Origin: Blastocladiella emersonii ATCC 22665
Lineage: Eukaryota; Fungi; Blastocladiomycota
Assembly: GCA_025594325.1 (NCBI GenBank)
Contig: JANHCV010000009.1
Coordinates: 372,001 to 436,000, forward strand
Direction: 5' to 3'
Length of the DNA: 64,000 nucleotides
Shown here piece after piece: positions 1-64,000 of this stretch (position 1 is the first letter of the stretch; every line of letters starts with the position of its first letter). The position numbers were made by a program, and so were the translations under genes. The notes under the pieces are model-generated. The model had not been told where the DNA came from and ran no database searches. It saw only the letters and a list, made by a program, of their open reading frames with translations.

Positions 1-1125
1 AGTAAGCACGCGGCCCCAGTCCGAGTCGTTGAGCAGAGCATGTTTGTGAAGCAGGTTGAGGACGTCAGTGTTGATGGAGAGCGGGCGAGCGCTAGTCTTG
101 GAGCCAAAGATGCTCTTCTCGACACCCGCGTCCAAAGAATTGGTTGACGGAAATTCGAGCGCTGCCAGTTGATAGAGAACTGCCGGTCTTTGGACCAGGT
201 GCGTGACGAGTTGTACATTTTCGAAGAGCGGCGGAGCGGCCGTCCACGACTCGCGAAGGAGCCACTGGAACACAAGCGCAAAGTCCCGAGCCTGCTCAAG
301 AGTCATGTCTGGCTCTGTTTCGAGGAAATTCAAGAGGCTGGCGGAGACCGCTTCGTTTTGGAAATGGCGAGCGAGCCAACGAGACGCAGGACCAAACGCG
401 GGTACACTGTGCAGGGCAAGGAGAGTAGACAAGTCCCAAACGAAGACGGCGAGGATGCCCAGGAAGTCAAGCAAACGCACCGGATTGTCCGCATCGTCGG
501 CCCAAGACACAAGGTGTTCATAAATCGAATCGTAAAAGGCGTGAGGTGTCAAAGCAAACCAAGTGACGGCCGGCAGCCGGATGGAGAATAGCCCAGGAAC
601 TCGATGCTGCACATGTCGAAGCAGGCAGGCAAGCTTTGACGGTTCGAGACGCATGACTGCGAGAGTGATGAGCTGGCAGAGTGCCGCAACTGATTAGTCT
701 TTGCATTGAAGCTTACAGTCATTAAGAATCGAGTGTTTGAGTCCCGCAGTCGAAGACGCTGGACTAGTATCAAAGGAGCGCAAGGCCAGCGATGCAAGTG
801 GAAGAATGTGATCAAGAAGCACCGGAAAGAGCGATGTGACGACTGGATGACGAATGGCGTTGTGGGAACAACTATTGTGTAGTGCGGAAGCGTAGCAATA
901 TTCGATGAGCGCACCGCTGTTGGACGGCAGAACTGTCTCCTTGCTGTCATAGTCCTTCCGCCAGTCTGCGGGCGGTCCGTGGGCAAGCAAGTGTCGGATC
1001 CATACGCCTTTGACGGGGGCGCTGTGTGAAAGGAAGTGAAGCTCGCGCGTCGCTGCGCAGATCGGCGATTGGGGCTGCGCGAGTTGGAGCGCAAAAGTCA
1101 ACAGCTCGACGGGCAGCATGGCCAA
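1..1125 (-). pseudogene. F-box-like array family member (A domain), premature stop, runs off window start
   Basis: Starts MAMLPVELLTFALQLAQPQSPICAATREL like paralogs. In-frame TAA at 694-696; the same frame continues SVAALCQLITLAVMRL..LFSIRLP..FQWLLRESW, matching the copy at 55626-58741. Confidence 0.75.
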
Positions 1126-1369
1126 AGTAGGGCGCTCGTTCGGTTACAGCAAGTTTCTTTCATTAGCTTCGTTCATGATTGTTGCATTCGGGAGCGAGGA
1201 GCCTCGAAGCTGCGATCACGGCCAAGAGTTGATCGCTCGGGCGACACCACGCGAGTGGCGACACCACGCGAGTGGCGCATCGCGGCGGATTCTCTCATCT
1301 TGCACGGGTGCTCAAGCTGTGATCCATCAAACAAACGAGCTCTCTGCGGAACCGCACAACTCACAGCGA

Positions 1370-2314
1370 CTACTCCTCGACCGCGCGCTTCTGCGCCTCG
1401 CCGCCAGCGGCCACGTCGCGCAGCTGCTTGGCGCCGCGGCCGAGCTGAAGCTCGCCCTTGTCCGTCTCGGGCGGCTGCCACGCCTTCTTCTCGTCGGAAC
1501 CGACCTGCTGCCCGCCGCGGTGCATCGGGGCCGGGCCATGCGGGACCGCGCCGCGGCCAGCGCCAACCGTCGCGGTGCCGTGCGGGTCGGTCGCGTAGTG
1601 CGGGTGGCGCGCCTGCTTGCGGGCGGCGAGGATCTCGCGCAGGACGGCGTGAGCGCGACCCGCCGCGGCGGCGCACGCCTGGCAGTGCGCGTGCTCCGTG
1701 TGGCTGCCGCAGTGCGCGTGCACGCGCTCGGCCGACGACAGGACGAGCGCCAGGACGCCCGAGTAGTCGAGCGCGTCCGTGGCCAGGTGGTGCGCGCGGT
1801 CGCCGAGGTCCGACGGCGGCGCCATGGACTCGCCGGCCGGCGGCGGCGACGAGGTGACGGCGTGCTGGTGGATGCCAAGCGACTCGGAGCCCGCCGACAC
1901 GAGGAGCCACGCGGCCTGGTGCGCGAGGTCTATGCAGCACGGCGGACGAGTTAGCGTCGTGTGGGCAGCGATTGAGTGAGGGAGAGGGAGCGTACCGGCG
2001 TAGGTGCGGCAGCACTTGTAGCAGTCGACGCCCGCGCGCTCGGCTTTCTCGGCGCAGTACTTGGACAGCAGCGCCGACTCGTTGCTAAGCGGGAGAGCGC
2101 GCGGGTGCGTGCGTCAGCGCAGGCTCGCCGGGCGCAGGGTGAAGCGAGCGAGAGACGTACAGGATCATGGCCGCATCGAGATCCTACGCGCGGCGTGCGA
2201 CGGACGAGTGAGTGATGGCCGCCGTGGCGATGACGAGGGCGCGGCGGGGAGACGCACCGCGTCGAGGATCTTGGAGAACGGCTGCTGCTCCTGCTCGGTG
2301 GTTGGCATCGACAT
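1370..2314 (-). CDS. Csp/DUF326-like four-helix-bundle protein, cysteine-depleted, 4 exons
   Basis: Three GT-AG introns give one frame: MSMPTTEQ..ILDA|DLDAAMIL|NESALLSKYCAEKAERAGVDCYKCCRTYA|DLAHQAAWLL..HCGSHTEHAHCQACAAAAGRAHAVLRE. Motif resembles the Csp3 C-terminal helix (CGKHDHDHCQACA). Confidence 0.6.
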
Positions 2315-2813
2315 GGTGTGGTGTTCGTTGCGTTAGGGTGTCCGTGGCGACGAGGAAGGGGAGAGAGAGGGCGCAGCGGTGAGGGGCGGCCGTGAAGAAA
2401 GGAGGGCCGACCCCGGACGAACGCGCGCCGAACGCGAACGCGAAACGCGTCGCTCATCAACTCGAGACCACCTCGGCCGCACCTGCATTTTTCACTCATT
2501 CGTCGCGTCCGGACAGCATCACGCCGCCGTCGAGGCCGCGTAGCGTGTACGGCTCGTCGCGGTGAGTCTTGAGCTCGATGAGCATCGGCAACAGTGGGCA
2601 GTGGCACTGGCGCGGGGCGGAAGGCTCAAGAGGGCCAGCGCGTCCGACGAGAGCGAGGTCGGCGGCTAGAACCTCAGGTTTGCTCATACCGAGCGTCGAC
2701 AAGGGTGTAGCGTCGTCGGCGCGATGCACGCGACTCACGCGCGACAATGCTTCGCTCCAGCAGACACGTCAGGTCGATACACGGGAAGGTTTTGTATGAG
2801 CGAGAGAAACAGG

Positions 2814-3904
2814 TCACCGTCCGCTGTGCTCGTGCCCCGGCCCGCCGCCGTACGGGCCCACGTTCGGCGTGGTAGCGGCCACGTCGAGGTTGACGCGGTC
2901 GCGGATCATCTTCCACAGGAACTGCTGCTGGTGCGCGACGTGCGACAGCCCGAGGCTCACGTCCTGCAGCTGCGCGAGCACCTCGCCCGACGAGCCGATC
3001 AGGTCCTACACGGGTCAATCAAGTCAGTTTTCGGCCGGAGAGTGAGCTGTCGACCAGCATACGTAGGCGGCCTCGCGCGCCTTCCGCTCCGGGTCGCCGA
3101 TATCGATGGGCGTGGTGGTGTCGTTCTGCAGCACGCGGACGAAGCGCACGAGCGTGTTGTAGATGGGCTGCTCCGACTTGATGAGGCCGAGGACCGACGA
3201 CGTGACCGCGTCGAGGTGCTTGGGCTTGAACATGGCCTGCAGCTCGCGCCGCTTGAGGATGTGGTCGAGGTCGGCCGCGGGCTGCAGGATCGCCGCCACG
3301 TTGACGCCCTCTGCGTCGGGCGCGATGCCGGCACCGGCACCGGCGGGACCCTGCGCCCGCCGCGCCTTGTTCGCCTCGGCCGCGCCGTATATGCCCACCG
3401 TCACGTCGTCGGCCTCGGCGGGCGGCGCGTACGCAAACAGCCGTGTGCCCGTCTTGCTTTGGAATTTGGCCTCCTCGATCGACTATGGAGCGGATTTCGT
3501 GTGTCAATGCAATGCACCGAGTTTCGCCGTGCGTGCGAGAGCGGACGAACCGGAACAGCGTGCGCGAGCGGCGCGAGGACCGAGGGCAGCGTCACCTCGT
3601 CAGCGTTCCCGGCATCGGGCTGCTCCTCGAACAACAAACTCTCAAGCTTGCGCCCGCGATTACTCTTCGCGGTGCGTGCCCGCTTGCGCGTGTGCTCATC
3701 GGCGTCGTCGCTGGCAAAGTGACGGGCGAGGCTCGGCAGGCGGAGGCCCGTCAGCGGGTCGGCCGGCGCGAACAGCCACGACTTGCCGCCGTCCTGGTCG
3801 AGGTGATCGCCCGACGCGCCGTTGCCGTTGGCGAGGCCGTCGGCACCGTTCGCAGCGACGGCGGGCGGCGCTTCCGCCGCGGACTTGCGCGGGCGTTTGG
3901 ACAT
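2814..3904 (-). CDS. Rxt2-like protein (RXT2_N domain; Rpd3L deacetylase complex subunit-like), 3 exons
   Basis: Spliced ORF MSKRPRK..SNRGRKL..ADE|SIEEAKF..VAAILQPAADLDHILKRRELQAMFKPKHLDAV..LIKSEQ..VRVLQND..AY|DLIG..SGR*. The SNRGxKL and ILxP..DL..E..L..D pattern recalls RXT2_N. Confidence 0.55.
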
Positions 3905-4302
3905 GATGGAATGCGTCAAGTTTGTTCGGAATCCCTATCGTGAGGGTTGCTACATGGGTTCGGCGAGAGAGGGCAAGCTCTCGGCGGGTCGCCCGTGAAC
4001 GAGGGAGGCGAGAAAAGCGAGCGTCCCGCACGCCACGTGACCGTCCACGCCTTTTCGCGACGCGTCTCGCGCCACGTCCGCAGGCCACCGCACCGCAGCC
4101 TCGACGTCTCGCACCCCGTGTTCGCACTATGCATCGATGCTCCCCGGCTCACCAGCACACGGACTAGGTCACTCCAGTGCGTCGGTACTGATCCCTGTGG
4201 GGGTCATTCGATGGCCCGCCCCTTGACGCTGATATCGTTCCCATGCTCACTGCTCCTATGGAACGTTGCTGAAATTGATCGACACTGATCGCAAAAACGC
4301 AT

Positions 4303-6096
4303 ATGAATATGAATGATCCGGACCTGATTGAGAGCTGGCGCACGCGGCCCTGGGATCCGAAAGCCTTCGACCCGACAGTCCCGTACTTTGGGGTCAACGG
4401 CGTCTTGATCGCACAGGTACGCTAGCGAACACATCACTTTCGATCAATCACGTCGACGTCTATCTGACGCCTTGTCCGCAGGCCTTGTTTATCATCACCA
4501 CCAACCTCGCAGTCGTCATCGCCGCGATGAACTTTCGTCGCCGCATCCTGATCAACCATGGAAATACTTTGTTTGTCATCATCTGGTACGAAATACTCTT
4601 CGGCCGGCTGTGACGGAAGGTAGAAGCTTATCATCTCCTGTGTAGCGCAAACAACGCGCTCTACGCGGCGATTGCCATGGGGATCCGTGTTGCGTTCCAC
4701 GTTCAAGGGGAGTGGTCCGAAGTACGTTTTCATCATCGATGGCGCTAGTCGTGTGCATTAATTTACACCTCTCGCATCCCCCCAACCTCCTAGATGCTCT
4801 GCGGCCTCTGGATCGACGTGACAGCCATCTTCCAGGCTGTCGTCGTCATGCTGCTCGTCCTTGCCAGCCTCGAGCGCTACATGTTCCTGATCCGACTGCA
4901 GCCGCTCCGCGAGCGGTTCCTCTACGGTGGCGTCGCGCAGACGTACCTCGTCGGCGTGCTCAACTACCTGTTCCACAAGTACAACGACTCGCATCCAATC
5001 CTAAGCACGGGCAACTTTTACTGCTACCCGACGACCATCCTGACCTGGGTCGCTTGGTTCGACATGTCGATCCTCGTCGGGAACATTGGCGCCATGATGA
5101 GTACGCGCTCGAGCGCTCACTCGCCCGGCGTACGTGGCACTGACCGGCTCCGTTACTGGTCCACGTAGCCGTGTACGCGCTCGTCCTGCGCACCGTGCGC
5201 GAGTCGCACAAGCAGCTCAAGCAGCAGGACTCGTTCCGCAAGCTGGGCGCTAGTGGGGCACTCCCGCTTGGCGCAGCCAAGACCGCGAGCGTCCCGCAGA
5301 CGAGCATGGACTCGGTCCGCCCGCTCCAGAAGGCGCCGTCCACCGCACTCCTCCCGCCCGCGAACGGCATGCTGCGCACCGCGAGTGGGGCGGCTGGGAG
5401 TGGGATTCTCGCCGGCGGTCTCGCTGCCGGATTCTCGGAGACGAGTTCGGGGTCTGGACACGGAACGCCGGCGAACGCTGGGGCCGCCACCGTCGTGGCC
5501 AAGGACGCGCGGTCGCGGCGCAAGTCGCTCCGTCAGGCACAGCTCGAGTACCGGATCATCATGCGCGGAATCATGGCCCTCGCGGGTTTCGGGTGCGTAC
5601 TTTCGTGTCACGGTTCGAGGTTCACACGACTCAGACTGACATGACTGCAACACTTTTAGTATTTCAGTACCATAGTGAACGTTGCTTTCCGTTGACCGTA
5701 GAATCTAACGGCACTCTGTCCTCCTTCGCAGGCGATCGCGTTCATGGTCCTGTTCATCCGCGCCATGCTCACGGGCACTCGCTCATCCTGGCAGTTTGAT
5801 ATGGGTACGCAGGGCATCTCCATTATTGCACCTGTTCTCCTACTCACGCTTGCACCCTAGTGTTCAACCTCGTCAAGTTCACAACCGAGATGGTCGACCC
5901 GCTCATCATCGTGGCCGTCGACAAGCGGTTCCGCGCGGCCGTCTACGAGACGTTCGTCGCGCCGGTCCTCACTATGTTCCCCGGAACTCGCTCCGCGTCG
6001 CCGTCGCAGACCAACCTCAAGCGGGCCGCCGACTCGAGCCTTGGCAGTGCCAGCATCGGCGAAGACTCGAGCGGGTGCGGCTCGTCCTCGCGCTGA
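4303..6096 (+). CDS. Class A (rhodopsin-like) 7TM GPCR, copy 1, multi-exon
   Basis: Seven hydrophobic segments after splicing. TM3 C..SLERY with exactly 25 residues from C to R; ECL2 Cys (NFYCYP); long ICL3; TM7 VKFTTEMVDPLIIVAVDKRFR (NPxxY/helix-8-like). Confidence 0.8.
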
Positions 6097-6416
6097 CCTG
6101 TCAGTGCTACGAGAATGGATGCCGTTTCGATCGCTTCAGGTAAACCTCTCGAGATTGATGTCCCTAACACTCCCCGCATCGAGGTGAGCGGACGCGAAGT
6201 GAAAACGAGAACCCGGGTTTCGCGAGCGCAACTTGATCAGTCACGCGATTTCGCGACGCGTGTCGCACGTCTCGCACCACGTCCGTCCCGCTCCGCTGCT
6301 CCCCATCGTGTCTCGCACGCGTTCTCTTCCAGAAAAATCGCAGATCAGCGAATTTAATGAACCCCGTTCACATGCAACTCACTTGAACCTCAGCCAGACT
6401 TGCTGCAATTTATCAC

Positions 6417-8127
6417 ATGCCCACCGACGATCCCGACCTGATTGTGAGCTGGCGGACGCGACCGTGGGATGTCAAGGCGTTCGATCCAGCAATCCCGTAT
6501 GTTGGGATCAACATCGCACTCATCGCGCAGGCCGTCTTCATCGTTGCAGCCAACCTCGTGATTGTGATCGCCGCAATCAACTTTCGGCGTCGCATCCTCA
6601 CGAATCACGCGAATACCCTCTTTATGATCATCTGGTGCGGCCAGTGGGCAGCGTATCGAGCTGCACCGTGCTGATTGCACCGGCCTCTTATAGCGCGAAC
6701 AATGCCCTCTATGCGGTCTGCGCCGTCGCGCTTCGGACCGCGTTCTACATCCAGTCCGAGTGGTCGGAAGTGCGCGCTTCCGCCAACGAGGCCTTATAAC
6801 CGCTCGACTCACGGCGATCGCGTGCTGTATAGACCCTCTGCGGCCTGTGGATCGACGCAACAGCGACGTTCCAGGCCGTGATCGTCCTATTACTGGTCCT
6901 CGCGAGTCTCGAGCGGTACATGTTCCTCATCCGGCTCCAGCCGCTTCGGAAACGGTACCTGTACGCGGGCGTCGCGCAGACGTACATCGTCGGCGGGATC
7001 AACTGCATCTTCCACAAGTTCAACGACTCGCACCCGGTCCTGAGCAAGGGCAACCTGTTCTGCTACCCGAGCACGGTGTTGACGTGGGTCGCCGTCTTTG
7101 ACATGTCGTTTCTGGTCCTCAACATTGGCGCCATGATGGGTACGTTTCGCACTTGCCTCGTTTACATCCCGCTCTTCTGACTTCTCGCGCTACCCAGCCG
7201 TGTACGCGCTCGTGCTGCGTGCAGTGCGCGACTCGCACCGACAGCTTCAGCAGCAGGACTCGTTCCGCAAACTTGCGGCCACAAGCGGCGCGCTCCCGCT
7301 CGTCGTCGCCGCCAAGTCGGGCAGCGTGGCCCCGTCGAGCATGGAATCCGTTCGCCCGCTACAGAAAGCGCCGTCGACGTCGCTCTTGCCGCATGCGAAC
7401 GGTATGTTGCGTGCTGCGACGGGCGCCGCGGGAAGCGGAGTCCTTGCCGTCGGCTTCGCGGTCGGGTCCGAGTCGGGGTCGGGGCTCGGGTCGGGCCAGC
7501 TCGGTCAGAAGTCGACGTCGAATGTTGCGGCGTCCGCCGCGGCCAAGGATGCGCGGTCCCGGCGCAAGTCGATGCGGCAGGCGCAGCTCGAGTACCGCAT
7601 CATCATGCGCGGGATCATGGCTCTCGGCGCATTCAGGTATGGCGATGCGATCAGACTTGGGCGACTGCAATGACTAACGGTCCGTGCGATGATCTCTAGC
7701 ATCTCGGTGCGTGCTCACAGCGGACGTTCGACCGCATACACCACCAGGACTGACACTCAATAGTAGGCGGGCGCGTTCATCGTCCTGTTCATCCGAGCCA
7801 TGGCCACGGGTACCCGTTCCTCTGGTGTGTTTGACGCGGGTACATCCTCTTTGATCCGACAGCCCACTTGCCCCCACGCGCTCACACCTCGCGGTAGTCT
7901 TCAACTTTGTCAAGTTTACGACTGAGATGGCCGACCCGCTGATCATCATCGCCGTGGACCGCCGCTTCCGCACGGCAGTCTACGACACGTTCGTCGCGCC
8001 CGTGCGCGGACTGTTCGTCACCGACCGCCCAGCATCGCCATCGCGAGCGCAGCTCAAGCAGGCCACCGAGTCGGAGCTCGGGAGCGTGGGCGAGGACTCG
8101 AGCGGGCGTGGTTCCTCGTCGCACTGA
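6417..8127 (+). CDS. Class A (rhodopsin-like) 7TM GPCR, copy 2 (tandem paralog)
   Basis: Collinear with copy 1 (DPDLI.SWRTRPWD, ASLERYMFLIRLQPLR, RQAQLEYRIIMRGIMAL, VKFTTEMADPLIIIAVDRRFR). Intron positions shared except intron 1. Confidence 0.8.
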
Positions 8128-8378
8128 CATTCAATACAGACAGCTTGCAAACCCGCGTGCTTAAGCTGAAAGAGGCAACCGTGATCGCGGTGGCGATCCC
8201 ACGCGAAGCGACGCGTCTTGTCGCGTGAGCTGGCCACCCGATCGCCATGCGGCCCAACGAGGGCACCGTCGGTGGCGGCCCGTGCTTGGCGGGTGTCTCG
8301 CCGCCATCGCGCACTCCCTCCCCCTCCCCCTCATCCTGGATTCGAAAAACCATCTCCACACCCTGCACCGCCTGCAAA

Positions 8379-9578
8379 ATGACCAACTCGGGCCTCTGCA
8401 TCGGGCTCAACTACGGGAGCGACCTCGCGGGCTCGGACGTGGACGCGAGCAACATGGCGGGTCTCGCGGGCCACCTCGGCATCGACAACGTCGAGACGCT
8501 GACGGACACGAACGGGTCGGTCGTGACGCGCGACGACGTGCTCAACTCGCTGCGGTCCATGGTCGAGAACGCGGAGCCCGGCGATAACCTGCTCTTCTCC
8601 TTCTCGGGCATGGGCGGGCAGATGGCGGGCGGCGACGGCGAGGCCGACGGGCAGAACGAGTACCTCGCGGTCTCGGACGGCGTGGTCACGGACGACGAGA
8701 TCCGCGCGATCCTCGCCGACCTGCCCGCGGGCGTCAACTGCACCATGGTCATGGACGCGGGGCACACGGGGTCCATCGGCGACCTCGACCTCTCAGGCGC
8801 TGAGATTGCCGGCAACGTCGTGTGTCTCTCGGCGGCGGGCGATGCGGCGAACGCGCTGATGGGCGACGCGATGGGCAGCCCGTTCACCAACGCCGTCGTC
8901 AATGTCATGACCAGCGGCGAGCAAGCGGGCGTGTCGTGGGCCGACGCGGCCGCGCTCGTGGACGAGGAGCTCGGGAACAGCGAGCCCACGGTGGTCGCGT
9001 CCGCGAACCGCGCTGAGCGTGCGTTTCTATCGTGTCTCGGCATCGCCCGCGAGGACTGACGCCGGCGCTCATGCGTAGTTCTCTTCCAGCCCGCGTTCGG
9101 CGCCGCCGGCGAGGCGGCCAGTGGGCAAGACGCCGCCCGTGACCTCGTGCTCGACGCGGTTGCCGAGAAAGCTATGGTCGACGCCGACGAGGAGGCGGAG
9201 GCGGAGGCGGAGGCGGAGCACGACGCGGCCCCCACCATGCCGATGCCGGACCCAGCGCTAGCGCCCGCGCCCGAGCCGGCGTTCGATCCCGTGAACAGTG
9301 CCAGCCTCGAGGACAACGAGACGCGCATCCAGCTCGACCTGGACGGCGACGGGCGGGTCGACGTGCTCGGGTACCACGACCACACCACGGGCGACGCGGG
9401 TCTCCTGTTCCGGTACGGCCGGCTCGACCCCAAGTTCGTCGACGCGGACATGAACGGCGACGGGCTCGTCGACCAGTTCCACGTCGGCCAGGACGGGCGC
9501 GACCTCGTCCCGTTCGGCGTCAATGTCGCCGAGTACGTCGATGCGCAGGCGGCGAGTTTGGGAGTGTACCACATGTAG
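8379..9578 (+). CDS. Metacaspase-like (peptidase C14) protein, catalytic His and Cys substituted, acidic C-terminus with DxDGDG motifs
   Basis: LCIGLNY..LTD..PGDNLLFSFSGMGGQ..DGQNE..DDEI..LPAGV..MDAGHTG follows the metacaspase order. An intron at ~9019-9078 joins it in frame to ORF 9147-9578 (DLDGDGRVD, DMNGDGLVD). Confidence 0.75.
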
Positions 9579-9943
9579 CCTCGCGTGCTGTCGGCCTTTC
9601 AATGTATCCATGTTCATGATGTCTCTCCCGTGGGATACGCGCGCAAGGCAGGGCGTGAGGGGAGACGAGTCGAGAGCCGCCCGCCCCGTCGCCACGAGCA
9701 CCGACCCCTCCCACTGCTCTCCCCGGACCCGCTGCGCCAGGTTGCGCTCTGCTTCATGGTAGTCGAGGGCGACGGCGTCGCTCGGGAGAGTGCGGAGACC
9801 GTTCGCGGACGACTGTCTCGCGAGTGGCTTCGCCGAAGCTTCGCGGCCGCCGTCAACAAGTTCTCCCGACCGACCGACCAAGGGGGAACGAATTCCACGG
9901 GGCCCTCCGACTCGCACCACTCGTTGCAACGTAACACTACACC

Positions 9944-11166
9944 ATGACATCGACGGCGGCGAGCAATGGCAGCGGCGCTGCGGGCAAGGTGCCCGACACG
10001 GTGGCAGCGGCGGTGCTGGTCGGGTCCGAGTCGCTCGAGGGCACGCACGCCGTGGTGTCGGGGCCCGACTTCAACCAGGAGGAGATGACGCTCGAGTCGC
10101 TGCTCGAGTCGTACCGCAACATTGGGTTCCAGGGGTCGTCCATGGCGCGCGGCATGGAGCTCATCAACAAGATGGTGTGTTTGTCTTAGGCGTGGTAGGT
10201 GAGGCGTGGCTGACGAACCGTAAGTAGCGCAACTGGCGGCTGTCGGACGAGCCCGTGGCCGAGAACGAGGACGACGACCTGCAGACGCCCGAGCAGCGGT
10301 CGCAGGTCAAGTGCAAGATCTTCCTCGGGTACACGTCGAACCTGGTGTCGTCGGGCCTGCGCGAGGTGATCCGGTACCTGGCGCAGCACAAGCTGGTCGA
10401 CGTGATTGTGACGACGGCGGGCGGCGTCGAGGAGGACTTCATCAAGTGCCTGGCCAACACGTACATGGGCGACTTCCACCTCAAGGGCCGCGACCTGCGC
10501 GCGCGCGGGCTCAACCGCATCGGCAACCTGCTGGTGCCCAACGACAACTACTGCAAGTTCGAGGACTGGGTTATGCCGATCCTCGACGAGTGCCTCGAGC
10601 AGCAGCGCGCGACCGGCAAGCCGTGGACGCCGTCGCGCCTGATCGACCGGCTCGGCGAGAAGATCGACGACCCGCGCAGCATCTACTACTGGTGCCACAA
10701 GAACGGGATCCCCGTGTACTGCCCCGCGCTGACCGACGGGTCGCTCGGCGACATGATCTACTTCCACTCGTTCAAGAACGACCGCGACAACGGGCTCGTG
10801 CTCGACCTCGTCGCCGACATCCGGTCCATCAACGACCAGGCCGTCTTCGCCCGCAAGACGGGCGCCATCATCCTCGGCGGCGGCGTCGTCAAGCACCACA
10901 TCTGCAACGCCAACCTCATGCGCAACGGCGCCGACTACGCCGTCTTCGTCAACACGGGCCAGGAGTTTGACGGCTCCGACGCCGGCGCGCGGCCCGACGA
11001 GGCCGTGTCGTGGGGCAAGATCCGCCTCGACGGCGAGTCCGTCAAGATCTACGCCGACGCTACCATCGTGTTCCCGCTGCTCGTCGCCAACACGTTCGCC
11101 CGCAAGGACAAGCCCGCCGCCGCCGCGACCAAGGCCGAGGCCGAGGAGAAGAAGCAGGCGGCGTAG
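9944..11166 (+). CDS. DYS1: Deoxyhypusine synthase
   Basis: [71 protein letters not shown]. One intron near 10177-10227. Confidence 0.97.
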
Positions 11167-11584
11167 AGCGAGTGCGACGCGACGCGCTGCGTCCCACCAC
11201 CACCTCCTCCCGCGACCCCCACATTCTCCCCCGTATCTGCCTGTACCTGTACCACCATCGTAGCCTAGCTCAAGTATCACTAGCCCCTCCCATTTTTGAT
11301 CTATTCCGATGCCGCCGCATGAGGATTGCGTGATCGCGGGTGCGGTTAAACTGGCTCGAGGTCAGGTGAGTCGAGACGCACGCCATCCCGTCTGGCCGAT
11401 CCGCTCTTGTCGTCCCGCCGTGAACGCCTCCCTCTCTCGACGACGCCGACGACGCCGACGCCGCACTCTACGAAGCTAAAGCAACTCGCCGCACCGAGTC
11501 CACGCTCTCCCACGTCGACGAGGCGACCCGCCACATCTCTTGCACTACTTGCTACGCATCAACAACCGACCGACCGTCTCCGAC

Positions 11585-13680
11585 ATGTCGATCCCCGCCT
11601 ACGTCAAGCCGACCACCGTGCCGTAAGTGCCTGCCCGTCCGCGCACACCCTCCGAGCCGGCGCTGATCCGCTCCCCGCCCCGTGTAGCCTCCCCGAGAAG
11701 GGCCGCCGCAACGTGCTCATCACGTCGGCGCTGCCGTACGTCAACAACGAGCCGCATCTCGGCAACATCATCGGGTGCGTGCTGAGCGCCGACGCGTTTG
11801 CGCGCTTCTCGCGTCTGCGCGGGCACAACACGCTGTACATTTCGGGCACCGATGAGTACGGCACGACGACCGAGACCAAGGCGCTCGAGGAGGGCGTGAG
11901 CTGCCAGGCGCTGTGCGACAAGTACTTTGCGCTGCACCGCAACGTGTACGAGCTGTTCCAGATCGACTTTGATAAGTTCGGTCGCACCACGACGCCCAAG
12001 CAGACGGAGATCGCGCAGGACATCTTCCTCAAGCTGCACGGCAACGGCCACCTGCAGCAGCAGTCGATGGTACAGCTGTTCTGCGAGACGTGCCAGCGGT
12101 TCCTCGCCGACCGGTACGTCGAGGGGATCTGCCCGCACTGCAAGTACGAGGACGCGCGCGGCGACCAGTGCGACGCGTGCCAGAAGCTGCTCAACGCCTC
12201 GGAGCTCATCAAGCCCCGGTGCAAGCTCGACGGCAACCGGCCCATCAACCGCGAGTCGACCCACATGTTCCTCGACCTGCCCGCGCTCACGCCCGAGCTC
12301 ACGGCCTTTGTCGACAAGCACTCGGTCGACGGCAAGTGGTCGTCCAACTCGATCGCCGTGACGCGCGCGTGGCTCAAGGAGGGCCTCAAGCCGCGGTGCA
12401 TCACGCGCGACCTGAAGTGGGGCATCCCCGTGCCGCTCGAGGGCTTCGAGAGCAAGGTGCTGTACGTGTGGTTCGACGCGCCCATCGGGTACCCGTCCAT
12501 CACGGCCAACCTGACCGACGACTGGGCCAAGTGGTGGAAGAACCCCGACAACGTGCAGCTGTACCAGTTCATGGGCAAGGACAACGTGCCGTTCCACACG
12601 GTCATCTTCCCGTCGTCGCTGCTCGGCACCGGCGAGAAGTGGACGCTCCTGCACCACCTGTCGACCACCGAGTACCTTAACTACGAGAACGGCAAGTTCT
12701 CCAAGTCGCGCAAGACGGGCGTCTTCGGCTCCAACGTCCGCGACACGGGCATCGACATCTCCGTGTGGCGCTACTACCTGTTCGCCAACCGCCCCGAGTC
12801 GCAGGACTCGGACTTTTCGTGGAAGGAGTTCATCACCCGCAACAACACGGAGCTGCTCAACAACGTCGGCAACTTTGTCAACCGCGTCGCCAAGTTCGTC
12901 GCCACCCCCAAGTACGGCGGCGCCGTGCCCGAGTTCGACTTCGCCGTGCACCCGGCCGACGCGGCGTTTGTCGCCGACATCAACGCCCTGCTGACCCAGT
13001 ACATTGAGACGCTCGAGGCCGTCAAGCTGCGCCAGGGCCTGCAGCTCGCCATGGCCATCTCGGCGCGCGGCAACCAGTACCTGCAGGACAACAAGCTCGA
13101 CAACTCGCTGTTCGCCGAGGACCGCGCCCGGTGCGACGCCGTCGTCGGCCACGCCCTCGCCCTCGTCTACCTGCTCTCGGCCGTCTTCTACCCGTACATG
13201 CCCGGCACCTCGGCCGGCATCCTCCGCCAGCTCAACATGCCCCAGCCCATGCTCCCCGAGACCTTCACCGACGCGCTCGCCCCCGGCCACAAGCTCGGCA
13301 AGCCCGAGTACCTGTTCAAGCGCATCGATGAGAAGCTCGAGGACGTGTTCCGCGCCAAGTACGGCGGCCAGAAGGACGCCAACGGCGCCGACGCCGCGGC
13401 TGCGGCTTCCCCCGCCAAGCCCGCCCAGAGCAAGCGCGCCGCCGCCAAGGCCGCCGCCGCCCAGGACCCGCTCAAGCTCCTCGCCAAGGTCGACCCCGCC
13501 AAGGTCACGCCCCGCGCCACCGAGCTCCAGGACGCCGTCGCCAAGCAGGGCGCCCGCGTCAAGGAGCTCAAGACCACGGGCGGCGACGCGACGGCGACCG
13601 CGGAGGCCGTCGACGCGCTGCTCAAGTTCAAGGCCGACCTCCTCGCTGAGGTCCAGGCTATCATTGCCGCCGACAAGTAA
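11585..13680 (+). CDS. MES1: Cytosolic methionyl-tRNA synthetase with C-terminal WHEP domain
   Basis: LITSALPYVNNEPHLGNIIG (HIGH), zinc knuckles, KFSKS (KMSKS), anticodon domain, terminal QDAVAKQGARVKELK..LLKFKADL. Short exon 1 and intron ~11623-11688. Confidence 0.96.
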
Positions 13681-13898
13681 GTTGTGTGTGAGGGGGAACG
13701 GGTGTGAGTCGAGTATATGACATGTTTTAGTTATTCTCACGCATTTTCTTTCAGGGACGCGAAAGGGGAGGGAGGGGTTGGGAGACGCGTCGTATTTACA
13801 TGCCACGTTTCTTCCGCCGTCTTGATCCAGTTTTGATCAAAAGCCCTCCCGCTCTCGATGATCCTCTTCTCCACCAGCACCCACACGAATGCAAGCAA

Positions 13899-16189
13899 AT
13901 GAAGTCACACTTGCCGCAACCATCTAATGGGCCTGATCTTGCAGCACTGCCAGCCGAGCTCCTGACGGCGGTGCTGCGACTTGCCCGGCCGCGACCTGAG
14001 CTCTGCTCTGCAACTGGCGAGTTTGTTCCGCTCGTGCGAACCGAACTCGTCCGGAACTCATGGATCAACTCCATGCTTGCGCTTGCCGTCATCAACGCTC
14101 CCCTGTCACCTAAAATCAATCGGCGCTTCTTCTTCGTTTCGGACCTTGCACACCTCGTCACTTGTGACTACAACGACGCTCGCAAGCGGCTTGAGCACGG
14201 CGACCGCGCCTACGACCGCGTCTCGACCTTGTACTCGACACTCCTGACCCGACTGACCGGGCTCGCTGCGCCCGCCCTGCATCGCGAGGATCTCCGCTCA
14301 CTCGCCAACGACGTGAGGGCGACCATTACGGCGGATCAAAGCGATTGCGTGGCTTCGGCCGTCCAAAGCCCCGTCGCGGCGCTCATGCAGCTGTTCGCGT
14401 TCGCAGCTGTGCGCCTCGACCCGCGCCTGCTCTCGGACCTTCTCATCGACGCGCAGCAACAGATCCCTGGCCTGCTCCGGATCAGGGTTACTTACAGATC
14501 GTGGGTTCGGCTCTGCCAGTGCATCAATTTCCACCATAAGGACGACCCGTTCCTCGACCGTCGCATGAATTTGGCCTCGTTCCTCGCGGTCTATGCCGTC
14601 TTCGCTTGGAGCCGCCCGATCCTTCGCGTCTTGACCGATCCGCGACTGGCCCTAGATTGGCTCGAGCTCACGTCGTGGTTCAGCGACGAGTCGGTCGCGG
14701 AAAGCTTCTTTGCGCACATCGAGGGGTCCGCCTACAACGAGGACGTCGAGTCGTGCGCCGAGGTGCTTTCCTTTCTGCTCGCAAATCACTGGACCGGCGA
14801 GTCGGCGTACATCGCAGGCCGCCATCTCGCCGTCCACTTGTGCGTCGCACCGGATGTCCTCGCTCGACTTGTGGAGCTGTACCAGGACGAAGTGCTTTGG
14901 GCACCGCCGAGCGACGACCTTGACGCCATCGGGCAACAGATCAAGCTTGAACACATCCCGTCGGACATGGACAGCCTTGCGACGCTTGACCAGCTCGGGT
15001 TTTTGAACGATAAAGCGTGGGGCTGCGTCATCGTCATGGCAGCTTCTGGGCCTCCCGACGAGTATTGTGGCTTCATCTCTGATCAGCTTGGCGATCGTCT
15101 GGTTGACGCCGCTGTGGCAGGTACTGATGGCTCCTGTTCCGATGCGAGGACTGGAATCTGACACGCGCTTGCCGTGTAGCTTTCACGAGCACGCTTGCGC
15201 ACGACGACGATCCGTGTGCTCCTCAGCAGGTCTTGGCGTTTGTTGGGCAATATCGAGGTGATCCGAACTTGCAGCGTGCGGCTGCCGCCATGGCAGCCGC
15301 GGTGGGCAACAGGATCAAATCGACTTTGAATCCTGAGCTCGCGGGCGACGTTGAGCGGTGCCAGGCGGAGTTGCGCCGGATCATTCAGCGCGTCTTCCAC
15401 ACCCCGCTCACGATGGGACTCTGGACCGCGTTCATCCTGGCCAACGCGTTCGTTTCCCGCTTTGACGTCTCGCTCTGCACGCACTTTGCGTGGATCCCCG
15501 TGGCTGTGCTCACCTCGGACGCTTTCCGCATGGCGGCCACCGAGCTCATGGCCCGCGAAGGCACGGCCTCGCTGTTCCTCGGTCTCATGATCTCTGCGCA
15601 GATCCAGGGCGGCGCGGGCACCCACCACATATCGCACGGCGCGTTCCGCTCGACGTCGACATGCTGCGACCTTTCACAGCAGCGGGCTTACTTTGACGCC
15701 ATGCAGCGGATCGTGGCGATCGATCCTCGTGGGATCATGCGGGCTGTTCCGCAGTGCGCGTTTGACCAGCTGCACCGCTTGCTCGGATCCGTTGATGATC
15801 TTGGGCGCGCTCAAGCGTTTGGGGCCACCGAACCGGGTCCACATACCATTGATCAATGTAGCGCCGTCCAACAGCCGTTTCGCGAGCTGGTGCTCGTTCT
15901 AGCACGGGCGGACCTGGGCGCTTTCATGGACCGGCTTGGCGGCGAGGAGGACGGGAGCGCCCTGCCGCTCTCGTTCTGGCGTGTGCTTGAGCGGGGTTCC
16001 CTCGACCAAGTCAAGGGCACGAACTGGGTTGCGCGCACGGTCGTTCAACTCGACCGACGCGGCACAGCTGGTGAGCCCGTCCGCCCCATCATCGCAGAGA
16101 TCCCCCGTGTCGCTCCTGTGACGACCGCGAGTCACAACTACTTCGCCGCGGTCACGGCTTTGATCCATGGTGATCCGGTATTCGTTTGA
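13899..16189 (+). CDS. F-box-like array family, intact A+B gene
   Basis: LAALPAELLTAVLRLARP N-terminus. Phase-1 intron 15121-15179 joins ORF 13800-15161 in frame to ORF 15233-16189. Confidence 0.8.
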
Positions 16190-16597
16190 TCTGTCACCAA
16201 TTGTAAGTTATTTGTCTGCTCCTTTTGCCGCCGTGCGCGAGGCCTGAGAAGTGAGGGGTCTATGCGTGACCAAGGTTCATGTCATTGTTGCCGCCAACAA
16301 GGTCGCTGCTCCTGCTGCGTGAAAGTGGGCAAGAGCGCGTGAGTCGAGTATACGACACGTTTTCAGCGAGCGCTGCTCGACCCAACGTACGCCCTCGCGC
16401 GACCCGACGTCGCCTCGGCATATCAATTTAGATGGGATCGCGCTCGGGGGTGTACACCGGTCGACGTACATCAGGTCTTGCGCTCAGGATCGTTTCGGCG
16501 ATGCAGCTCGTGCGGACGCGTTGCTCAGGTCGCGTGTTCTGGTGACGCGATCGCCGCTCTCCCTCGCCTCACTGGAACCCCTCACGTATGCAATCTA

Positions 16598-18937
16598 ATG
16601 AAGTCCGACTTGCTGCAACAAACTGCTGGACCTCTCTTCGCAGCGCTGCCGACCGAGCTCTTGACGGCGGTGCTGCGACTGGCCCGGCCGCGACCCGAGC
16701 TCTGCGCGGCGACCGCGGAGGTTCTTGCTCTCGGGCGCACTGAACTGGTCCGAAACTCGTGGCTCAACTCTGTGCTTGCGCATGCCGTGCGCCACTGCCC
16801 CATGTTCTTCGACATCATGATCTACCCGAATCGAGGCGTCTACTTTGAGTCGGACCTCGCACACCTCCTCGGGTACGACTACGACCATGCTCAAGGACTT
16901 CGATGGCCAATCGGGACCACTATCTCCCGGAAGCGGCTTGAGCCCGACGACCCTGACTACGATCGCGTCTCGACCCTGTACTCGGCGCTCGCGACCCGCT
17001 TGACCAAGCTTGCTGTGCCCGTCTTGCGTCGAGACAGCCTTCGCGTCCTGACCAACAACGTTAAGTCGACGATAATGAAAGGCCATCGCCCCTGCGCGGC
17101 ACCGGCCATCCGGAACCCCGTTGCCGCGCTCTTGCAGCTCCTTATCTTCGCTGCTCTGCGCCTCGACGCGCAGCTTTTCTCCAAGCTTCTCATCGCCACG
17201 CAGCGCCAAGTCCTCGGTCTGTTCCGGATCAAGCTCACGTACAAAACTTGGCTTCGCCTCTGCCGCCACATTGGTTTCGAACACTGTGACGGGGATCTCT
17301 ACGAGCGTCGCATAAATCTGGTCTCGTACCTCGCCGTGTACGCCGTCATGGATTGGAGTTGGCCGACACTCGACGTCTTGACAGATGCGCGACTGGGCCT
17401 CGACTGTCGCGAGCTCGTGTCGTGCTTTGATGACGGCGGAATCGGCGCGGGCTTTTTTGATCACGTCAAGCTATCGACATACAGCAGTGCACGCGAGCAA
17501 GCAATTGCTCATGTGCTTACATTCCTGCTTGACAACAACTGGGCCACGTCCCGGTACGTCGCCGAGCGTCATATCTTCGTCCACTTGAGCTGCACGCCGA
17601 AGCTTCTCCAACGTCTCGTCGAGGCGTGGCGGGACAAACGTATTCCCGCTCCGCGGAGCGCCGACCTCGATGCAATCGCGGCACGGCTTGGTAACGAGGG
17701 AATTCCGTTGGACGCGGAGGACCTCACGATCCTGGACGATTTCAAACTTCTCAACGAGAAGGCCTGGGGCTACGCCATTAGCCTGGGTTTTGGGGAACGC
17801 GACGAGGCGTGCTTTGCCTTCATCGCCGAGCGGCTCCGTGATCGTCCTGTCAAAGCCGCAGTTGAGGGTACCGCTGACTGTTTTCGCTTGGACGCGGACG
17901 CGGCCTAACTTGATTGGGGGCGTGTAGCTTTCACTTTTACGCTTGCGCCCGACGGTGATCCGCATGGTCCTCAGAAAGTCTTGTCGTTTGTTGCGCGATA
18001 CCGGGACGAGCAAACTTTGCATCGCGCCGCTGCTTCCATGGCAGCTGCGGCGGGAACCAAGGCCAACTCGCTTCTGGATCCCGGGCTTGTTATCCAACCG
18101 GGCGACGTTGAGCGGTGCCAGGCAGAGCTGCGCCGGATCGTTCGACGTGTCTTTCGTAGCCCACTCTCGTTGGATCTCTGGCCCGCGTTCGTTCTCGCGA
18201 ATGCGTTCGTCTCGCAGTTCGATGTCTCTCTGTGCACCAACTTCGCTTGGCTGCCTGTGGCCGTGCTCAACTCTGATAAGCTTAAAGCTGCGGCGATCCA
18301 GTTCATCGAAACGGAACGAACGGGCCCGCTCCTGCTTGGTCTCATGATTTGCGCGCAGATCCAGGGCAGCGCGGGGCGCGTGACCCTTTGGCATTCAACC
18401 TTTCGCGTGACGTCCGGTTGCTGCGACCTTTCGCGGCAGGGAATCTACTTTGACGTCATGTCGCAAATCTTGGCCATGGATCCACGCGGGATGTTGGCGA
18501 AGATTCCGCAGTGTGCTTTCGATTCCCTGCGCAGACTCCTCGAGTCCGTCGACGACCTCGCACTTGCTCAACCGTTTGATGTCGCCGAGGAGAAGCCGCA
18601 CACGATCTCGACGTGCGATGCCGTGCTGGCACCGTTCTCGAAACTTTTTGACATGCTCGTTGACGAGGACTTGGATGTTTTGATTGATAGGCTTGGCGGC
18701 AAGGATGACGGGAGCGCGCTTCCGCTCTCGTTTTGGCGGGCGCTTCGGAGCTGTCATCTCGATCGCGCCAAGACCACGGGCTGGGTCGCGCACACGGTCG
18801 TGCGCCTCGACAGACGCGGCACCCTCGGTGAAATCGACTCTCGCCCAATCATTTCGGAGATCCGTCGCGCCGCCCCCGCGACGACGGCGAGCCGTTCGTA
18901 CCTCGCCATGGCCATGGCCCTGATTCATGGGGAGTAG
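16598..18937 (+). CDS. F-box-like array family, intact A+B gene
   Basis: FAALPTELLTAVLRLARP. Phase-1 intron 17868-17927 joins A in frame to the B ORF (17981-18937). Confidence 0.8.
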
Positions 18938-19124
18938 GTGGTTCTTTGCAGGTTTATAATATATCGTTCTCGTCTTTGTGCCTTCCGAGCTGCTGCTGAT
19001 CCCAAGGATGATTGACGCGTCTCGCGCCGTGATGGGGACGTTAGAACGGGCTGACCAAGTGAAGTATCGAGCCTGGATTGCACACACGTTTGTTTAAATA
19101 GACAGACGCGTCGCACCTGGTGAT

Positions 19125-19230
19125 CTCGTCCTCCTGATCATCTTGGAGATCCGTCGCGCTGAGTTGGGAACGACCGCAAGTCACGCCCACCTAGTTGCAG
19201 TCGCGGCGCGCATCCATGGAGACTTGGCGA
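19125..19230 (+). pseudogene. Remnant of B-domain C-terminus
   Basis: IILEIRRAELGTTASHAHLVAVAARIHGD matches paralog ends such as IISEIRRAAPATTASRSYLAMAMALIHGE. Confidence 0.6.
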
Positions 19231-19344
19231 CCAGTCGATTGCTCCTCGCGTTTACAAATATCTTCATCTTTAGACCTTTCTACTTGTGCTGTTTTCGCGT
19301 GGAATATTGCACGTTTTGCTGCGGGGTCAAGGCATGATCGACGC

Positions 19345-19373
19345 GTCTCCACCTCGCTGCGAGACAGTCACGC
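19345..19373 (+). promoter_or_regulatory. Family upstream motif GTCTC-N11-GAGACAGTCACGC
   Basis: Same dyad and spacing upstream of four family copies. Confidence 0.55.
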
Positions 19374-19541
19374 TGGCCAGCTGATCGAGGCAGTGTGGCG
19401 CCGACGCCTGCCTGCATCGAGCCAACGTCGCCGCCCCGTCGGCCCATCGACCCCCACTGACCTCGCTTCACCATTTGTGTAGCCTTTGGAATTGCAGTTG
19501 CGCGCAATCGCAACCGCCACCCAGAGGCGCCCCAGCACATT

Positions 19542-20501
19542 ATGGTGTTTATTCGCGAACATCGCGACGAAACCGAGGTGACTTGGGCCGCTTTCACTTT
19601 CGCGAAGAAGGTGGACGAGGTAATCGAGGCGACACTTGGCGATGCTGGCGACCAGGCTGCCGAACTCAGCATCGAGCGCTACCAAGACGAGCTGCGTCGC
19701 ATTGCTCAACAGGTTTTCCGCACTCCGATGATTATGGACGTGTGGAGCGCTCATTTACTCGCAAACGCTTTTGTTTCGCACCTTGGTGTCTCGACGTGTA
19801 CAACTTTTGCGTGGGTACCTACTTGTGTGCTTAACGATCCCGTGTTTTTACGTCTGGCAATGGAGCAAATTCCGCGGCTTGACACGGGAATGCTGCTCCT
19901 AAGCCTCATGATTTGCGCACAGCTCCAGGGCGGCGCGGGTCCGCACAAGCTTCCTCGGTCCGGCCTCCGCTACACCTGCAATCGGTGCGAACTTTCGACT
20001 CAGCGGGCTTGGTTCCTTGCCATTGAGCGGCTGCTCTCCATCCATTCGGGCCGGACGCTCCGAGAGCTCCCGCAGTGCGCTTTCAATCAACTTCGCCAGC
20101 TTCTTGACTCGGTTGATGATCTAGCGCTCGCGATGCCGTTCGATGCCCCTGCGCTTGAACCACATCGTCCTTTGGCGTGCGAACCCGTTGCGGAGCCTTT
20201 TTGCAAGCTGCTCGACTATCTCATTGGCTTCGATCTCGCGACCCCCATCGACCGCCTGGGCGGCAAGCATGACGGCAGCTCGCTGCCGATCTCGCTGTGG
20301 CGCGCGCTTCCCACCGGTGCGCTCGACGACATCAAGGACGAGGGCTGGGTCGCGAAGACTGTCGTTGGCATCCACGACCGCGCCACCGTTGGGGGAACTG
20401 ACCCTCGCGCGATCATCTCGGAGGTCCGTCGCGTGGCCCGCGATATGGTTGCCAAGACGAGCTACCTCGAGGCCCTTGCCTCCTTGATTCATCGGGATTA
20501 G
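19542..20501 (+). CDS. F-box-like array family, B-domain-only open copy
   Basis: 319-aa ORF aligning along the whole B domain. Family promoter motif at 19345-19373 and a retained splice acceptor at ~19480, but no A exon. Confidence 0.65.
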   Translation: MVFIREHRDETEVTWAAFTFAKKVDEVIEATLGDAGDQAAELSIERYQDELRRIAQQVFRTPMIMDVWSAHLLANAFVSHLGVSTCTTFAWVPTCVLNDPVFLRLAMEQIPRLDTGMLLLSLMICAQLQGGAGPHKLPRSGLRYTCNRCELSTQRAWFLAIERLLSIHSGRTLRELPQCAFNQLRQLLDSVDDLALAMPFDAPALEPHRPLACEPVAEPFCKLLDYLIGFDLATPIDRLGGKHDGSSLPISLWRALPTGALDDIKDEGWVAKTVVGIHDRATVGGTDPRAIISEVRRVARDMVAKTSYLEALASLIHRD

Positions 20502-21376
20502 TGCCGTTTGATAGCACAGGTTGCTGATATATTTTTAATGACCACTACCACGCGTCGTATGCCCGCTCAAAACGTATGAATAGTGGAGCATGACACAGGG
20601 TAGCTTCGTGGGCAAGGCGCTTCTTTTTCGTTTCGCCGCTACATAGTGATGGCCGACGCGTCTCCAACTCTGAGCTTCTTGTCAGAGGGTACGTCCCTTC
20701 TTTCTTCGCCCTTTTTTGCACTCGGCGTAGCCTTGTCAAAGTCAAGGTCATGACGTAAGGAAACTGACCAGACCTTGCCTCAGCGTTTGTGTATGGGCTT
20801 GGGGTCAGTCGCGACGTAGAGTCGGCCCAGCGTATGATGATGTTTACCGGCAAGTGCTTCGACCAAAATGGTGTCATCACCGCCGCCTTCACCTTTGCTA
20901 GCAAAATCGGCCAAAGAATCGAATCCACTTTCTAAGGCAAGCAGTCCACGGAACTCAGGGTCAGACGCTGCCATCAAGAGCTGCGCCGAATCGCTCACTG
21001 GCTTTTCTGCACCCCGTTGGTCATGGACGTGTGGCACGCGTATCTGCTTGGAAACGCGTTCGTCTCGCGCCTTGATGTCTCAACCTGTACAAACTTTGCG
21101 CGGGTGATTCCTTGCGCTCTTAACAACCCCGTTGTTGGGTTTCAAGCACTCGAACTGACTCAGCGGCAAGACGCTGGAGCTCCGCTTCTCGGCGTCAAGA
21201 TCAACACTCAAATCCAAGGCGGTGCGAGTCAACATGCACTCGCGCGCACTGGGCTCCGCCTCACCTGTGATCGGTGCGATCTCTTGACTCAGCGCGCTTG
21301 GTTCTGGTTGTCGAGCGACTCATCTCCCTGAATTCGGGTCGAATTCTGCGCGACCTTCCGCAGCGCACTTTCAAGC

Positions 21377-21592
21377 TGTTGATGCCGACAGAAGGAGGTG
21401 GGAGACAAGTAGTCAGAGATGTCTATTCCTGCCTTCGGCCCCGAACCCAAGACAGGGAGAGGGGAGAATGGATAACAAAGCAGGGCGCGCCGCAGCGGGG
21501 TGCGGCGGCGCGGGAGCGAGGGATTGCGGGCGGCTCACGCGAGATCAGATGATTGATCATTGCGGTCGTGGCCACATGAACGACACGCAACA
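21377..21592 (-). repeat. 3' LTR (216 bp)
   Basis: Differs from the reconstructed 5' LTR by 6 transitions. Confidence 0.92.
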
Positions 21593-21610
21593 TCACCTCC
21601 CCCCAGACCG
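21593..21610 (-). other. Polypurine tract
   Basis: Minus strand GGGGGGAGGTGA directly abuts the 3' LTR. Confidence 0.75.
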
Positions 21611-24600
21611 TGACCTGAGCGACTTGACGAACCCTTGGTACACCGCGTTCTTGAGCTGGCGACCGGACTGGCTGCGCGTGATGGACGATGGCGGGTCGGG
21701 CGAGGGAGAGCGCGCGCGCTTTGGGTTGGCGCGGGCGGGCGATGAGGCGGGCGAGGACTGCGTGACCGAGAACTGCGACTTGTCAGCCGAGACTTGGCGA
21801 GGAGCAGGATCTTGGCGTGGAGCGGGCACAGGGGAAGACGCGGCGACCTTGGGGGCGAGACGCTGCAGCGAACGCTGGCGCTCGAGCCGGGTGTCGGCCG
21901 AGATCTTCTTGTGGTAGTCGTTGATGGCGCCGGCGGTGTCGAAGCTGCTGGCGGGGATCCACAAGTTCTTGGCGGAGCGATTGGACCAGCGGACCAGGTA
22001 CTCGCGCTCGCCGTTCGCGCCGTCGCAATGACGGAGGATGTCGCGCATGGTGTCCAATTCGCCCAAAGGCGCTGACTCGGGCTGGATGAGGCGCAGGTGG
22101 TGCGCGGGGATCTTCTTGACGAGTGCGCCAGTGGCGACACGGAGCAGGTACGCGCCGCCACGGTTGTGGCGGACCACTGTGTAACGGGCCCTCGTAGCGT
22201 GGGTCGAGGCGGGAGGCGCGGTTGGTGGTCATGCGCATGACGATGGCGCCCACGGGGAAGTCAGTGGCGATGATCTTGCAGTGCTGATCGGCGCGCGCCT
22301 GCACGACAGCGTTGCAGTCGGCGGTGCGCTGCGCAATGGCGGAGTAGATGGACTTGGTCATGAGCTTGAGGCGAGCGAGCTGCTCCTGCTCGGTCATGTC
22401 GCGGAGGGGCGGCTGCGCGCGGTAGTTGCGGAGCGCGTTGGCGGGACGCGCAAATATGAGCGAGAAGGGCGTCAAGCCGTGGCGCGCGTGCGCGCGCATG
22501 TTGTAGGCGTACTGGATAGCCGGGACCATGGCGGGCCAGCGGTTGAGCTGCCCGTTGAGCGAGGGGAGCAGCATCTCCTTGACTGAGCGAACGAGACGCT
22601 CCGAGGCGCCATTGGCCTGCGGGTGGTACGGCAACACAAGGCGGCAGTCAATGCCAGCCATGTTGGCGAGCGAGGCGATGATCTGGTTGGCGAACTCGGG
22701 GCCGTTGTCGGACTGGATGATGCGCGGGAAACCGAACTGGAAGCACGTGGCCAGGAAGCAGGTGGCGACCTCGCCGGCAGACGCGGAGCGGATCGGGTGG
22801 AGCCACGCGAACCGGGTGCAGATGCCAATGATCACAAGCACGTGCGTGTATCCGTTGGGCGAGATGGGCAGCTGCATGCAGTCCATGGACAGGTGGTCGA
22901 GCGGCAGCAGCGCCTCAATCAAGCGCATTGGGTGGAAACCCTGCCGCGTGGCCAAGAACCGCGCGCACGGGATGCAACTGGCAATGACGCGCTGGCAGTT
23001 GGCGAGCATGCTGGACCATTTGTGGCCAAGGACGACGAGCTGCTGCTGTGTGGCCGCGGGACCCGAGTGGCCCCTGTTGTGCACATTGCAGATGATCTGG
23101 TCGCGCTGGTCACGCGGAACGGGCGCCGTGTCGAGGTGCTGCGCAGGCGGGACGGTGCCAATGGGCGAGAACTCTGGCCGCAGCGCGCTACCCTCGGGGG
23201 CGGGTGCAGCGGCAACAACGCGGGCGTGCACGGCGGGCGCGGGTGTTGAAGAAGAGCTGCCCCCATGGGTGGGTGCGGCAGCAAAAGCGCGGGCCCGCTC
23301 CGCGGGCGGGAGCGAGGCTGGCGCGAGGAAGAAGTGTCAAGCACGATTCTCTGCAAGGGAGAGATCGTGCGTCATGAGCTGCTCGAGCTCGCTGTTGCCA
23401 AGGGCACACTCGGGGAGAGACGGCGCGGGAGAGGATCCGGAGGGACCCCCCACCAGTGGGCGCCCACGGGGGGAACGCAATACAGGACAACAGCCGGCGC
23501 GGTTGATGGCGACAAGACGGGCATGGGCGTTGGTATTATACAGGCGCGACAGGATGTCGGGCAGCACGTTCAGGACGCCGGGGAGGTGCGTGACTGAGAA
23601 CAAGAGGGAGAGCAGTGTGTCGAGCCAGTTTTTGAGGATGGGCAACAGGCGCTTCTGCGTGAACATGTGGGTGAGCGCCGCGTGGTCCGTGAACAACGCG
23701 AAACGGCGGCCATAGAGGTAGTAGAAGAAGCGAGTGAGCGCAAAGACAATGCCGAGAAGCTTGCGCTTGGTGGCCGAGTAGTTCTGCTTGGCGGGCTGCA
23801 GAGAGCAAGAGGCAAACAAGATGTAGCGCGGGGACTCGCGGCTACCCTGGAACAGGATGGCGCCAAGACTGACGTTTGAGGCGTCAGTGGCAACAAAGAA
23901 CGGCTTGGAGAAATTGGGCGGCGCGAGACACGGGGCGGCAGCAAGGGCGGCCTTTACGGCGAGGAACGCCTGCTTGCACTCATTGGTCCACACGTTGCAG
24001 ACGTTGAGGTTGATGCGCTTGAGGTTGCTCAGCGCGTTGAGCGGGTGCATGAGGACCGCGGCGAGCGGGATGTAGGCGCGCAGGTAGTTGACAAGGCCGA
24101 GGAACTTCTGGACCTGGTTGCCGGACGTCGGACGTGGCCAGTCGCAGATTGAGACGACCTTGGCCTTGGCGGGCTGCACGCCCTCGGCCAAGACGACGTG
24201 GCCGAGCAGGTGCACGCGTGCGTAGTAGAAGAAGCACTTGGCGGGGTTGAGGTGGAGGTTCCACCGCGTGAGACGGTAGACAACGAGGACAAGGTGCTGC
24301 GTGTACTCCTCGATTGAGGCCAAGAAGATGACGAGATCGTTGATGAAGACGCGCACAAACAGCATGTTGTGGAAGATGTTGGACATGACGGCCTGGAACT
24401 GCGCTGAGAGGGTCTTGATGCCAAACGGGCCGCGCGAAGACAACATTGGGCTGGATAGAGCTGGAATGATGTTGTCAAGGAACAGGTCTGCATGCACGGT
24501 CAGGAACGCTGGGTAGCACCGAGAAGGCTCGCTGCGAACGGGCGTGTGGTTTGCCACAGACGGGACCAAGGCGGCTGCGAAGGGGATCGTTGTGGGTGAC

Positions 24601-24812
24601 GGTGGCGGCGCGGGCCAAGGTGGGGCCAAGGCGGGAGCCGACAATGATGTGGTAGAACTTGTCGAGCAGGTGCGCAAACAGGCTGGTGGCAGACGCCGGC
24701 AGGAGGGCGAGGACACAGAGGTGGTGGGCGAGCAGGGGCTGGGAGCGGGGAATGCTGTCAACCGCGCGGGCAGGCAAGGAGACAAACTTGGAGCGGGAGC
24801 GCTTGAGGTCAC
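21593..24812 (-). pseudogene. pol: pol remnant: RT C-half, RNase H, integrase (HHCC, DDE), chromodomain
   Basis: PFGIK..FQAVM..VFINDL (YxDD decayed); ATDASNVSLGAILFQ; FTDHAAL; HNRGH..CIPC; QSDNGPEF; YHPQANGASER; EYLVRW..NLWIPASSF. Broken by frameshifts. Confidence 0.9.
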
Positions 24813-26433
24813 CCGCCAAACCCATGGCGAGCAGACCCGCCAGCCGGGCCTTGACCAGGTCGCCCCTCAGGTCCTTGAGCATGGCGAAGATGGCGAGGAT
24901 GGGCGTGTTGTCGCCGTACACCACAAAGCCACACTTGTGGAGCTGGTGGCTGTGCGCCTTATTGCAGAGCCCCTCAAAGCAGAAGCAGAAGGCGCACAGG
25001 CCAGGGCTGGCCACGGCCACAGTACTGAACTTGGTCTCGAGACCCACGGGCCCGATGGGCGCCACGGCCGCGTGGTAGTTGCGCGGGGCGCGCTCGCGCA
25101 CAGCGGAGTGGGAGCGCAAGCGGGACTGGGGACGCAAGCGGGACCGGGAACGCGAGCGCTGACGCTCGTCGCGGCCACCACGATCCTGATTGTGGCGGTC
25201 ATCAGGCACGGCGAGAAGCGCACGCGGGGCGTCGCAGGACGCGCGGTTGTCACGGCTGGCCTTGCCCTTGTCGTAGTGGCCGTTCTTATTGTGGGCGCCG
25301 CCGCCGCGGTGGTTGTTGTAGTTGTTGTTGTTCTTGTTGTTGTAGTTGTTGTAGTTGTTGTTGTTGTTGTTGTTGTTGTAGTTGTTGTTGTTCTTGTTCT
25401 TGTCCTTGTCCTTGTCGCCCAACTTGGTGCGCACAGCCAGCACAGCAGACAAGGCGTCGCCAGCGTCGCCAGCAGGCGCCTTGCTGCGCAAGGCAATCTG
25501 GACGTAGCCGTGGGGGCCAATGAGGTTGACGAGTGTGAGCAGGGTGTGCTTGGAGGTGGCGGTGCCAAGCGTGTGGCAGAGGGCGTTGTAGACGTCGTCC
25601 TTGATGCCCTTGACTGAGTTGAGGAACGAGGAGAGGAGCGCGGGAGGCAGGTGGCCGGTGGGATCCAGGCAACCCCCCTCGTGGAGGCGCCGGACAAACA
25701 CAACGCGGTGGCGCTCAAGGGTGAGGCCCGGAGTGGCGGGGAACAAGAGGTCGAGGTAGCAGACAATGGCAGCGCGCTCCATGTGGTCAAAGAAGTGGGC
25801 GATCAGCTGGTGCTCCTTGAGACTGGCGCCCTTGCGGACCATCGACTTGTACACAACCTGGGCGTCGTGGCCGACGGTGGTGGTGGCAGCGTTGAGCAGC
25901 TTGTACAGGTTGTGCAGCAAGTAGAGGTTGCGGAGGTTGCGGAGGAAGGTGGCTGGGTCTTGGCAGTTGCCGCGGGTTGGGTGGCAGTAGTTGATGCGGG
26001 TGCTCTCGATGTTGGCGCGCAGCTGCTTGTTGATGCTGGTGGTCAACGCAGCGGGAGCGGCTGGCGAGGCGGCGGCTGGCGCGGCTGGGGGCGCCTCGGC
26101 AGGCAGCATGTTGACGGCGAGGTTGATGATGTTGTTGTAGCGCGAGTGCGCGGCGATGAGCACGTCCAGCGCCTTGGCGGCCTGGGCCTGCAGCTTGGGT
26201 GGGTGGGTGGCTGACGTGCCATTGCCCTGGGGCAGCGTGGGTTGCGCGGCGGCGTCGATGGCGGCTGAGCAGGCAGCGAATTGCTTACCAAGTAGCTGGC
26301 GCAGCTCGGCGGCGCGCGCGCGTGCGGCGGGCACGGCCTGGGGGTCCTTGGCCGCAGTGCTGCAGGTGCCGGGGAGCGTGGAGATGTCGCTGCAGAGCGC
26401 TGGCAAGATGGTGAAGGTGGGGTTTGAGGCCAT
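24475..26433 (-). CDS. gag: gag-like ORF of the retrotransposon with Asn-rich tract
   Basis: ATG at 26433, just inside the 5' LTR boundary; long ORF upstream of pol. Confidence 0.65.
   Translation of the reverse strand: MASNPTFTILPALCSDISTLPGTCSTAAKDPQAVPAARARAAELRQLLGKQFAACSAAIDAAAQPTLPQGNGTSATHPPKLQAQAAKALDVLIAAHSRYNNIINLAVNMLPAEAPPAAPAAASPAAPAALTTSINKQLRANIESTRINYCHPTRGNCQDPATFLRNLRNLYLLHNLYKLLNAATTTVGHDAQVVYKSMVRKGASLKEHQLIAHFFDHMERAAIVCYLDLLFPATPGLTLERHRVVFVRRLHEGGCLDPTGHLPPALLSSFLNSVKGIKDDVYNALCHTLGTATSKHTLLTLVNLIGPHGYVQIALRSKAPAGDAGDALSAVLAVRTKLGDKDKDKNKNNNNYNNNNNNNNYNNYNNKNNNNYNNHRGGGAHNKNGHYDKGKASRDNRASCDAPRALLAVPDDRHNQDRGGRDERQRSRSRSRLRPQSRLRSHSAVRERAPRNYHAAVAPIGPVGLETKFSTVAVASPGLCAFCFCFEGLCNKAHSHQLHKCGFVVYGDNTPILAIFAMLKDLRGDLVKARLAGLLAMGLAGDLKRSRSKFVSLPARAVDSIPRSQPLLAHHLCVLALLPASATSLFAHLLDKFYHIIVGSRLGPTLARAATVTHNDPLRSRLGPVCGKPHARSQRAFSVLPSVPDRACRPVP
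25312..25410. repeat. (GTT)n-rich microsatellite encoding poly-Asn in gag
   Basis: Runs of gttgttgtt interrupted by gta/ctt. Confidence 0.9.
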
Positions 26434-28086
26434 GCGGAAAACTACTTGAAAAAAATGTTGATGCCGACAGAAGGAGGCGGGAGACAAGTAGTCAGGGATG
26501 TCTATTCCTGCCTTCGGCCCCAAACCCAAGACAGGGAGAGGGGAGAATGGATAACAAAGCAGGGCGCGCCGCAGCGGGGTGTGGCGGCGCGGGAGCAACA
26601 TCGCCATCCCAGCCAGCCCCTCGATCTCGCAGCAGTTGGGAAAGCTGGAAAAGTGGCTGGAGTTCGGCCGAGAATGAACAAGCTAGGGCTGAGACGTCAT
26701 CGAATTTTCGTTTGCTTGCTCAAGCTTGAGGCTGGTGCGGTCCAAGGTGAGGCTGAGCTTGAGCTGACTTCACCCTCACTGGGTCCAAGTTCGAGCAAAC
26801 TAGGCCGAGCATGTGGCCGGGAATCTGAGCTGCTTGAAGCTTAGGGGAAGCCAAGTCAAACTTGCTCATACTCGCCATAGGTTGAGCTCTAGGCAACGAA
26901 TCGTGAACAAGCTTCAGCAAGTTGGTAGCGTGGGACCCATAGTCCATGTGATTTTGCACCAAGTCGCCGCTCGTTATATATATCGATATCCGTCAAGGAA
27001 GTGTCGCTGGCGGCGCACGCTAGGATGCGCGACGCGTCGTGCGTGCTCACATGATTGGTCGCGTCGACGCGTTCAGTTGCTGGACTGCCTCGCGACGTGT
27101 CTCTCCGAAACAGCGACGAGTGCAACACGTTGGAGCGAATTGGTCTAAGTTGATGAACTGAGTAAATCACGCGGGGTTGGTCAGCTCGTGTGAGTTAGAA
27201 CGCGTGAAACGCCTGGGCTTGCAAGGCTCCGTGCGGCCGTCCGCACCGACTCGCAAGGTTTGATAGCCGTTACTCTCCCTAAGCAAAAGACACCTCGAAT
27301 GTGCTACCGAGCTGCGTGTATTCAAGCCAGCCTCAACGATGGGCCCGCTCTTCCTCTCTCTTCCTCTCCCTTCATCACGGCCCGACGTCTGATTTGAACG
27401 GTGACACGAAACATGCGCGCCGGGAGCCCTATCCGCCATCCGTCTGCTTGACGGCGACAATCCGCCATGTGTCGGCCACCTCTCTTGTCGCGCCATCGCA
27501 CCGTTGCCCCGTGGTGCCGGCCGCGTCGCTACCACCTCGCTGACCGCCCTACGAAATCGCTCGGCGTGTGTACTCTACATGAAGGACGTCCGTGCTGTCG
27601 CTGTTCGCGCTGACAGCTGGTCTCTGACGGTCATTCCCGCGCGAACGTCGTCTGGCGGTTACTGCCGTTCGTCGCGCTGCAGCTCCCCACGTTTCTGCTC
27701 GGGGATGTGACCGTGCGCCTCGCGGACCTCACCGACTCGCACCACTTCGTCGACCGCATGCCAGCGGCCGCCGTTGTCCGGTGCCTGTTGCCCGTCGCAG
27801 CGGCTGCGATCTCGGGCTCCGACACCACGGATCCCGCGACGCTCGCCAACGACCTCGATTCTCGCGCTGTTCGCTTGTCCGCGACGACGTCCTGGACGTC
27901 TGCACGTGGATCGCCGCCGCGTTCAACGACTCCGTGACCGTCCACACGTTTGCGGCTGCGACGTCCGTAGGCGCGTCTTGCTTTTCTCATCCACCAGTTC
28001 TTTATCTCCTTACGTCGCTTAGAAGGCGCGCGAGTGTCCGTGAATCATGTTGACATTGAGGACGACTGCCACGCGGCGACGGGCCA

Positions 28087-28277
28087 CGCGCTGTTCTGCG
28101 TCGCGCTGTTCTGCGTCGCGCTGTTCTGCGTCGCGCCGTTCCGCGTCGCGCCGTTCCGCGTCGCGCCGTTCCGCGTCGCGCCGTTCCGCGTCGCGCCGTT
28201 CCGCGTCGCGCCGTTCCGCGTCGCGCCGTTCCGCGTCGCGCCGTTCCGCGTCGCGCCGTTCCGCGTCGCGCCGTTCC
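28087..28277. repeat. 15-bp tandem repeat, ~12.7 units
   Basis: 3x CGCGCTGTTCTGCGT, then 9x CGCGCCGTTCCGCGT plus a partial unit; no spacers. Confidence 0.95.
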
Positions 28278-29335
28278 CCAATTTTGAGGACGAGTGCTGT
28301 CACCGCGGCGAAGCGCAGTACCCGTCCAATATGCGCCTGATCCATCGTCCGTACGATCGCGCTCCTGCACGGTTCAAGCGCCCCAGGTGGAGCGGGCCTT
28401 GGCCTTCGATTTTGAAAACCATGAGCGAAGCGTTTGTGGACCAAGTATAATTAATTTGCATGAGGTTGGTCGGTTTTATAGCCGGTAGCAAGAAAAAGCG
28501 CTTTCAAGAGCCCGACGCGTGACGCGCCGAAGGCACGTGGCGGGCGCGAGACAGGCTGCGAGACTTCGGTTGAAGGCGCCACAAGCCCTCAGGTGATGCT
28601 TCGGCACCAGCCACGGCGTCGGCAGTCCTCGACGCCTTGTCCTCCCCGCCCGCCGCTCTCTTCGGACGTCGCCCTGTTCACTACGAGCGTTGGCCCATCA
28701 TGAAGCATTCCACTCCTTGACTCGGTGCAATTGGTGCGGCATACTTGAAAACGTCTTCTCCCCGTGCTCCCCGCTCTTGCCATCACAAGGCTTCTCCTTC
28801 CTCCAACTCTGCCTGCCTCCCTGCGAGCCGCTTCTCTCGCTCCACTTCATCTGCTCCTCGTGTCGTGGCGCGAAGCAAGTCTAAGGCCCCGACGGAGACT
28901 CGGGCCGCGGCGACAGCTGTCAGTCACCGTTGCCCTCCTCAGCGTTGGTCCATGACATGCGACTGACACCCACCTTCGCGGCTCACATTCCCTAGGCACT
29001 TGCCAACTTCTACCTGTCTTCGTGTCTTCGTGTGGGTCGGTATCCAGAACTAGGGTATGGATTCATGGGCAGCTCGAGAAGCTGCATCACTTGGTACGTC
29101 CGCTTGTTTCCTCACGCGTGCATAACGGTGTTGCTCACTTCGCCCTCACGCACGATTACCACATAGGCAGTACTGCTCGCTGCCAAGAAACTGATGGGCA
29201 AGTCGGTGACACGCGAACCAGCCGCCGCCAGCCGGGTCACCAAGGCGTACTAGAACATGCTCGCGTCAAGTCGCTGGCCCGTGCCCAAGGAATCCGCGCT
29301 AACGCCATCACGATGAGCCGGAGTTCGATTTTGAC

Positions 29336-29389
29336 ACGCTCGAGGAGCTGGCGAACAAGGCGACGCTCGAGGAGCTGGCGAACAAGGCG
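29336..29389. repeat. 27-bp tandem duplication (TLEELANKA x2 on + strand)
   Basis: ACGCTCGAGGAGCTGGCGAACAAGGCG twice. Confidence 0.9.
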
Positions 29390-30421
29390 ACGTGGTCGAT
29401 GGAGCGTGTATCGAAGATTATACACTCTGTTTCCATTCTCATCCAAACTTGAAGCCTTTCTGTGAGTTTATGCAAGATGCGCGAAACTTTGCCTCCATGT
29501 CGCGCAACTTGAGCAAGCTCTCGGCCATGTATCACAAACTAGATCAAACTTGATTCCCTGAATGATGGAACTTGGGTAAGCTTGAGCAAGTTTGAATATG
29601 CCGATTTCAAACTCAGAAATCTTGGAGGGACATAGCCGATCTTGGCGAGTTTGGTGAGCTTGCCCAAGCTCAGCCAAACTCAACCGATTTGGGGGGTCGG
29701 CTGGGATGGCGATGGAGGGATTGCGGGCGGCTCACGCGAGATCAGATGATTGATCACCGCGGTCGTGGCCACATGAACGACACGCAACACGAGCTGCTTC
29801 GCAAGCTCCTCAATTCGGTTGATGATCTCGCGGTGCGAAGCCATTTGGCATGCCAGCCGCCGAGCTGCACTGCACTTCAGTGTGCGAGCCTGTTGTTGAA
29901 CCCTTTGCGAGATTTTCGAGTACCTCATCTGCGCTGATCTCGCGACGCTCATTGACCAATTGGGCGGCAAGCACGAGGGCAGCACGCTGCCGCTCTCGCT
30001 GTGGCGTGCAATCCCCACTGACGCGCTGTATAGCATCAAGGACGAGCGCTGGGTCGCAAAGACATCGTCGGCATTCACAATCGCGACGTCGTCGGCGGCA
30101 CCGATTCTCGCGCGGTCATCTCGGAGATCCGCCGCGCGGCTCGTCGAATTGTTACTCAAGCGAGCTACCACGAGGCCGTTGTCTCTCTGATCCACCGGGA
30201 TTAGGGTATGTGTCCGTCAATTACAGTCGTGTCATGACTTTGAATGCAAACCCTGCTGTCTGCGTGAAGTCAGCGCGTTGAATGACGAGGATCCTCGTGC
30301 GTCGCGTGTTCGCTTGAGCCCGCGGTCTTTTCACTGAGGACCCATGCCAGCCTTCACTTTTTTTTTGTATAGCACGCATCCTCCGTTCTCGTTGCAATGC
30401 GTGACGCGCGATCGACAACGC

Positions 30422-30450
30422 GTCTCCAGCCCGGCGTGAGACAGTCACGC
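30422..30450 (+). promoter_or_regulatory. Family upstream motif GTCTC-N11-GAGACAGTCACGC
   Basis: About 105-130 bp upstream of ATG 30554. Confidence 0.6.
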
Positions 30451-30553
30451 CGGTCAGCTGATCAGCGAACACCACGCGGTTCGTGTGGCGTCGAAACGGG
30501 CGCCGTCTCTGCAGCCAGCCTAACCTACTCTCGCTCACCGCTCATGTAAACTT

Positions 30554-32876
30554 ATGAACGTAAACTTGCTGCAATCTGACCGTGGTCCTATGTTGTCGGC
30601 GCTCCCCGTCGAGCTCCTGACGACCGTGCTCCGGCTCGCCTCTCCCCGCGCGATCGTCTGCGCCACGACGCGCGAGCTCCACACGGTTACACGCACGAGC
30701 CATGTGACCAACTCTTGGATTCAATTCATGTACTCGGGCGCCGTGTCGCTAAACAAGACCGAAGGCTTGGTGTGCACTTCGCGCGACTACGCGACCGACC
30801 TTGCTTGCTTGCTCGAGTGCGATTTCCACGACGATTCTCGCGACCATCCTGATGCAGGCAGCCCCGATGACCACCGCACCATTTCTCTCTACACTGTTCT
30901 GGCAAATCAATTGATCGGGTTCGCCGTGCCTGTTTTATCCACCCAGAGCGCGAATGTGCGGTCGCTCTCTCGTGAGCTCGACGCGAAAGTAGTGGAGCGG
31001 CGACCCAATTTTTTTCACAAAGCAATCCGGAATCCAGTCACGTCGCTATTGCAGCTGCGTGTCTTCGCCATTGAGCGCCTCGATCGTCTCACGCTCAAAT
31101 CTCTTCTCCTCTCAGTCAGGCAACGGGTCGGGAAAATATTCCGCATCAATCTCACTTGTGCTGCTTGGATCAAACTGGTTTGCGGTCGCGTCATTCTCGG
31201 CGATCAAACCGAATCAATTTGCAACCAGGAAATGCATCTGACCAACTTCCTTGCGATCATGGCTGTCTTTTTGTGGAACCGCCCGAAACTTGACGACTTG
31301 GCGGACTGGCGCTTTGGATTAGACAAACCGTCCCTCAAGCTCTGCTTCTCCGAGCCTCAGTTTGCTGAAACCTTTTTCGTTCACCTTACCGATAACGCTG
31401 ATGTCGACTCGATCGAGCCCTACGCCAATGTTGTTTCGTGGCTCCTGGACACTTGCTGGAGGGGAAACCCACCATCCGTAGCTGGCGCCCACCACGTTGT
31501 GGTTGAGCTGTGCCTTACGCCCGAGCTACTCAAGGCGCTCGCTGATAGCCGCGACGATAATCTCAAGCTTCACACTGTTCAAGCTGGCGACCGCCAAATG
31601 ATCGCAGACTACATTGCAGCGGGGAATGACTACCTCGCCAACGAAACGCTTATTATCCTTGACGATCTCAAGCTGCTTTCGATCAAGGCTTGGTCAAACG
31701 CGCTTCACCGAGGTCTTTTTCAACAGCCTGACGACAAACTCTTGAAGCTCCTTCCAGAGCGCGTTGGCGATCGCTTTCTCGACGTCGCTGCTCAAGGTAC
31801 TTTTGTTCTTCCGCTTTTTTTTTCGTCAAACAAAAATGGAGACGAGGAGCTAACCTGGTCGTGCCCTTGCGACCCGTGTAGCATTTGGGACTGGACTCGA
31901 GCCTGGCCGCGATCCAGACGTGCCTCAACGCATCATCGCCTATGTCTTTGAACAGCTCGACGATGTCCTTGACGCTGCCAGTCGTTTCGCGGTTACTGCA
32001 GGCCAGTGTGTCAATTACGCACTCGCCGAGCAAGAGGACACAAAAGCTCAGCGCCATCTCGAGGAACTGCGGCGTGTTGTTGAGCGGGTGTTCCATGATC
32101 GCGTCACGCTGAGCGCGATGGACACTCACGTACTTGCCAATGCGTTTGTCACGCGCTTTGACGTTTCCGCGTGCACCAGCTTCGCATGGGTCTTTGTGGA
32201 CGCGCTGAATAACTTGACCGTTGGCGAACGTGCGCTGAACCTGACTCGGGCAATGGACACCGCTTCTCCAGTGCTTGGTCTCATGATTTGCGCGCAGATT
32301 CAGTGCGGCGCTGGGCGCCACAAGGTCACGCGGTCGGCGCTCCGCCTTACGTGCAATCGCTGCGATCTCGCGACGCAGAGAGCCTGGTTCCTTGCGCTGA
32401 AGCGTGTCTTGTCGATTAATCCGCGCCAGGTGATACAGGAGCTTCCGCAGTGCGCGTTCGACCAGCTTCGCACGCTTCTTGCTTCTGTTGACGACCTCGC
32501 GCTTGCCCAGCCGCTCAACGCGCTTGCGCCCGAGCCGCACCATGCCTTGGCGTGCGAGACCGTCGCTGAGCCCTTTTGCGAGCTCCTTGGCTACCTTATC
32601 CATGCCGATCTCGCGACACTTATTGACCGATTGGGCGGAAAGCACGACGGCAGCTCGCTCCCGCTCTCGTTCTGGCGTGCGCTCCCCACGGACTCGCTTG
32701 ATGGCGTCAAGGATGAGCTCTGGCTCGCGAAGACTGTCTTTGGCATCCGCACTCGTGCCACCGATAATGGTAATGATCCGCGGGTGATTATCGCCGAGAT
32801 CCGGCGCGCCGCCCGCAGAACGGTAACCTGGCCAGGCTACCTTCACGCCATCGTGTCTCTGGTCCACGGCGAGTAG
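30554..32876 (+). CDS. F-box-like array family, intact A+B gene
   Basis: MLSALPVELLTTVLRLASP. Phase-1 intron 31797-31881 joins A in frame to the B ORF (31920-32876). Confidence 0.8.
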
Positions 32877-32995
32877 ACTTGCATTCCCGTCGTCCATGTT
32901 GTTCTTACGAATATATTCGCGGTGTTGTTTTTGCCCCAATGTACGAAACGTGTCGCGCGAGTTCCGCTCCTCGGGCTGCTCCCCGGGCGAAACGC

Positions 32996-33022
32996 GTCTC
33001 CAAATTGGCGTGAGACATTACG
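32996..33022 (+). promoter_or_regulatory. Family upstream motif variant GTCTC-N11-GAGACATTACG
   Basis: About 80-105 bp upstream of ATG 33101. Confidence 0.55.
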
Positions 33023-33173
33023 TGAGTCGATCGAGCTGATCCCGCCCGAAGCGCTCGGCAGTTTCGTCTCTGCTCCTCCACCTCCAAATAATGCCAGCGC
33101 ATGAAGTTAGACTTGATGCAATCTGACGCTAGCCCTCGGCTCTCAATGCTTCCGGTCGAAATCCTCTTGACGG

Positions 33174-33479
33174 TGTTGGGGGACCGGGGACCGAGAGGTA
33201 CTGCAAGAGGTCTAGTCCAGAATCTTCGCGACGAACGACGTGAGCACTCGAGCTCCGAACCGACGCTCCGATCGACTGTTACGTGTGATTCGTAGAACAA
33301 CAGACGGAGAGAAGGCTCGGTTCGAGGCCCGCGGCCGAGTTGACGCGTCACGCAGCGGTGACGAGGAGGGGGAACGCGTCCGAGTGGCGTCGCGTCACGC
33401 GGTGGGAAACGCGTCGCGTGGGACGTGGCTTGACTCGAAACGTCTCGCGCTGAGCCACGCGGCACGACCATTCACCACA
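33174..33479. mobile_element. Solo LTR, 306 bp
   Basis: TG..CA ends; 4-bp TSD ACGG (33170-73, 33480-83); removal restores TTG ACG GTG CTG (LTVL). Confidence 0.8.
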
Positions 33480-34767
33480 ACGGTGCTGCGGCTTGTCCGC
33501 CCTCAACTTGCGTTATGCGTGGCCTCCCGCGACCTTTGCGCTCTGGCGGGCACCAAAGCCGTGACGACTACTTGGATCAACCGCGTTCTTGCCGACAGTG
33601 CCCCGCACCATCACCCCGGGGTCACCCCGATTTATTTCTACTACATTTCCGATATTAGTTTGGCCCTGCGAAACCTCCACAAAGTCTCCAAACCGCCGCG
33701 CTTGATGCCGAGCGACCCATTTTTCGACCTTGGGTCTCTTTACTCGGTGCCTTTGAACCACTTCATCGATCTTGTGCTCCATATATTCGCCTCCGTGCAG
33801 TGCGACTTGGCTTGCTCGCCGACGAAGTTGAGGCAACCGTCACAGCGAGGTCGCCGAGTAGTGTCGAAACGGCCAACGTTAGACCCGTGGAGTCATTGCT
33901 GCAGCTATTTACGCTCGCAACTTTGTACCTAGATCCATCGACGCTCTTGGACCTCTTACTTCGCGCTTCGCGCGAAGTTCCAGGTCTCTTTCAGATCACA
34001 CTGCCATACCACGTATGGAGCCTGCTTGATTGTCATGGCGATTATGGAACTGATCTTGAATTTCATCCTGACGACCGGCGCCTGGACCTGCTTGCACACC
34101 TTGGCCTCTCAGCGATCCTGTCGTGGAGCCATGCAGTGCTTCAGGTCATCATTGACCCCCAACTCGATGCCAACAAGGCCGATCTTATTGCCTGTTTCGA
34201 GGATGGCGACTTCTCCGTCGAGCTTTTTGGTCATCTTACTGAATACTTACAACGCCAACGACGATGACCCTAATCCAATCCAACCGTGCGTCAATGTTCT
34301 CCACTGGATGCGAGCAAACTGCTGGCCAGGTCGACGGCCTGCATCTCCGGCCGTCATCTCGTTGTCCACTTGAGCCGCGTGCCAAAAGTGCTCAAGCGCT
34401 TCCTTGAGCAGAGCTTGCCCGATGTCCTTGGTAGTGTATAGCTCTCAGAATGCGCTTTGATTGGGCAGCAAACCCATCGTGGAGTGACTCCGTCTGACGG
34501 GGAAGATCTTGTGCTTTTCGATGACCTCAAGCTCCTCAACACCGAAGCATGGGGCTACGTGCTCTCGAACGAAGTCGATAGTAGTAACTCGGAACTTCTC
34601 GCATTTCTTCCCAGACGGCTTGGTGAGCGGCTGGTTGATGCCGCTGTTCAAGGTACCACGCGCTGCATTGACTCCATGCAGCTCCCGTACCAAACTGACG
34701 GATCAAACATGTAGCATTTGCGACGGGCTTGACGAGCATTTTCAACGTCTGGCCCCCGCAACAGCTT

Positions 34768-35022
34768 TGCTGTAGTGGGGGGTGCGTGCGAGACATGCGA
34801 GACACGCACGCGTCGAGGTCAGGTGTGGATCACGCCACCCACCGACGCCGCCTCCCACGCCTCCGCCGCGGCCCAACGCGCGGCGCACTCTCGCGCTCGG
34901 TTCCTGTTCGAGGATGAATGAAGCTGTTCCTGTTTGATACACTGGTTGATTTCCCCTGCAATACCATCCTGTCGCTGTACGTCGCGTGTATCCCGCTTCC
35001 CCCGTGCCTGAGTAGAATAGCA
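34768..35022. mobile_element. Solo LTR, 255 bp
   Basis: TGCT..AGCA ends; 5-bp TSD AGCTT (34763-67, 35023-27); removal restores in-frame PPQQLLSLILQQ. Confidence 0.85.
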
Positions 35023-36184
35023 AGCTTCTCTCTTTAATCCTTCAGCAAGGCTCTAACGACATGGATCTGGCGGCAGTAACTGGCTTCGCGGCTGCAGCGG
35101 AGCGCATCGCCGAGTTCACCGTCAGCGATTTAAATGAATTGCAGGAGATCAAATACCAGCGCTACCAGGACAGGCAGCGTCGGATCGCATGGCAAGTGTT
35201 CTCCTTTCCACCAACCGCCGATACTCGTGGCCTTTTTTTGTTGACAAATGCCTTTGCCTCGCGGTTTGACGCGAGCGTGTGTACTCCGTCTGCCCGGGTG
35301 CCCGTTTTCGTACTCAATGTTCTCGCTTTGAACTAGTTAGCCCTCGAAATGGTGCGAAACTACGACACGGGGACTTCGAATACACATCGTTGAGCCGTGA
35401 TCCCCGTCTTAACAGCGCCCACTGTCTTGGGCTCATGATTTGCGCGCAGATTGCGCGCGGTGCAGGCCGGTACAAATTCGCACGAAATGCGCTTCGTGCT
35501 ACATGCGACCTTGCGATCTCTCAGCACAACGGATCTGGCTTACGACCATCAACCAGATCATGGCGCTCGATTCGCACGGTTTCGTGCAGGAACTTTCGCA
35601 GAGCGTGTTCGACTATTTGCTAGCGCTACTGATCTCCGTTGAAGACCTTGCACTCGCCAAGGCGTTTGAGCTTCCCGAATCCGAGTCACATTGCCCCGCC
35701 ATGTGCGAGCCAGTTGCTGAACCGTTCGGCGAGCTTGTGCAGCGGCTCGTTCGCGCCGATCTCGCGACCTTCCTTGACCGACTGGGCGGTGCGTGCGATG
35801 GCGCCGCGTTTCCGCTCTCACTGTGGCGCGTGCTTGCTACTGGCGCGCTTGATGGCGTCAAGGATGTGCACTGGGTCGCGAAGACGGTTGTCGCGATTGA
35901 CAAACATGGCGCGTCTGGTGGAGCGGCCCCGCGCGTGGTCATTTCCGAGATTCGTCGCGTCGCACGCGAAATGGTGGCCCGTACAAGCTACCTCGAGGCC
36001 GTTGTCGCGCTGATTCACCACGACTACGAATGAAGTCGCGTGCTGCGCCAGGCCGAGAGCCGCTCGCCAGGATTGTGCCGTTTCGAACGGCAGCTCGTGT
36101 CCCAGTTCTCGGTTTTTGTTATACATGTACCTCAACTGCGTTTAACTCGTGTCATCGACCTTGCGTGTGAGGAGCCCTCGACGC

Positions 36185-36213
36185 GTCTCACACTCGGCGT
36201 GAGACAGTCACGC
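36185..36213 (+). promoter_or_regulatory. Family upstream motif GTCTC-N11-GAGACAGTCACGC
   Basis: About 80-105 bp upstream of ATG 36290. Confidence 0.6.
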
Positions 36214-36289
36214 GTTGACGTGAGGTCAGCTGTGGCGCCAGCGTGCGCTGTTCAAGCGGGGCGACGCCTGCACACGTACATGCAAACTC

Positions 36290-39200
36290 ATGGAACCACA
36301 CTTGCTGCATTCTGATAGTAGCCCTCGGATGCTACTCTCGGCGCTACCGGTCGAGCTTTTGACGACAATTCTTTGGCTCGCCCGTCCGACGCTTGCGCTT
36401 CACACCGCCACCCGCGAGCTCGGAGTGGTCGCGCGCACGAAACCAGTCGGAAACCTTTGGATCAAGTTTACCCTTACCCATGGGTTATCGGATCGGTCGG
36501 TTCATCGCCATGCCAACAATCGTGCCCATTTTGCAACCGAGATCAGCTCATTTCTCGAGGACGAGTTGATGAATGACCACCAGCGGCTTGCGCTCGGAGA
36601 CCTCGACTACCAGCTAATCACGTCTCTCTATTCCGTGTTCGTTGGGTAGTTGATTGAGCCCGTGCAAGCTTTACTACGCTCTCAAACTAATAGAGCAGTG
36701 CGCTCTTTTGAGGACAGCGTGACTGCGGCTATTGCGGCAAGGCCGGATGGCCATCTCGAACTGGCTGCGCAGAAGCCCATCTAGTCGCTCCTGCAAGTCC
36801 TTGCCTTTGCAACAGTCCGTCTTGATCCGCCTACGCTCTTGAAATTACTCTTTTCTGCCAAGCGGCAGGTTAACGCAGTGTTTCGCCTCAAGTTTACGTG
36901 TGACGTCTGGCTCAAGCTCGCGTGCAATCCTATCCGCTGCTCCGACCTTGCGGGTGCACTTGGCGCCAACCGATTGACCGTCGTCGAGTTTCTTTGCCTC
37001 TTATCCATTACACTGTGGAGCCGTCCGACTCTCGAGGTCTTCTTTGACCCGCGGTTGGAGGTGGACCAAAACTTGCTGTTTTCCTGCATCAATAACGCTG
37101 GATTTACCGACCTCCTGTTCGAGGACCTTACGCTCCACGGCTGTGCAGACGACATTCAGCACAACGTCGGCATTCTCGCTTGGCTCCTCTTGCATTGCTG
37201 GTTCCCAACTCAGCCGCTCGTCCATGATCGTCATATTGCGCGTTTCATTCAAAATGCAGCCGCGGGGTTCGGGCGGTCCGCGGCGGACTCCGCCAGCGGA
37301 CTTTCCGGATTTGGGTGAAATGAGTGGGCGGCGCGCGCGGTGGCTCACGGCGGTGCCGCTCGCGCTCCCGCCGCTGCGCACACCTCGCGTCTTGCGCCCT
37401 GTCCCGCACTTTTTCAGTCACATGATAACGCGACGCGCTCCTCCTCGTTGCGCTTGACCGCGCGCTCGCTCGCGCCGCTGGCGCCGCGGGCACGGGCGGC
37501 GTGCCGCGACCAGCGTCAGCGATGGAGCCAAGGACCGTCAGTTCGTGAGTGAAGTGAGCGGGCGACGCGTCTTCGTTTCGATCCGCGATGAATGAATAAC
37601 TTGACTTCGTGCGCCAGTCTAAGGTCAGGGCAACGTCGCGTCAGCTCAGACAATGCTCGCCCAGGCCAGCGGCGACAGTGCGCCATCACGAGCGCAACTG
37701 ACGTGGTTTGCAGCGCTGCAGGGCTCTCCGACGAGGTCCGCGTTCTCGCATGGTCTGATGGCGAAGTAGACATTCGGCGGACTGTGTGCCACCGCAAGCT
37801 GACTTGATGGGCTTCGCGTTGATGTTGGGCTCCACGGCGGGTGACGCGTCGGAGCACACTTCTGCACGCAACGCGGCGCCGCTGCAGCGTGCTTCTTTGT
37901 CGATGCAGCATGAGCCGATGCATGCTTCGACGGCTGGCAATTCCACGCTGATGCATATTTGACCGTCAGTGCTCATACCGCCAACGCGCGAGGGTGCTAG
38001 GCCGCGGGAAGGTCGCGAGTCGACACGGCGGCCGCGTCATGTGCGTGGCGCTTCGCGTCGTTGTTTGCAACGGAATCCAGGGCTAAATCAGATCGTTCGT
38101 AACACTCGGACACAATATTCTCGATGCCGCCGTAAAAAACTTCGCTGAGGGCGAATAGTGCTGCAAGACAGCCTGATGCGTGCCTGATGCCGCGCGGTAT
38201 GCTCACGGTAGGAGAGGACAGCGCGGCTGGTTACTTTCACTGAACAGCGGCGAAACAACGCGTTGAGCCGCCTCGCGCGGTTACGGCGATCGCGATGCAT
38301 CGCTACGGGGACAAGCACGCTTGGGGAGCGGGCGGACCAAGTCGCCTTCACCCAACCACAGCAACGAGCCCACGCGCGCGCCGCCGCGGATCGAGTTGGG
38401 GAGCTTGATAACGTACTCTTTGCTCAGTGCGCGCGGCTGTGGTGGCCCGATCGAAACGAAGACGCGTCGCCCGCTCACTTCACTCACGAACTGACGGTCC
38501 TTGGCTCCATCGCTGACGCTGGTCGCGGCACGCCGCCCGTGCCCGCGGCGCCAGCGGCGCGAGCGAGCGCGCGGTCAAGCGCAACGAGGAGGAGCGCGTC
38601 GCGTTATCATGTGACTGAAAAAGTGCGGGACAGGGCGCGAGACGCGAGGTGTGCGCAGCGGCGGGAGCGCGAGCGGCACCGCCGTGAGCCACCGCGCGCG
38701 CCGCCCACTCATTTCACCCAAATCCGGAAAGTCCGCTGGCGGAGTCCGCCGCGGACCGCCCGAACCCCGCGGCTGCATTTTGAATGAAACGCGCAATATC
38801 GCTGCCCGACTGTGCTTCGAGCCGAAACTACTTGCAGAGCTGGCGAAGTTGGACCAGTCCGTTTGCCCCGGCTCCCAGCTCCGTGTTCTTGGCAATATTC
38901 GCGATTCCGATCTGGACTTCGTTGCAGAACAAATGCGGCTTAGAAATGTTCCGGCTCGCGAGGAAGCATTGCTTATCCTGGGCGAGTTCAAGCTGCTCAA
39001 CGATCGTGCGTGGGGTGAACTGCTTGTCTTCGCGCTTCGCAAGCCGCGGGACGATCTTCTCGTATTCATTGTTCAGCGCCTTGGCGATCGCCTGCTCGGC
39101 GCGGCCAAAGAGGGTACGGTCGGAATTCCAACGTGCAATGACCACTTTGTAATCGAGCTCACATCAATCCCGGCGCCTCCGTTTAGCGTTCAAAATCAGC

Positions 39201-40199
39201 CTAGACCCTGCGCTGGACCAGTGCTTACCGCAAAGGATCTTCAGTTTTGTTCGTCGCCATCGCTCTTCAGCTCTTGTCGAAAGAGCTGCTCTTGACTGTG
39301 CAGACGTTGCGGCTGAGGTTGCCAGTTTCACAGCACACGGCTCGGGCGAACCGCCGCAAGACGCTGACGCACAACGCTTTGCGGGCGAGCTGCGCCGCAT
39401 CATCCAGCGTGTTTTCCAGCTTCCACTAGAGCTGAATACGTGGGACGCGTTTCTTCTTGCATCCGTCTTTGTCTCGCGATTTGACGTCTCGGTGTGTCTG
39501 CCCTTCGCGTGGATTCCTGCCGTCGTGCTCAACGATAGCAAATTAAGCGATTCTGCTCTCGAGCACGTCCGGAACCTCGGCATTAGCTCTCACTTTCTTG
39601 GGCTCATGATTGCCGCGCAGATTCAAGGCGGTATGAGCGATCGCGCGCTCGTACGCAGCACCTCCCGTCCCGGCTGCCACTATTGCGAAATTTCATGCCA
39701 GCGAGTGTGGTTCATTACCATGGAGCGACTCGCAGCGCTCAATCCGCGGACGTTTGTGCGCGACCTCCCGCAGTTCGCGTTTGACCAGCTTCGCAGGCTC
39801 CTCGATTCCGTCGACGACGTCGCGGTCGCTCAGCCGCTCAATCCTCCCCAAACGGTTCCGCACCCTGGTACTGCGTGTGAGCCCGTCGAAGCGCCCTTCC
39901 GCGAGCTCCTGCTGCTGCTTGTCCGCGGGGACCTTGCAACGCTCATTAACCGGCTGGGCGGTCGCAATGACGGCACCGTGCTCCCACTCTCGTTCTGGCG
40001 CGCGCTTCCGAATGGTGCTCTCGAGGGCGTCAAGGACGCGTACTGGATTGCCCAGACAGTGGTTGGGTTCAGCAAGTGCGCCACGCGTGGCAAGCAGGAG
40101 CTCCGCCCCGTTCTCAAGGAGATTCGTCGCGTTGCGCTCGCGACCACGGCCAGCCAGGCGTATCTCGCCGCTGTCGTGTCCTTGATCCACGAAGATTAG
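36290..40199 (+). pseudogene. A+B family copy with premature stops and a long-TIR insertion
   Basis: LSALPVELLTTILWLARP; TAG at 36647 and 36781; A resumes at 38796 (IAARLCFEPKLL); B ORF 39492-40199. Confidence 0.85.
37237..38795. mobile_element. 1.56-kb non-autonomous element with 347-bp terminal inverted repeats
   Basis: 37237-37583 is the reverse complement of 38449-38795 (one mismatch seen). ATAT (or TA) target duplication; removal restores CGT CAT ATC GCT. Confidence 0.9.
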
Positions 40200-40611
40200 G
40201 TTTTCCTTGAATACATCAATTGATTCTCATCCGTGGGCCGTTGCCTTCGTCTCTCGTCTCTGAGGGACGGCCGGCGGCGTTGGTCCCCACCGACGTGAAA
40301 ACTTGAGAACTCGTCGCTCATGCGTTGGTTGTCGCCGCGCAGCGCCGTTCAGCTCACTTTCAGGACCGAGCCATCAGGTTGCTCGTTGAGCTCGAAAAGC
40401 GGTCGCCCGCAAACGCGTCTCGCAACGCGAGACACTCGGTCACGTGCCGCGTCAGGTGATGCGAGCGACTCGTTCCGTCGACGCGTTTCGCCGCGTCTCC
40501 GTGTTCAGCCGTCCCATCGCGCGCGTGTCAGCTGCCGATCGCTCTTCTCTGCTTCAAGCGACCGCACGAAACTCCGCTACGAACCAACCCCACGCATTGC
40601 TACCAGCTACC

Positions 40612-41361
40612 ATGTCCGACGCAGGATCCGACGTTGACCCGCAGGAGCAGGCGCCGACCATCGGGGTGCGTCTCTCCTAGACTCGCGCTGAAGAGGGGCG
40701 CGATCTCACACCCCTCAAACCCGCGTAGACGTACGAGGGCGAGCGCATGGCGACGGGCGAGCGGCACGGCAAGGGCCGGAACACGTTCCCGAACGGCGAC
40801 ATTTACGAGGGCGAGTACTCGGTCGGCCGGCGCGAGGGCACGGGCACCTACACGTGGAAGAAGCCGCGCGCGCTGTACGTCGGCGGGTACCGCGCCAACG
40901 TGCGTCACGGCGCGGGCGCCATGGTGTACCCGGACGGCGGGCGGTACCGCGGCGAGTGGGCGCTGGGTCGGCGGCACGGCGCCGGGCTGTACGTGTACCC
41001 GAACGGCGACACGTACGACGGCGAGTGGGCCGAGGACCTCAAGCACGGCAAGGGCGTGTACACGTTTGCGGCGACGGGCAGCCGTGTGGCCGGGACCTGG
41101 GACAAGGGGTTTTTGTCGGGGGCGGCGGAGATCGCGCACCGCGACCACGTCGTGCGCGGGAACTACACGCACATCCGCGAGTCCGTGCCGGTGAACCCGG
41201 ACGACGACAGCGCAGGGACGGTCGAGGTCGTCAAGGCCGCCAAGCTCGAGCTCCCGTGCGCAGTCGAGTTCAAGAAGTCGGGCCACGTTGTGCCGTCGTG
41301 CTGGGTCCCCGAGCAGGTCGGGCTCGGCGTGCCCGTGGCCGCGGACGACGCGGACAAGTGA
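40612..41361 (+). CDS. RSPH1: Radial spoke head 1 homolog (MORN repeats)
   Basis: MSDAGSD..IG|TYEGER..GERHGKGRNTFPNGDIYEGEY..YPDGGRYRGEW..YPNGDTYDGEW..TGSRVAGTW..AEIAH follows the RSPH1 layout. Confidence 0.85.
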
Positions 41362-41420
41362 AGGTTGGGTAGTGATGGCGTTTATCGACATGGGGGAATA
41401 CAACTGCACTTCTTTTTCCT

Positions 41421-43877
41421 CTACAACGGATAGTTTGCAAAACTGCCAGCGTGCGAGAACTGCTGCTGCTGGTGGTGGTGGTGGTCGCCCGCGACCGCTG
41501 CAGACCACTCGGCGCCAGCGGCGACGGGATCGTGGCTCGGCACAACGTAGTTGCCCTGCTGGTGGCCCCACGGCGCCGCCGCCGCGTGCCACGCGGACAC
41601 GTCTGGCGTGAGCCCGAGCGCCGTGAGCGCAGCCGACGCCGCGGGCGCGAGGTCCTCGGGGTGCGACGGGACGAGCGGCGCCTGCGCCACGTCCACTGCC
41701 GCTACCTGCTTCTTGCCCGCGGCCGCCGCGGTGCTGCGCTTCTTCTTCTTCTTGCGGGCGCCGGGCATCGGGTCGGTCCCGGCCGGCACGCACTTGATGA
41801 CCCAGTACATGCGGTCCCACGACCCCTCGGTGTTGCCACCGACCGTCGCCCCCGTGCCCGCACCGACGTACGCCGTGACGCGCGCCGGGTAATACCCGCC
41901 TCGCCCATCGCACACGCGGACGGTCCACCGCCACACGGGCGACCCGGGCGCGCGGCCCGCCATGTCTGACGCGTCGGTCGCGAGGTCCGGGTCCGGGTCC
42001 GTCTCGCCGGGGAGCGTGACCGAGTCGGGTGGGATCTCTGCGGTCGCGGGCGCGAGGTCGGGTACGTCGGCCGAGCGCACGGGCAGGCCGCGGCCGGGCA
42101 CCCCCGCGGCCATCGCGAACGCGCGCGCCTGGGCTACGCCCCCTTCGCCGCCCCCATCGCGCAGCGCGTTGTCGATGGCGCGCATGAGCGCGGGGAGGGC
42201 GATGATCGGCGCCGCGTCGGCGGGGTGGACGAGGTCGACGACGCTGCGGTTTGCGAGCGCGAGGAGGGACAGGCGGCTGAAGTACATGAAGGCGGGGGTA
42301 GTCGTGCCGGCGGCGCCCGCGAGCGAGGACTCGCTCAACGGCTGGTGGTGGCCGCGCCGCGTCACGAAGATCACCTGGCCGATGGTCAGGTCCATGGCCG
42401 CGTACAGGACGAGCGAGGCGGGTGGGATCGGGGCGCGGCGCGATGGGAGGCGGACAGTCGCGGTGGGCGGGTCAGCGGTTGGTGTGGGTAGCGGCGGCTC
42501 GGCCTGCTCGGCCGGCGGGTGTGGCGCGATCGGTACGAGGCCCGCGGCGACCGCTATCGCCTGCTGCTGCACCTGCTGCTCGTGCGCCTGCTGCTGCTGC
42601 TCGTGCGCCGCGGCCGCCATCGCCGGGTGCACTAACGCCGTCGGCGTCGGCGTCGGCGTCGGCGTGACCGGCCCCGCGCCCGCGCTCTCCGCCGCCGAAC
42701 TCGGCCGCCTCGCCGTAGCCCGCGCGACGGCCGCGAGCATCTCCTTGGGGTGCGGGAGACTCGGCTCGGCGGCAGCGCTGCGCGTGCGGCCGGGCCCGGT
42801 CCCAAAACTGCGCGTGCCCGACTTGCCGGCGGCCGCGGGCGTCGTGAGACCAAGCGAGGAGGACGCGGACGAGGATTTGCGCCGGCGCAGGCTGCCCGCG
42901 GCGCCGCGAGCTGCGCGCGAGGAGGAAGTGGCGGGTGCGGGAGGGTCGGGTTCGGCGGCGGGCGCGAGCGTGTACATCGGGTGCGGGTGCAGGTGCTGGT
43001 CGGGCGACACGGCGGCGGGTGCGGCGGCGGGTGCAGAGACGACGCGTAGGGTCGCGGTTGGGCTCATGGCGCCGCCACCCGCGGGCGCTGCCGAGACTGG
43101 CGCGGCTGAGACGGGCGGCGGGTACGCGTATGGCGCGTATGCCGCGCGGCTGCTGCCGGCGGCGGTGGCGGGGAACGGGACGGTGCGCGGGCGGAGCTGC
43201 CGGAAACCGCCCGCGCCCGTGGCGCCGCCGGCCGAGGCGGAAGCCGAAGGGTCCGGCAGAGACGGGCGCCGCGCTCCGCCAGACAGAGGAGGGACCGACG
43301 GCTCGCGCGACCAGCTGCGCGGGCTCGTCGGGCGGACCGAGAGGAGGCTGTTGCGGCGCCCGCCGGTGGCGTAGCCCGAGGCGGTCTCGGTGGAAGCGGG
43401 TAGCGGCGGACCGGCGGGGTCGGGGGTGATGGTACCGAGGAGGTGCTGGATCGACGGCAGCGATGGGCGGCGCGCGCGGTTCGCGGGCGCGGGCGTGGGT
43501 TCCGCTGCCGCGAGGTGCTGCGGTGCGTGGTGATACATAGGCGCGGCGGTGGCGGAGGGTTGCGCGTAGTAGGGGTGTGGATTCATGGGAGAGGAGGAAG
43601 GGACGAGGTCGAGGAAGGCGTTGACGTCGAGGTCGTCGCGCAGCTGCTGCAGCGGGTCGGGCCCGGGGTCGCCGCCGTCTTGATGAGGTGCGGTGGTGGC
43701 GGCGGCGAACTGGGCGGCGGCGAGCGGGTCCCACGCCGGGTAATGAGGAGCGGGCTGCCCGAACGAGGAGGCGGAGGAGGGCGGGAGGACGAACGCGGAC
43801 GCGAGAGAGGGAGGAGCGGGAGCGTCGGCAGTCGACGCGGGCCACGCTGGAAGGGACGACCGCGACGAGGCCGCCAT
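41421..43877 (-). CDS. Low-complexity Pro/Ala-rich protein with PAS-like segment and basic NLS
   Basis: 818-aa ATG ORF; SVVDLVHPAD; beta-rich WRWTVRV..RVTAYVG..MYWVIKCV; RKKKKKR. Confidence 0.6.
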   Translation of the reverse strand: MAASSRSSLPAWPASTADAPAPPSLASAFVLPPSSASSFGQPAPHYPAWDPLAAAQFAAATTAPHQDGGDPGPDPLQQLRDDLDVNAFLDLVPSSSPMNPHPYYAQPSATAAPMYHHAPQHLAAAEPTPAPANRARRPSLPSIQHLLGTITPDPAGPPLPASTETASGYATGGRRNSLLSVRPTSPRSWSREPSVPPLSGGARRPSLPDPSASASAGGATGAGGFRQLRPRTVPFPATAAGSSRAAYAPYAYPPPVSAAPVSAAPAGGGAMSPTATLRVVSAPAAAPAAVSPDQHLHPHPMYTLAPAAEPDPPAPATSSSRAARGAAGSLRRRKSSSASSSLGLTTPAAAGKSGTRSFGTGPGRTRSAAAEPSLPHPKEMLAAVARATARRPSSAAESAGAGPVTPTPTPTPTALVHPAMAAAAHEQQQQAHEQQVQQQAIAVAAGLVPIAPHPPAEQAEPPLPTPTADPPTATVRLPSRRAPIPPASLVLYAAMDLTIGQVIFVTRRGHHQPLSESSLAGAAGTTTPAFMYFSRLSLLALANRSVVDLVHPADAAPIIALPALMRAIDNALRDGGGEGGVAQARAFAMAAGVPGRGLPVRSADVPDLAPATAEIPPDSVTLPGETDPDPDLATDASDMAGRAPGSPVWRWTVRVCDGRGGYYPARVTAYVGAGTGATVGGNTEGSWDRMYWVIKCVPAGTDPMPGARKKKKKRSTAAAAGKKQVAAVDVAQAPLVPSHPEDLAPAASAALTALGLTPDVSAWHAAAAPWGHQQGNYVVPSHDPVAAGAEWSAAVAGDHHHHQQQQFSHAGSFANYPL

Positions 43878-46103
43878 GGCGACGAGGACGAGCAGGGCAG
43901 CAGGGAGGGATTCTCACGCGGCGATCGGCCGGCTACACGGAGGAGTGTGCGCGCACGCGTGCGAACGCTGTGAGGCGCGAATCCGGGTCGCATGACGCGG
44001 CGCGTGGCGGTGTGTGAGTCGTGTGCATCATGTCGCGCGGGTCCGTTGTTCGGGGGAGGGGACGAGGATGAAGAAGGGGCCGGTGTCCGCACGCAGCTCA
44101 TGCAGCTCGCTTGCGCGCGCGCACGCCGAACAGCGAACGAACCGAATCCGCGCTCGTGCCCGATTTGTTTCGCCCCGCGGCGATTGGTTCGCCGCCGCGG
44201 GTTTGCACGCGCACGCGCATGGTCATGCCGCCTGCTGCAGCTGCCGCGCCGCCGCCGCGGCCGTCGCGATGAACGTGCCGCGGACGCCGACGCGGACGCA
44301 TGAAGGTCGGCGCGATCGGATCGCGACCGCGCGCAAGCTTCATGCAGCGTCGGCGACGGAGGCGAGGCGATCGACGACGAGTGGCGGGCCGATGGATCCG
44401 AAACGGGTTCGTCCGCGCGCCGCGCCGCCTCGCTCCGCCCGACGAAATGAACGTCGGGTTGGTCGGATCAGCGACGCATCACGACATGACACGACGAGCG
44501 CGCGCGCACGCACGCGTTGGTAGTCGTGGCCAAGCCCACCCCGTGCGAGCGGGGCCGACGGGACTGCGGAGCTTCGAGGTCGAGCGCGTGCACGCGCGCG
44601 CGCACGCAAGAATCGCCGGCGGTGGCCAGCGGCCCGCGTCATGTGTCCGCGACGACGTGACTGACTCGATTTCCTCCGCTGCGCGCGTGCGCGTGCGCGG
44701 TGGACGAGGCCGGAAGTGGACGAGGAAGGGAGCGCGTTCGAGCGAAAGGGAACAGCGATGAGGATGAGGGAGCGTACCGGTCGTCGATGTTGAAAGTCGT
44801 TGGCCGTTGACCACGATGGCGACGCAGGGTTCGCGTGGGACTACGCGGCGATCATGGACAAGGGGGTCAGCGACGGTTTCACGCCGGTTGCGCTGATGTG
44901 GGAAGCGTTGCAACCGCGGCAGCTCGTCTGCAGCTGCGGGGAAGCAAGGCTTGCGATGGGAACGCGAGGGACGAGCGGTCGCGGCGGCGCCCGAAGCTAA
45001 TCGCGTACCGATGCGGGTACTTGCCCCAGGAGATCGCGGTCGAGGAACCGCAGAGTGAGGCGTTGCAAGCAGTGCGAGCGAGGATAAGGAGAAGAGAGAG
45101 AGAGGAGAGGGAGCAAGGGGGCAGCAGCGTTTTGGGGCCGGCGGAGCGCGGCAGTTGTTCCGCGGATCTGCACCGACCGGGAGGGAGCACAAGACGCGAC
45201 CTTTGCGGGGGCGCGTGCTCGCTCAGCCTTGCGCACAGCTTGCTTGTGGGACTGACCCTTGAGCCTTGATGAAGTCATCGAGCTCGAGCGAGGACCCAGC
45301 CAGCAGGGCCCACGAGCGGCCAGCGGCGACCCCTGAGCACGGCTCCTCGCCCGCGCGTTGGGTTGTTCGCTGTGCTCCGCTCCCGCCCGGACCCCGCCGC
45401 GAGAGCACTCGCCAGGCAGAGCGCTCGCTTGGCCCGCAATCCGCTGAGCGGGTGTCCTCTCTCGTTCATCACCGTGACGCGTTGAGCTCTTGATCTGGCC
45501 TTCACCACCACCACGTCGTCGTCGACAACAACGTCGTCGTTCATGGTGACGACGGCCTCCACGAAGCTGACTGAGCAGCCGCGCCCGCTGCGATTAATCG
45601 GCGCGTGCGCGCGTCGCCGAATCCGGTCCCTTGATGGCCGTGTGATCGCGCCCGCGGGTCATGCGGGTCCCTCGCGCGCGGTAATTTCTCCGCGGGTCGA
45701 GCCGGCGACGTCCTTTTCTCGCCGGGAACCGGTTTGCGCTCGGCCTTGGTGCGTGATGTCAAGTTGCAGGATGTGAGGGTGAGGGGAGGAACCGAATTCA
45801 GCGCCAAGGACGCGACGCGACTTGAGGGCGGTGAGTCGTGCGCGTCACCGTCGAGGCGGAAGACGCCATCGCCGTCGCCGTCGCCGCGAACAATCGGTCG
45901 AGGCCGCCCTCATGAAAGTCTGAAACCTGAGCGCGGATGACCAGCAACGTCGTCGTGATCGTGGCCGTGATGGTGTTGTCGGGCAGCGACGCGTCTCGCA
46001 GCGCGTCTCGCACGTCTCGGATCGGCCCACGTGATGCTTCGAGCCACCTCGCCGCCGTCGACCTCGCGCGCGCTCTCGCTGTCGCTTGCAGCGGAAACCC
46101 GCC

Positions 46104-47779
46104 ATGGCGCCCCTCCTGCACCTCGTCGAGCGGCTCGACAACGTGCAGTTCGTCGAGCCTTACACGGCGAGTGACGTCCGGCCATGGAAAATGTAACTCT
46201 CTCATGCAACCATGTCACGCTATGCACCAACCACCCGCTCACCCTCCCCTGGATGGTCAGGAACCTGGTCGCCGCGACGGCGCACGCGCCGCACATCGTC
46301 TTCCTCGCGGTCGGCTCCGAGATCCGGTGCTACCACCTGAACCCCGTCACGCTCGCGTGCGCGACCAAGAAGCCGTTCCACGTCCTGCGCCTCTCGCTCG
46401 AGCCCGGCGAGGCGGATGAAGATGCCGGGGTTAACCAGATCAAGTGCGGGTTTCTCGGCGAGGACGAGGTGCTTGTTTCCGCCGACGATCTCGGACGGTA
46501 CGTCCGCTCCCGCGCGACGTGCCACGTTGCGGGCCAACCTGACCCTGCGGTCGCCCGTGTAGCGTCGCCGTGTGGCCCGTGTCCAACCTCGCCCTACCTC
46601 CGCGCATGTTCCGCGTCGAGGACTCGGCGTGGGGCATCGCCATCCACCAAGACCTGCACCTCGTCGCCGTGTCGTGCAACGCGCACACCGTGACCGTCTT
46701 CGACCTGCGCCCGCCCGACGCGCAGGCGGCGAACCCCGCGCTCGGGCGTGACCCGGACACGGGCGTCCCGCTCGCGCAGCGGCACATTGCGGCCCACTCG
46801 AACAACATCCCCGCCGTCGCGATCAGCGCGAGCGGCTGCATACTCGCGTCCGTCTCGATCGACTCGTCGTGCCGGCTCTGGGATCTCGCCACGGGGGAGT
46901 GTATCGGGTGGAACACGCTCGATGACTGGTACGCTTGGCGCGTAATGGGTTTGCGCGGGGTACCGCTGACACGCGCGACTGTGTAGGGGATGGCAGGTCG
47001 AATTCATCCCGCCCTCGTCGTTCGAGTTCACCCACCCCGCCGCCGATGACGACGCGCTCCGTGCCACCACCGGCCCCGCCGGCCGCGCGCCCGCCGAGCA
47101 GGTCCTGTGCACCACGCGCAACGCCGCGTGCCTGTTTGAGGCCCCGCGCCTCGATCCCGCACCTGCAGCGTCCGCCGAAAGCAAACGCACGCCCGTCCTC
47201 CGCTGCACCGCGCAGGCGGACCTCCGCGTCCCGCGCCGCCCCGCGCTCTTCTGGCTCATCCAGTTCCAGCGCCTGTGCATGCTGCTCCCGCTCCACGGGC
47301 TGCCCGTCGCGGTCGCCGTCAACCAGCTCGGGGTCGCGGTCATTGTGCACTTGTCGGTCCGGACCAAGGCTGAGCCGGTCGCGGACGACGGCGAGGCGGT
47401 GCCGCTGGCTCTCGCCGCCGCCGACCTCCTCCTCGCCCCACCCGTCTCCCCTCCCCCACCACCACCACCCACTACGACCACCGCCCCGCGCGACCCCGTC
47501 CCTGCCCTCAAGTACTCCCTGCGCGACGTACAGTGGCTCCCGCTCGAGTCCGACTCGGACCGCATCATGTCCCCCGTCGTTGGCGCGTTCGCGGTCCGCC
47601 GACCCATCGTCGACCCCCTCGGCACCGGCGCGCCCGAACACTCGGTCGCGTACCGCGTCACGCTCGTGTACCACGACAGCACCGCGCGGTGTTTCAACGT
47701 CAGTGTGGTGAGCGCGGAGCCGCTCAGGGTGTATGTGGGCGAGGTCGGCGAGGAGAGTGTGGCCGTGTCCTCAGAGTGA
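46104..47779 (+). CDS. CRT10-like WD40 protein, multi-exon
   Basis: RPWK|NLVA..VNQIKCGFLGEDEVLVSADDLG..SAWGIAIH..VAVSCNAHTVTVF..HSNNIPAV..SIDSSCRLWD. Confidence 0.75.
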
Positions 47780-47983
47780 ATACAAGTCAGTTTTGTGTAG
47801 CTACAGCCAGATCAGGGCGAGCGGGCAGGAGGAACGCGTCGGCCGGTCGCTGGACGCGCCTGGCAACGCGGTCATGTGACGCGAAACTGTCTCGCGCCTC
47901 GCCGCTGAGCCGATCCGCCTGCTCCCTCCCCTCCTGATGCCTCCCCGTTGAATGGATCGAACCCCCCAGTACATGCAACGACC

Positions 47984-49146
47984 ATGACGAAACCGCGCAA
48001 GAGCGTTCCCCGCACCCAGTATGCAAACACCATCAGCCCGCGCGCGCGAGAATTGCATCGCTGATGCCGGCCCGCCGGCTGGCCCTTGCGCGTAGGAAGG
48101 ACCAGGACCCCAACAAGATCAAGGTCAGCCAGGATGTGCCCGCCAAGTTCAAGTTCCTGATGCGCGCTACCGAGGAGGTCATGGCTAAGCGCTCCGCCAA
48201 GAAGCAGCAGTCGAAGGGCGCGAACGCTGAGGCGGGCAAGGGCGGTAAGGGCCCCGCCACTCCCGCTGCTGCGAAGAAGCAGAAGGCGCCGAACGCTGGT
48301 GGCAGCAAGCCCGCCAAGAGTACGCACTGGAACGAGTCGCTATCGCGCGACCTGCATTGCTCACCCCTCCGCGCGTCTAGTCCCCCGCGGCGAGTCGCTC
48401 CCGCATCCGAACGCGCGCCCGCCACCAGTCGAGGAGGAGAAGAAGGGTAAGGGCAAGAACAAGGGCGGTAAGGCCGCTGACGCGGCGCCCAGCAAAAAGC
48501 CCGAGGCCAAGAAGACGCCCACCACCAAGAAGGACGAGGCTGCTGCCGCCGCCGCCGCGGCCGAGGAGCCCAAGCTCTCGGCGAGTGCCAAGCGCCGTAT
48601 GCGGTACGTTTCGCCCTTCCCAACTTGAGTCCCCGCTCAGCTCACTCACCCGCCCACGCGATCCGTAGCCGTGAACTCGCCGACGCGCGCGGCAAGGGCC
48701 CCAGCCTCGTCGACGACAGCGACAGCGACTCGGACGACGACGGCGCAATGCACGGCGGGCAGACGCTCAAGCGGCCGGCCAAGAAGCCGCGGGTCGCCGA
48801 CTTTGACGAGCTCGAGGACAAGGTGCGGTTCGGCGATGTCGCGCAGGCGCCGCCCACGCTCAAGGTCAGCAAGAAGATGCAGAAGGCCAAGCTGCAGCGG
48901 GTACGTTCACGGTGGAGGTGTTGGTGGGTGGGTGGGCGGAGGTACTGATGCGAGGCGCTCGTGTCGTAGATCCTCGCCGACGAGGTGGCGCAGAACGCGG
49001 TGCGCAAGGGCGGGCGGTCGCTCGCCGAGCAGCGGCAGATGGACGGCGAGCGGTTGCGCATGATCCAGCTGTACCGCGACATGAAGGCCAAGCGCGATAT
49101 GGACAAGGTGTTCCCCATGGGCATGGGAAAACCCATGATGATGTAG
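47984..49146 (+). CDS. CCDC137-like nucleolar coiled-coil protein, multi-exon
   Basis: Lys-rich; QDVPAKFKFLM; LEDKVRFGDVAQAPPTL; ERLRMIQLYRDMK. Confidence 0.65.
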
Positions 49147-49368
49147 CCTCTTGATCTACTAGATATATATCTCCTTCGTTAGCATGTATTCTTCACGGCG
49201 GCGGGTGCGTTCGCGAGGCATCGCGATGGCACACGTGCGGGAGGTGAGCTGTTCAGAAAGCGGCCGCGCGCGTCGTCGACCCGCTTCCCCACTCCGCGAC
49301 CGTCGCTCCCCCGCGAGCAGACTTGATGCATCACGCCGCCACTTGGCGCAACAACCTCTAAACCTACC

Positions 49369-51848
49369 ATGGTCGACACGCACGACGCTACCGACGCGCG
49401 CCCCGGCGCCGCCTCGGCCGCCGCGAACGGCGACCTCCCGCAGGAGCAGGCGCCGGTGCCCGACTCGGTGATCATGCCGCCGCGCGACATCCGCACCATC
49501 GTCGACAAGACGGCCAACTTCGTCGCGCGCAACGGGCCGCACTTCGAGGGCAAGATCCGCGAAAAGGAACAGGCCGACCCCCGGTTCTACTTCCTCAACC
49601 CCAACGACCCGTACCACGCGTACTACCAGTGGATGCTCGTCGAGTTCCAGGCTGGGCGAGGTGCGTTTTCTGGTTGATTGGGTGGGTGAGTGGTGGGCTG
49701 ACGGTGGGTTCGCTGTAGCGACGCTGAACGGCGGCGCGCCCGCAGCGCAGCAGGCGGCCGACGAGCAGAACGCCGAGGAGGCCAAGGCCAGCGAGGCCAA
49801 GGTACGCGCCTGTCGGTGAGACGGCTGGGCCGCATCCGATCCTCACGTTCGCTTCCGTTCTGTAGCGCAAGGCGGCCGAGGCCAAGAACAAGCCGCCGCC
49901 GGCCCCGCCGGCGCTCGAGTTCATGCTCGACCTCCCGCCCATGAACGCGCAGGACCTGTACGCTACATCCCTCGTGGGCGTTTCCAACCCGTGCACTAAC
50001 CCCTTCGCCACCACATGTAGCGACGTGATCAAGCTGACGGCGCAGTTCGTCGCGCGCAACGGCCGCGCGTTCCTGTTGGAGCTGACGTCGCGCGAGCTGC
50101 GCAACCCGCTGTTCGACTTCCTCAAGCCGGCGCACCCGCTGTTTCCGCTCTTCACCGCGCTGGTCGAGCAGTACGTGAAGCTGATCACGCCGAGCCCGCA
50201 GCTGCTCGCGTCGGTCCGCGAGAACGAGGGCAACCCGCACCCGATCCTGCGCCGCGTCCAGCAGCGCGCCCGGTACGCGCACTGGGAGGAGAAGCAGCAC
50301 CGCAAGGAGGCCAAGGCGAAAGAGGTCGAGCGCACCGCCTACGCGTCCATCGACTGGAACGATTTCGTGGTTGTCCAGGCACTCGAGTTCACGGACCTCG
50401 ACCTCGACGCCAACCTCCCCGCGCAGACGACGATCCTCGCGCTCCAGCACGAGGCGAACCAGGTCAAGAAGGCCCGCTACGGGCTTTCGACCACCGGGCC
50501 CGTGTCGCACGCACCGGCGCCCACCAAGGAGCCCATCCCGTCGCTCCCGCCCCGGCCCGGAGCCGCCAACCGCCCCGCCCCGCTCTCGCCCGTCCGTGGC
50601 GCGCCGGTTCCCGCGGGTGCTGCGACCAGCGCGCCGGCGCCGCCCCGCGCCAACGACGAGGACGAGCAGGACATGGACATGGACCTGGACGTCGCCGCCA
50701 AGCCCGCCTCCGCCGCGCGCACTCCCGCCGCTGCGCCCGCGCCCGTGGGTCCGTCGGTCGGCCCGATGAAGATCAAGTCGGCCGTTGTCCCGCGCAAGAC
50801 GGCGACCAACGAGCCGACGACGATCTGCGAGCGGTGTGGTCTGGCGATCCCGGACTCGCAGATGGAGGAGCACATCCGCATCGAGCTGCTGGACCCGAAG
50901 TGGCGCGAGCAGCGCGAGGCGCACGCGGCGTCGCGCCGCGAGACCAACCTCGTCACGACCGGCGACCACTTTGTCAGCACGCTCAAGTCGCTCGCCGAGA
51001 ACCGCCCCGATATCTTTGGCGGCGACGAGGTCGACCGCAAGCGCAAGCTCGAGGAGGACGCGCGCCGCCAGCGCAAGCTCGCCGAGCAGCGCGTTACCTG
51101 GGACGGACACACGGCGTCGATCGCGACCACCACGATGAAGGTCAAGGAGGTGGTGCCCCTCGAGGACCAGATCGCCGCCATTCACCGGTCCAAGGGACTC
51201 GTCGAGACGCCCGAGGACCGCAACGCCATGCTCCCCGCCCGGCCCACGCTCCCCGGCTCGATCCCGCGCGGCGTCCCGCCCCCGCCCCCGTCCGCGCCGG
51301 CTGCGTCGTCGCGCCAGCCGCCCATGGCGCCCTCGGGCATGCGCGCACCCCCACCGCCGACTTCGGGCCGCACCGCGCCCCCGCCGCCGCCGCGCGGCGC
51401 CCAGCCGCCCCCGCCCCCACGCAACACGCGGCTTGCCTCCGACACGGACATCCATGCGCCCAATGACGCGAAGCGCCAGAAGCTCGAGGACGCGCTCGTC
51501 CCCGAAGCCGCGTGGCTCGTGCGGCACCCGGGCGCGGTCCCGCTCACGGTCGAGATCCCCAACGACAAGTTCCCGACGGCCGCGGCGCCGTCGGTCGCCG
51601 TCACCGCGCCGTCCCTCGCCATGTCCGTCGAGGACGTCAAGGCCGCGGTCCTCAGCCAGCTCCAGGCGTCGGTCCCCGACCTCACTATCGGTAAGCTCAA
51701 GCTGACGATTGTGGCGACGCCGGGTGCGAGCGGCGAGGCTGGGCGGCCGAATGTTGCCAAGAACCAGATGTCGCTCGCGTTCTATAACGTGCACGCCGGG
51801 TCCCAGGTTGTGGCGGGGATCCGCGAGCGCGGTGGCGGGCGCAAGTAG
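49369..51848 (+). CDS. SF3A1: Splicing factor 3A subunit 1 (Prp21)
   Basis: Two SURP domains (IVDKTANFVARNG; VIKLTAQFVARNG), YASIDWNDFVVV, MEEHIRIELLDPKWREQ, C-terminal ubiquitin-like end SLAFYNV..RERGGGRK. Confidence 0.96.
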
Positions 51849-52023
51849 GAGGTATGGTATGGTGAGGATGGAATACACTCGTAGTGCTTGAGAACGAACT
51901 GGCAGCGAAACGGTAGGGTGAAGGCGGTGTGAAGGGCGACGCGTTTCGACGCGCCGTTCACACGACGAGCGCCGACCCGTCTTGCCTGCTCTCCTCACCC
52001 TCGAGCCCCCTCACACCACATCA

Positions 52024-53289
52024 ATGTTCAGCTCATGCAACTCGCCGCAACGCGCTGGCGTCGCTCAAACGGACTCGCCGGTCGGCCTTGTCGCGCTTCT
52101 GTCTGATCTGCTGGTCAATGTCGTCGCCCTCGCGTTTCCCCACCACCGCGTTCTTACGGCCAGCCGCGAGCTTTCTGATGAACTCTCCGGCTCGAAGCGC
52201 CTCAAGCGAATCTGGATCAACGCTCTCTGCTCAATCGACACACCTCCGCAGGTCGTTGACTTGTATCGAAAGAACTTCAAGTTGACCTTGCGCACCAATC
52301 TTGTTGCCTACCTCGAGTAGAAGTTGATTCGGGCGTCTTCCGGTTCCTTGCAAAATCTTTCCCCATACGGACCAATGCGTCGCGCTCAGCCCGTTCCGAG
52401 GCCGCTCATTGTCGCAGCATCGGACTGTCTCTTTGACTGTATCCAGGCGGTCTTCCGTTCCCACGAACGTCTCGTGCCGCAGGAGCGGGTCGAACAAGCC
52501 CAAAAGTTTTTGGACCGCCAGATTACCGCGATCGGCCCTCGCATGCAGCTCTTCACCGCTTCCCCTCTGTTCTCGGTCATCCAGCTCATTGTCAACCTCG
52601 CTAGTCGTGGCGACTGCACGGGTGCGAGCGCACTTCTCGCCCAGACTGCCGATCGCGCCAAAGTCGCGTTCAGCGTGACTCTCCCGCTCCTTGCGTGGGC
52701 CCGATTGACTGTCGGGTCCTGCAATGCTTTGTGGGAGGTTTTAGCGCGTCAAAATTCCATGTTCGACGTGTCGCTTTCCTTCACTGCGTATCTCGGTCTT
52801 GCAGCGCTGAGAGGCTGGGACGCGGGTACTTTCAACTTGGTTGCCGAGGGGCCCCATGCATTCGACCGGGCGGCACTCATTACGCTCCTTAGCGACGACA
52901 CGTTCATCGTACCAGCCCTACGCCATCTCCCCGCTGCCCAACCACACCCAGACATTTTCAATTTTATCATGGATTGGCTACTCGAGCATGCATGGAAGGA
53001 CGGCCGCTTGGTCGATGGTAGACCGCTCGAGCACTACCTATTTGGACCATATTTTCAATCATATGTTCAACATCGCAATCCCCCTCAGAAGCGTTACGTA
53101 ACGCGGCAACGGAGCGTGCGTGCCGCAAGTCTTGCTGCCACGGCAATTTCTGCTTGCATCTCCGCTCTAGCTCTCGCTTCGGGTTCCGCAAACGCTTCAA
53201 GCTCTGCCACGGTCGGGAGCTCGAGCTCGGGGGCCGACAGCTCATTTCAACAGGATTTGCTTCCAGGGGATCGCGACAAGCCCAAATAG
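52024..53289 (+). pseudogene. F-box-like family, A-only subfamily, premature TAG
   Basis: MFSSCNSPQ..RTNLVAYLE* (52318-20; paralogs have Q); the frame continues as ORF 52324-53289. Confidence 0.75.
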
Positions 53290-53535
53290 GCTGAGGTATC
53301 CTTCTGTTTTGTAGTGTTGCAATGATGTCCCTGCCTAACACAGAAATAATTTGAATTTATTTGCGTGAGCCGAGCAGAGGAAAGTTAACTACGACAGCCG
53401 GGACGAAGTGTGGCGCAACGCGTGTTGAAAGGTTTGACAGGTCGTCGGCATGCGATCGCGGTTCTCACGCTTGCGCCCCCGTTCCTCGCTCTCCTTCGCT
53501 CGATCACACAACATCGTTCGCTCCACCCAAATACA

Positions 53536-54846
53536 ATGTTAAGCTCATGCAACTTGCCGCAACACGCCGGCCTTGCCCAGGTCGAGTCGAAGCTCGACCT
53601 TCTCGCGCTTCCTTCCAAACTGATCACCAGCGTCGTCGTCCTTGCGACGCCTCGCTCGGCTGTCGCCGCGGCTTCTCGCGAGCTATTTGAGTCAAACGAT
53701 TCGAAGCGCGTCAAGCTTGCTTGGATCAATACCTTCTGCACCATCAACACGTCTGCGGACTGCCTTCGCGCGTATGAAGATTACTGGAAGCTGAGCATGC
53801 GCTCGAACCTCATTGCATTCCTCGAGCAGTGCTGTCTCGACCGCCGCACACCCTTAAATGTCCCCGGTGGCGGTCATTACAAGTCCATGTGCCCGTTGGA
53901 GTCGACAGTGGGCCCGCCCCTCATGCTGGTAGCCTTGCATTGTTTGCTTGACTCGGTTCCTGCCTTGTTTCGAACGCTCGATGCTCCGCCGACCAAGACA
54001 CGTATTAAGCAGGCCCAGGCTGTGTTTGACCATCAGCTCCGTACCGCAGCAACTACCAATCGCGTACCGCTTTTCACCAAGTTCCCGGCCGTCTCGATCA
54101 TTCAACTTCTCGTCCATGTCGCCTGCCACTGCGACGTGATCAGTCTCGAGTTCGCGATCAAACACGTTACTGATCATGCAAGCGGACTGCTTTACATCAC
54201 TCTACCGCTCTTCACCTGGGCTCGCGCGACTGTCAGGTCGATCAATTTACTCTGGGAAGGGATGCTGCGCCCCGAACCCAATTTCGATAACCCGGCTCGT
54301 TTCACCGTATATCTCAGCTTGTCCGCGCTGAGCCGTTGGGACGCGCCTGCCTTTTGGGTGGCGACCACAACTCCGCTTGCCCACGACCGGCAGTACCTCG
54401 CCGTAGTTCTCCGCTGCCACATGCTTGTCACGCTTGCGCTCATCGAGCTCAAGATTTTGAAGCATGTGTCCGCTCGCCACGTCATATCCATCTTGGACTG
54501 GCTCATGGAGTTCACGTGGGAGGATGGCCGCACGTTCAACAGCTGCCCGCTCGAGTATTTCTTGAAGGCCCCGCACCTGACCGAAGCGCTGAAATTTGTT
54601 GAAGGTCACCCCAAACTTCACTCAAACCCGATCCAATCCACGACCGGGCCCAACGATCCCGCAACCCAGCCGGACTCCGCTTTCACCACCGCGCAGACCC
54701 CGGCCCAGTCTTCAGCCTCCGCACTTGCACCGATGTCGGCAGCAGTTGGAAGCTCCGCAGTCTCTCCAGTCGCAGGCTTCATTTCGGACATTAACATGTA
54801 CTCGGCCAAAGCCGCGCTTCCTGCGCTCCGCGCAATGTTGGAGTAG
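53536..54846 (+). CDS. F-box-like family, A-only subfamily, intact
   Basis: MLSSCNLPQH..LLALPSKLITSVVVLATP..ASREL..LAWIN; single exon. Confidence 0.8.
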   Translation: MLSSCNLPQHAGLAQVESKLDLLALPSKLITSVVVLATPRSAVAAASRELFESNDSKRVKLAWINTFCTINTSADCLRAYEDYWKLSMRSNLIAFLEQCCLDRRTPLNVPGGGHYKSMCPLESTVGPPLMLVALHCLLDSVPALFRTLDAPPTKTRIKQAQAVFDHQLRTAATTNRVPLFTKFPAVSIIQLLVHVACHCDVISLEFAIKHVTDHASGLLYITLPLFTWARATVRSINLLWEGMLRPEPNFDNPARFTVYLSLSALSRWDAPAFWVATTTPLAHDRQYLAVVLRCHMLVTLALIELKILKHVSARHVISILDWLMEFTWEDGRTFNSCPLEYFLKAPHLTEALKFVEGHPKLHSNPIQSTTGPNDPATQPDSAFTTAQTPAQSSASALAPMSAAVGSSAVSPVAGFISDINMYSAKAALPALRAMLE

Positions 54847-55625
54847 TCTGAAAAATGCGGCTTGTTTGGTGATTTGAAAACCTTTGGCGAGTTCGCTTAC
54901 CGTCTCATTCATTCATTCACCTGGCCAACAGTTCACTTGCTATCCGATCATCGATCCAGGCAGTACGCCTGCTCTTCATACGAATACATATCTTAGTTAA
55001 GCCTCCACGAAAGGTCCTGACCACAAGTGTGGCGCAACGCGTCCTGAAAGGTCTGACAGGCCGGTGGCGCAGGCAGACATCGCGGCGTCGAGGAGCGGCG
55101 CGCCAGCTCTCGCACCACTCGTAGATTAAATGAGTCGCGGAAACGTCGCTGAATGGCCAACTGTTGTGATGGGCCGCGACGACCAACGCGCTATAGTGAA
55201 CGGATCGCTTGGTACAACGAACATGCGATCACGCGAGTGGCGCAACGCGTCTCGCGTCATGCTCGCACACCAAAATTCGCCCGAGGCCGCTCTTCTTGAG
55301 CGATTCGCCGAGTGCGTAACTTGACTAATCCCCAACGAGACTCGCATCCCGCTGAACTGGCGCACCGCGGCTGGGCGTGGCCGCCCTCCCTCGCGCTCGC
55401 TCACACTCCCGCCTCACGGTGCGACTAAGAAAGAAAAATGCTGCGATCTAAGCTTCGCAGGCGTTTTGGTTCGAGCTTAGTACCGAGCAAATCCATTGCC
55501 AGGCGGCTCAGTGTTCGCAGGTTGGATATGCCAGTTGGTCAACACGAACAAGAGATGTGAGAAACTGAATTATATTAAACAAAGAAATGTAGAAATAAAG
55601 AAAGCGGGAGCGTTTCAACCGCTTC

Positions 55626-58600
55626 TTAGCAGTTGTGGTGGATCGCGACCATGGCGTCCGCGTACTCGCGCGATGCGACCGTGTTGGGCGCAACGCGGCG
55701 GATCTCGTCAATGGTCGCGCGACTCGTGGTGCGGTCGCGCATCGCCAACACTACGGCCTGCGCGACCCAGTGCGCGTCTTTGACGCCATCGAGCGCGCCA
55801 GAGGGAACTGCGCGCCAAAAGGAAACGGGGATCAAAATGTCTGGTGCATCGGAAGCGGATGGCTCGTTCAATTTGTCAAGCAGAACCGCAAAGTCGGTGC
55901 GAATCAGAAGCTGCATTAGATCGTAATACGGTTGGCGCAGCGAGTCGCATGCAAATTTGCATGCGCTGAAGTTGTCTTGATTTGGGTGCGCGCGCACCGG
56001 ACGCTGTTTGGTGAGGCGCCCCATTGATTTGAGAAAATTGACCAGCATCGAATAAGCATCCTCGGAAGTCGCTGAAGTGCATCGGGCTTCAACGCCAAGA
56101 GCTCGCGCACAGTGTCGAGCCAGACACGTTGACCTGCAAGCTGGCATTCGCCACAAGAGGTCGCGGGCGGAATAGCAAGCGGGAAGCTGTGGTGACCAAC
56201 CAGGTTGGACATTTGCGCGCAAATCATAGCGCCAAGAAATGAAACAATGCTGTTAGACTCGCTCATCAGCGCGATCGCAGAGTCCCGGATTGAGCGGTCC
56301 TGCAGGACGGCAACAGGAACCCATGCAAGTGCAGCACAGTTTGAGGCCGAAAGCTGGAGAACGGTTGCGTTGGCAAGGAGAAAGACGTCGAAGAGATCGG
56401 CCTGAAGCTCGCTCGAGAAGACAGCCTCCATGATCTTGCTGGGTGCTGGAAATTGTTCGTGACGTAAAATATTTGAGCGCGGCGACTTGAACTCGCGATG
56501 CAGGACTGAAGCGAACGCGTGGCTGATACTAAGCATGTTGCTCGGACAATGAAGTCGGGCAAAAGCCAGCACATGTTGAGGCGCCAGCTGAAGCAGATTG
56601 AGCTCGAGCGAAAGCCTGAAAGCTGTTAGGTATCGGGTTATTACTGGTGAGTTTCCACTGTACACTTGCTTTGGTCCAGCGCGTTAACATACCCTTTGCT
56701 ACGGCAATTTCAAAACCATCACCGACAAGTCGCGCGGCGAGGGTAGCGAAAGGACCCGTCGGCCCGCCTTGGTCCTCGGACAACGCAAGCCCAAGAACGC
56801 ATGGCCAAGCGTCCTCATTTATGAGATTCAGTCGATGCAAGATTTCGAGGCCATCCTTGTCCAGGTCAAACTCCTGGTTTTCGAGTTCGACGAAAACGGT
56901 GAAGCGCGAGGTGCTGTCGATTGAGCTAGTCACAAGCTGGGGCTTGAGTTCCGCGAGCTTAGCAAGAACAGTCGGGTACTCATCGAGGAATGAGATAAGG
57001 TGCACCCCGTTGAAGACCCGGCGCTCAAATGCCCAAGATTCACGGAAGAGCCACTAGCGATGTTGAGCACCCAGCGGCGCATTCTCACGAGCGGCATTCT
57101 CACGAATGTGGCGCACCACAGTTCCCGTTCCAAGCAAGCGAGCTCAACCCGAAGGCCAGCCCCACCTTCGTCTCCACGTCGCTCTGCATACATACACCTC
57201 GACTTGTTACTCAATGAGACTTGCTGCAACACATTCGGGAGACGCTTGAATACCCGCTGAATTTTTTTCATACGAGTCAAGGACTTGACGAACAGCTCCA
57301 CTGCGGACGAGCCGTTTCGCGAGGGTGCTCGCGCAACTTCAATGACGCGCGCATCAGCAGTGCTATCATTTGATTTATGCTTCGTTTTAGAGCGTCAGGA
57401 CTCCAGCTGAGTGAAGGTTGAAAGGCGACGCGCGCGTGCTTGAACTGTTGGTAGTTTTCATGGTCTAGGTCACCCTCAAGTTGGTTGACGCTGTTGATCG
57501 TCTCTGATCATGATGTTCAGGGCCATGTTGATCGTTCCAGGCGCTGATATCAAGAGCTGACGCTGAAGGCGACGTGGGCGATGCTCGCTGCCACCATCCT
57601 CCGCGAGAATCCGGCTCAAACGAGCTCAGCCGCTTGCGGATGCCCTGGGCAACTTATTGCAACAAGTCCCGCAGGTTCATAGCTCGTGGGGAGTGTATAT
57701 GTAGTGGAGTTCCTCGACAGGCCATGAACGGGCTCGCTTGCTCGGAACGGGAACTGCGGTGCGCCACATTCGTGAGAATGCCGCTCGTGAGAATGCGCCG
57801 CCGGGTGCTCAACATCGCTACTGGAGCATCAGCGCAATGTCGCACGGAAGGTGAGCCTCGAAATCAGTTCGTTGGATGCTGTACAGGAGTGTCGAGGAGA
57901 GATGGTCATCCTTGAAAAGCTTTGTAAGCCACTTCTTGCTGAGCCCGACCACCGGGAGCCCGAGGAGCACTTGGAGTAGGGGTAAATTCCACAAAAATAC
58001 CGAGAGCACGCCCAAGAACTGCACAAGGTTACAGTTGACCTCGTCTTCCGTGATGGTGCTGACCCAGTGCGAGCCGCGATTGAAAAGCCGGTTGTGCGAA
58101 ACTTCCGAGAGAATGGCCCAGGAGCGCAGCGGCAGGCGGATCTGGAATAGGATTCGAGGCGCCGATTGTGCTGCTGCATTGAGAAGTCGAGCAGCCGATG
58201 GCACATCAAGTCGACCTACGGCGACAGCAAGGAGTTGGAAGAGAGAAGGAACGGGCTCGTCCGCACAAGGCCGCTCGGGCTCGAACTCGTTAACCGACTC
58301 GTCAATTTCCTGGGACAAACTGTCCAATCCAGTGGTCGAATCGCGGAGAAACGAGGACGCCATTGGAAGAATGTGGCCAAACATCGTAAAAAAGAGCGAC
58401 ACGACGTGTTCGTAATCATGGTCGCTGGGCGTGACTCGAATTGGTGCTTCCGCTGGGCGGCAGTACTGGAGAAGCGTGCCGCTGTCTGAGGCGAAACATT
58501 CGTCATAGCCAGGATAGCCCTCGTGCAACTCGTCCGAAACGCCAAGTTTGAGGAGCTGAATAATCCAATCACGCTTCACAGGAGCATTGTTCGCCACGGT

Positions 58601-58741
58601 GTAGAACTCCCGCGTTGCAAAGCAGATGGCAGCCTGCGGCTGGGCAAGCTGGAAAACCTGCGTGAGAGTCTCGACGGGGAGGGCAGCAAGACCGGCGCGG
58701 CGGTTCCGTTGCGCTAAGTTTTTTTCATTGGTTTCATTCAT
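55626..58741 (-). pseudogene. Divergent A+B family copy with MITE insertion and frameshift
   Basis: LAALPVETLTQVFQLAQP; A split at LQ|W by the MITE; phase-1 intron after AVAKG; B in two frames. Confidence 0.85.
57056..57819. mobile_element. 764-bp MITE, 88-bp TIR, 3-bp ACT/AGT TSD (PHIS/Harbinger-related, Pangu-like)
   Basis: Ends AGCGATGTTG..CAACATCGCT; ACT at 57053-55 and 57820-22; removal restores CTC CAG TGG CTC (LQWL). Confidence 0.88.
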
Positions 58742-59136
58742 GGTGGGTGATACTGACGATGGCGAGGGGAGCCTAGCACTCGCAAAGCGAACTTCGTCGG
58801 AACGCAAACGAACTCCGCCTCGAGGACCAGGTGACGTCACGCGGGTGGCGCAACACGTCTCACCAAAAACACTCAGCAATAAATGAGCTATCTGGATGCG
58901 TCGACGCGGTGAAACCGCTATGATAGAAGAGTGGGCAAACTGGATTGACGAGAGTGCTGGCGAGTTCATGCCCGTTGGCGTCGCGCGGGAGGCCCACGGC
59001 GGCGGCGACGCGTTCCTGCACAACGTCCTCTCGATCATCTCCAAGAACAACTATTACGCAGCCATGTTCCTCATCTTTGCAGTACATGGCTCGCCTCTCC
59101 AGTCTCCCCATTCGCACCAACCATGGTGGTCTCAGT

Positions 59137-60020
59137 TCAAATGATATTCATTGCGTCACAAATCATCCTCCAACAAGTCCGCAGCGTCGTACGGTCGAGT
59201 CCGAGACATGCCTCGAGGTACACGGCTGCAGCTGGTACCGCGGCGTTGGAGTGCTCGACCGCGCGAAGCCGCTCAATGACCAAGCAGATCTGTGCCTCGG
59301 AGATGTCACTCGTAGCTGAGTCACGATCGCCGTCTCTGAGCACAATCCGCGCACCGCGGAGCCCTTGGCTGACGATATTGGTGATCTGACGCGAGTTGCG
59401 CGCCCGCAAGCAAATTACGAACTCGTGAGGTGCAACTCCGCCGCTGGGAACTCGTTCGAGGCACTTGTAGAAGGCACAGGGTGTAAACGGCGGCCGAGCC
59501 TCTACATCCTGGATAGCGGCAATGAGACGGTTGAGAGAGCTTCCTTGTGCAGCGATATCTTGAATGCCGCCAAGAGTGAAATAACCCACTTCCACCCTGA
59601 GCGCCTTGTCAATGAACGAGAAGCGGACGGCGATCCGCGTGTCGAACCACTCAGCAGCGCGAACGCGGGCGAGGCATCGGAAAAAACGACGCGCAAAATC
59701 GCGCAGCGACTCGCCCGGCGCTCAGCCAAAGTTGATCCACTCCACGACCTGAGTCGAGCGCTGGGTCGGATCAAGGGCTGTGGTGATGGCATTCCATGCG
59801 GTCTCGTCCGGCATGCTATCGTCCAAAAAGATTGCCAGCGCATGATATGCATGCCGCGGCAAGAAGGGGCGGCACAGAAAGGCGGCACGTGCGAGGATCT
59901 CAGGCCAGCGCACTCAACAACACTGTTGAGCACGGCGCGGAACTGGTCGAGTCCGTGAGGAGCGTCGAGATCAAGCCCGCCAAAGCGGCTTATAGTATTC
60001 CGTGTTATTACTCGAAGCAA
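59137..60020 (-). pseudogene. Decayed retrotransposon gag/capsid-like sequence, copy 1
   Basis: Across one frameshift and a TGA: FGG..LDQF..WPE..AWNAITTALDP..VEWINFG*APGESLRDFARRF..; later C-x4-C..H-x4-C. Confidence 0.5.
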
Positions 60021-61302
60021 GTTTTGTGTGATGGCTTTTTTGTCCGAGGAGCGCGAGGAGGGGTAGCATTCTTGGGGCGAGTCTTGACGGTTGCAAACGT
60101 GCGTTTACCACGTTTCCGAGAGCGTGGACGAGACAAAGACAGAGACCGCGACCGCGACCGGGACCGGGACCGGGATTGTTGCTGGGACAAAGGGTGTGCG
60201 GCAGCCAATTGGGTGTTGGAGCGGGTACTGGGCTGATGTTGGTCTCGGGAACGTGGGCGAGACGTGACAACCGTCGGCTTCCGGAACGTTTGGGTGAGCG
60301 AGATTGTGACCGAGACCTGCGTCGTGAACATGATTGCGAAAGAAAGCGGGAGCAGGAGCGTAAACGAGAACGAGAGCGAGAGCAAAGCTTTGGGCCCGAT
60401 TGCACACTTGCGTGCGTGAAAAAAAGATGCACGGGATGATAATGCATCCGTGTGCTCTCTCCCGTCATTGATCGCAACTTTCGGGAGCACAACAAATGGG
60501 GTGGCGGTCCGCTGCACGCAATGATGTATTTCCAATCCTCGGGTGCCTCGAGCCGAGGTTTGGACCGACAGGTTTCCAATCGACGGTTCACCTTCGAGCG
60601 GGTCCAAGAGACGCAGCCGGACGTGCTGCAAGCGCTCGTTCAACCAGCGTAGCAAGTGCGACGTCTCCGCAAAAGCCCTGTCCGGGCCCGCAGTGCGCGT
60701 CAAATGCGGTTTTGATAGCGTTGCATCAAGTGCTGTCACTATTTCATTCGTTTTATTCGCGGCAGAGTCGTGGCAAGAGAGAGAGGAGCCGCCACGCCAC
60801 CGTTCTGCCGCGTAAGTCGCAATCAGCTGCACGTGGTCATCGCGCTTCAGATCATTTCTGTCGTTGCCAGTCCGTGGCCCTGCGTGAAGCGTCGTCCTGA
60901 CGAGAATACCATTTCTTAACACAAGCTCCTTACCTTAAGATTCTCACATATTGCGCTCGGGATTCTCCTCTGGCCCTGGGCTCCGAACACTAGGCACGCG
61001 TCAAGTCATCTGAACCCTGACGGCACCGCGTTCTTGGTCTGTTGCAGCGTGCGAAAACGGCCGGTGAGCGAAGTAATGCCTTCCGCAAGCTACTTGTCTG
61101 TCAACGCGTCCAGGTCGGCTTGAGTGACGCGCAGTTCTGTAACGCGGATCACACGGTCGACCGCAGTAACGATTACAGGCGTGAGCCGAACTCTTCCATA
61201 TCCTGCGAGGCGGTGCTGTGGAGTGCGCCTGCCAAGCGGGAGGATGAGGCGCCGGTAGGAGTTTTGGCAGCCGTGCGCTCGCTACGGCCAACGATGCGCC
61301 GC

Positions 61303-61580
61303 TCAGCGTGCTTGCCAGGAGCGGCGAGTGTGACGCTTTTGCGCGCAATAGAGCTGTGCTAGTGTCTTCGAACACATGCCTTGCGCTGTCGCGTTATTGA
61401 TGAACGCTAGGCGAGGTGCGGGCCGCGTCTGGAAGACATAAGCAGACGTGTGGCGATCAAGAAACCGCCCGAACCCGTCGGCCGATTGGCCTTGCGCCCG
61501 CACGAGAGCGATTCACTCGGTGACCCACTTGGGATGATGCTCGGGATCAAGTATGGTGGTGATGGCCTGCGGCGTTCGGC
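61303..61580 (-). pseudogene. Decayed gag-like sequence, copy 2
   Basis: QAITTILDP..VTE*IALVRAQGQSADGFGRF..RLAFINNA aligns with copy 1. Confidence 0.45.
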
Positions 61581-61780
61581 TCGTTGGAACGATACGCGCC
61601 GCGCCACTCACGTGTAATGACCCTCGCCTCGTCCTGCCCTTGCTTGTGCGTCGCCCAAGTGGCCACTTGGACATTTCAGGGCGAGAAGATCAGATGTGTA
61701 TTGCAAGAGGACTGATGCCAAAACGAGTGAGTGAACCAATAGCTGTGCAGCAACAAGAGTCATTGAGCAAGCGAGTTCGC

Positions 61781-63076
61781 TTAGTTGAACATGCCGCGAA
61801 GCCCAGGCAGCGCGGCCATGAGCGACGAGACATCGATATCCGAGTCCGAGCGCGCCGTGGTGCCACGAGAAGAAGCGGGCGCTGTAGCGAGGGTCGGGAC
61901 CTGCTCAAGAGAAGGGCTTGGGGCAGGCCGATCCGCGACCGAAGCAGGAGGAGCGGGCCGAGCCGCGCGCTTCTTGAACTTGGGACGACGTCGGAGTTTG
62001 GGGTGGTTCTCAACATGGTCGAGTACGGCGGACAGGTGCGGGGCAAGTATAAGGTACCCCTGGAGCGAAACACCGTCAAAGGTACGGCCGCCCTCGCACC
62101 AGGTGTTTTCGATGAGCCAGTCAAGGATACGGATAACTTTGTCGGGGCGGACCTGCTCGAGACCCGGGAGATCGGACAGCGCAAGCGTGATGAAGAATTC
62201 ATTGCGAAGAATCTCGACGACGCGCGGCCGGTCAAACGCGAACTCGGTTTCGGTGAGCAGCTCGAACGAGTCCGCGTCCCAGCGGCTCAGCGCGGCGAGA
62301 GCGAGATACACGGTCAAGCGGACGGGGAAGTTGCAGTCCGGGTTGAGGGGCAGGTGGTCCTCCCACTGCTTGTTGATTGACATGGCGGACGCACGGGCCC
62401 ACGTGAAGAGCGGAAGGTACACGCCAAAGATCGCGTGCGCGTGCTGGGCAGTGTGCATCAGGACAAAACGGAGGACATGGGCGTGGCCGAGGCACGAGAC
62501 GTGGACCAAAAGCTGAACGATCGAGGCAACCGGGTTCGTCGTGAAGAGCGGGACACGATCCGCGACCGCTACTTCACGGATCTGCCGGTTCACAAGGGCT
62601 TTGACTTGTTCGACGCGCTTCTGCGTGAAGGGCGCATCAGACGTGTGAAGTACGGCAGGAACTGAGTCGAGGAGGCGACGCAGCGCCATGACGATGATGC
62701 TTGGAAAATCGGATGGATCGACGGGGCGCGTTGTCTCAGGGCGAGTGTTGCTGCGGACGGGCGCGCGGCTATCAATCTTGCACTGCTCGAGGTACGCGAT
62801 GAGGTTGGAGCGCATGCTCAAGTTCCAGCGGCCGCGATACGTTTGAAGCACGTGCGCGGGTGTGGAGATTGAAAACTGCGTATTGATCCAGGCGAGTTTG
62901 AGGCGGTTTGCCTTGCTCGGCTCGGCAAGCTCGCGGCTGGCCGAGATCACGCAGAGGCGAGGCATCACGAGAACCACGACGTCGGCAAGCAAGTCGGACG
63001 GCAGATCGTGAAGTCCGAGCGGCTGGTCGGCTGGAGCGGCCTCGGCGTGTTGCGGCGAGTTGCATGAGCTTAACAT
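61781..63076 (-). CDS. F-box-like family, A-only subfamily, intact
   Basis: MLSSCNSPQH..LHDLPSDLLADVVVLVMP..ASREL..LAWIN; paralog of 53536-54846. Confidence 0.8.
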   Translation of the reverse strand: MLSSCNSPQHAEAAPADQPLGLHDLPSDLLADVVVLVMPRLCVISASRELAEPSKANRLKLAWINTQFSISTPAHVLQTYRGRWNLSMRSNLIAYLEQCKIDSRAPVRSNTRPETTRPVDPSDFPSIIVMALRRLLDSVPAVLHTSDAPFTQKRVEQVKALVNRQIREVAVADRVPLFTTNPVASIVQLLVHVSCLGHAHVLRFVLMHTAQHAHAIFGVYLPLFTWARASAMSINKQWEDHLPLNPDCNFPVRLTVYLALAALSRWDADSFELLTETEFAFDRPRVVEILRNEFFITLALSDLPGLEQVRPDKVIRILDWLIENTWCEGGRTFDGVSLQGYLILAPHLSAVLDHVENHPKLRRRPKFKKRAARPAPPASVADRPAPSPSLEQVPTLATAPASSRGTTARSDSDIDVSSLMAALPGLRGMFN

Positions 63077-63217
63077 TGCAAGGAAGGGTATGATGATGTG
63101 CGAAAGAGAGCCGACGAGCCTTGACGCGAGCTCCGCGAGCGTGTGAACAGCGCGCCAACGCGTCGCGTCGCGTCGCGTCGGTCACGCGGTGGCGTGATCC
63201 GCACTTGAGTTCTCAAC

Positions 63218-63246
63218 GCGTGACTGTCTCGCGGCGTGTCTCACGC
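63218..63246 (-). promoter_or_regulatory. GAGACAGTCACGC motif upstream of A-only copy
   Basis: Minus strand GCGTGAGACACGCCGCGAGACAGTCACGC, about 145 bp upstream of ATG 63076. Confidence 0.5.
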
Positions 63247-64000
63247 TCACCCTTTCTTGAGGTCCTTGGACCCAAAGTCACACCGGCAGCTATTCTTTCC
63301 CTTCTCTTCATGGTCGCGGGCTAGCTGTTGTCACTTCTGTTACGCGCTCCATCCTACGCCCATGAGTGAAGTAGCCGCCGCAGCCCTCGACTCTCGCGAG
63401 CGCTGACCCGACTCGACGACGTCAAGTAGGTTCACATTGTTGAGAACAGACTCACGGGCGCGTTCGCGCCGCCGCTGAGGCAGTGCTCCATGCGCGTGTC
63501 GAGGCGGACCCTGCGTTGTACAGGCTGCCAAGAGGACCAAGCGTGGGCTGCGAAAACGGCCCGCGGGGTCCTGAGATTGCACGGCACCCCGCTCACCAAC
63601 GATCACGACAATGAACGCAGAGTTAGGGTTCGGTGCCTGTTCCAGCAACAAGCAGGGCCGCAACTGGGTGTTCATCGTCTCGAGGCTGACCTGCCACACC
63701 TTGTCAGCCCACTTTGTAGGATAACGCCCGAAACGGACGACGCGGGGACCTCCGATCCATCGAACATGCACCTTTCTATGAGCCGCGCTGGAGCGGCGCT
63801 GAGTTGGTCAGAGCCCAACCCCTTGAAACCCGTCCAAGCCAGCGGCGTAGGGAGAAATAAGGACAAAGAGAATACAATAATGTAGCAACGTAGAGTGCAA
63901 TGCCGTTCATATACTATCTAGCGTTTACAAGAATTCATCATAGCCCGCGTTGCGGGTTCCGATGTCCCTATCTTGATGTGTTCTAATCATCGGCAAGGCA

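Follow-up and report, generated by a model that had tools for sequence, protein, structure and literature searches.

An old and now decaying tandem array of putative F-box-like/solenoid adaptor genes in the zoosporic fungus Blastocladiella emersonii

SCF ubiquitin ligases capture their substrates through adaptors, the F-box proteins. In nematodes (FBXA/FBXB) and in plants, F-box families are expanded and clustered and include many pseudogenes. Here, we describe a gene array with similar traits in Blastocladiella emersonii ATCC 22665, located in a 64,000-nucleotide window (JANHCV010000009.1:372,001-436,000). On balance, we favor the view that the locus is an old tandem array of lineage-restricted F-box-like/solenoid SCF-adaptor genes that is now decaying.

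Scanning the window in six frames with tblastn and profile HMMs identified ten copies bearing a module A, two copies consisting of a module B only and one B remnant (Table 1); the housekeeping blocks of the window yielded no additional copies. Half of the twelve copies are intact (G1, G2, G3, G5, G9 and G11), while G0, G4, G6, G7, G8 and G10 are disabled by stops, frameshifts or transposon insertions. The twelve copies plus remnant counted in a first-pass annotation of the sequence were therewith reproduced exactly, as was its division into six intact and six disabled copies, with G1, G2 and G5 free of internal stops once spliced. The N-terminal LP.ELL motif that it had described in ten copies and its sparse sequence anchors are visible in our alignments as well. 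Module A comprises ~410 amino acids and module B ~335 amino acids, and A+B, A-only and B-only forms are all present. The junction between A and B carries a conserved phase-1 intron of 59-85 nt, identical in position and phase in G1, G2, G5, G6 and G7. In a self-comparison, the copies are alike at 65-75% and the similarity is confined to the gene bodies. Ten other open reading frames of the window gave no Pfam match. The sequencing runs found were DNA only and all derived from one sample, the source sample of the assembly. Between positions 51950 and 57103, short-read contigs from two of these runs show zero differences, so the stop in G8 and the lesions that G10 carries here, in its B part and in the C-terminal portion of A, are real in the DNA and not assembly errors.

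Table 1 Gene copies and inserted elements of the array, in window coordinates
Feature	Position	Strand	Type	Remarks
G0	1-1176	-	A-module pseudogene	two in-frame stops; extends past the left window boundary
G1	13899-16189	+	intact A+B, 743 aa	exon 1 13899-15120; intron 15121-15179 (GT..AG, phase 1); exon 2 15180-16189
G2	16598-18937	+	intact A+B, 759 aa	intron 17868-17927
B remnant	19041-19223	+	C-terminal end of B module	
G3	19542-20501	+	intact B-only ORF, 319 aa	ATG start; no gene recorded for the product in the public collection
G4	20828-21381 and 29749-30204	+	B-only, split	8.4-kb insertion and one stop
Ty3/gypsy retrotransposon	21377-29789	-	insertion breaking G4	RT, RNase H and integrase domains
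Nested element	26597-29714		3.1-kb element	splits the 3' LTR of the Ty3/gypsy element
G5	30554-32876	+	intact A+B, 745 aa	intron 31797-31881
G6	33101-36026	+	A+B pseudogene	many stops/frameshifts; intron retained at 34653-34714; extra sequence early in B exon
G7	36290-40199	+	A+B	two stops in A; fold-back element inserted; B exon (~39187-40199) still open
Fold-back element	37233-38799		insertion in G7	351-bp arms, 99.7% identical
G8	52024-53289	+	A-only subfamily	one in-frame stop, 52318-52320
G9	53536-54846	+	intact A-only subfamily gene, 436 aa	absent from GenBank annotation
G10	55632-58744	-	A+B pseudogene	A split by TIR element; B part frameshifted
TIR element	57051-57824		insertion in A module of G10	2-10x read depth
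G11	61781-63076	-	intact A-only subfamily gene, 431 aa	in GenBank only as a 344-aa version (P0001) without the F-box-like start

The 35 aligned N-termini share the consensus L..LP.ELL..VL.LA.PR....A.REL....V...W, a helical module of ~45 residues that is led by LPxE(I/L)L and whose hydrophobic positions are conserved throughout the family. A Trp is typical of helix 3 of the F-box; at this position the family carries "REL" instead. Among the 35 N-terminal pieces, the Pfam family F-box-like matched four members (best E 0.0061) and F-box_4 and F-box-like_2 one member each, and F-box families make up six of the eleven weak Pfam matches. The F-box matches cover profile positions 2-37 to 2-43 of 47 with scores of 11-17 bits, the best reaching 16.7 compared with a Pfam gathering score of 24.3 that is attained by no family member; the window's own copies have no Pfam match at E<=1. 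Of the 100 named clusters that lie nearest to residues 8-68 of G1 in a language-model comparison, 88 are F-box clusters, and UniRef names the Catenaria member P0033 an "F-box domain-containing protein". In a shape search of the ESM Atlas with the whole model, F-box proteins account for five of the ten family sets, the matches including Skp2, FBXO31 and plant F-box clusters at TM 0.23-0.33. Against PDB sequences, the N-terminal profile retrieved nothing at E<=10, and two single N-terminal pieces retrieved nothing either. The designation "F-box-like" in the first-pass annotation is supported by convergent but sub-threshold Pfam, language-model and UniRef evidence, and by no match at the gathering score and by no solved F-box chain among the structural matches listed in whole-model searches. 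The AlphaFold modeling of module A that it had suggested is similarly divided: short helices (residues 19-28, 33-38 and 42-46) follow immediately after LP, but the matches listed contain no F-box chain. Taking the sequence evidence together, we consider the N-terminus to be quite probably homologous to the F-box.

The resemblance of LP.ELL to the F-box could also have arisen by convergence, in which case the proteins would be a lineage-specific helical-repeat scaffold with a role outside ubiquitin ligases. Such an origin would agree with F-box matches that all stay below threshold, with the blank PDB profile search, with structural matches that include no F-box chain among those listed, and with the coexistence of A-only, B-only and other C-terminal architectures in the family. 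However, the weak matches concentrate in F-box families far beyond chance and cover most of the profile and not LPxEL alone, the language-model neighbors of the N-terminus are F-box clusters at 88%, and the motif stands at the extreme N-terminus with a repeat domain behind it, an arrangement typical of F-box proteins. We therefore regard convergence as unlikely.

The body of module A is confidently modeled (AF2, pLDDT 88.1, pTM 0.87) as a helical solenoid, which is probably ankyrin-like. In a search independent of Foldseek, ankyrin-repeat domains make up most of its top matches, with 200-260 residues aligned at Z 5-7.5 (KANK3 7.5, IkappaB-zeta 7.3; also latrotoxin, p100, ankyrin, RNase L, Notch, FEM1B and ASB7), and the matches of module B are led by TOG/ARM domains at Z 6.6-7.6; Z stays below 8 for every ankyrin and TOG match, which is inside the stated noise range of the tool for helical repeats. 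Language-model and shape neighbors of A include Ank clusters. None of 47 A-module sequences matched a Pfam Ank family at E<=1, and internal repeats of A are barely detectable, with a best E of 0.0017 in a profile-profile comparison of A segments. The model of module B (pLDDT 70.5) is all-alpha, with conserved Cys/His that include CxxC and H/C-x-C sites, and looks like a HEAT/TOG-type solenoid; Foldseek gave no match for B at E<=1e-3. Whole-model Foldseek searches of PDB, AFDB clusters and Swiss-Prot returned generic helical-repeat matches only, apart from two Catenaria relatives in AFDB. In a viral fold library, pandoravirus F-box and ankyrin families are the best rows.

A profile search of 1.84 billion protein representatives returned only 36 clusters, and all 30 of these that were looked up belong to B. 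emersonii or Catenaria anguillulae. In the phylogenetic tree, the five Catenaria sequences form one clade within the family, and lineage-specific expansions are present in each of the two species. Three word-indexed homolog searches, one limited by a 1.75x length rule at full proteins of ~745 amino acids and two saturated at 8000 candidates, found at most the query's own genome. The array belongs to an undescribed family of genes restricted to two lineages of the Blastocladiomycota, those of Blastocladiella and Catenaria.

From sequence and models, we lean towards a function of the family proteins as SCF ubiquitin-ligase adaptors. The full gene product would start with an F-box-like three-helix segment of ~45 amino acids, which together with the ankyrin-like solenoid forms module A, followed by module B. 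The N-terminus would dock on Skp1 of the SCF (Skp1-Cul1-F-box) ubiquitin ligase, while both solenoids would bind proteins destined for ubiquitination, and the paralogs may differ in the proteins they bind. The array would have grown by tandem duplication, with loss of modules giving rise to the A-only and B-only forms, and stops, frameshifts and transposon insertions are now eliminating its copies. Further points against this adaptor model are that the B-only genes are devoid of the proposed docking module and that public annotation lacks five of the six intact copies, at a GC content of 60% where long open reading frames arise easily.

Selection on the family is purifying but relaxed. In every intact pair dN is clearly lower than dS; pairwise dN/dS ranges from 0.36 to 0.55 in A and from 0.24 to 0.41 in B, and none of the 50-codon windows exceeds 0.68 and hence none exceeds 1, all values being obtained from sequences that are few and saturated. 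The duplicates all have a dS of at least 0.69, the value of the youngest pair, and accordingly no recent births are seen in the window. The term "birth-and-death array" of the first-pass annotation therefore holds for death, with half of the copies disabled, but not for recent birth. Codon bias is weaker than in neighboring genes, as had been claimed: GC3 amounts to 0.64-0.75 in the family and to 0.92 in the housekeeping genes for MetRS and PRP21.

A role in defense, allorecognition or as effectors, to which the first-pass annotation had inclined, would make the proteins SCF adaptors specialized for non-self (viruses, parasites or foreign cells), with diversifying selection driving the array. 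It would be compatible with tandem arrays rich in pseudogenes, with proteins that diverge fast, with the weak codon bias and with expansions in both species, and, by analogy only, with the nematode and plant F-box expansions and the giant-virus F-box/ankyrin families topping the viral fold search. However, dN/dS gives no sign of positive selection, neither pairwise (0.24-0.55) nor in any 50-codon window, and with the youngest pair as old as it is, turnover in the window is not recent. We consider this role very unlikely. Less probable still is a fungal non-self surveillance in which divergent F-box/solenoid adaptors would each send a viral, parasite or foreign-cell protein to ubiquitination, the A-only and B-only genes serving as decoys or modulators. 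If true, SCF ligases would serve a purpose resembling innate immunity in a zoosporic fungus that diverged early.

The array sits in a low-GC, transposon-rich island, and three to four copies are broken by transposons, with inserts located in G4, G7 and G10. The LTRs of the Ty3/gypsy element are ~97% identical. That the units are themselves transposon cargo, a possibility which the first-pass annotation had raised against its own reading, was rejected: in the self-comparison, the units lack flanking LTRs and TIRs, and every LTR/TIR pair belongs to a separate element inserted in G4, G7 or G10. A viral origin was likewise set aside, given that the 1.84 billion representatives contain no viral homologs and that the genes have spliceosomal introns and occur in two genera. 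Least credible of all is the idea that the array amounts to DNA in decay, essentially without function, whose "intact" copies are open reading frames yet to be hit, or that the units are cargo of a transposon or endogenised virus as just discussed: half of the copies are dead, most are unannotated, and their GC3 is at or below that of the resident retrotransposon ORFs, but all intact pairs show a dN clearly lower than dS, the intron is conserved in position, phase and splice sites, and two genera have kept the family.

If the N-terminus is indeed an F-box, Blastocladiella would possess a large group of ubiquitin-ligase adaptors, nearly all of them missing from annotation, with binding modules that databases do not recognize. 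The proteome of a model zoosporic fungus would gain many genes, the expanded nematode and plant F-box families would have a fungal counterpart, and two new helical domains, the A body and B, would become available to structural work. If it is not, the family is still a clear example of a large orphan family overlooked by annotation.

Compared with known systems, the family shares with F-box proteins (PF00646, PF12937) the N-terminal LPxE(L/I)L, placed in a three-helix segment of ~45 residues ahead of a repeat-type binding domain, and differs from them in body domains that match no Pfam family. With the nematode FBXA/FBXB and the plant F-box families it has in common the lineage-specific expansion, the tandem arrays with many pseudogenes and the fast divergence. 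In contrast to these, its host is a zoosporic fungus, its C-terminal modules are ankyrin-like and HEAT/TOG-like solenoids, and its duplicates are old and at the available resolution without a sign of positive selection. The combination of a cullin-docking box with an ankyrin-type solenoid is also the logic of pandoravirus F-box/ankyrin proteins, poxvirus ANK/PRANC proteins, Legionella AnkB, ASB proteins and FEM1, and such F-box/cullin-box plus ankyrin adaptors top the viral and PDB fold searches with the family models. These matches are weak (TM <=0.33, Z <=7.5), however, and are accompanied neither by an ankyrin Pfam match nor by sequence homology. Unlike the viral and bacterial ankyrin adaptors, the genes described here are cellular, bear introns and are common to two fungal genera.

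The window is eukaryotic, GC-rich DNA. Translated searches with the long open reading frames of the family, followed by six-frame profile-HMM scans, recovered ten copies of module A (~410 aa), nine copies or pieces of module B (~320 aa) and no additional family copies in the housekeeping blocks. The two modules are encoded by separate exons of a single gene. In G1, G2, G5, G6 and G7 the A frame stops at G·GTAC (the dot marks the junction), in phase 1 in 5/5, and the B frame restarts 59-85 nt downstream after (T/A)(G/T)TAG·C (GTGTAG·C in G1, G2 and G5); the spliced products of G1, G2 and G5 are uninterrupted, with 743, 759 and 745 aa. Three copies (G8, G9, G11) form an A-only subfamily and two (G3, G4) are B-only. 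The first-pass annotation had counted 12 copies plus one B remnant with weaker codon bias than neighbouring genes, and this observation is confirmed in all countable details: the number of copies, the six intact (G1, G2, G3, G5, G9, G11) and six disabled ones (G0, G4, G6, G7, G8, G10), and a GC3 of 0.64-0.75 compared with 0.92 in the genes for methionyl-tRNA synthetase and a PRP21-like splicing factor. Over 51950-57103 the window agrees without any difference with short-read contigs from two sequencing runs of the source sample, and the lone stop of G8 and the lesions of G10 in this span are therefore real.

The sequence surrounding the start codon (ATGCAAnCTnATGAA) is conserved. A shared palindromic block (ACGCGTCTC-N-GGCGTGAGAC) precedes the starts of G5, G6 and G7 by ~80-140 bp, and a related ACGCGT-containing sequence is found upstream of G1 and G2. 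Elsewhere, two tandem segments unrelated to the family contain ORFs with zero Pfam matches, and an 818-aa ORF, also without a Pfam match, lies where the GC content of the window is highest.

Several copy deaths were caused by mobile elements, which split G4, G7 and G10 and all lie within the arrays, the lower-GC parts of the window. The fold-back element in G7 looks very recent. The TIR element in G10 has a short-read contig depth 2-10x that of its flanks, with variant copies present, and therefore belongs to a multi-copy MITE-like family. As no family unit is flanked by any of these elements, the possibility that the units are transposon cargo was rejected.

Features of the window and of related loci on the same chromosome
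Feature	Position	Strand	Remark
Tandem segments	4791-6097; 6830-8128		~1.3 kb each; 70% DNA identity
Methionyl-tRNA synthetase (MetRS)	11407-13680		housekeeping gene
Ty3/gypsy element	21377-29789	minus	splits G4
LTRs of Ty3/gypsy element	21377-21592; 26456-26596 + 29715-29789		~97% identical
Nested 3.1-kb element	26597-29714		splits 3' LTR of Ty3/gypsy element
Palindromic block	~30417-30450; 32992-33025; 36181-36212		upstream of G5, G6, G7
Fold-back element	37233-38799		splits G7; inverted arms 351 bp, 99.7% identical
818-aa ORF	41421-43877	minus	GC 0.75, GC3 0.875
PRP21-like splicing factor	49923-51848		housekeeping gene
TIR element, 774 bp	57051-57824		splits G10; 93-bp inverted ends, 95.7% identical
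CxxC and H/C-x-C pairs of B	G3 residues ~149-152 and ~208-213		G3 = 19542-20501
Further tandem A+B row	L001:4832-15056		~641-652 kb of chromosome
Further tandem A+B row	L003:10013-18371		~754-762 kb of chromosome

This is a genuine gene family, undescribed and for the most part missing from the annotation. Searched against 1.84 billion representative proteins, the module A profile retrieved only 36 clusters at E<=0.001, and all of the 30 looked up were "hypothetical proteins" of Blastocladiella emersonii ATCC 22665 or Catenaria anguillulae PL171. One of these matches is encoded in the window and locates it at JANHCV010000009.1:372,001-436,000 of GCA_025594325.1; G1, G2, G5 and G9 are absent among the representatives and thus apparently unannotated, and no public record was found for the G3 product. 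Between 51.8 and 63 kb, G11 is the sole call of the public annotation, as a 344-aa product without the N-terminal motif. At each of the two further loci three to four A+B copies follow one another in tandem, and only a single gene model is called; the model of one locus (P0002, 1425 aa) fuses two adjacent genes. The genome paper nowhere mentions F-box or ankyrin genes.

Three old lineages are present in the window, namely G1, G2 and G5; G0 and G10; and G8, G9 and G11 together with two genes elsewhere on the chromosome. The tree groups its five Catenaria sequences in a single, well-supported clade adjoining B. emersonii genes with other C-terminal regions, a placement by which the family is older than the genus split and expanded separately in each genus. 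Module B was detected in B. emersonii members only. DNA identity among copies is 65-75% and restricted to gene bodies. The proposed birth-and-death array holds insofar as deaths continue, but the births are old and rapid turnover is not borne out, the closest pair (G1/G2) having a dS of 0.69. dN/dS ranges over 0.36-0.55 in A and 0.24-0.41 in B and does not exceed 0.68 in any 50-codon window; the intact copies have therefore been under purifying but relaxed selection.

By Pfam's own thresholds the N-terminus is not an F-box, and the window copies gave zero Pfam matches even at E<=1. Scanned one by one, 35 N-terminal pieces drawn from the wider family gave 11 weak matches, of which six belong to F-box families: four members matched F-box-like (E 0.0061, 0.033, 0.059 and 0.26), one F-box_4 and one F-box-like_2. 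These cover profile positions 2-37 to 2-43 of 47, beyond the LPxEL motif, and by our own rough arithmetic the probability that a chance match of E 0.006 in 35 sequences falls in F-box families is ~1e-4 (24,736 models). Of the 100 named clusters closest to G1 residues 8-68 in a protein language-model atlas, 88 are F-box or F-box-like, at a score of 0.84, which the atlas tool rates only as a lead. The Catenaria member P0033 carries the automatic UniRef name "F-box domain-containing protein", an ESM Atlas shape search with ten family sets returned Skp2, FBXO31 and plant F-box clusters at low TM, and the AlphaFold2 model shows three short helices immediately following the LP dipeptide. Three observations speak against an F-box: neither the N-terminal profile nor two single N-termini matched PDB sequences at E<=10, the structural matches listed include no solved F-box chain, and another residue takes the place of the tryptophan that is usual in helix 3. 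We consider it probable that the N-terminus is homologous to the F-box.

The module A model, built with 47 family sequences, comprises about 25 helices and a few short strands (pLDDT 88.1, pTM 0.87). Foldseek found nothing significant in the PDB and only two Catenaria relatives among AlphaFold DB clusters. In a structural search independent of Foldseek, ankyrin-repeat domains (KANK3, IkappaB-zeta, latrotoxin, p100, ankyrin-1, RNase L, Notch, FEM1B, NOMPC, ASB7, Swi6, DARPin) lead and fill much of the list with 200-260 residues aligned, at Z of only 5-7.5, which is the noise range for helical repeats according to the search tool. The language-model neighbours of whole module A are fungal "F-box" and ankyrin clusters, and pandoravirus F-box and ankyrin families supply its best rows in a viral library. 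Since there is no ankyrin Pfam match and internal sequence repeats are barely detectable, we class the body as an ankyrin-like solenoid and not as an ankyrin family member. Module B, modelled from six sequences only, gives an all-alpha fold (pLDDT 70.5) whose nearest matches are TOG and ARM domains (Z 6.6-7.6). Its CxxC and H/C-x-C pairs, largely conserved in 15 sequences with CC as the first pair in G1 and G2, lie in the two low-confidence loops of the model and could make up a metal site.

A terminal F-box-like module, a repeat solenoid and many divergent paralogs fit a substrate adaptor of an SCF ubiquitin ligase, the function that we predict with cautious preference; the N-terminus would dock onto Skp1 and the solenoids would bind the target. 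The main rival, a helical scaffold family whose motif only resembles an F-box, appears rather unlikely. The first-pass interpretation is partly supported, its F-box-like part by the weak Pfam, language-model, UniRef and shape lines. Its further step to defence, allorecognition or an effector role, drawn by analogy, receives no help from the selection data and seems quite improbable. An origin from pure decay or from mobile elements is unlikely, since dN is below dS, the intron is conserved, the family occurs in two genera and its units lack flanking repeats. The genes are best filed as F-box-type adaptors that arose by lineage-specific expansion and whose binding modules are unrecognised.
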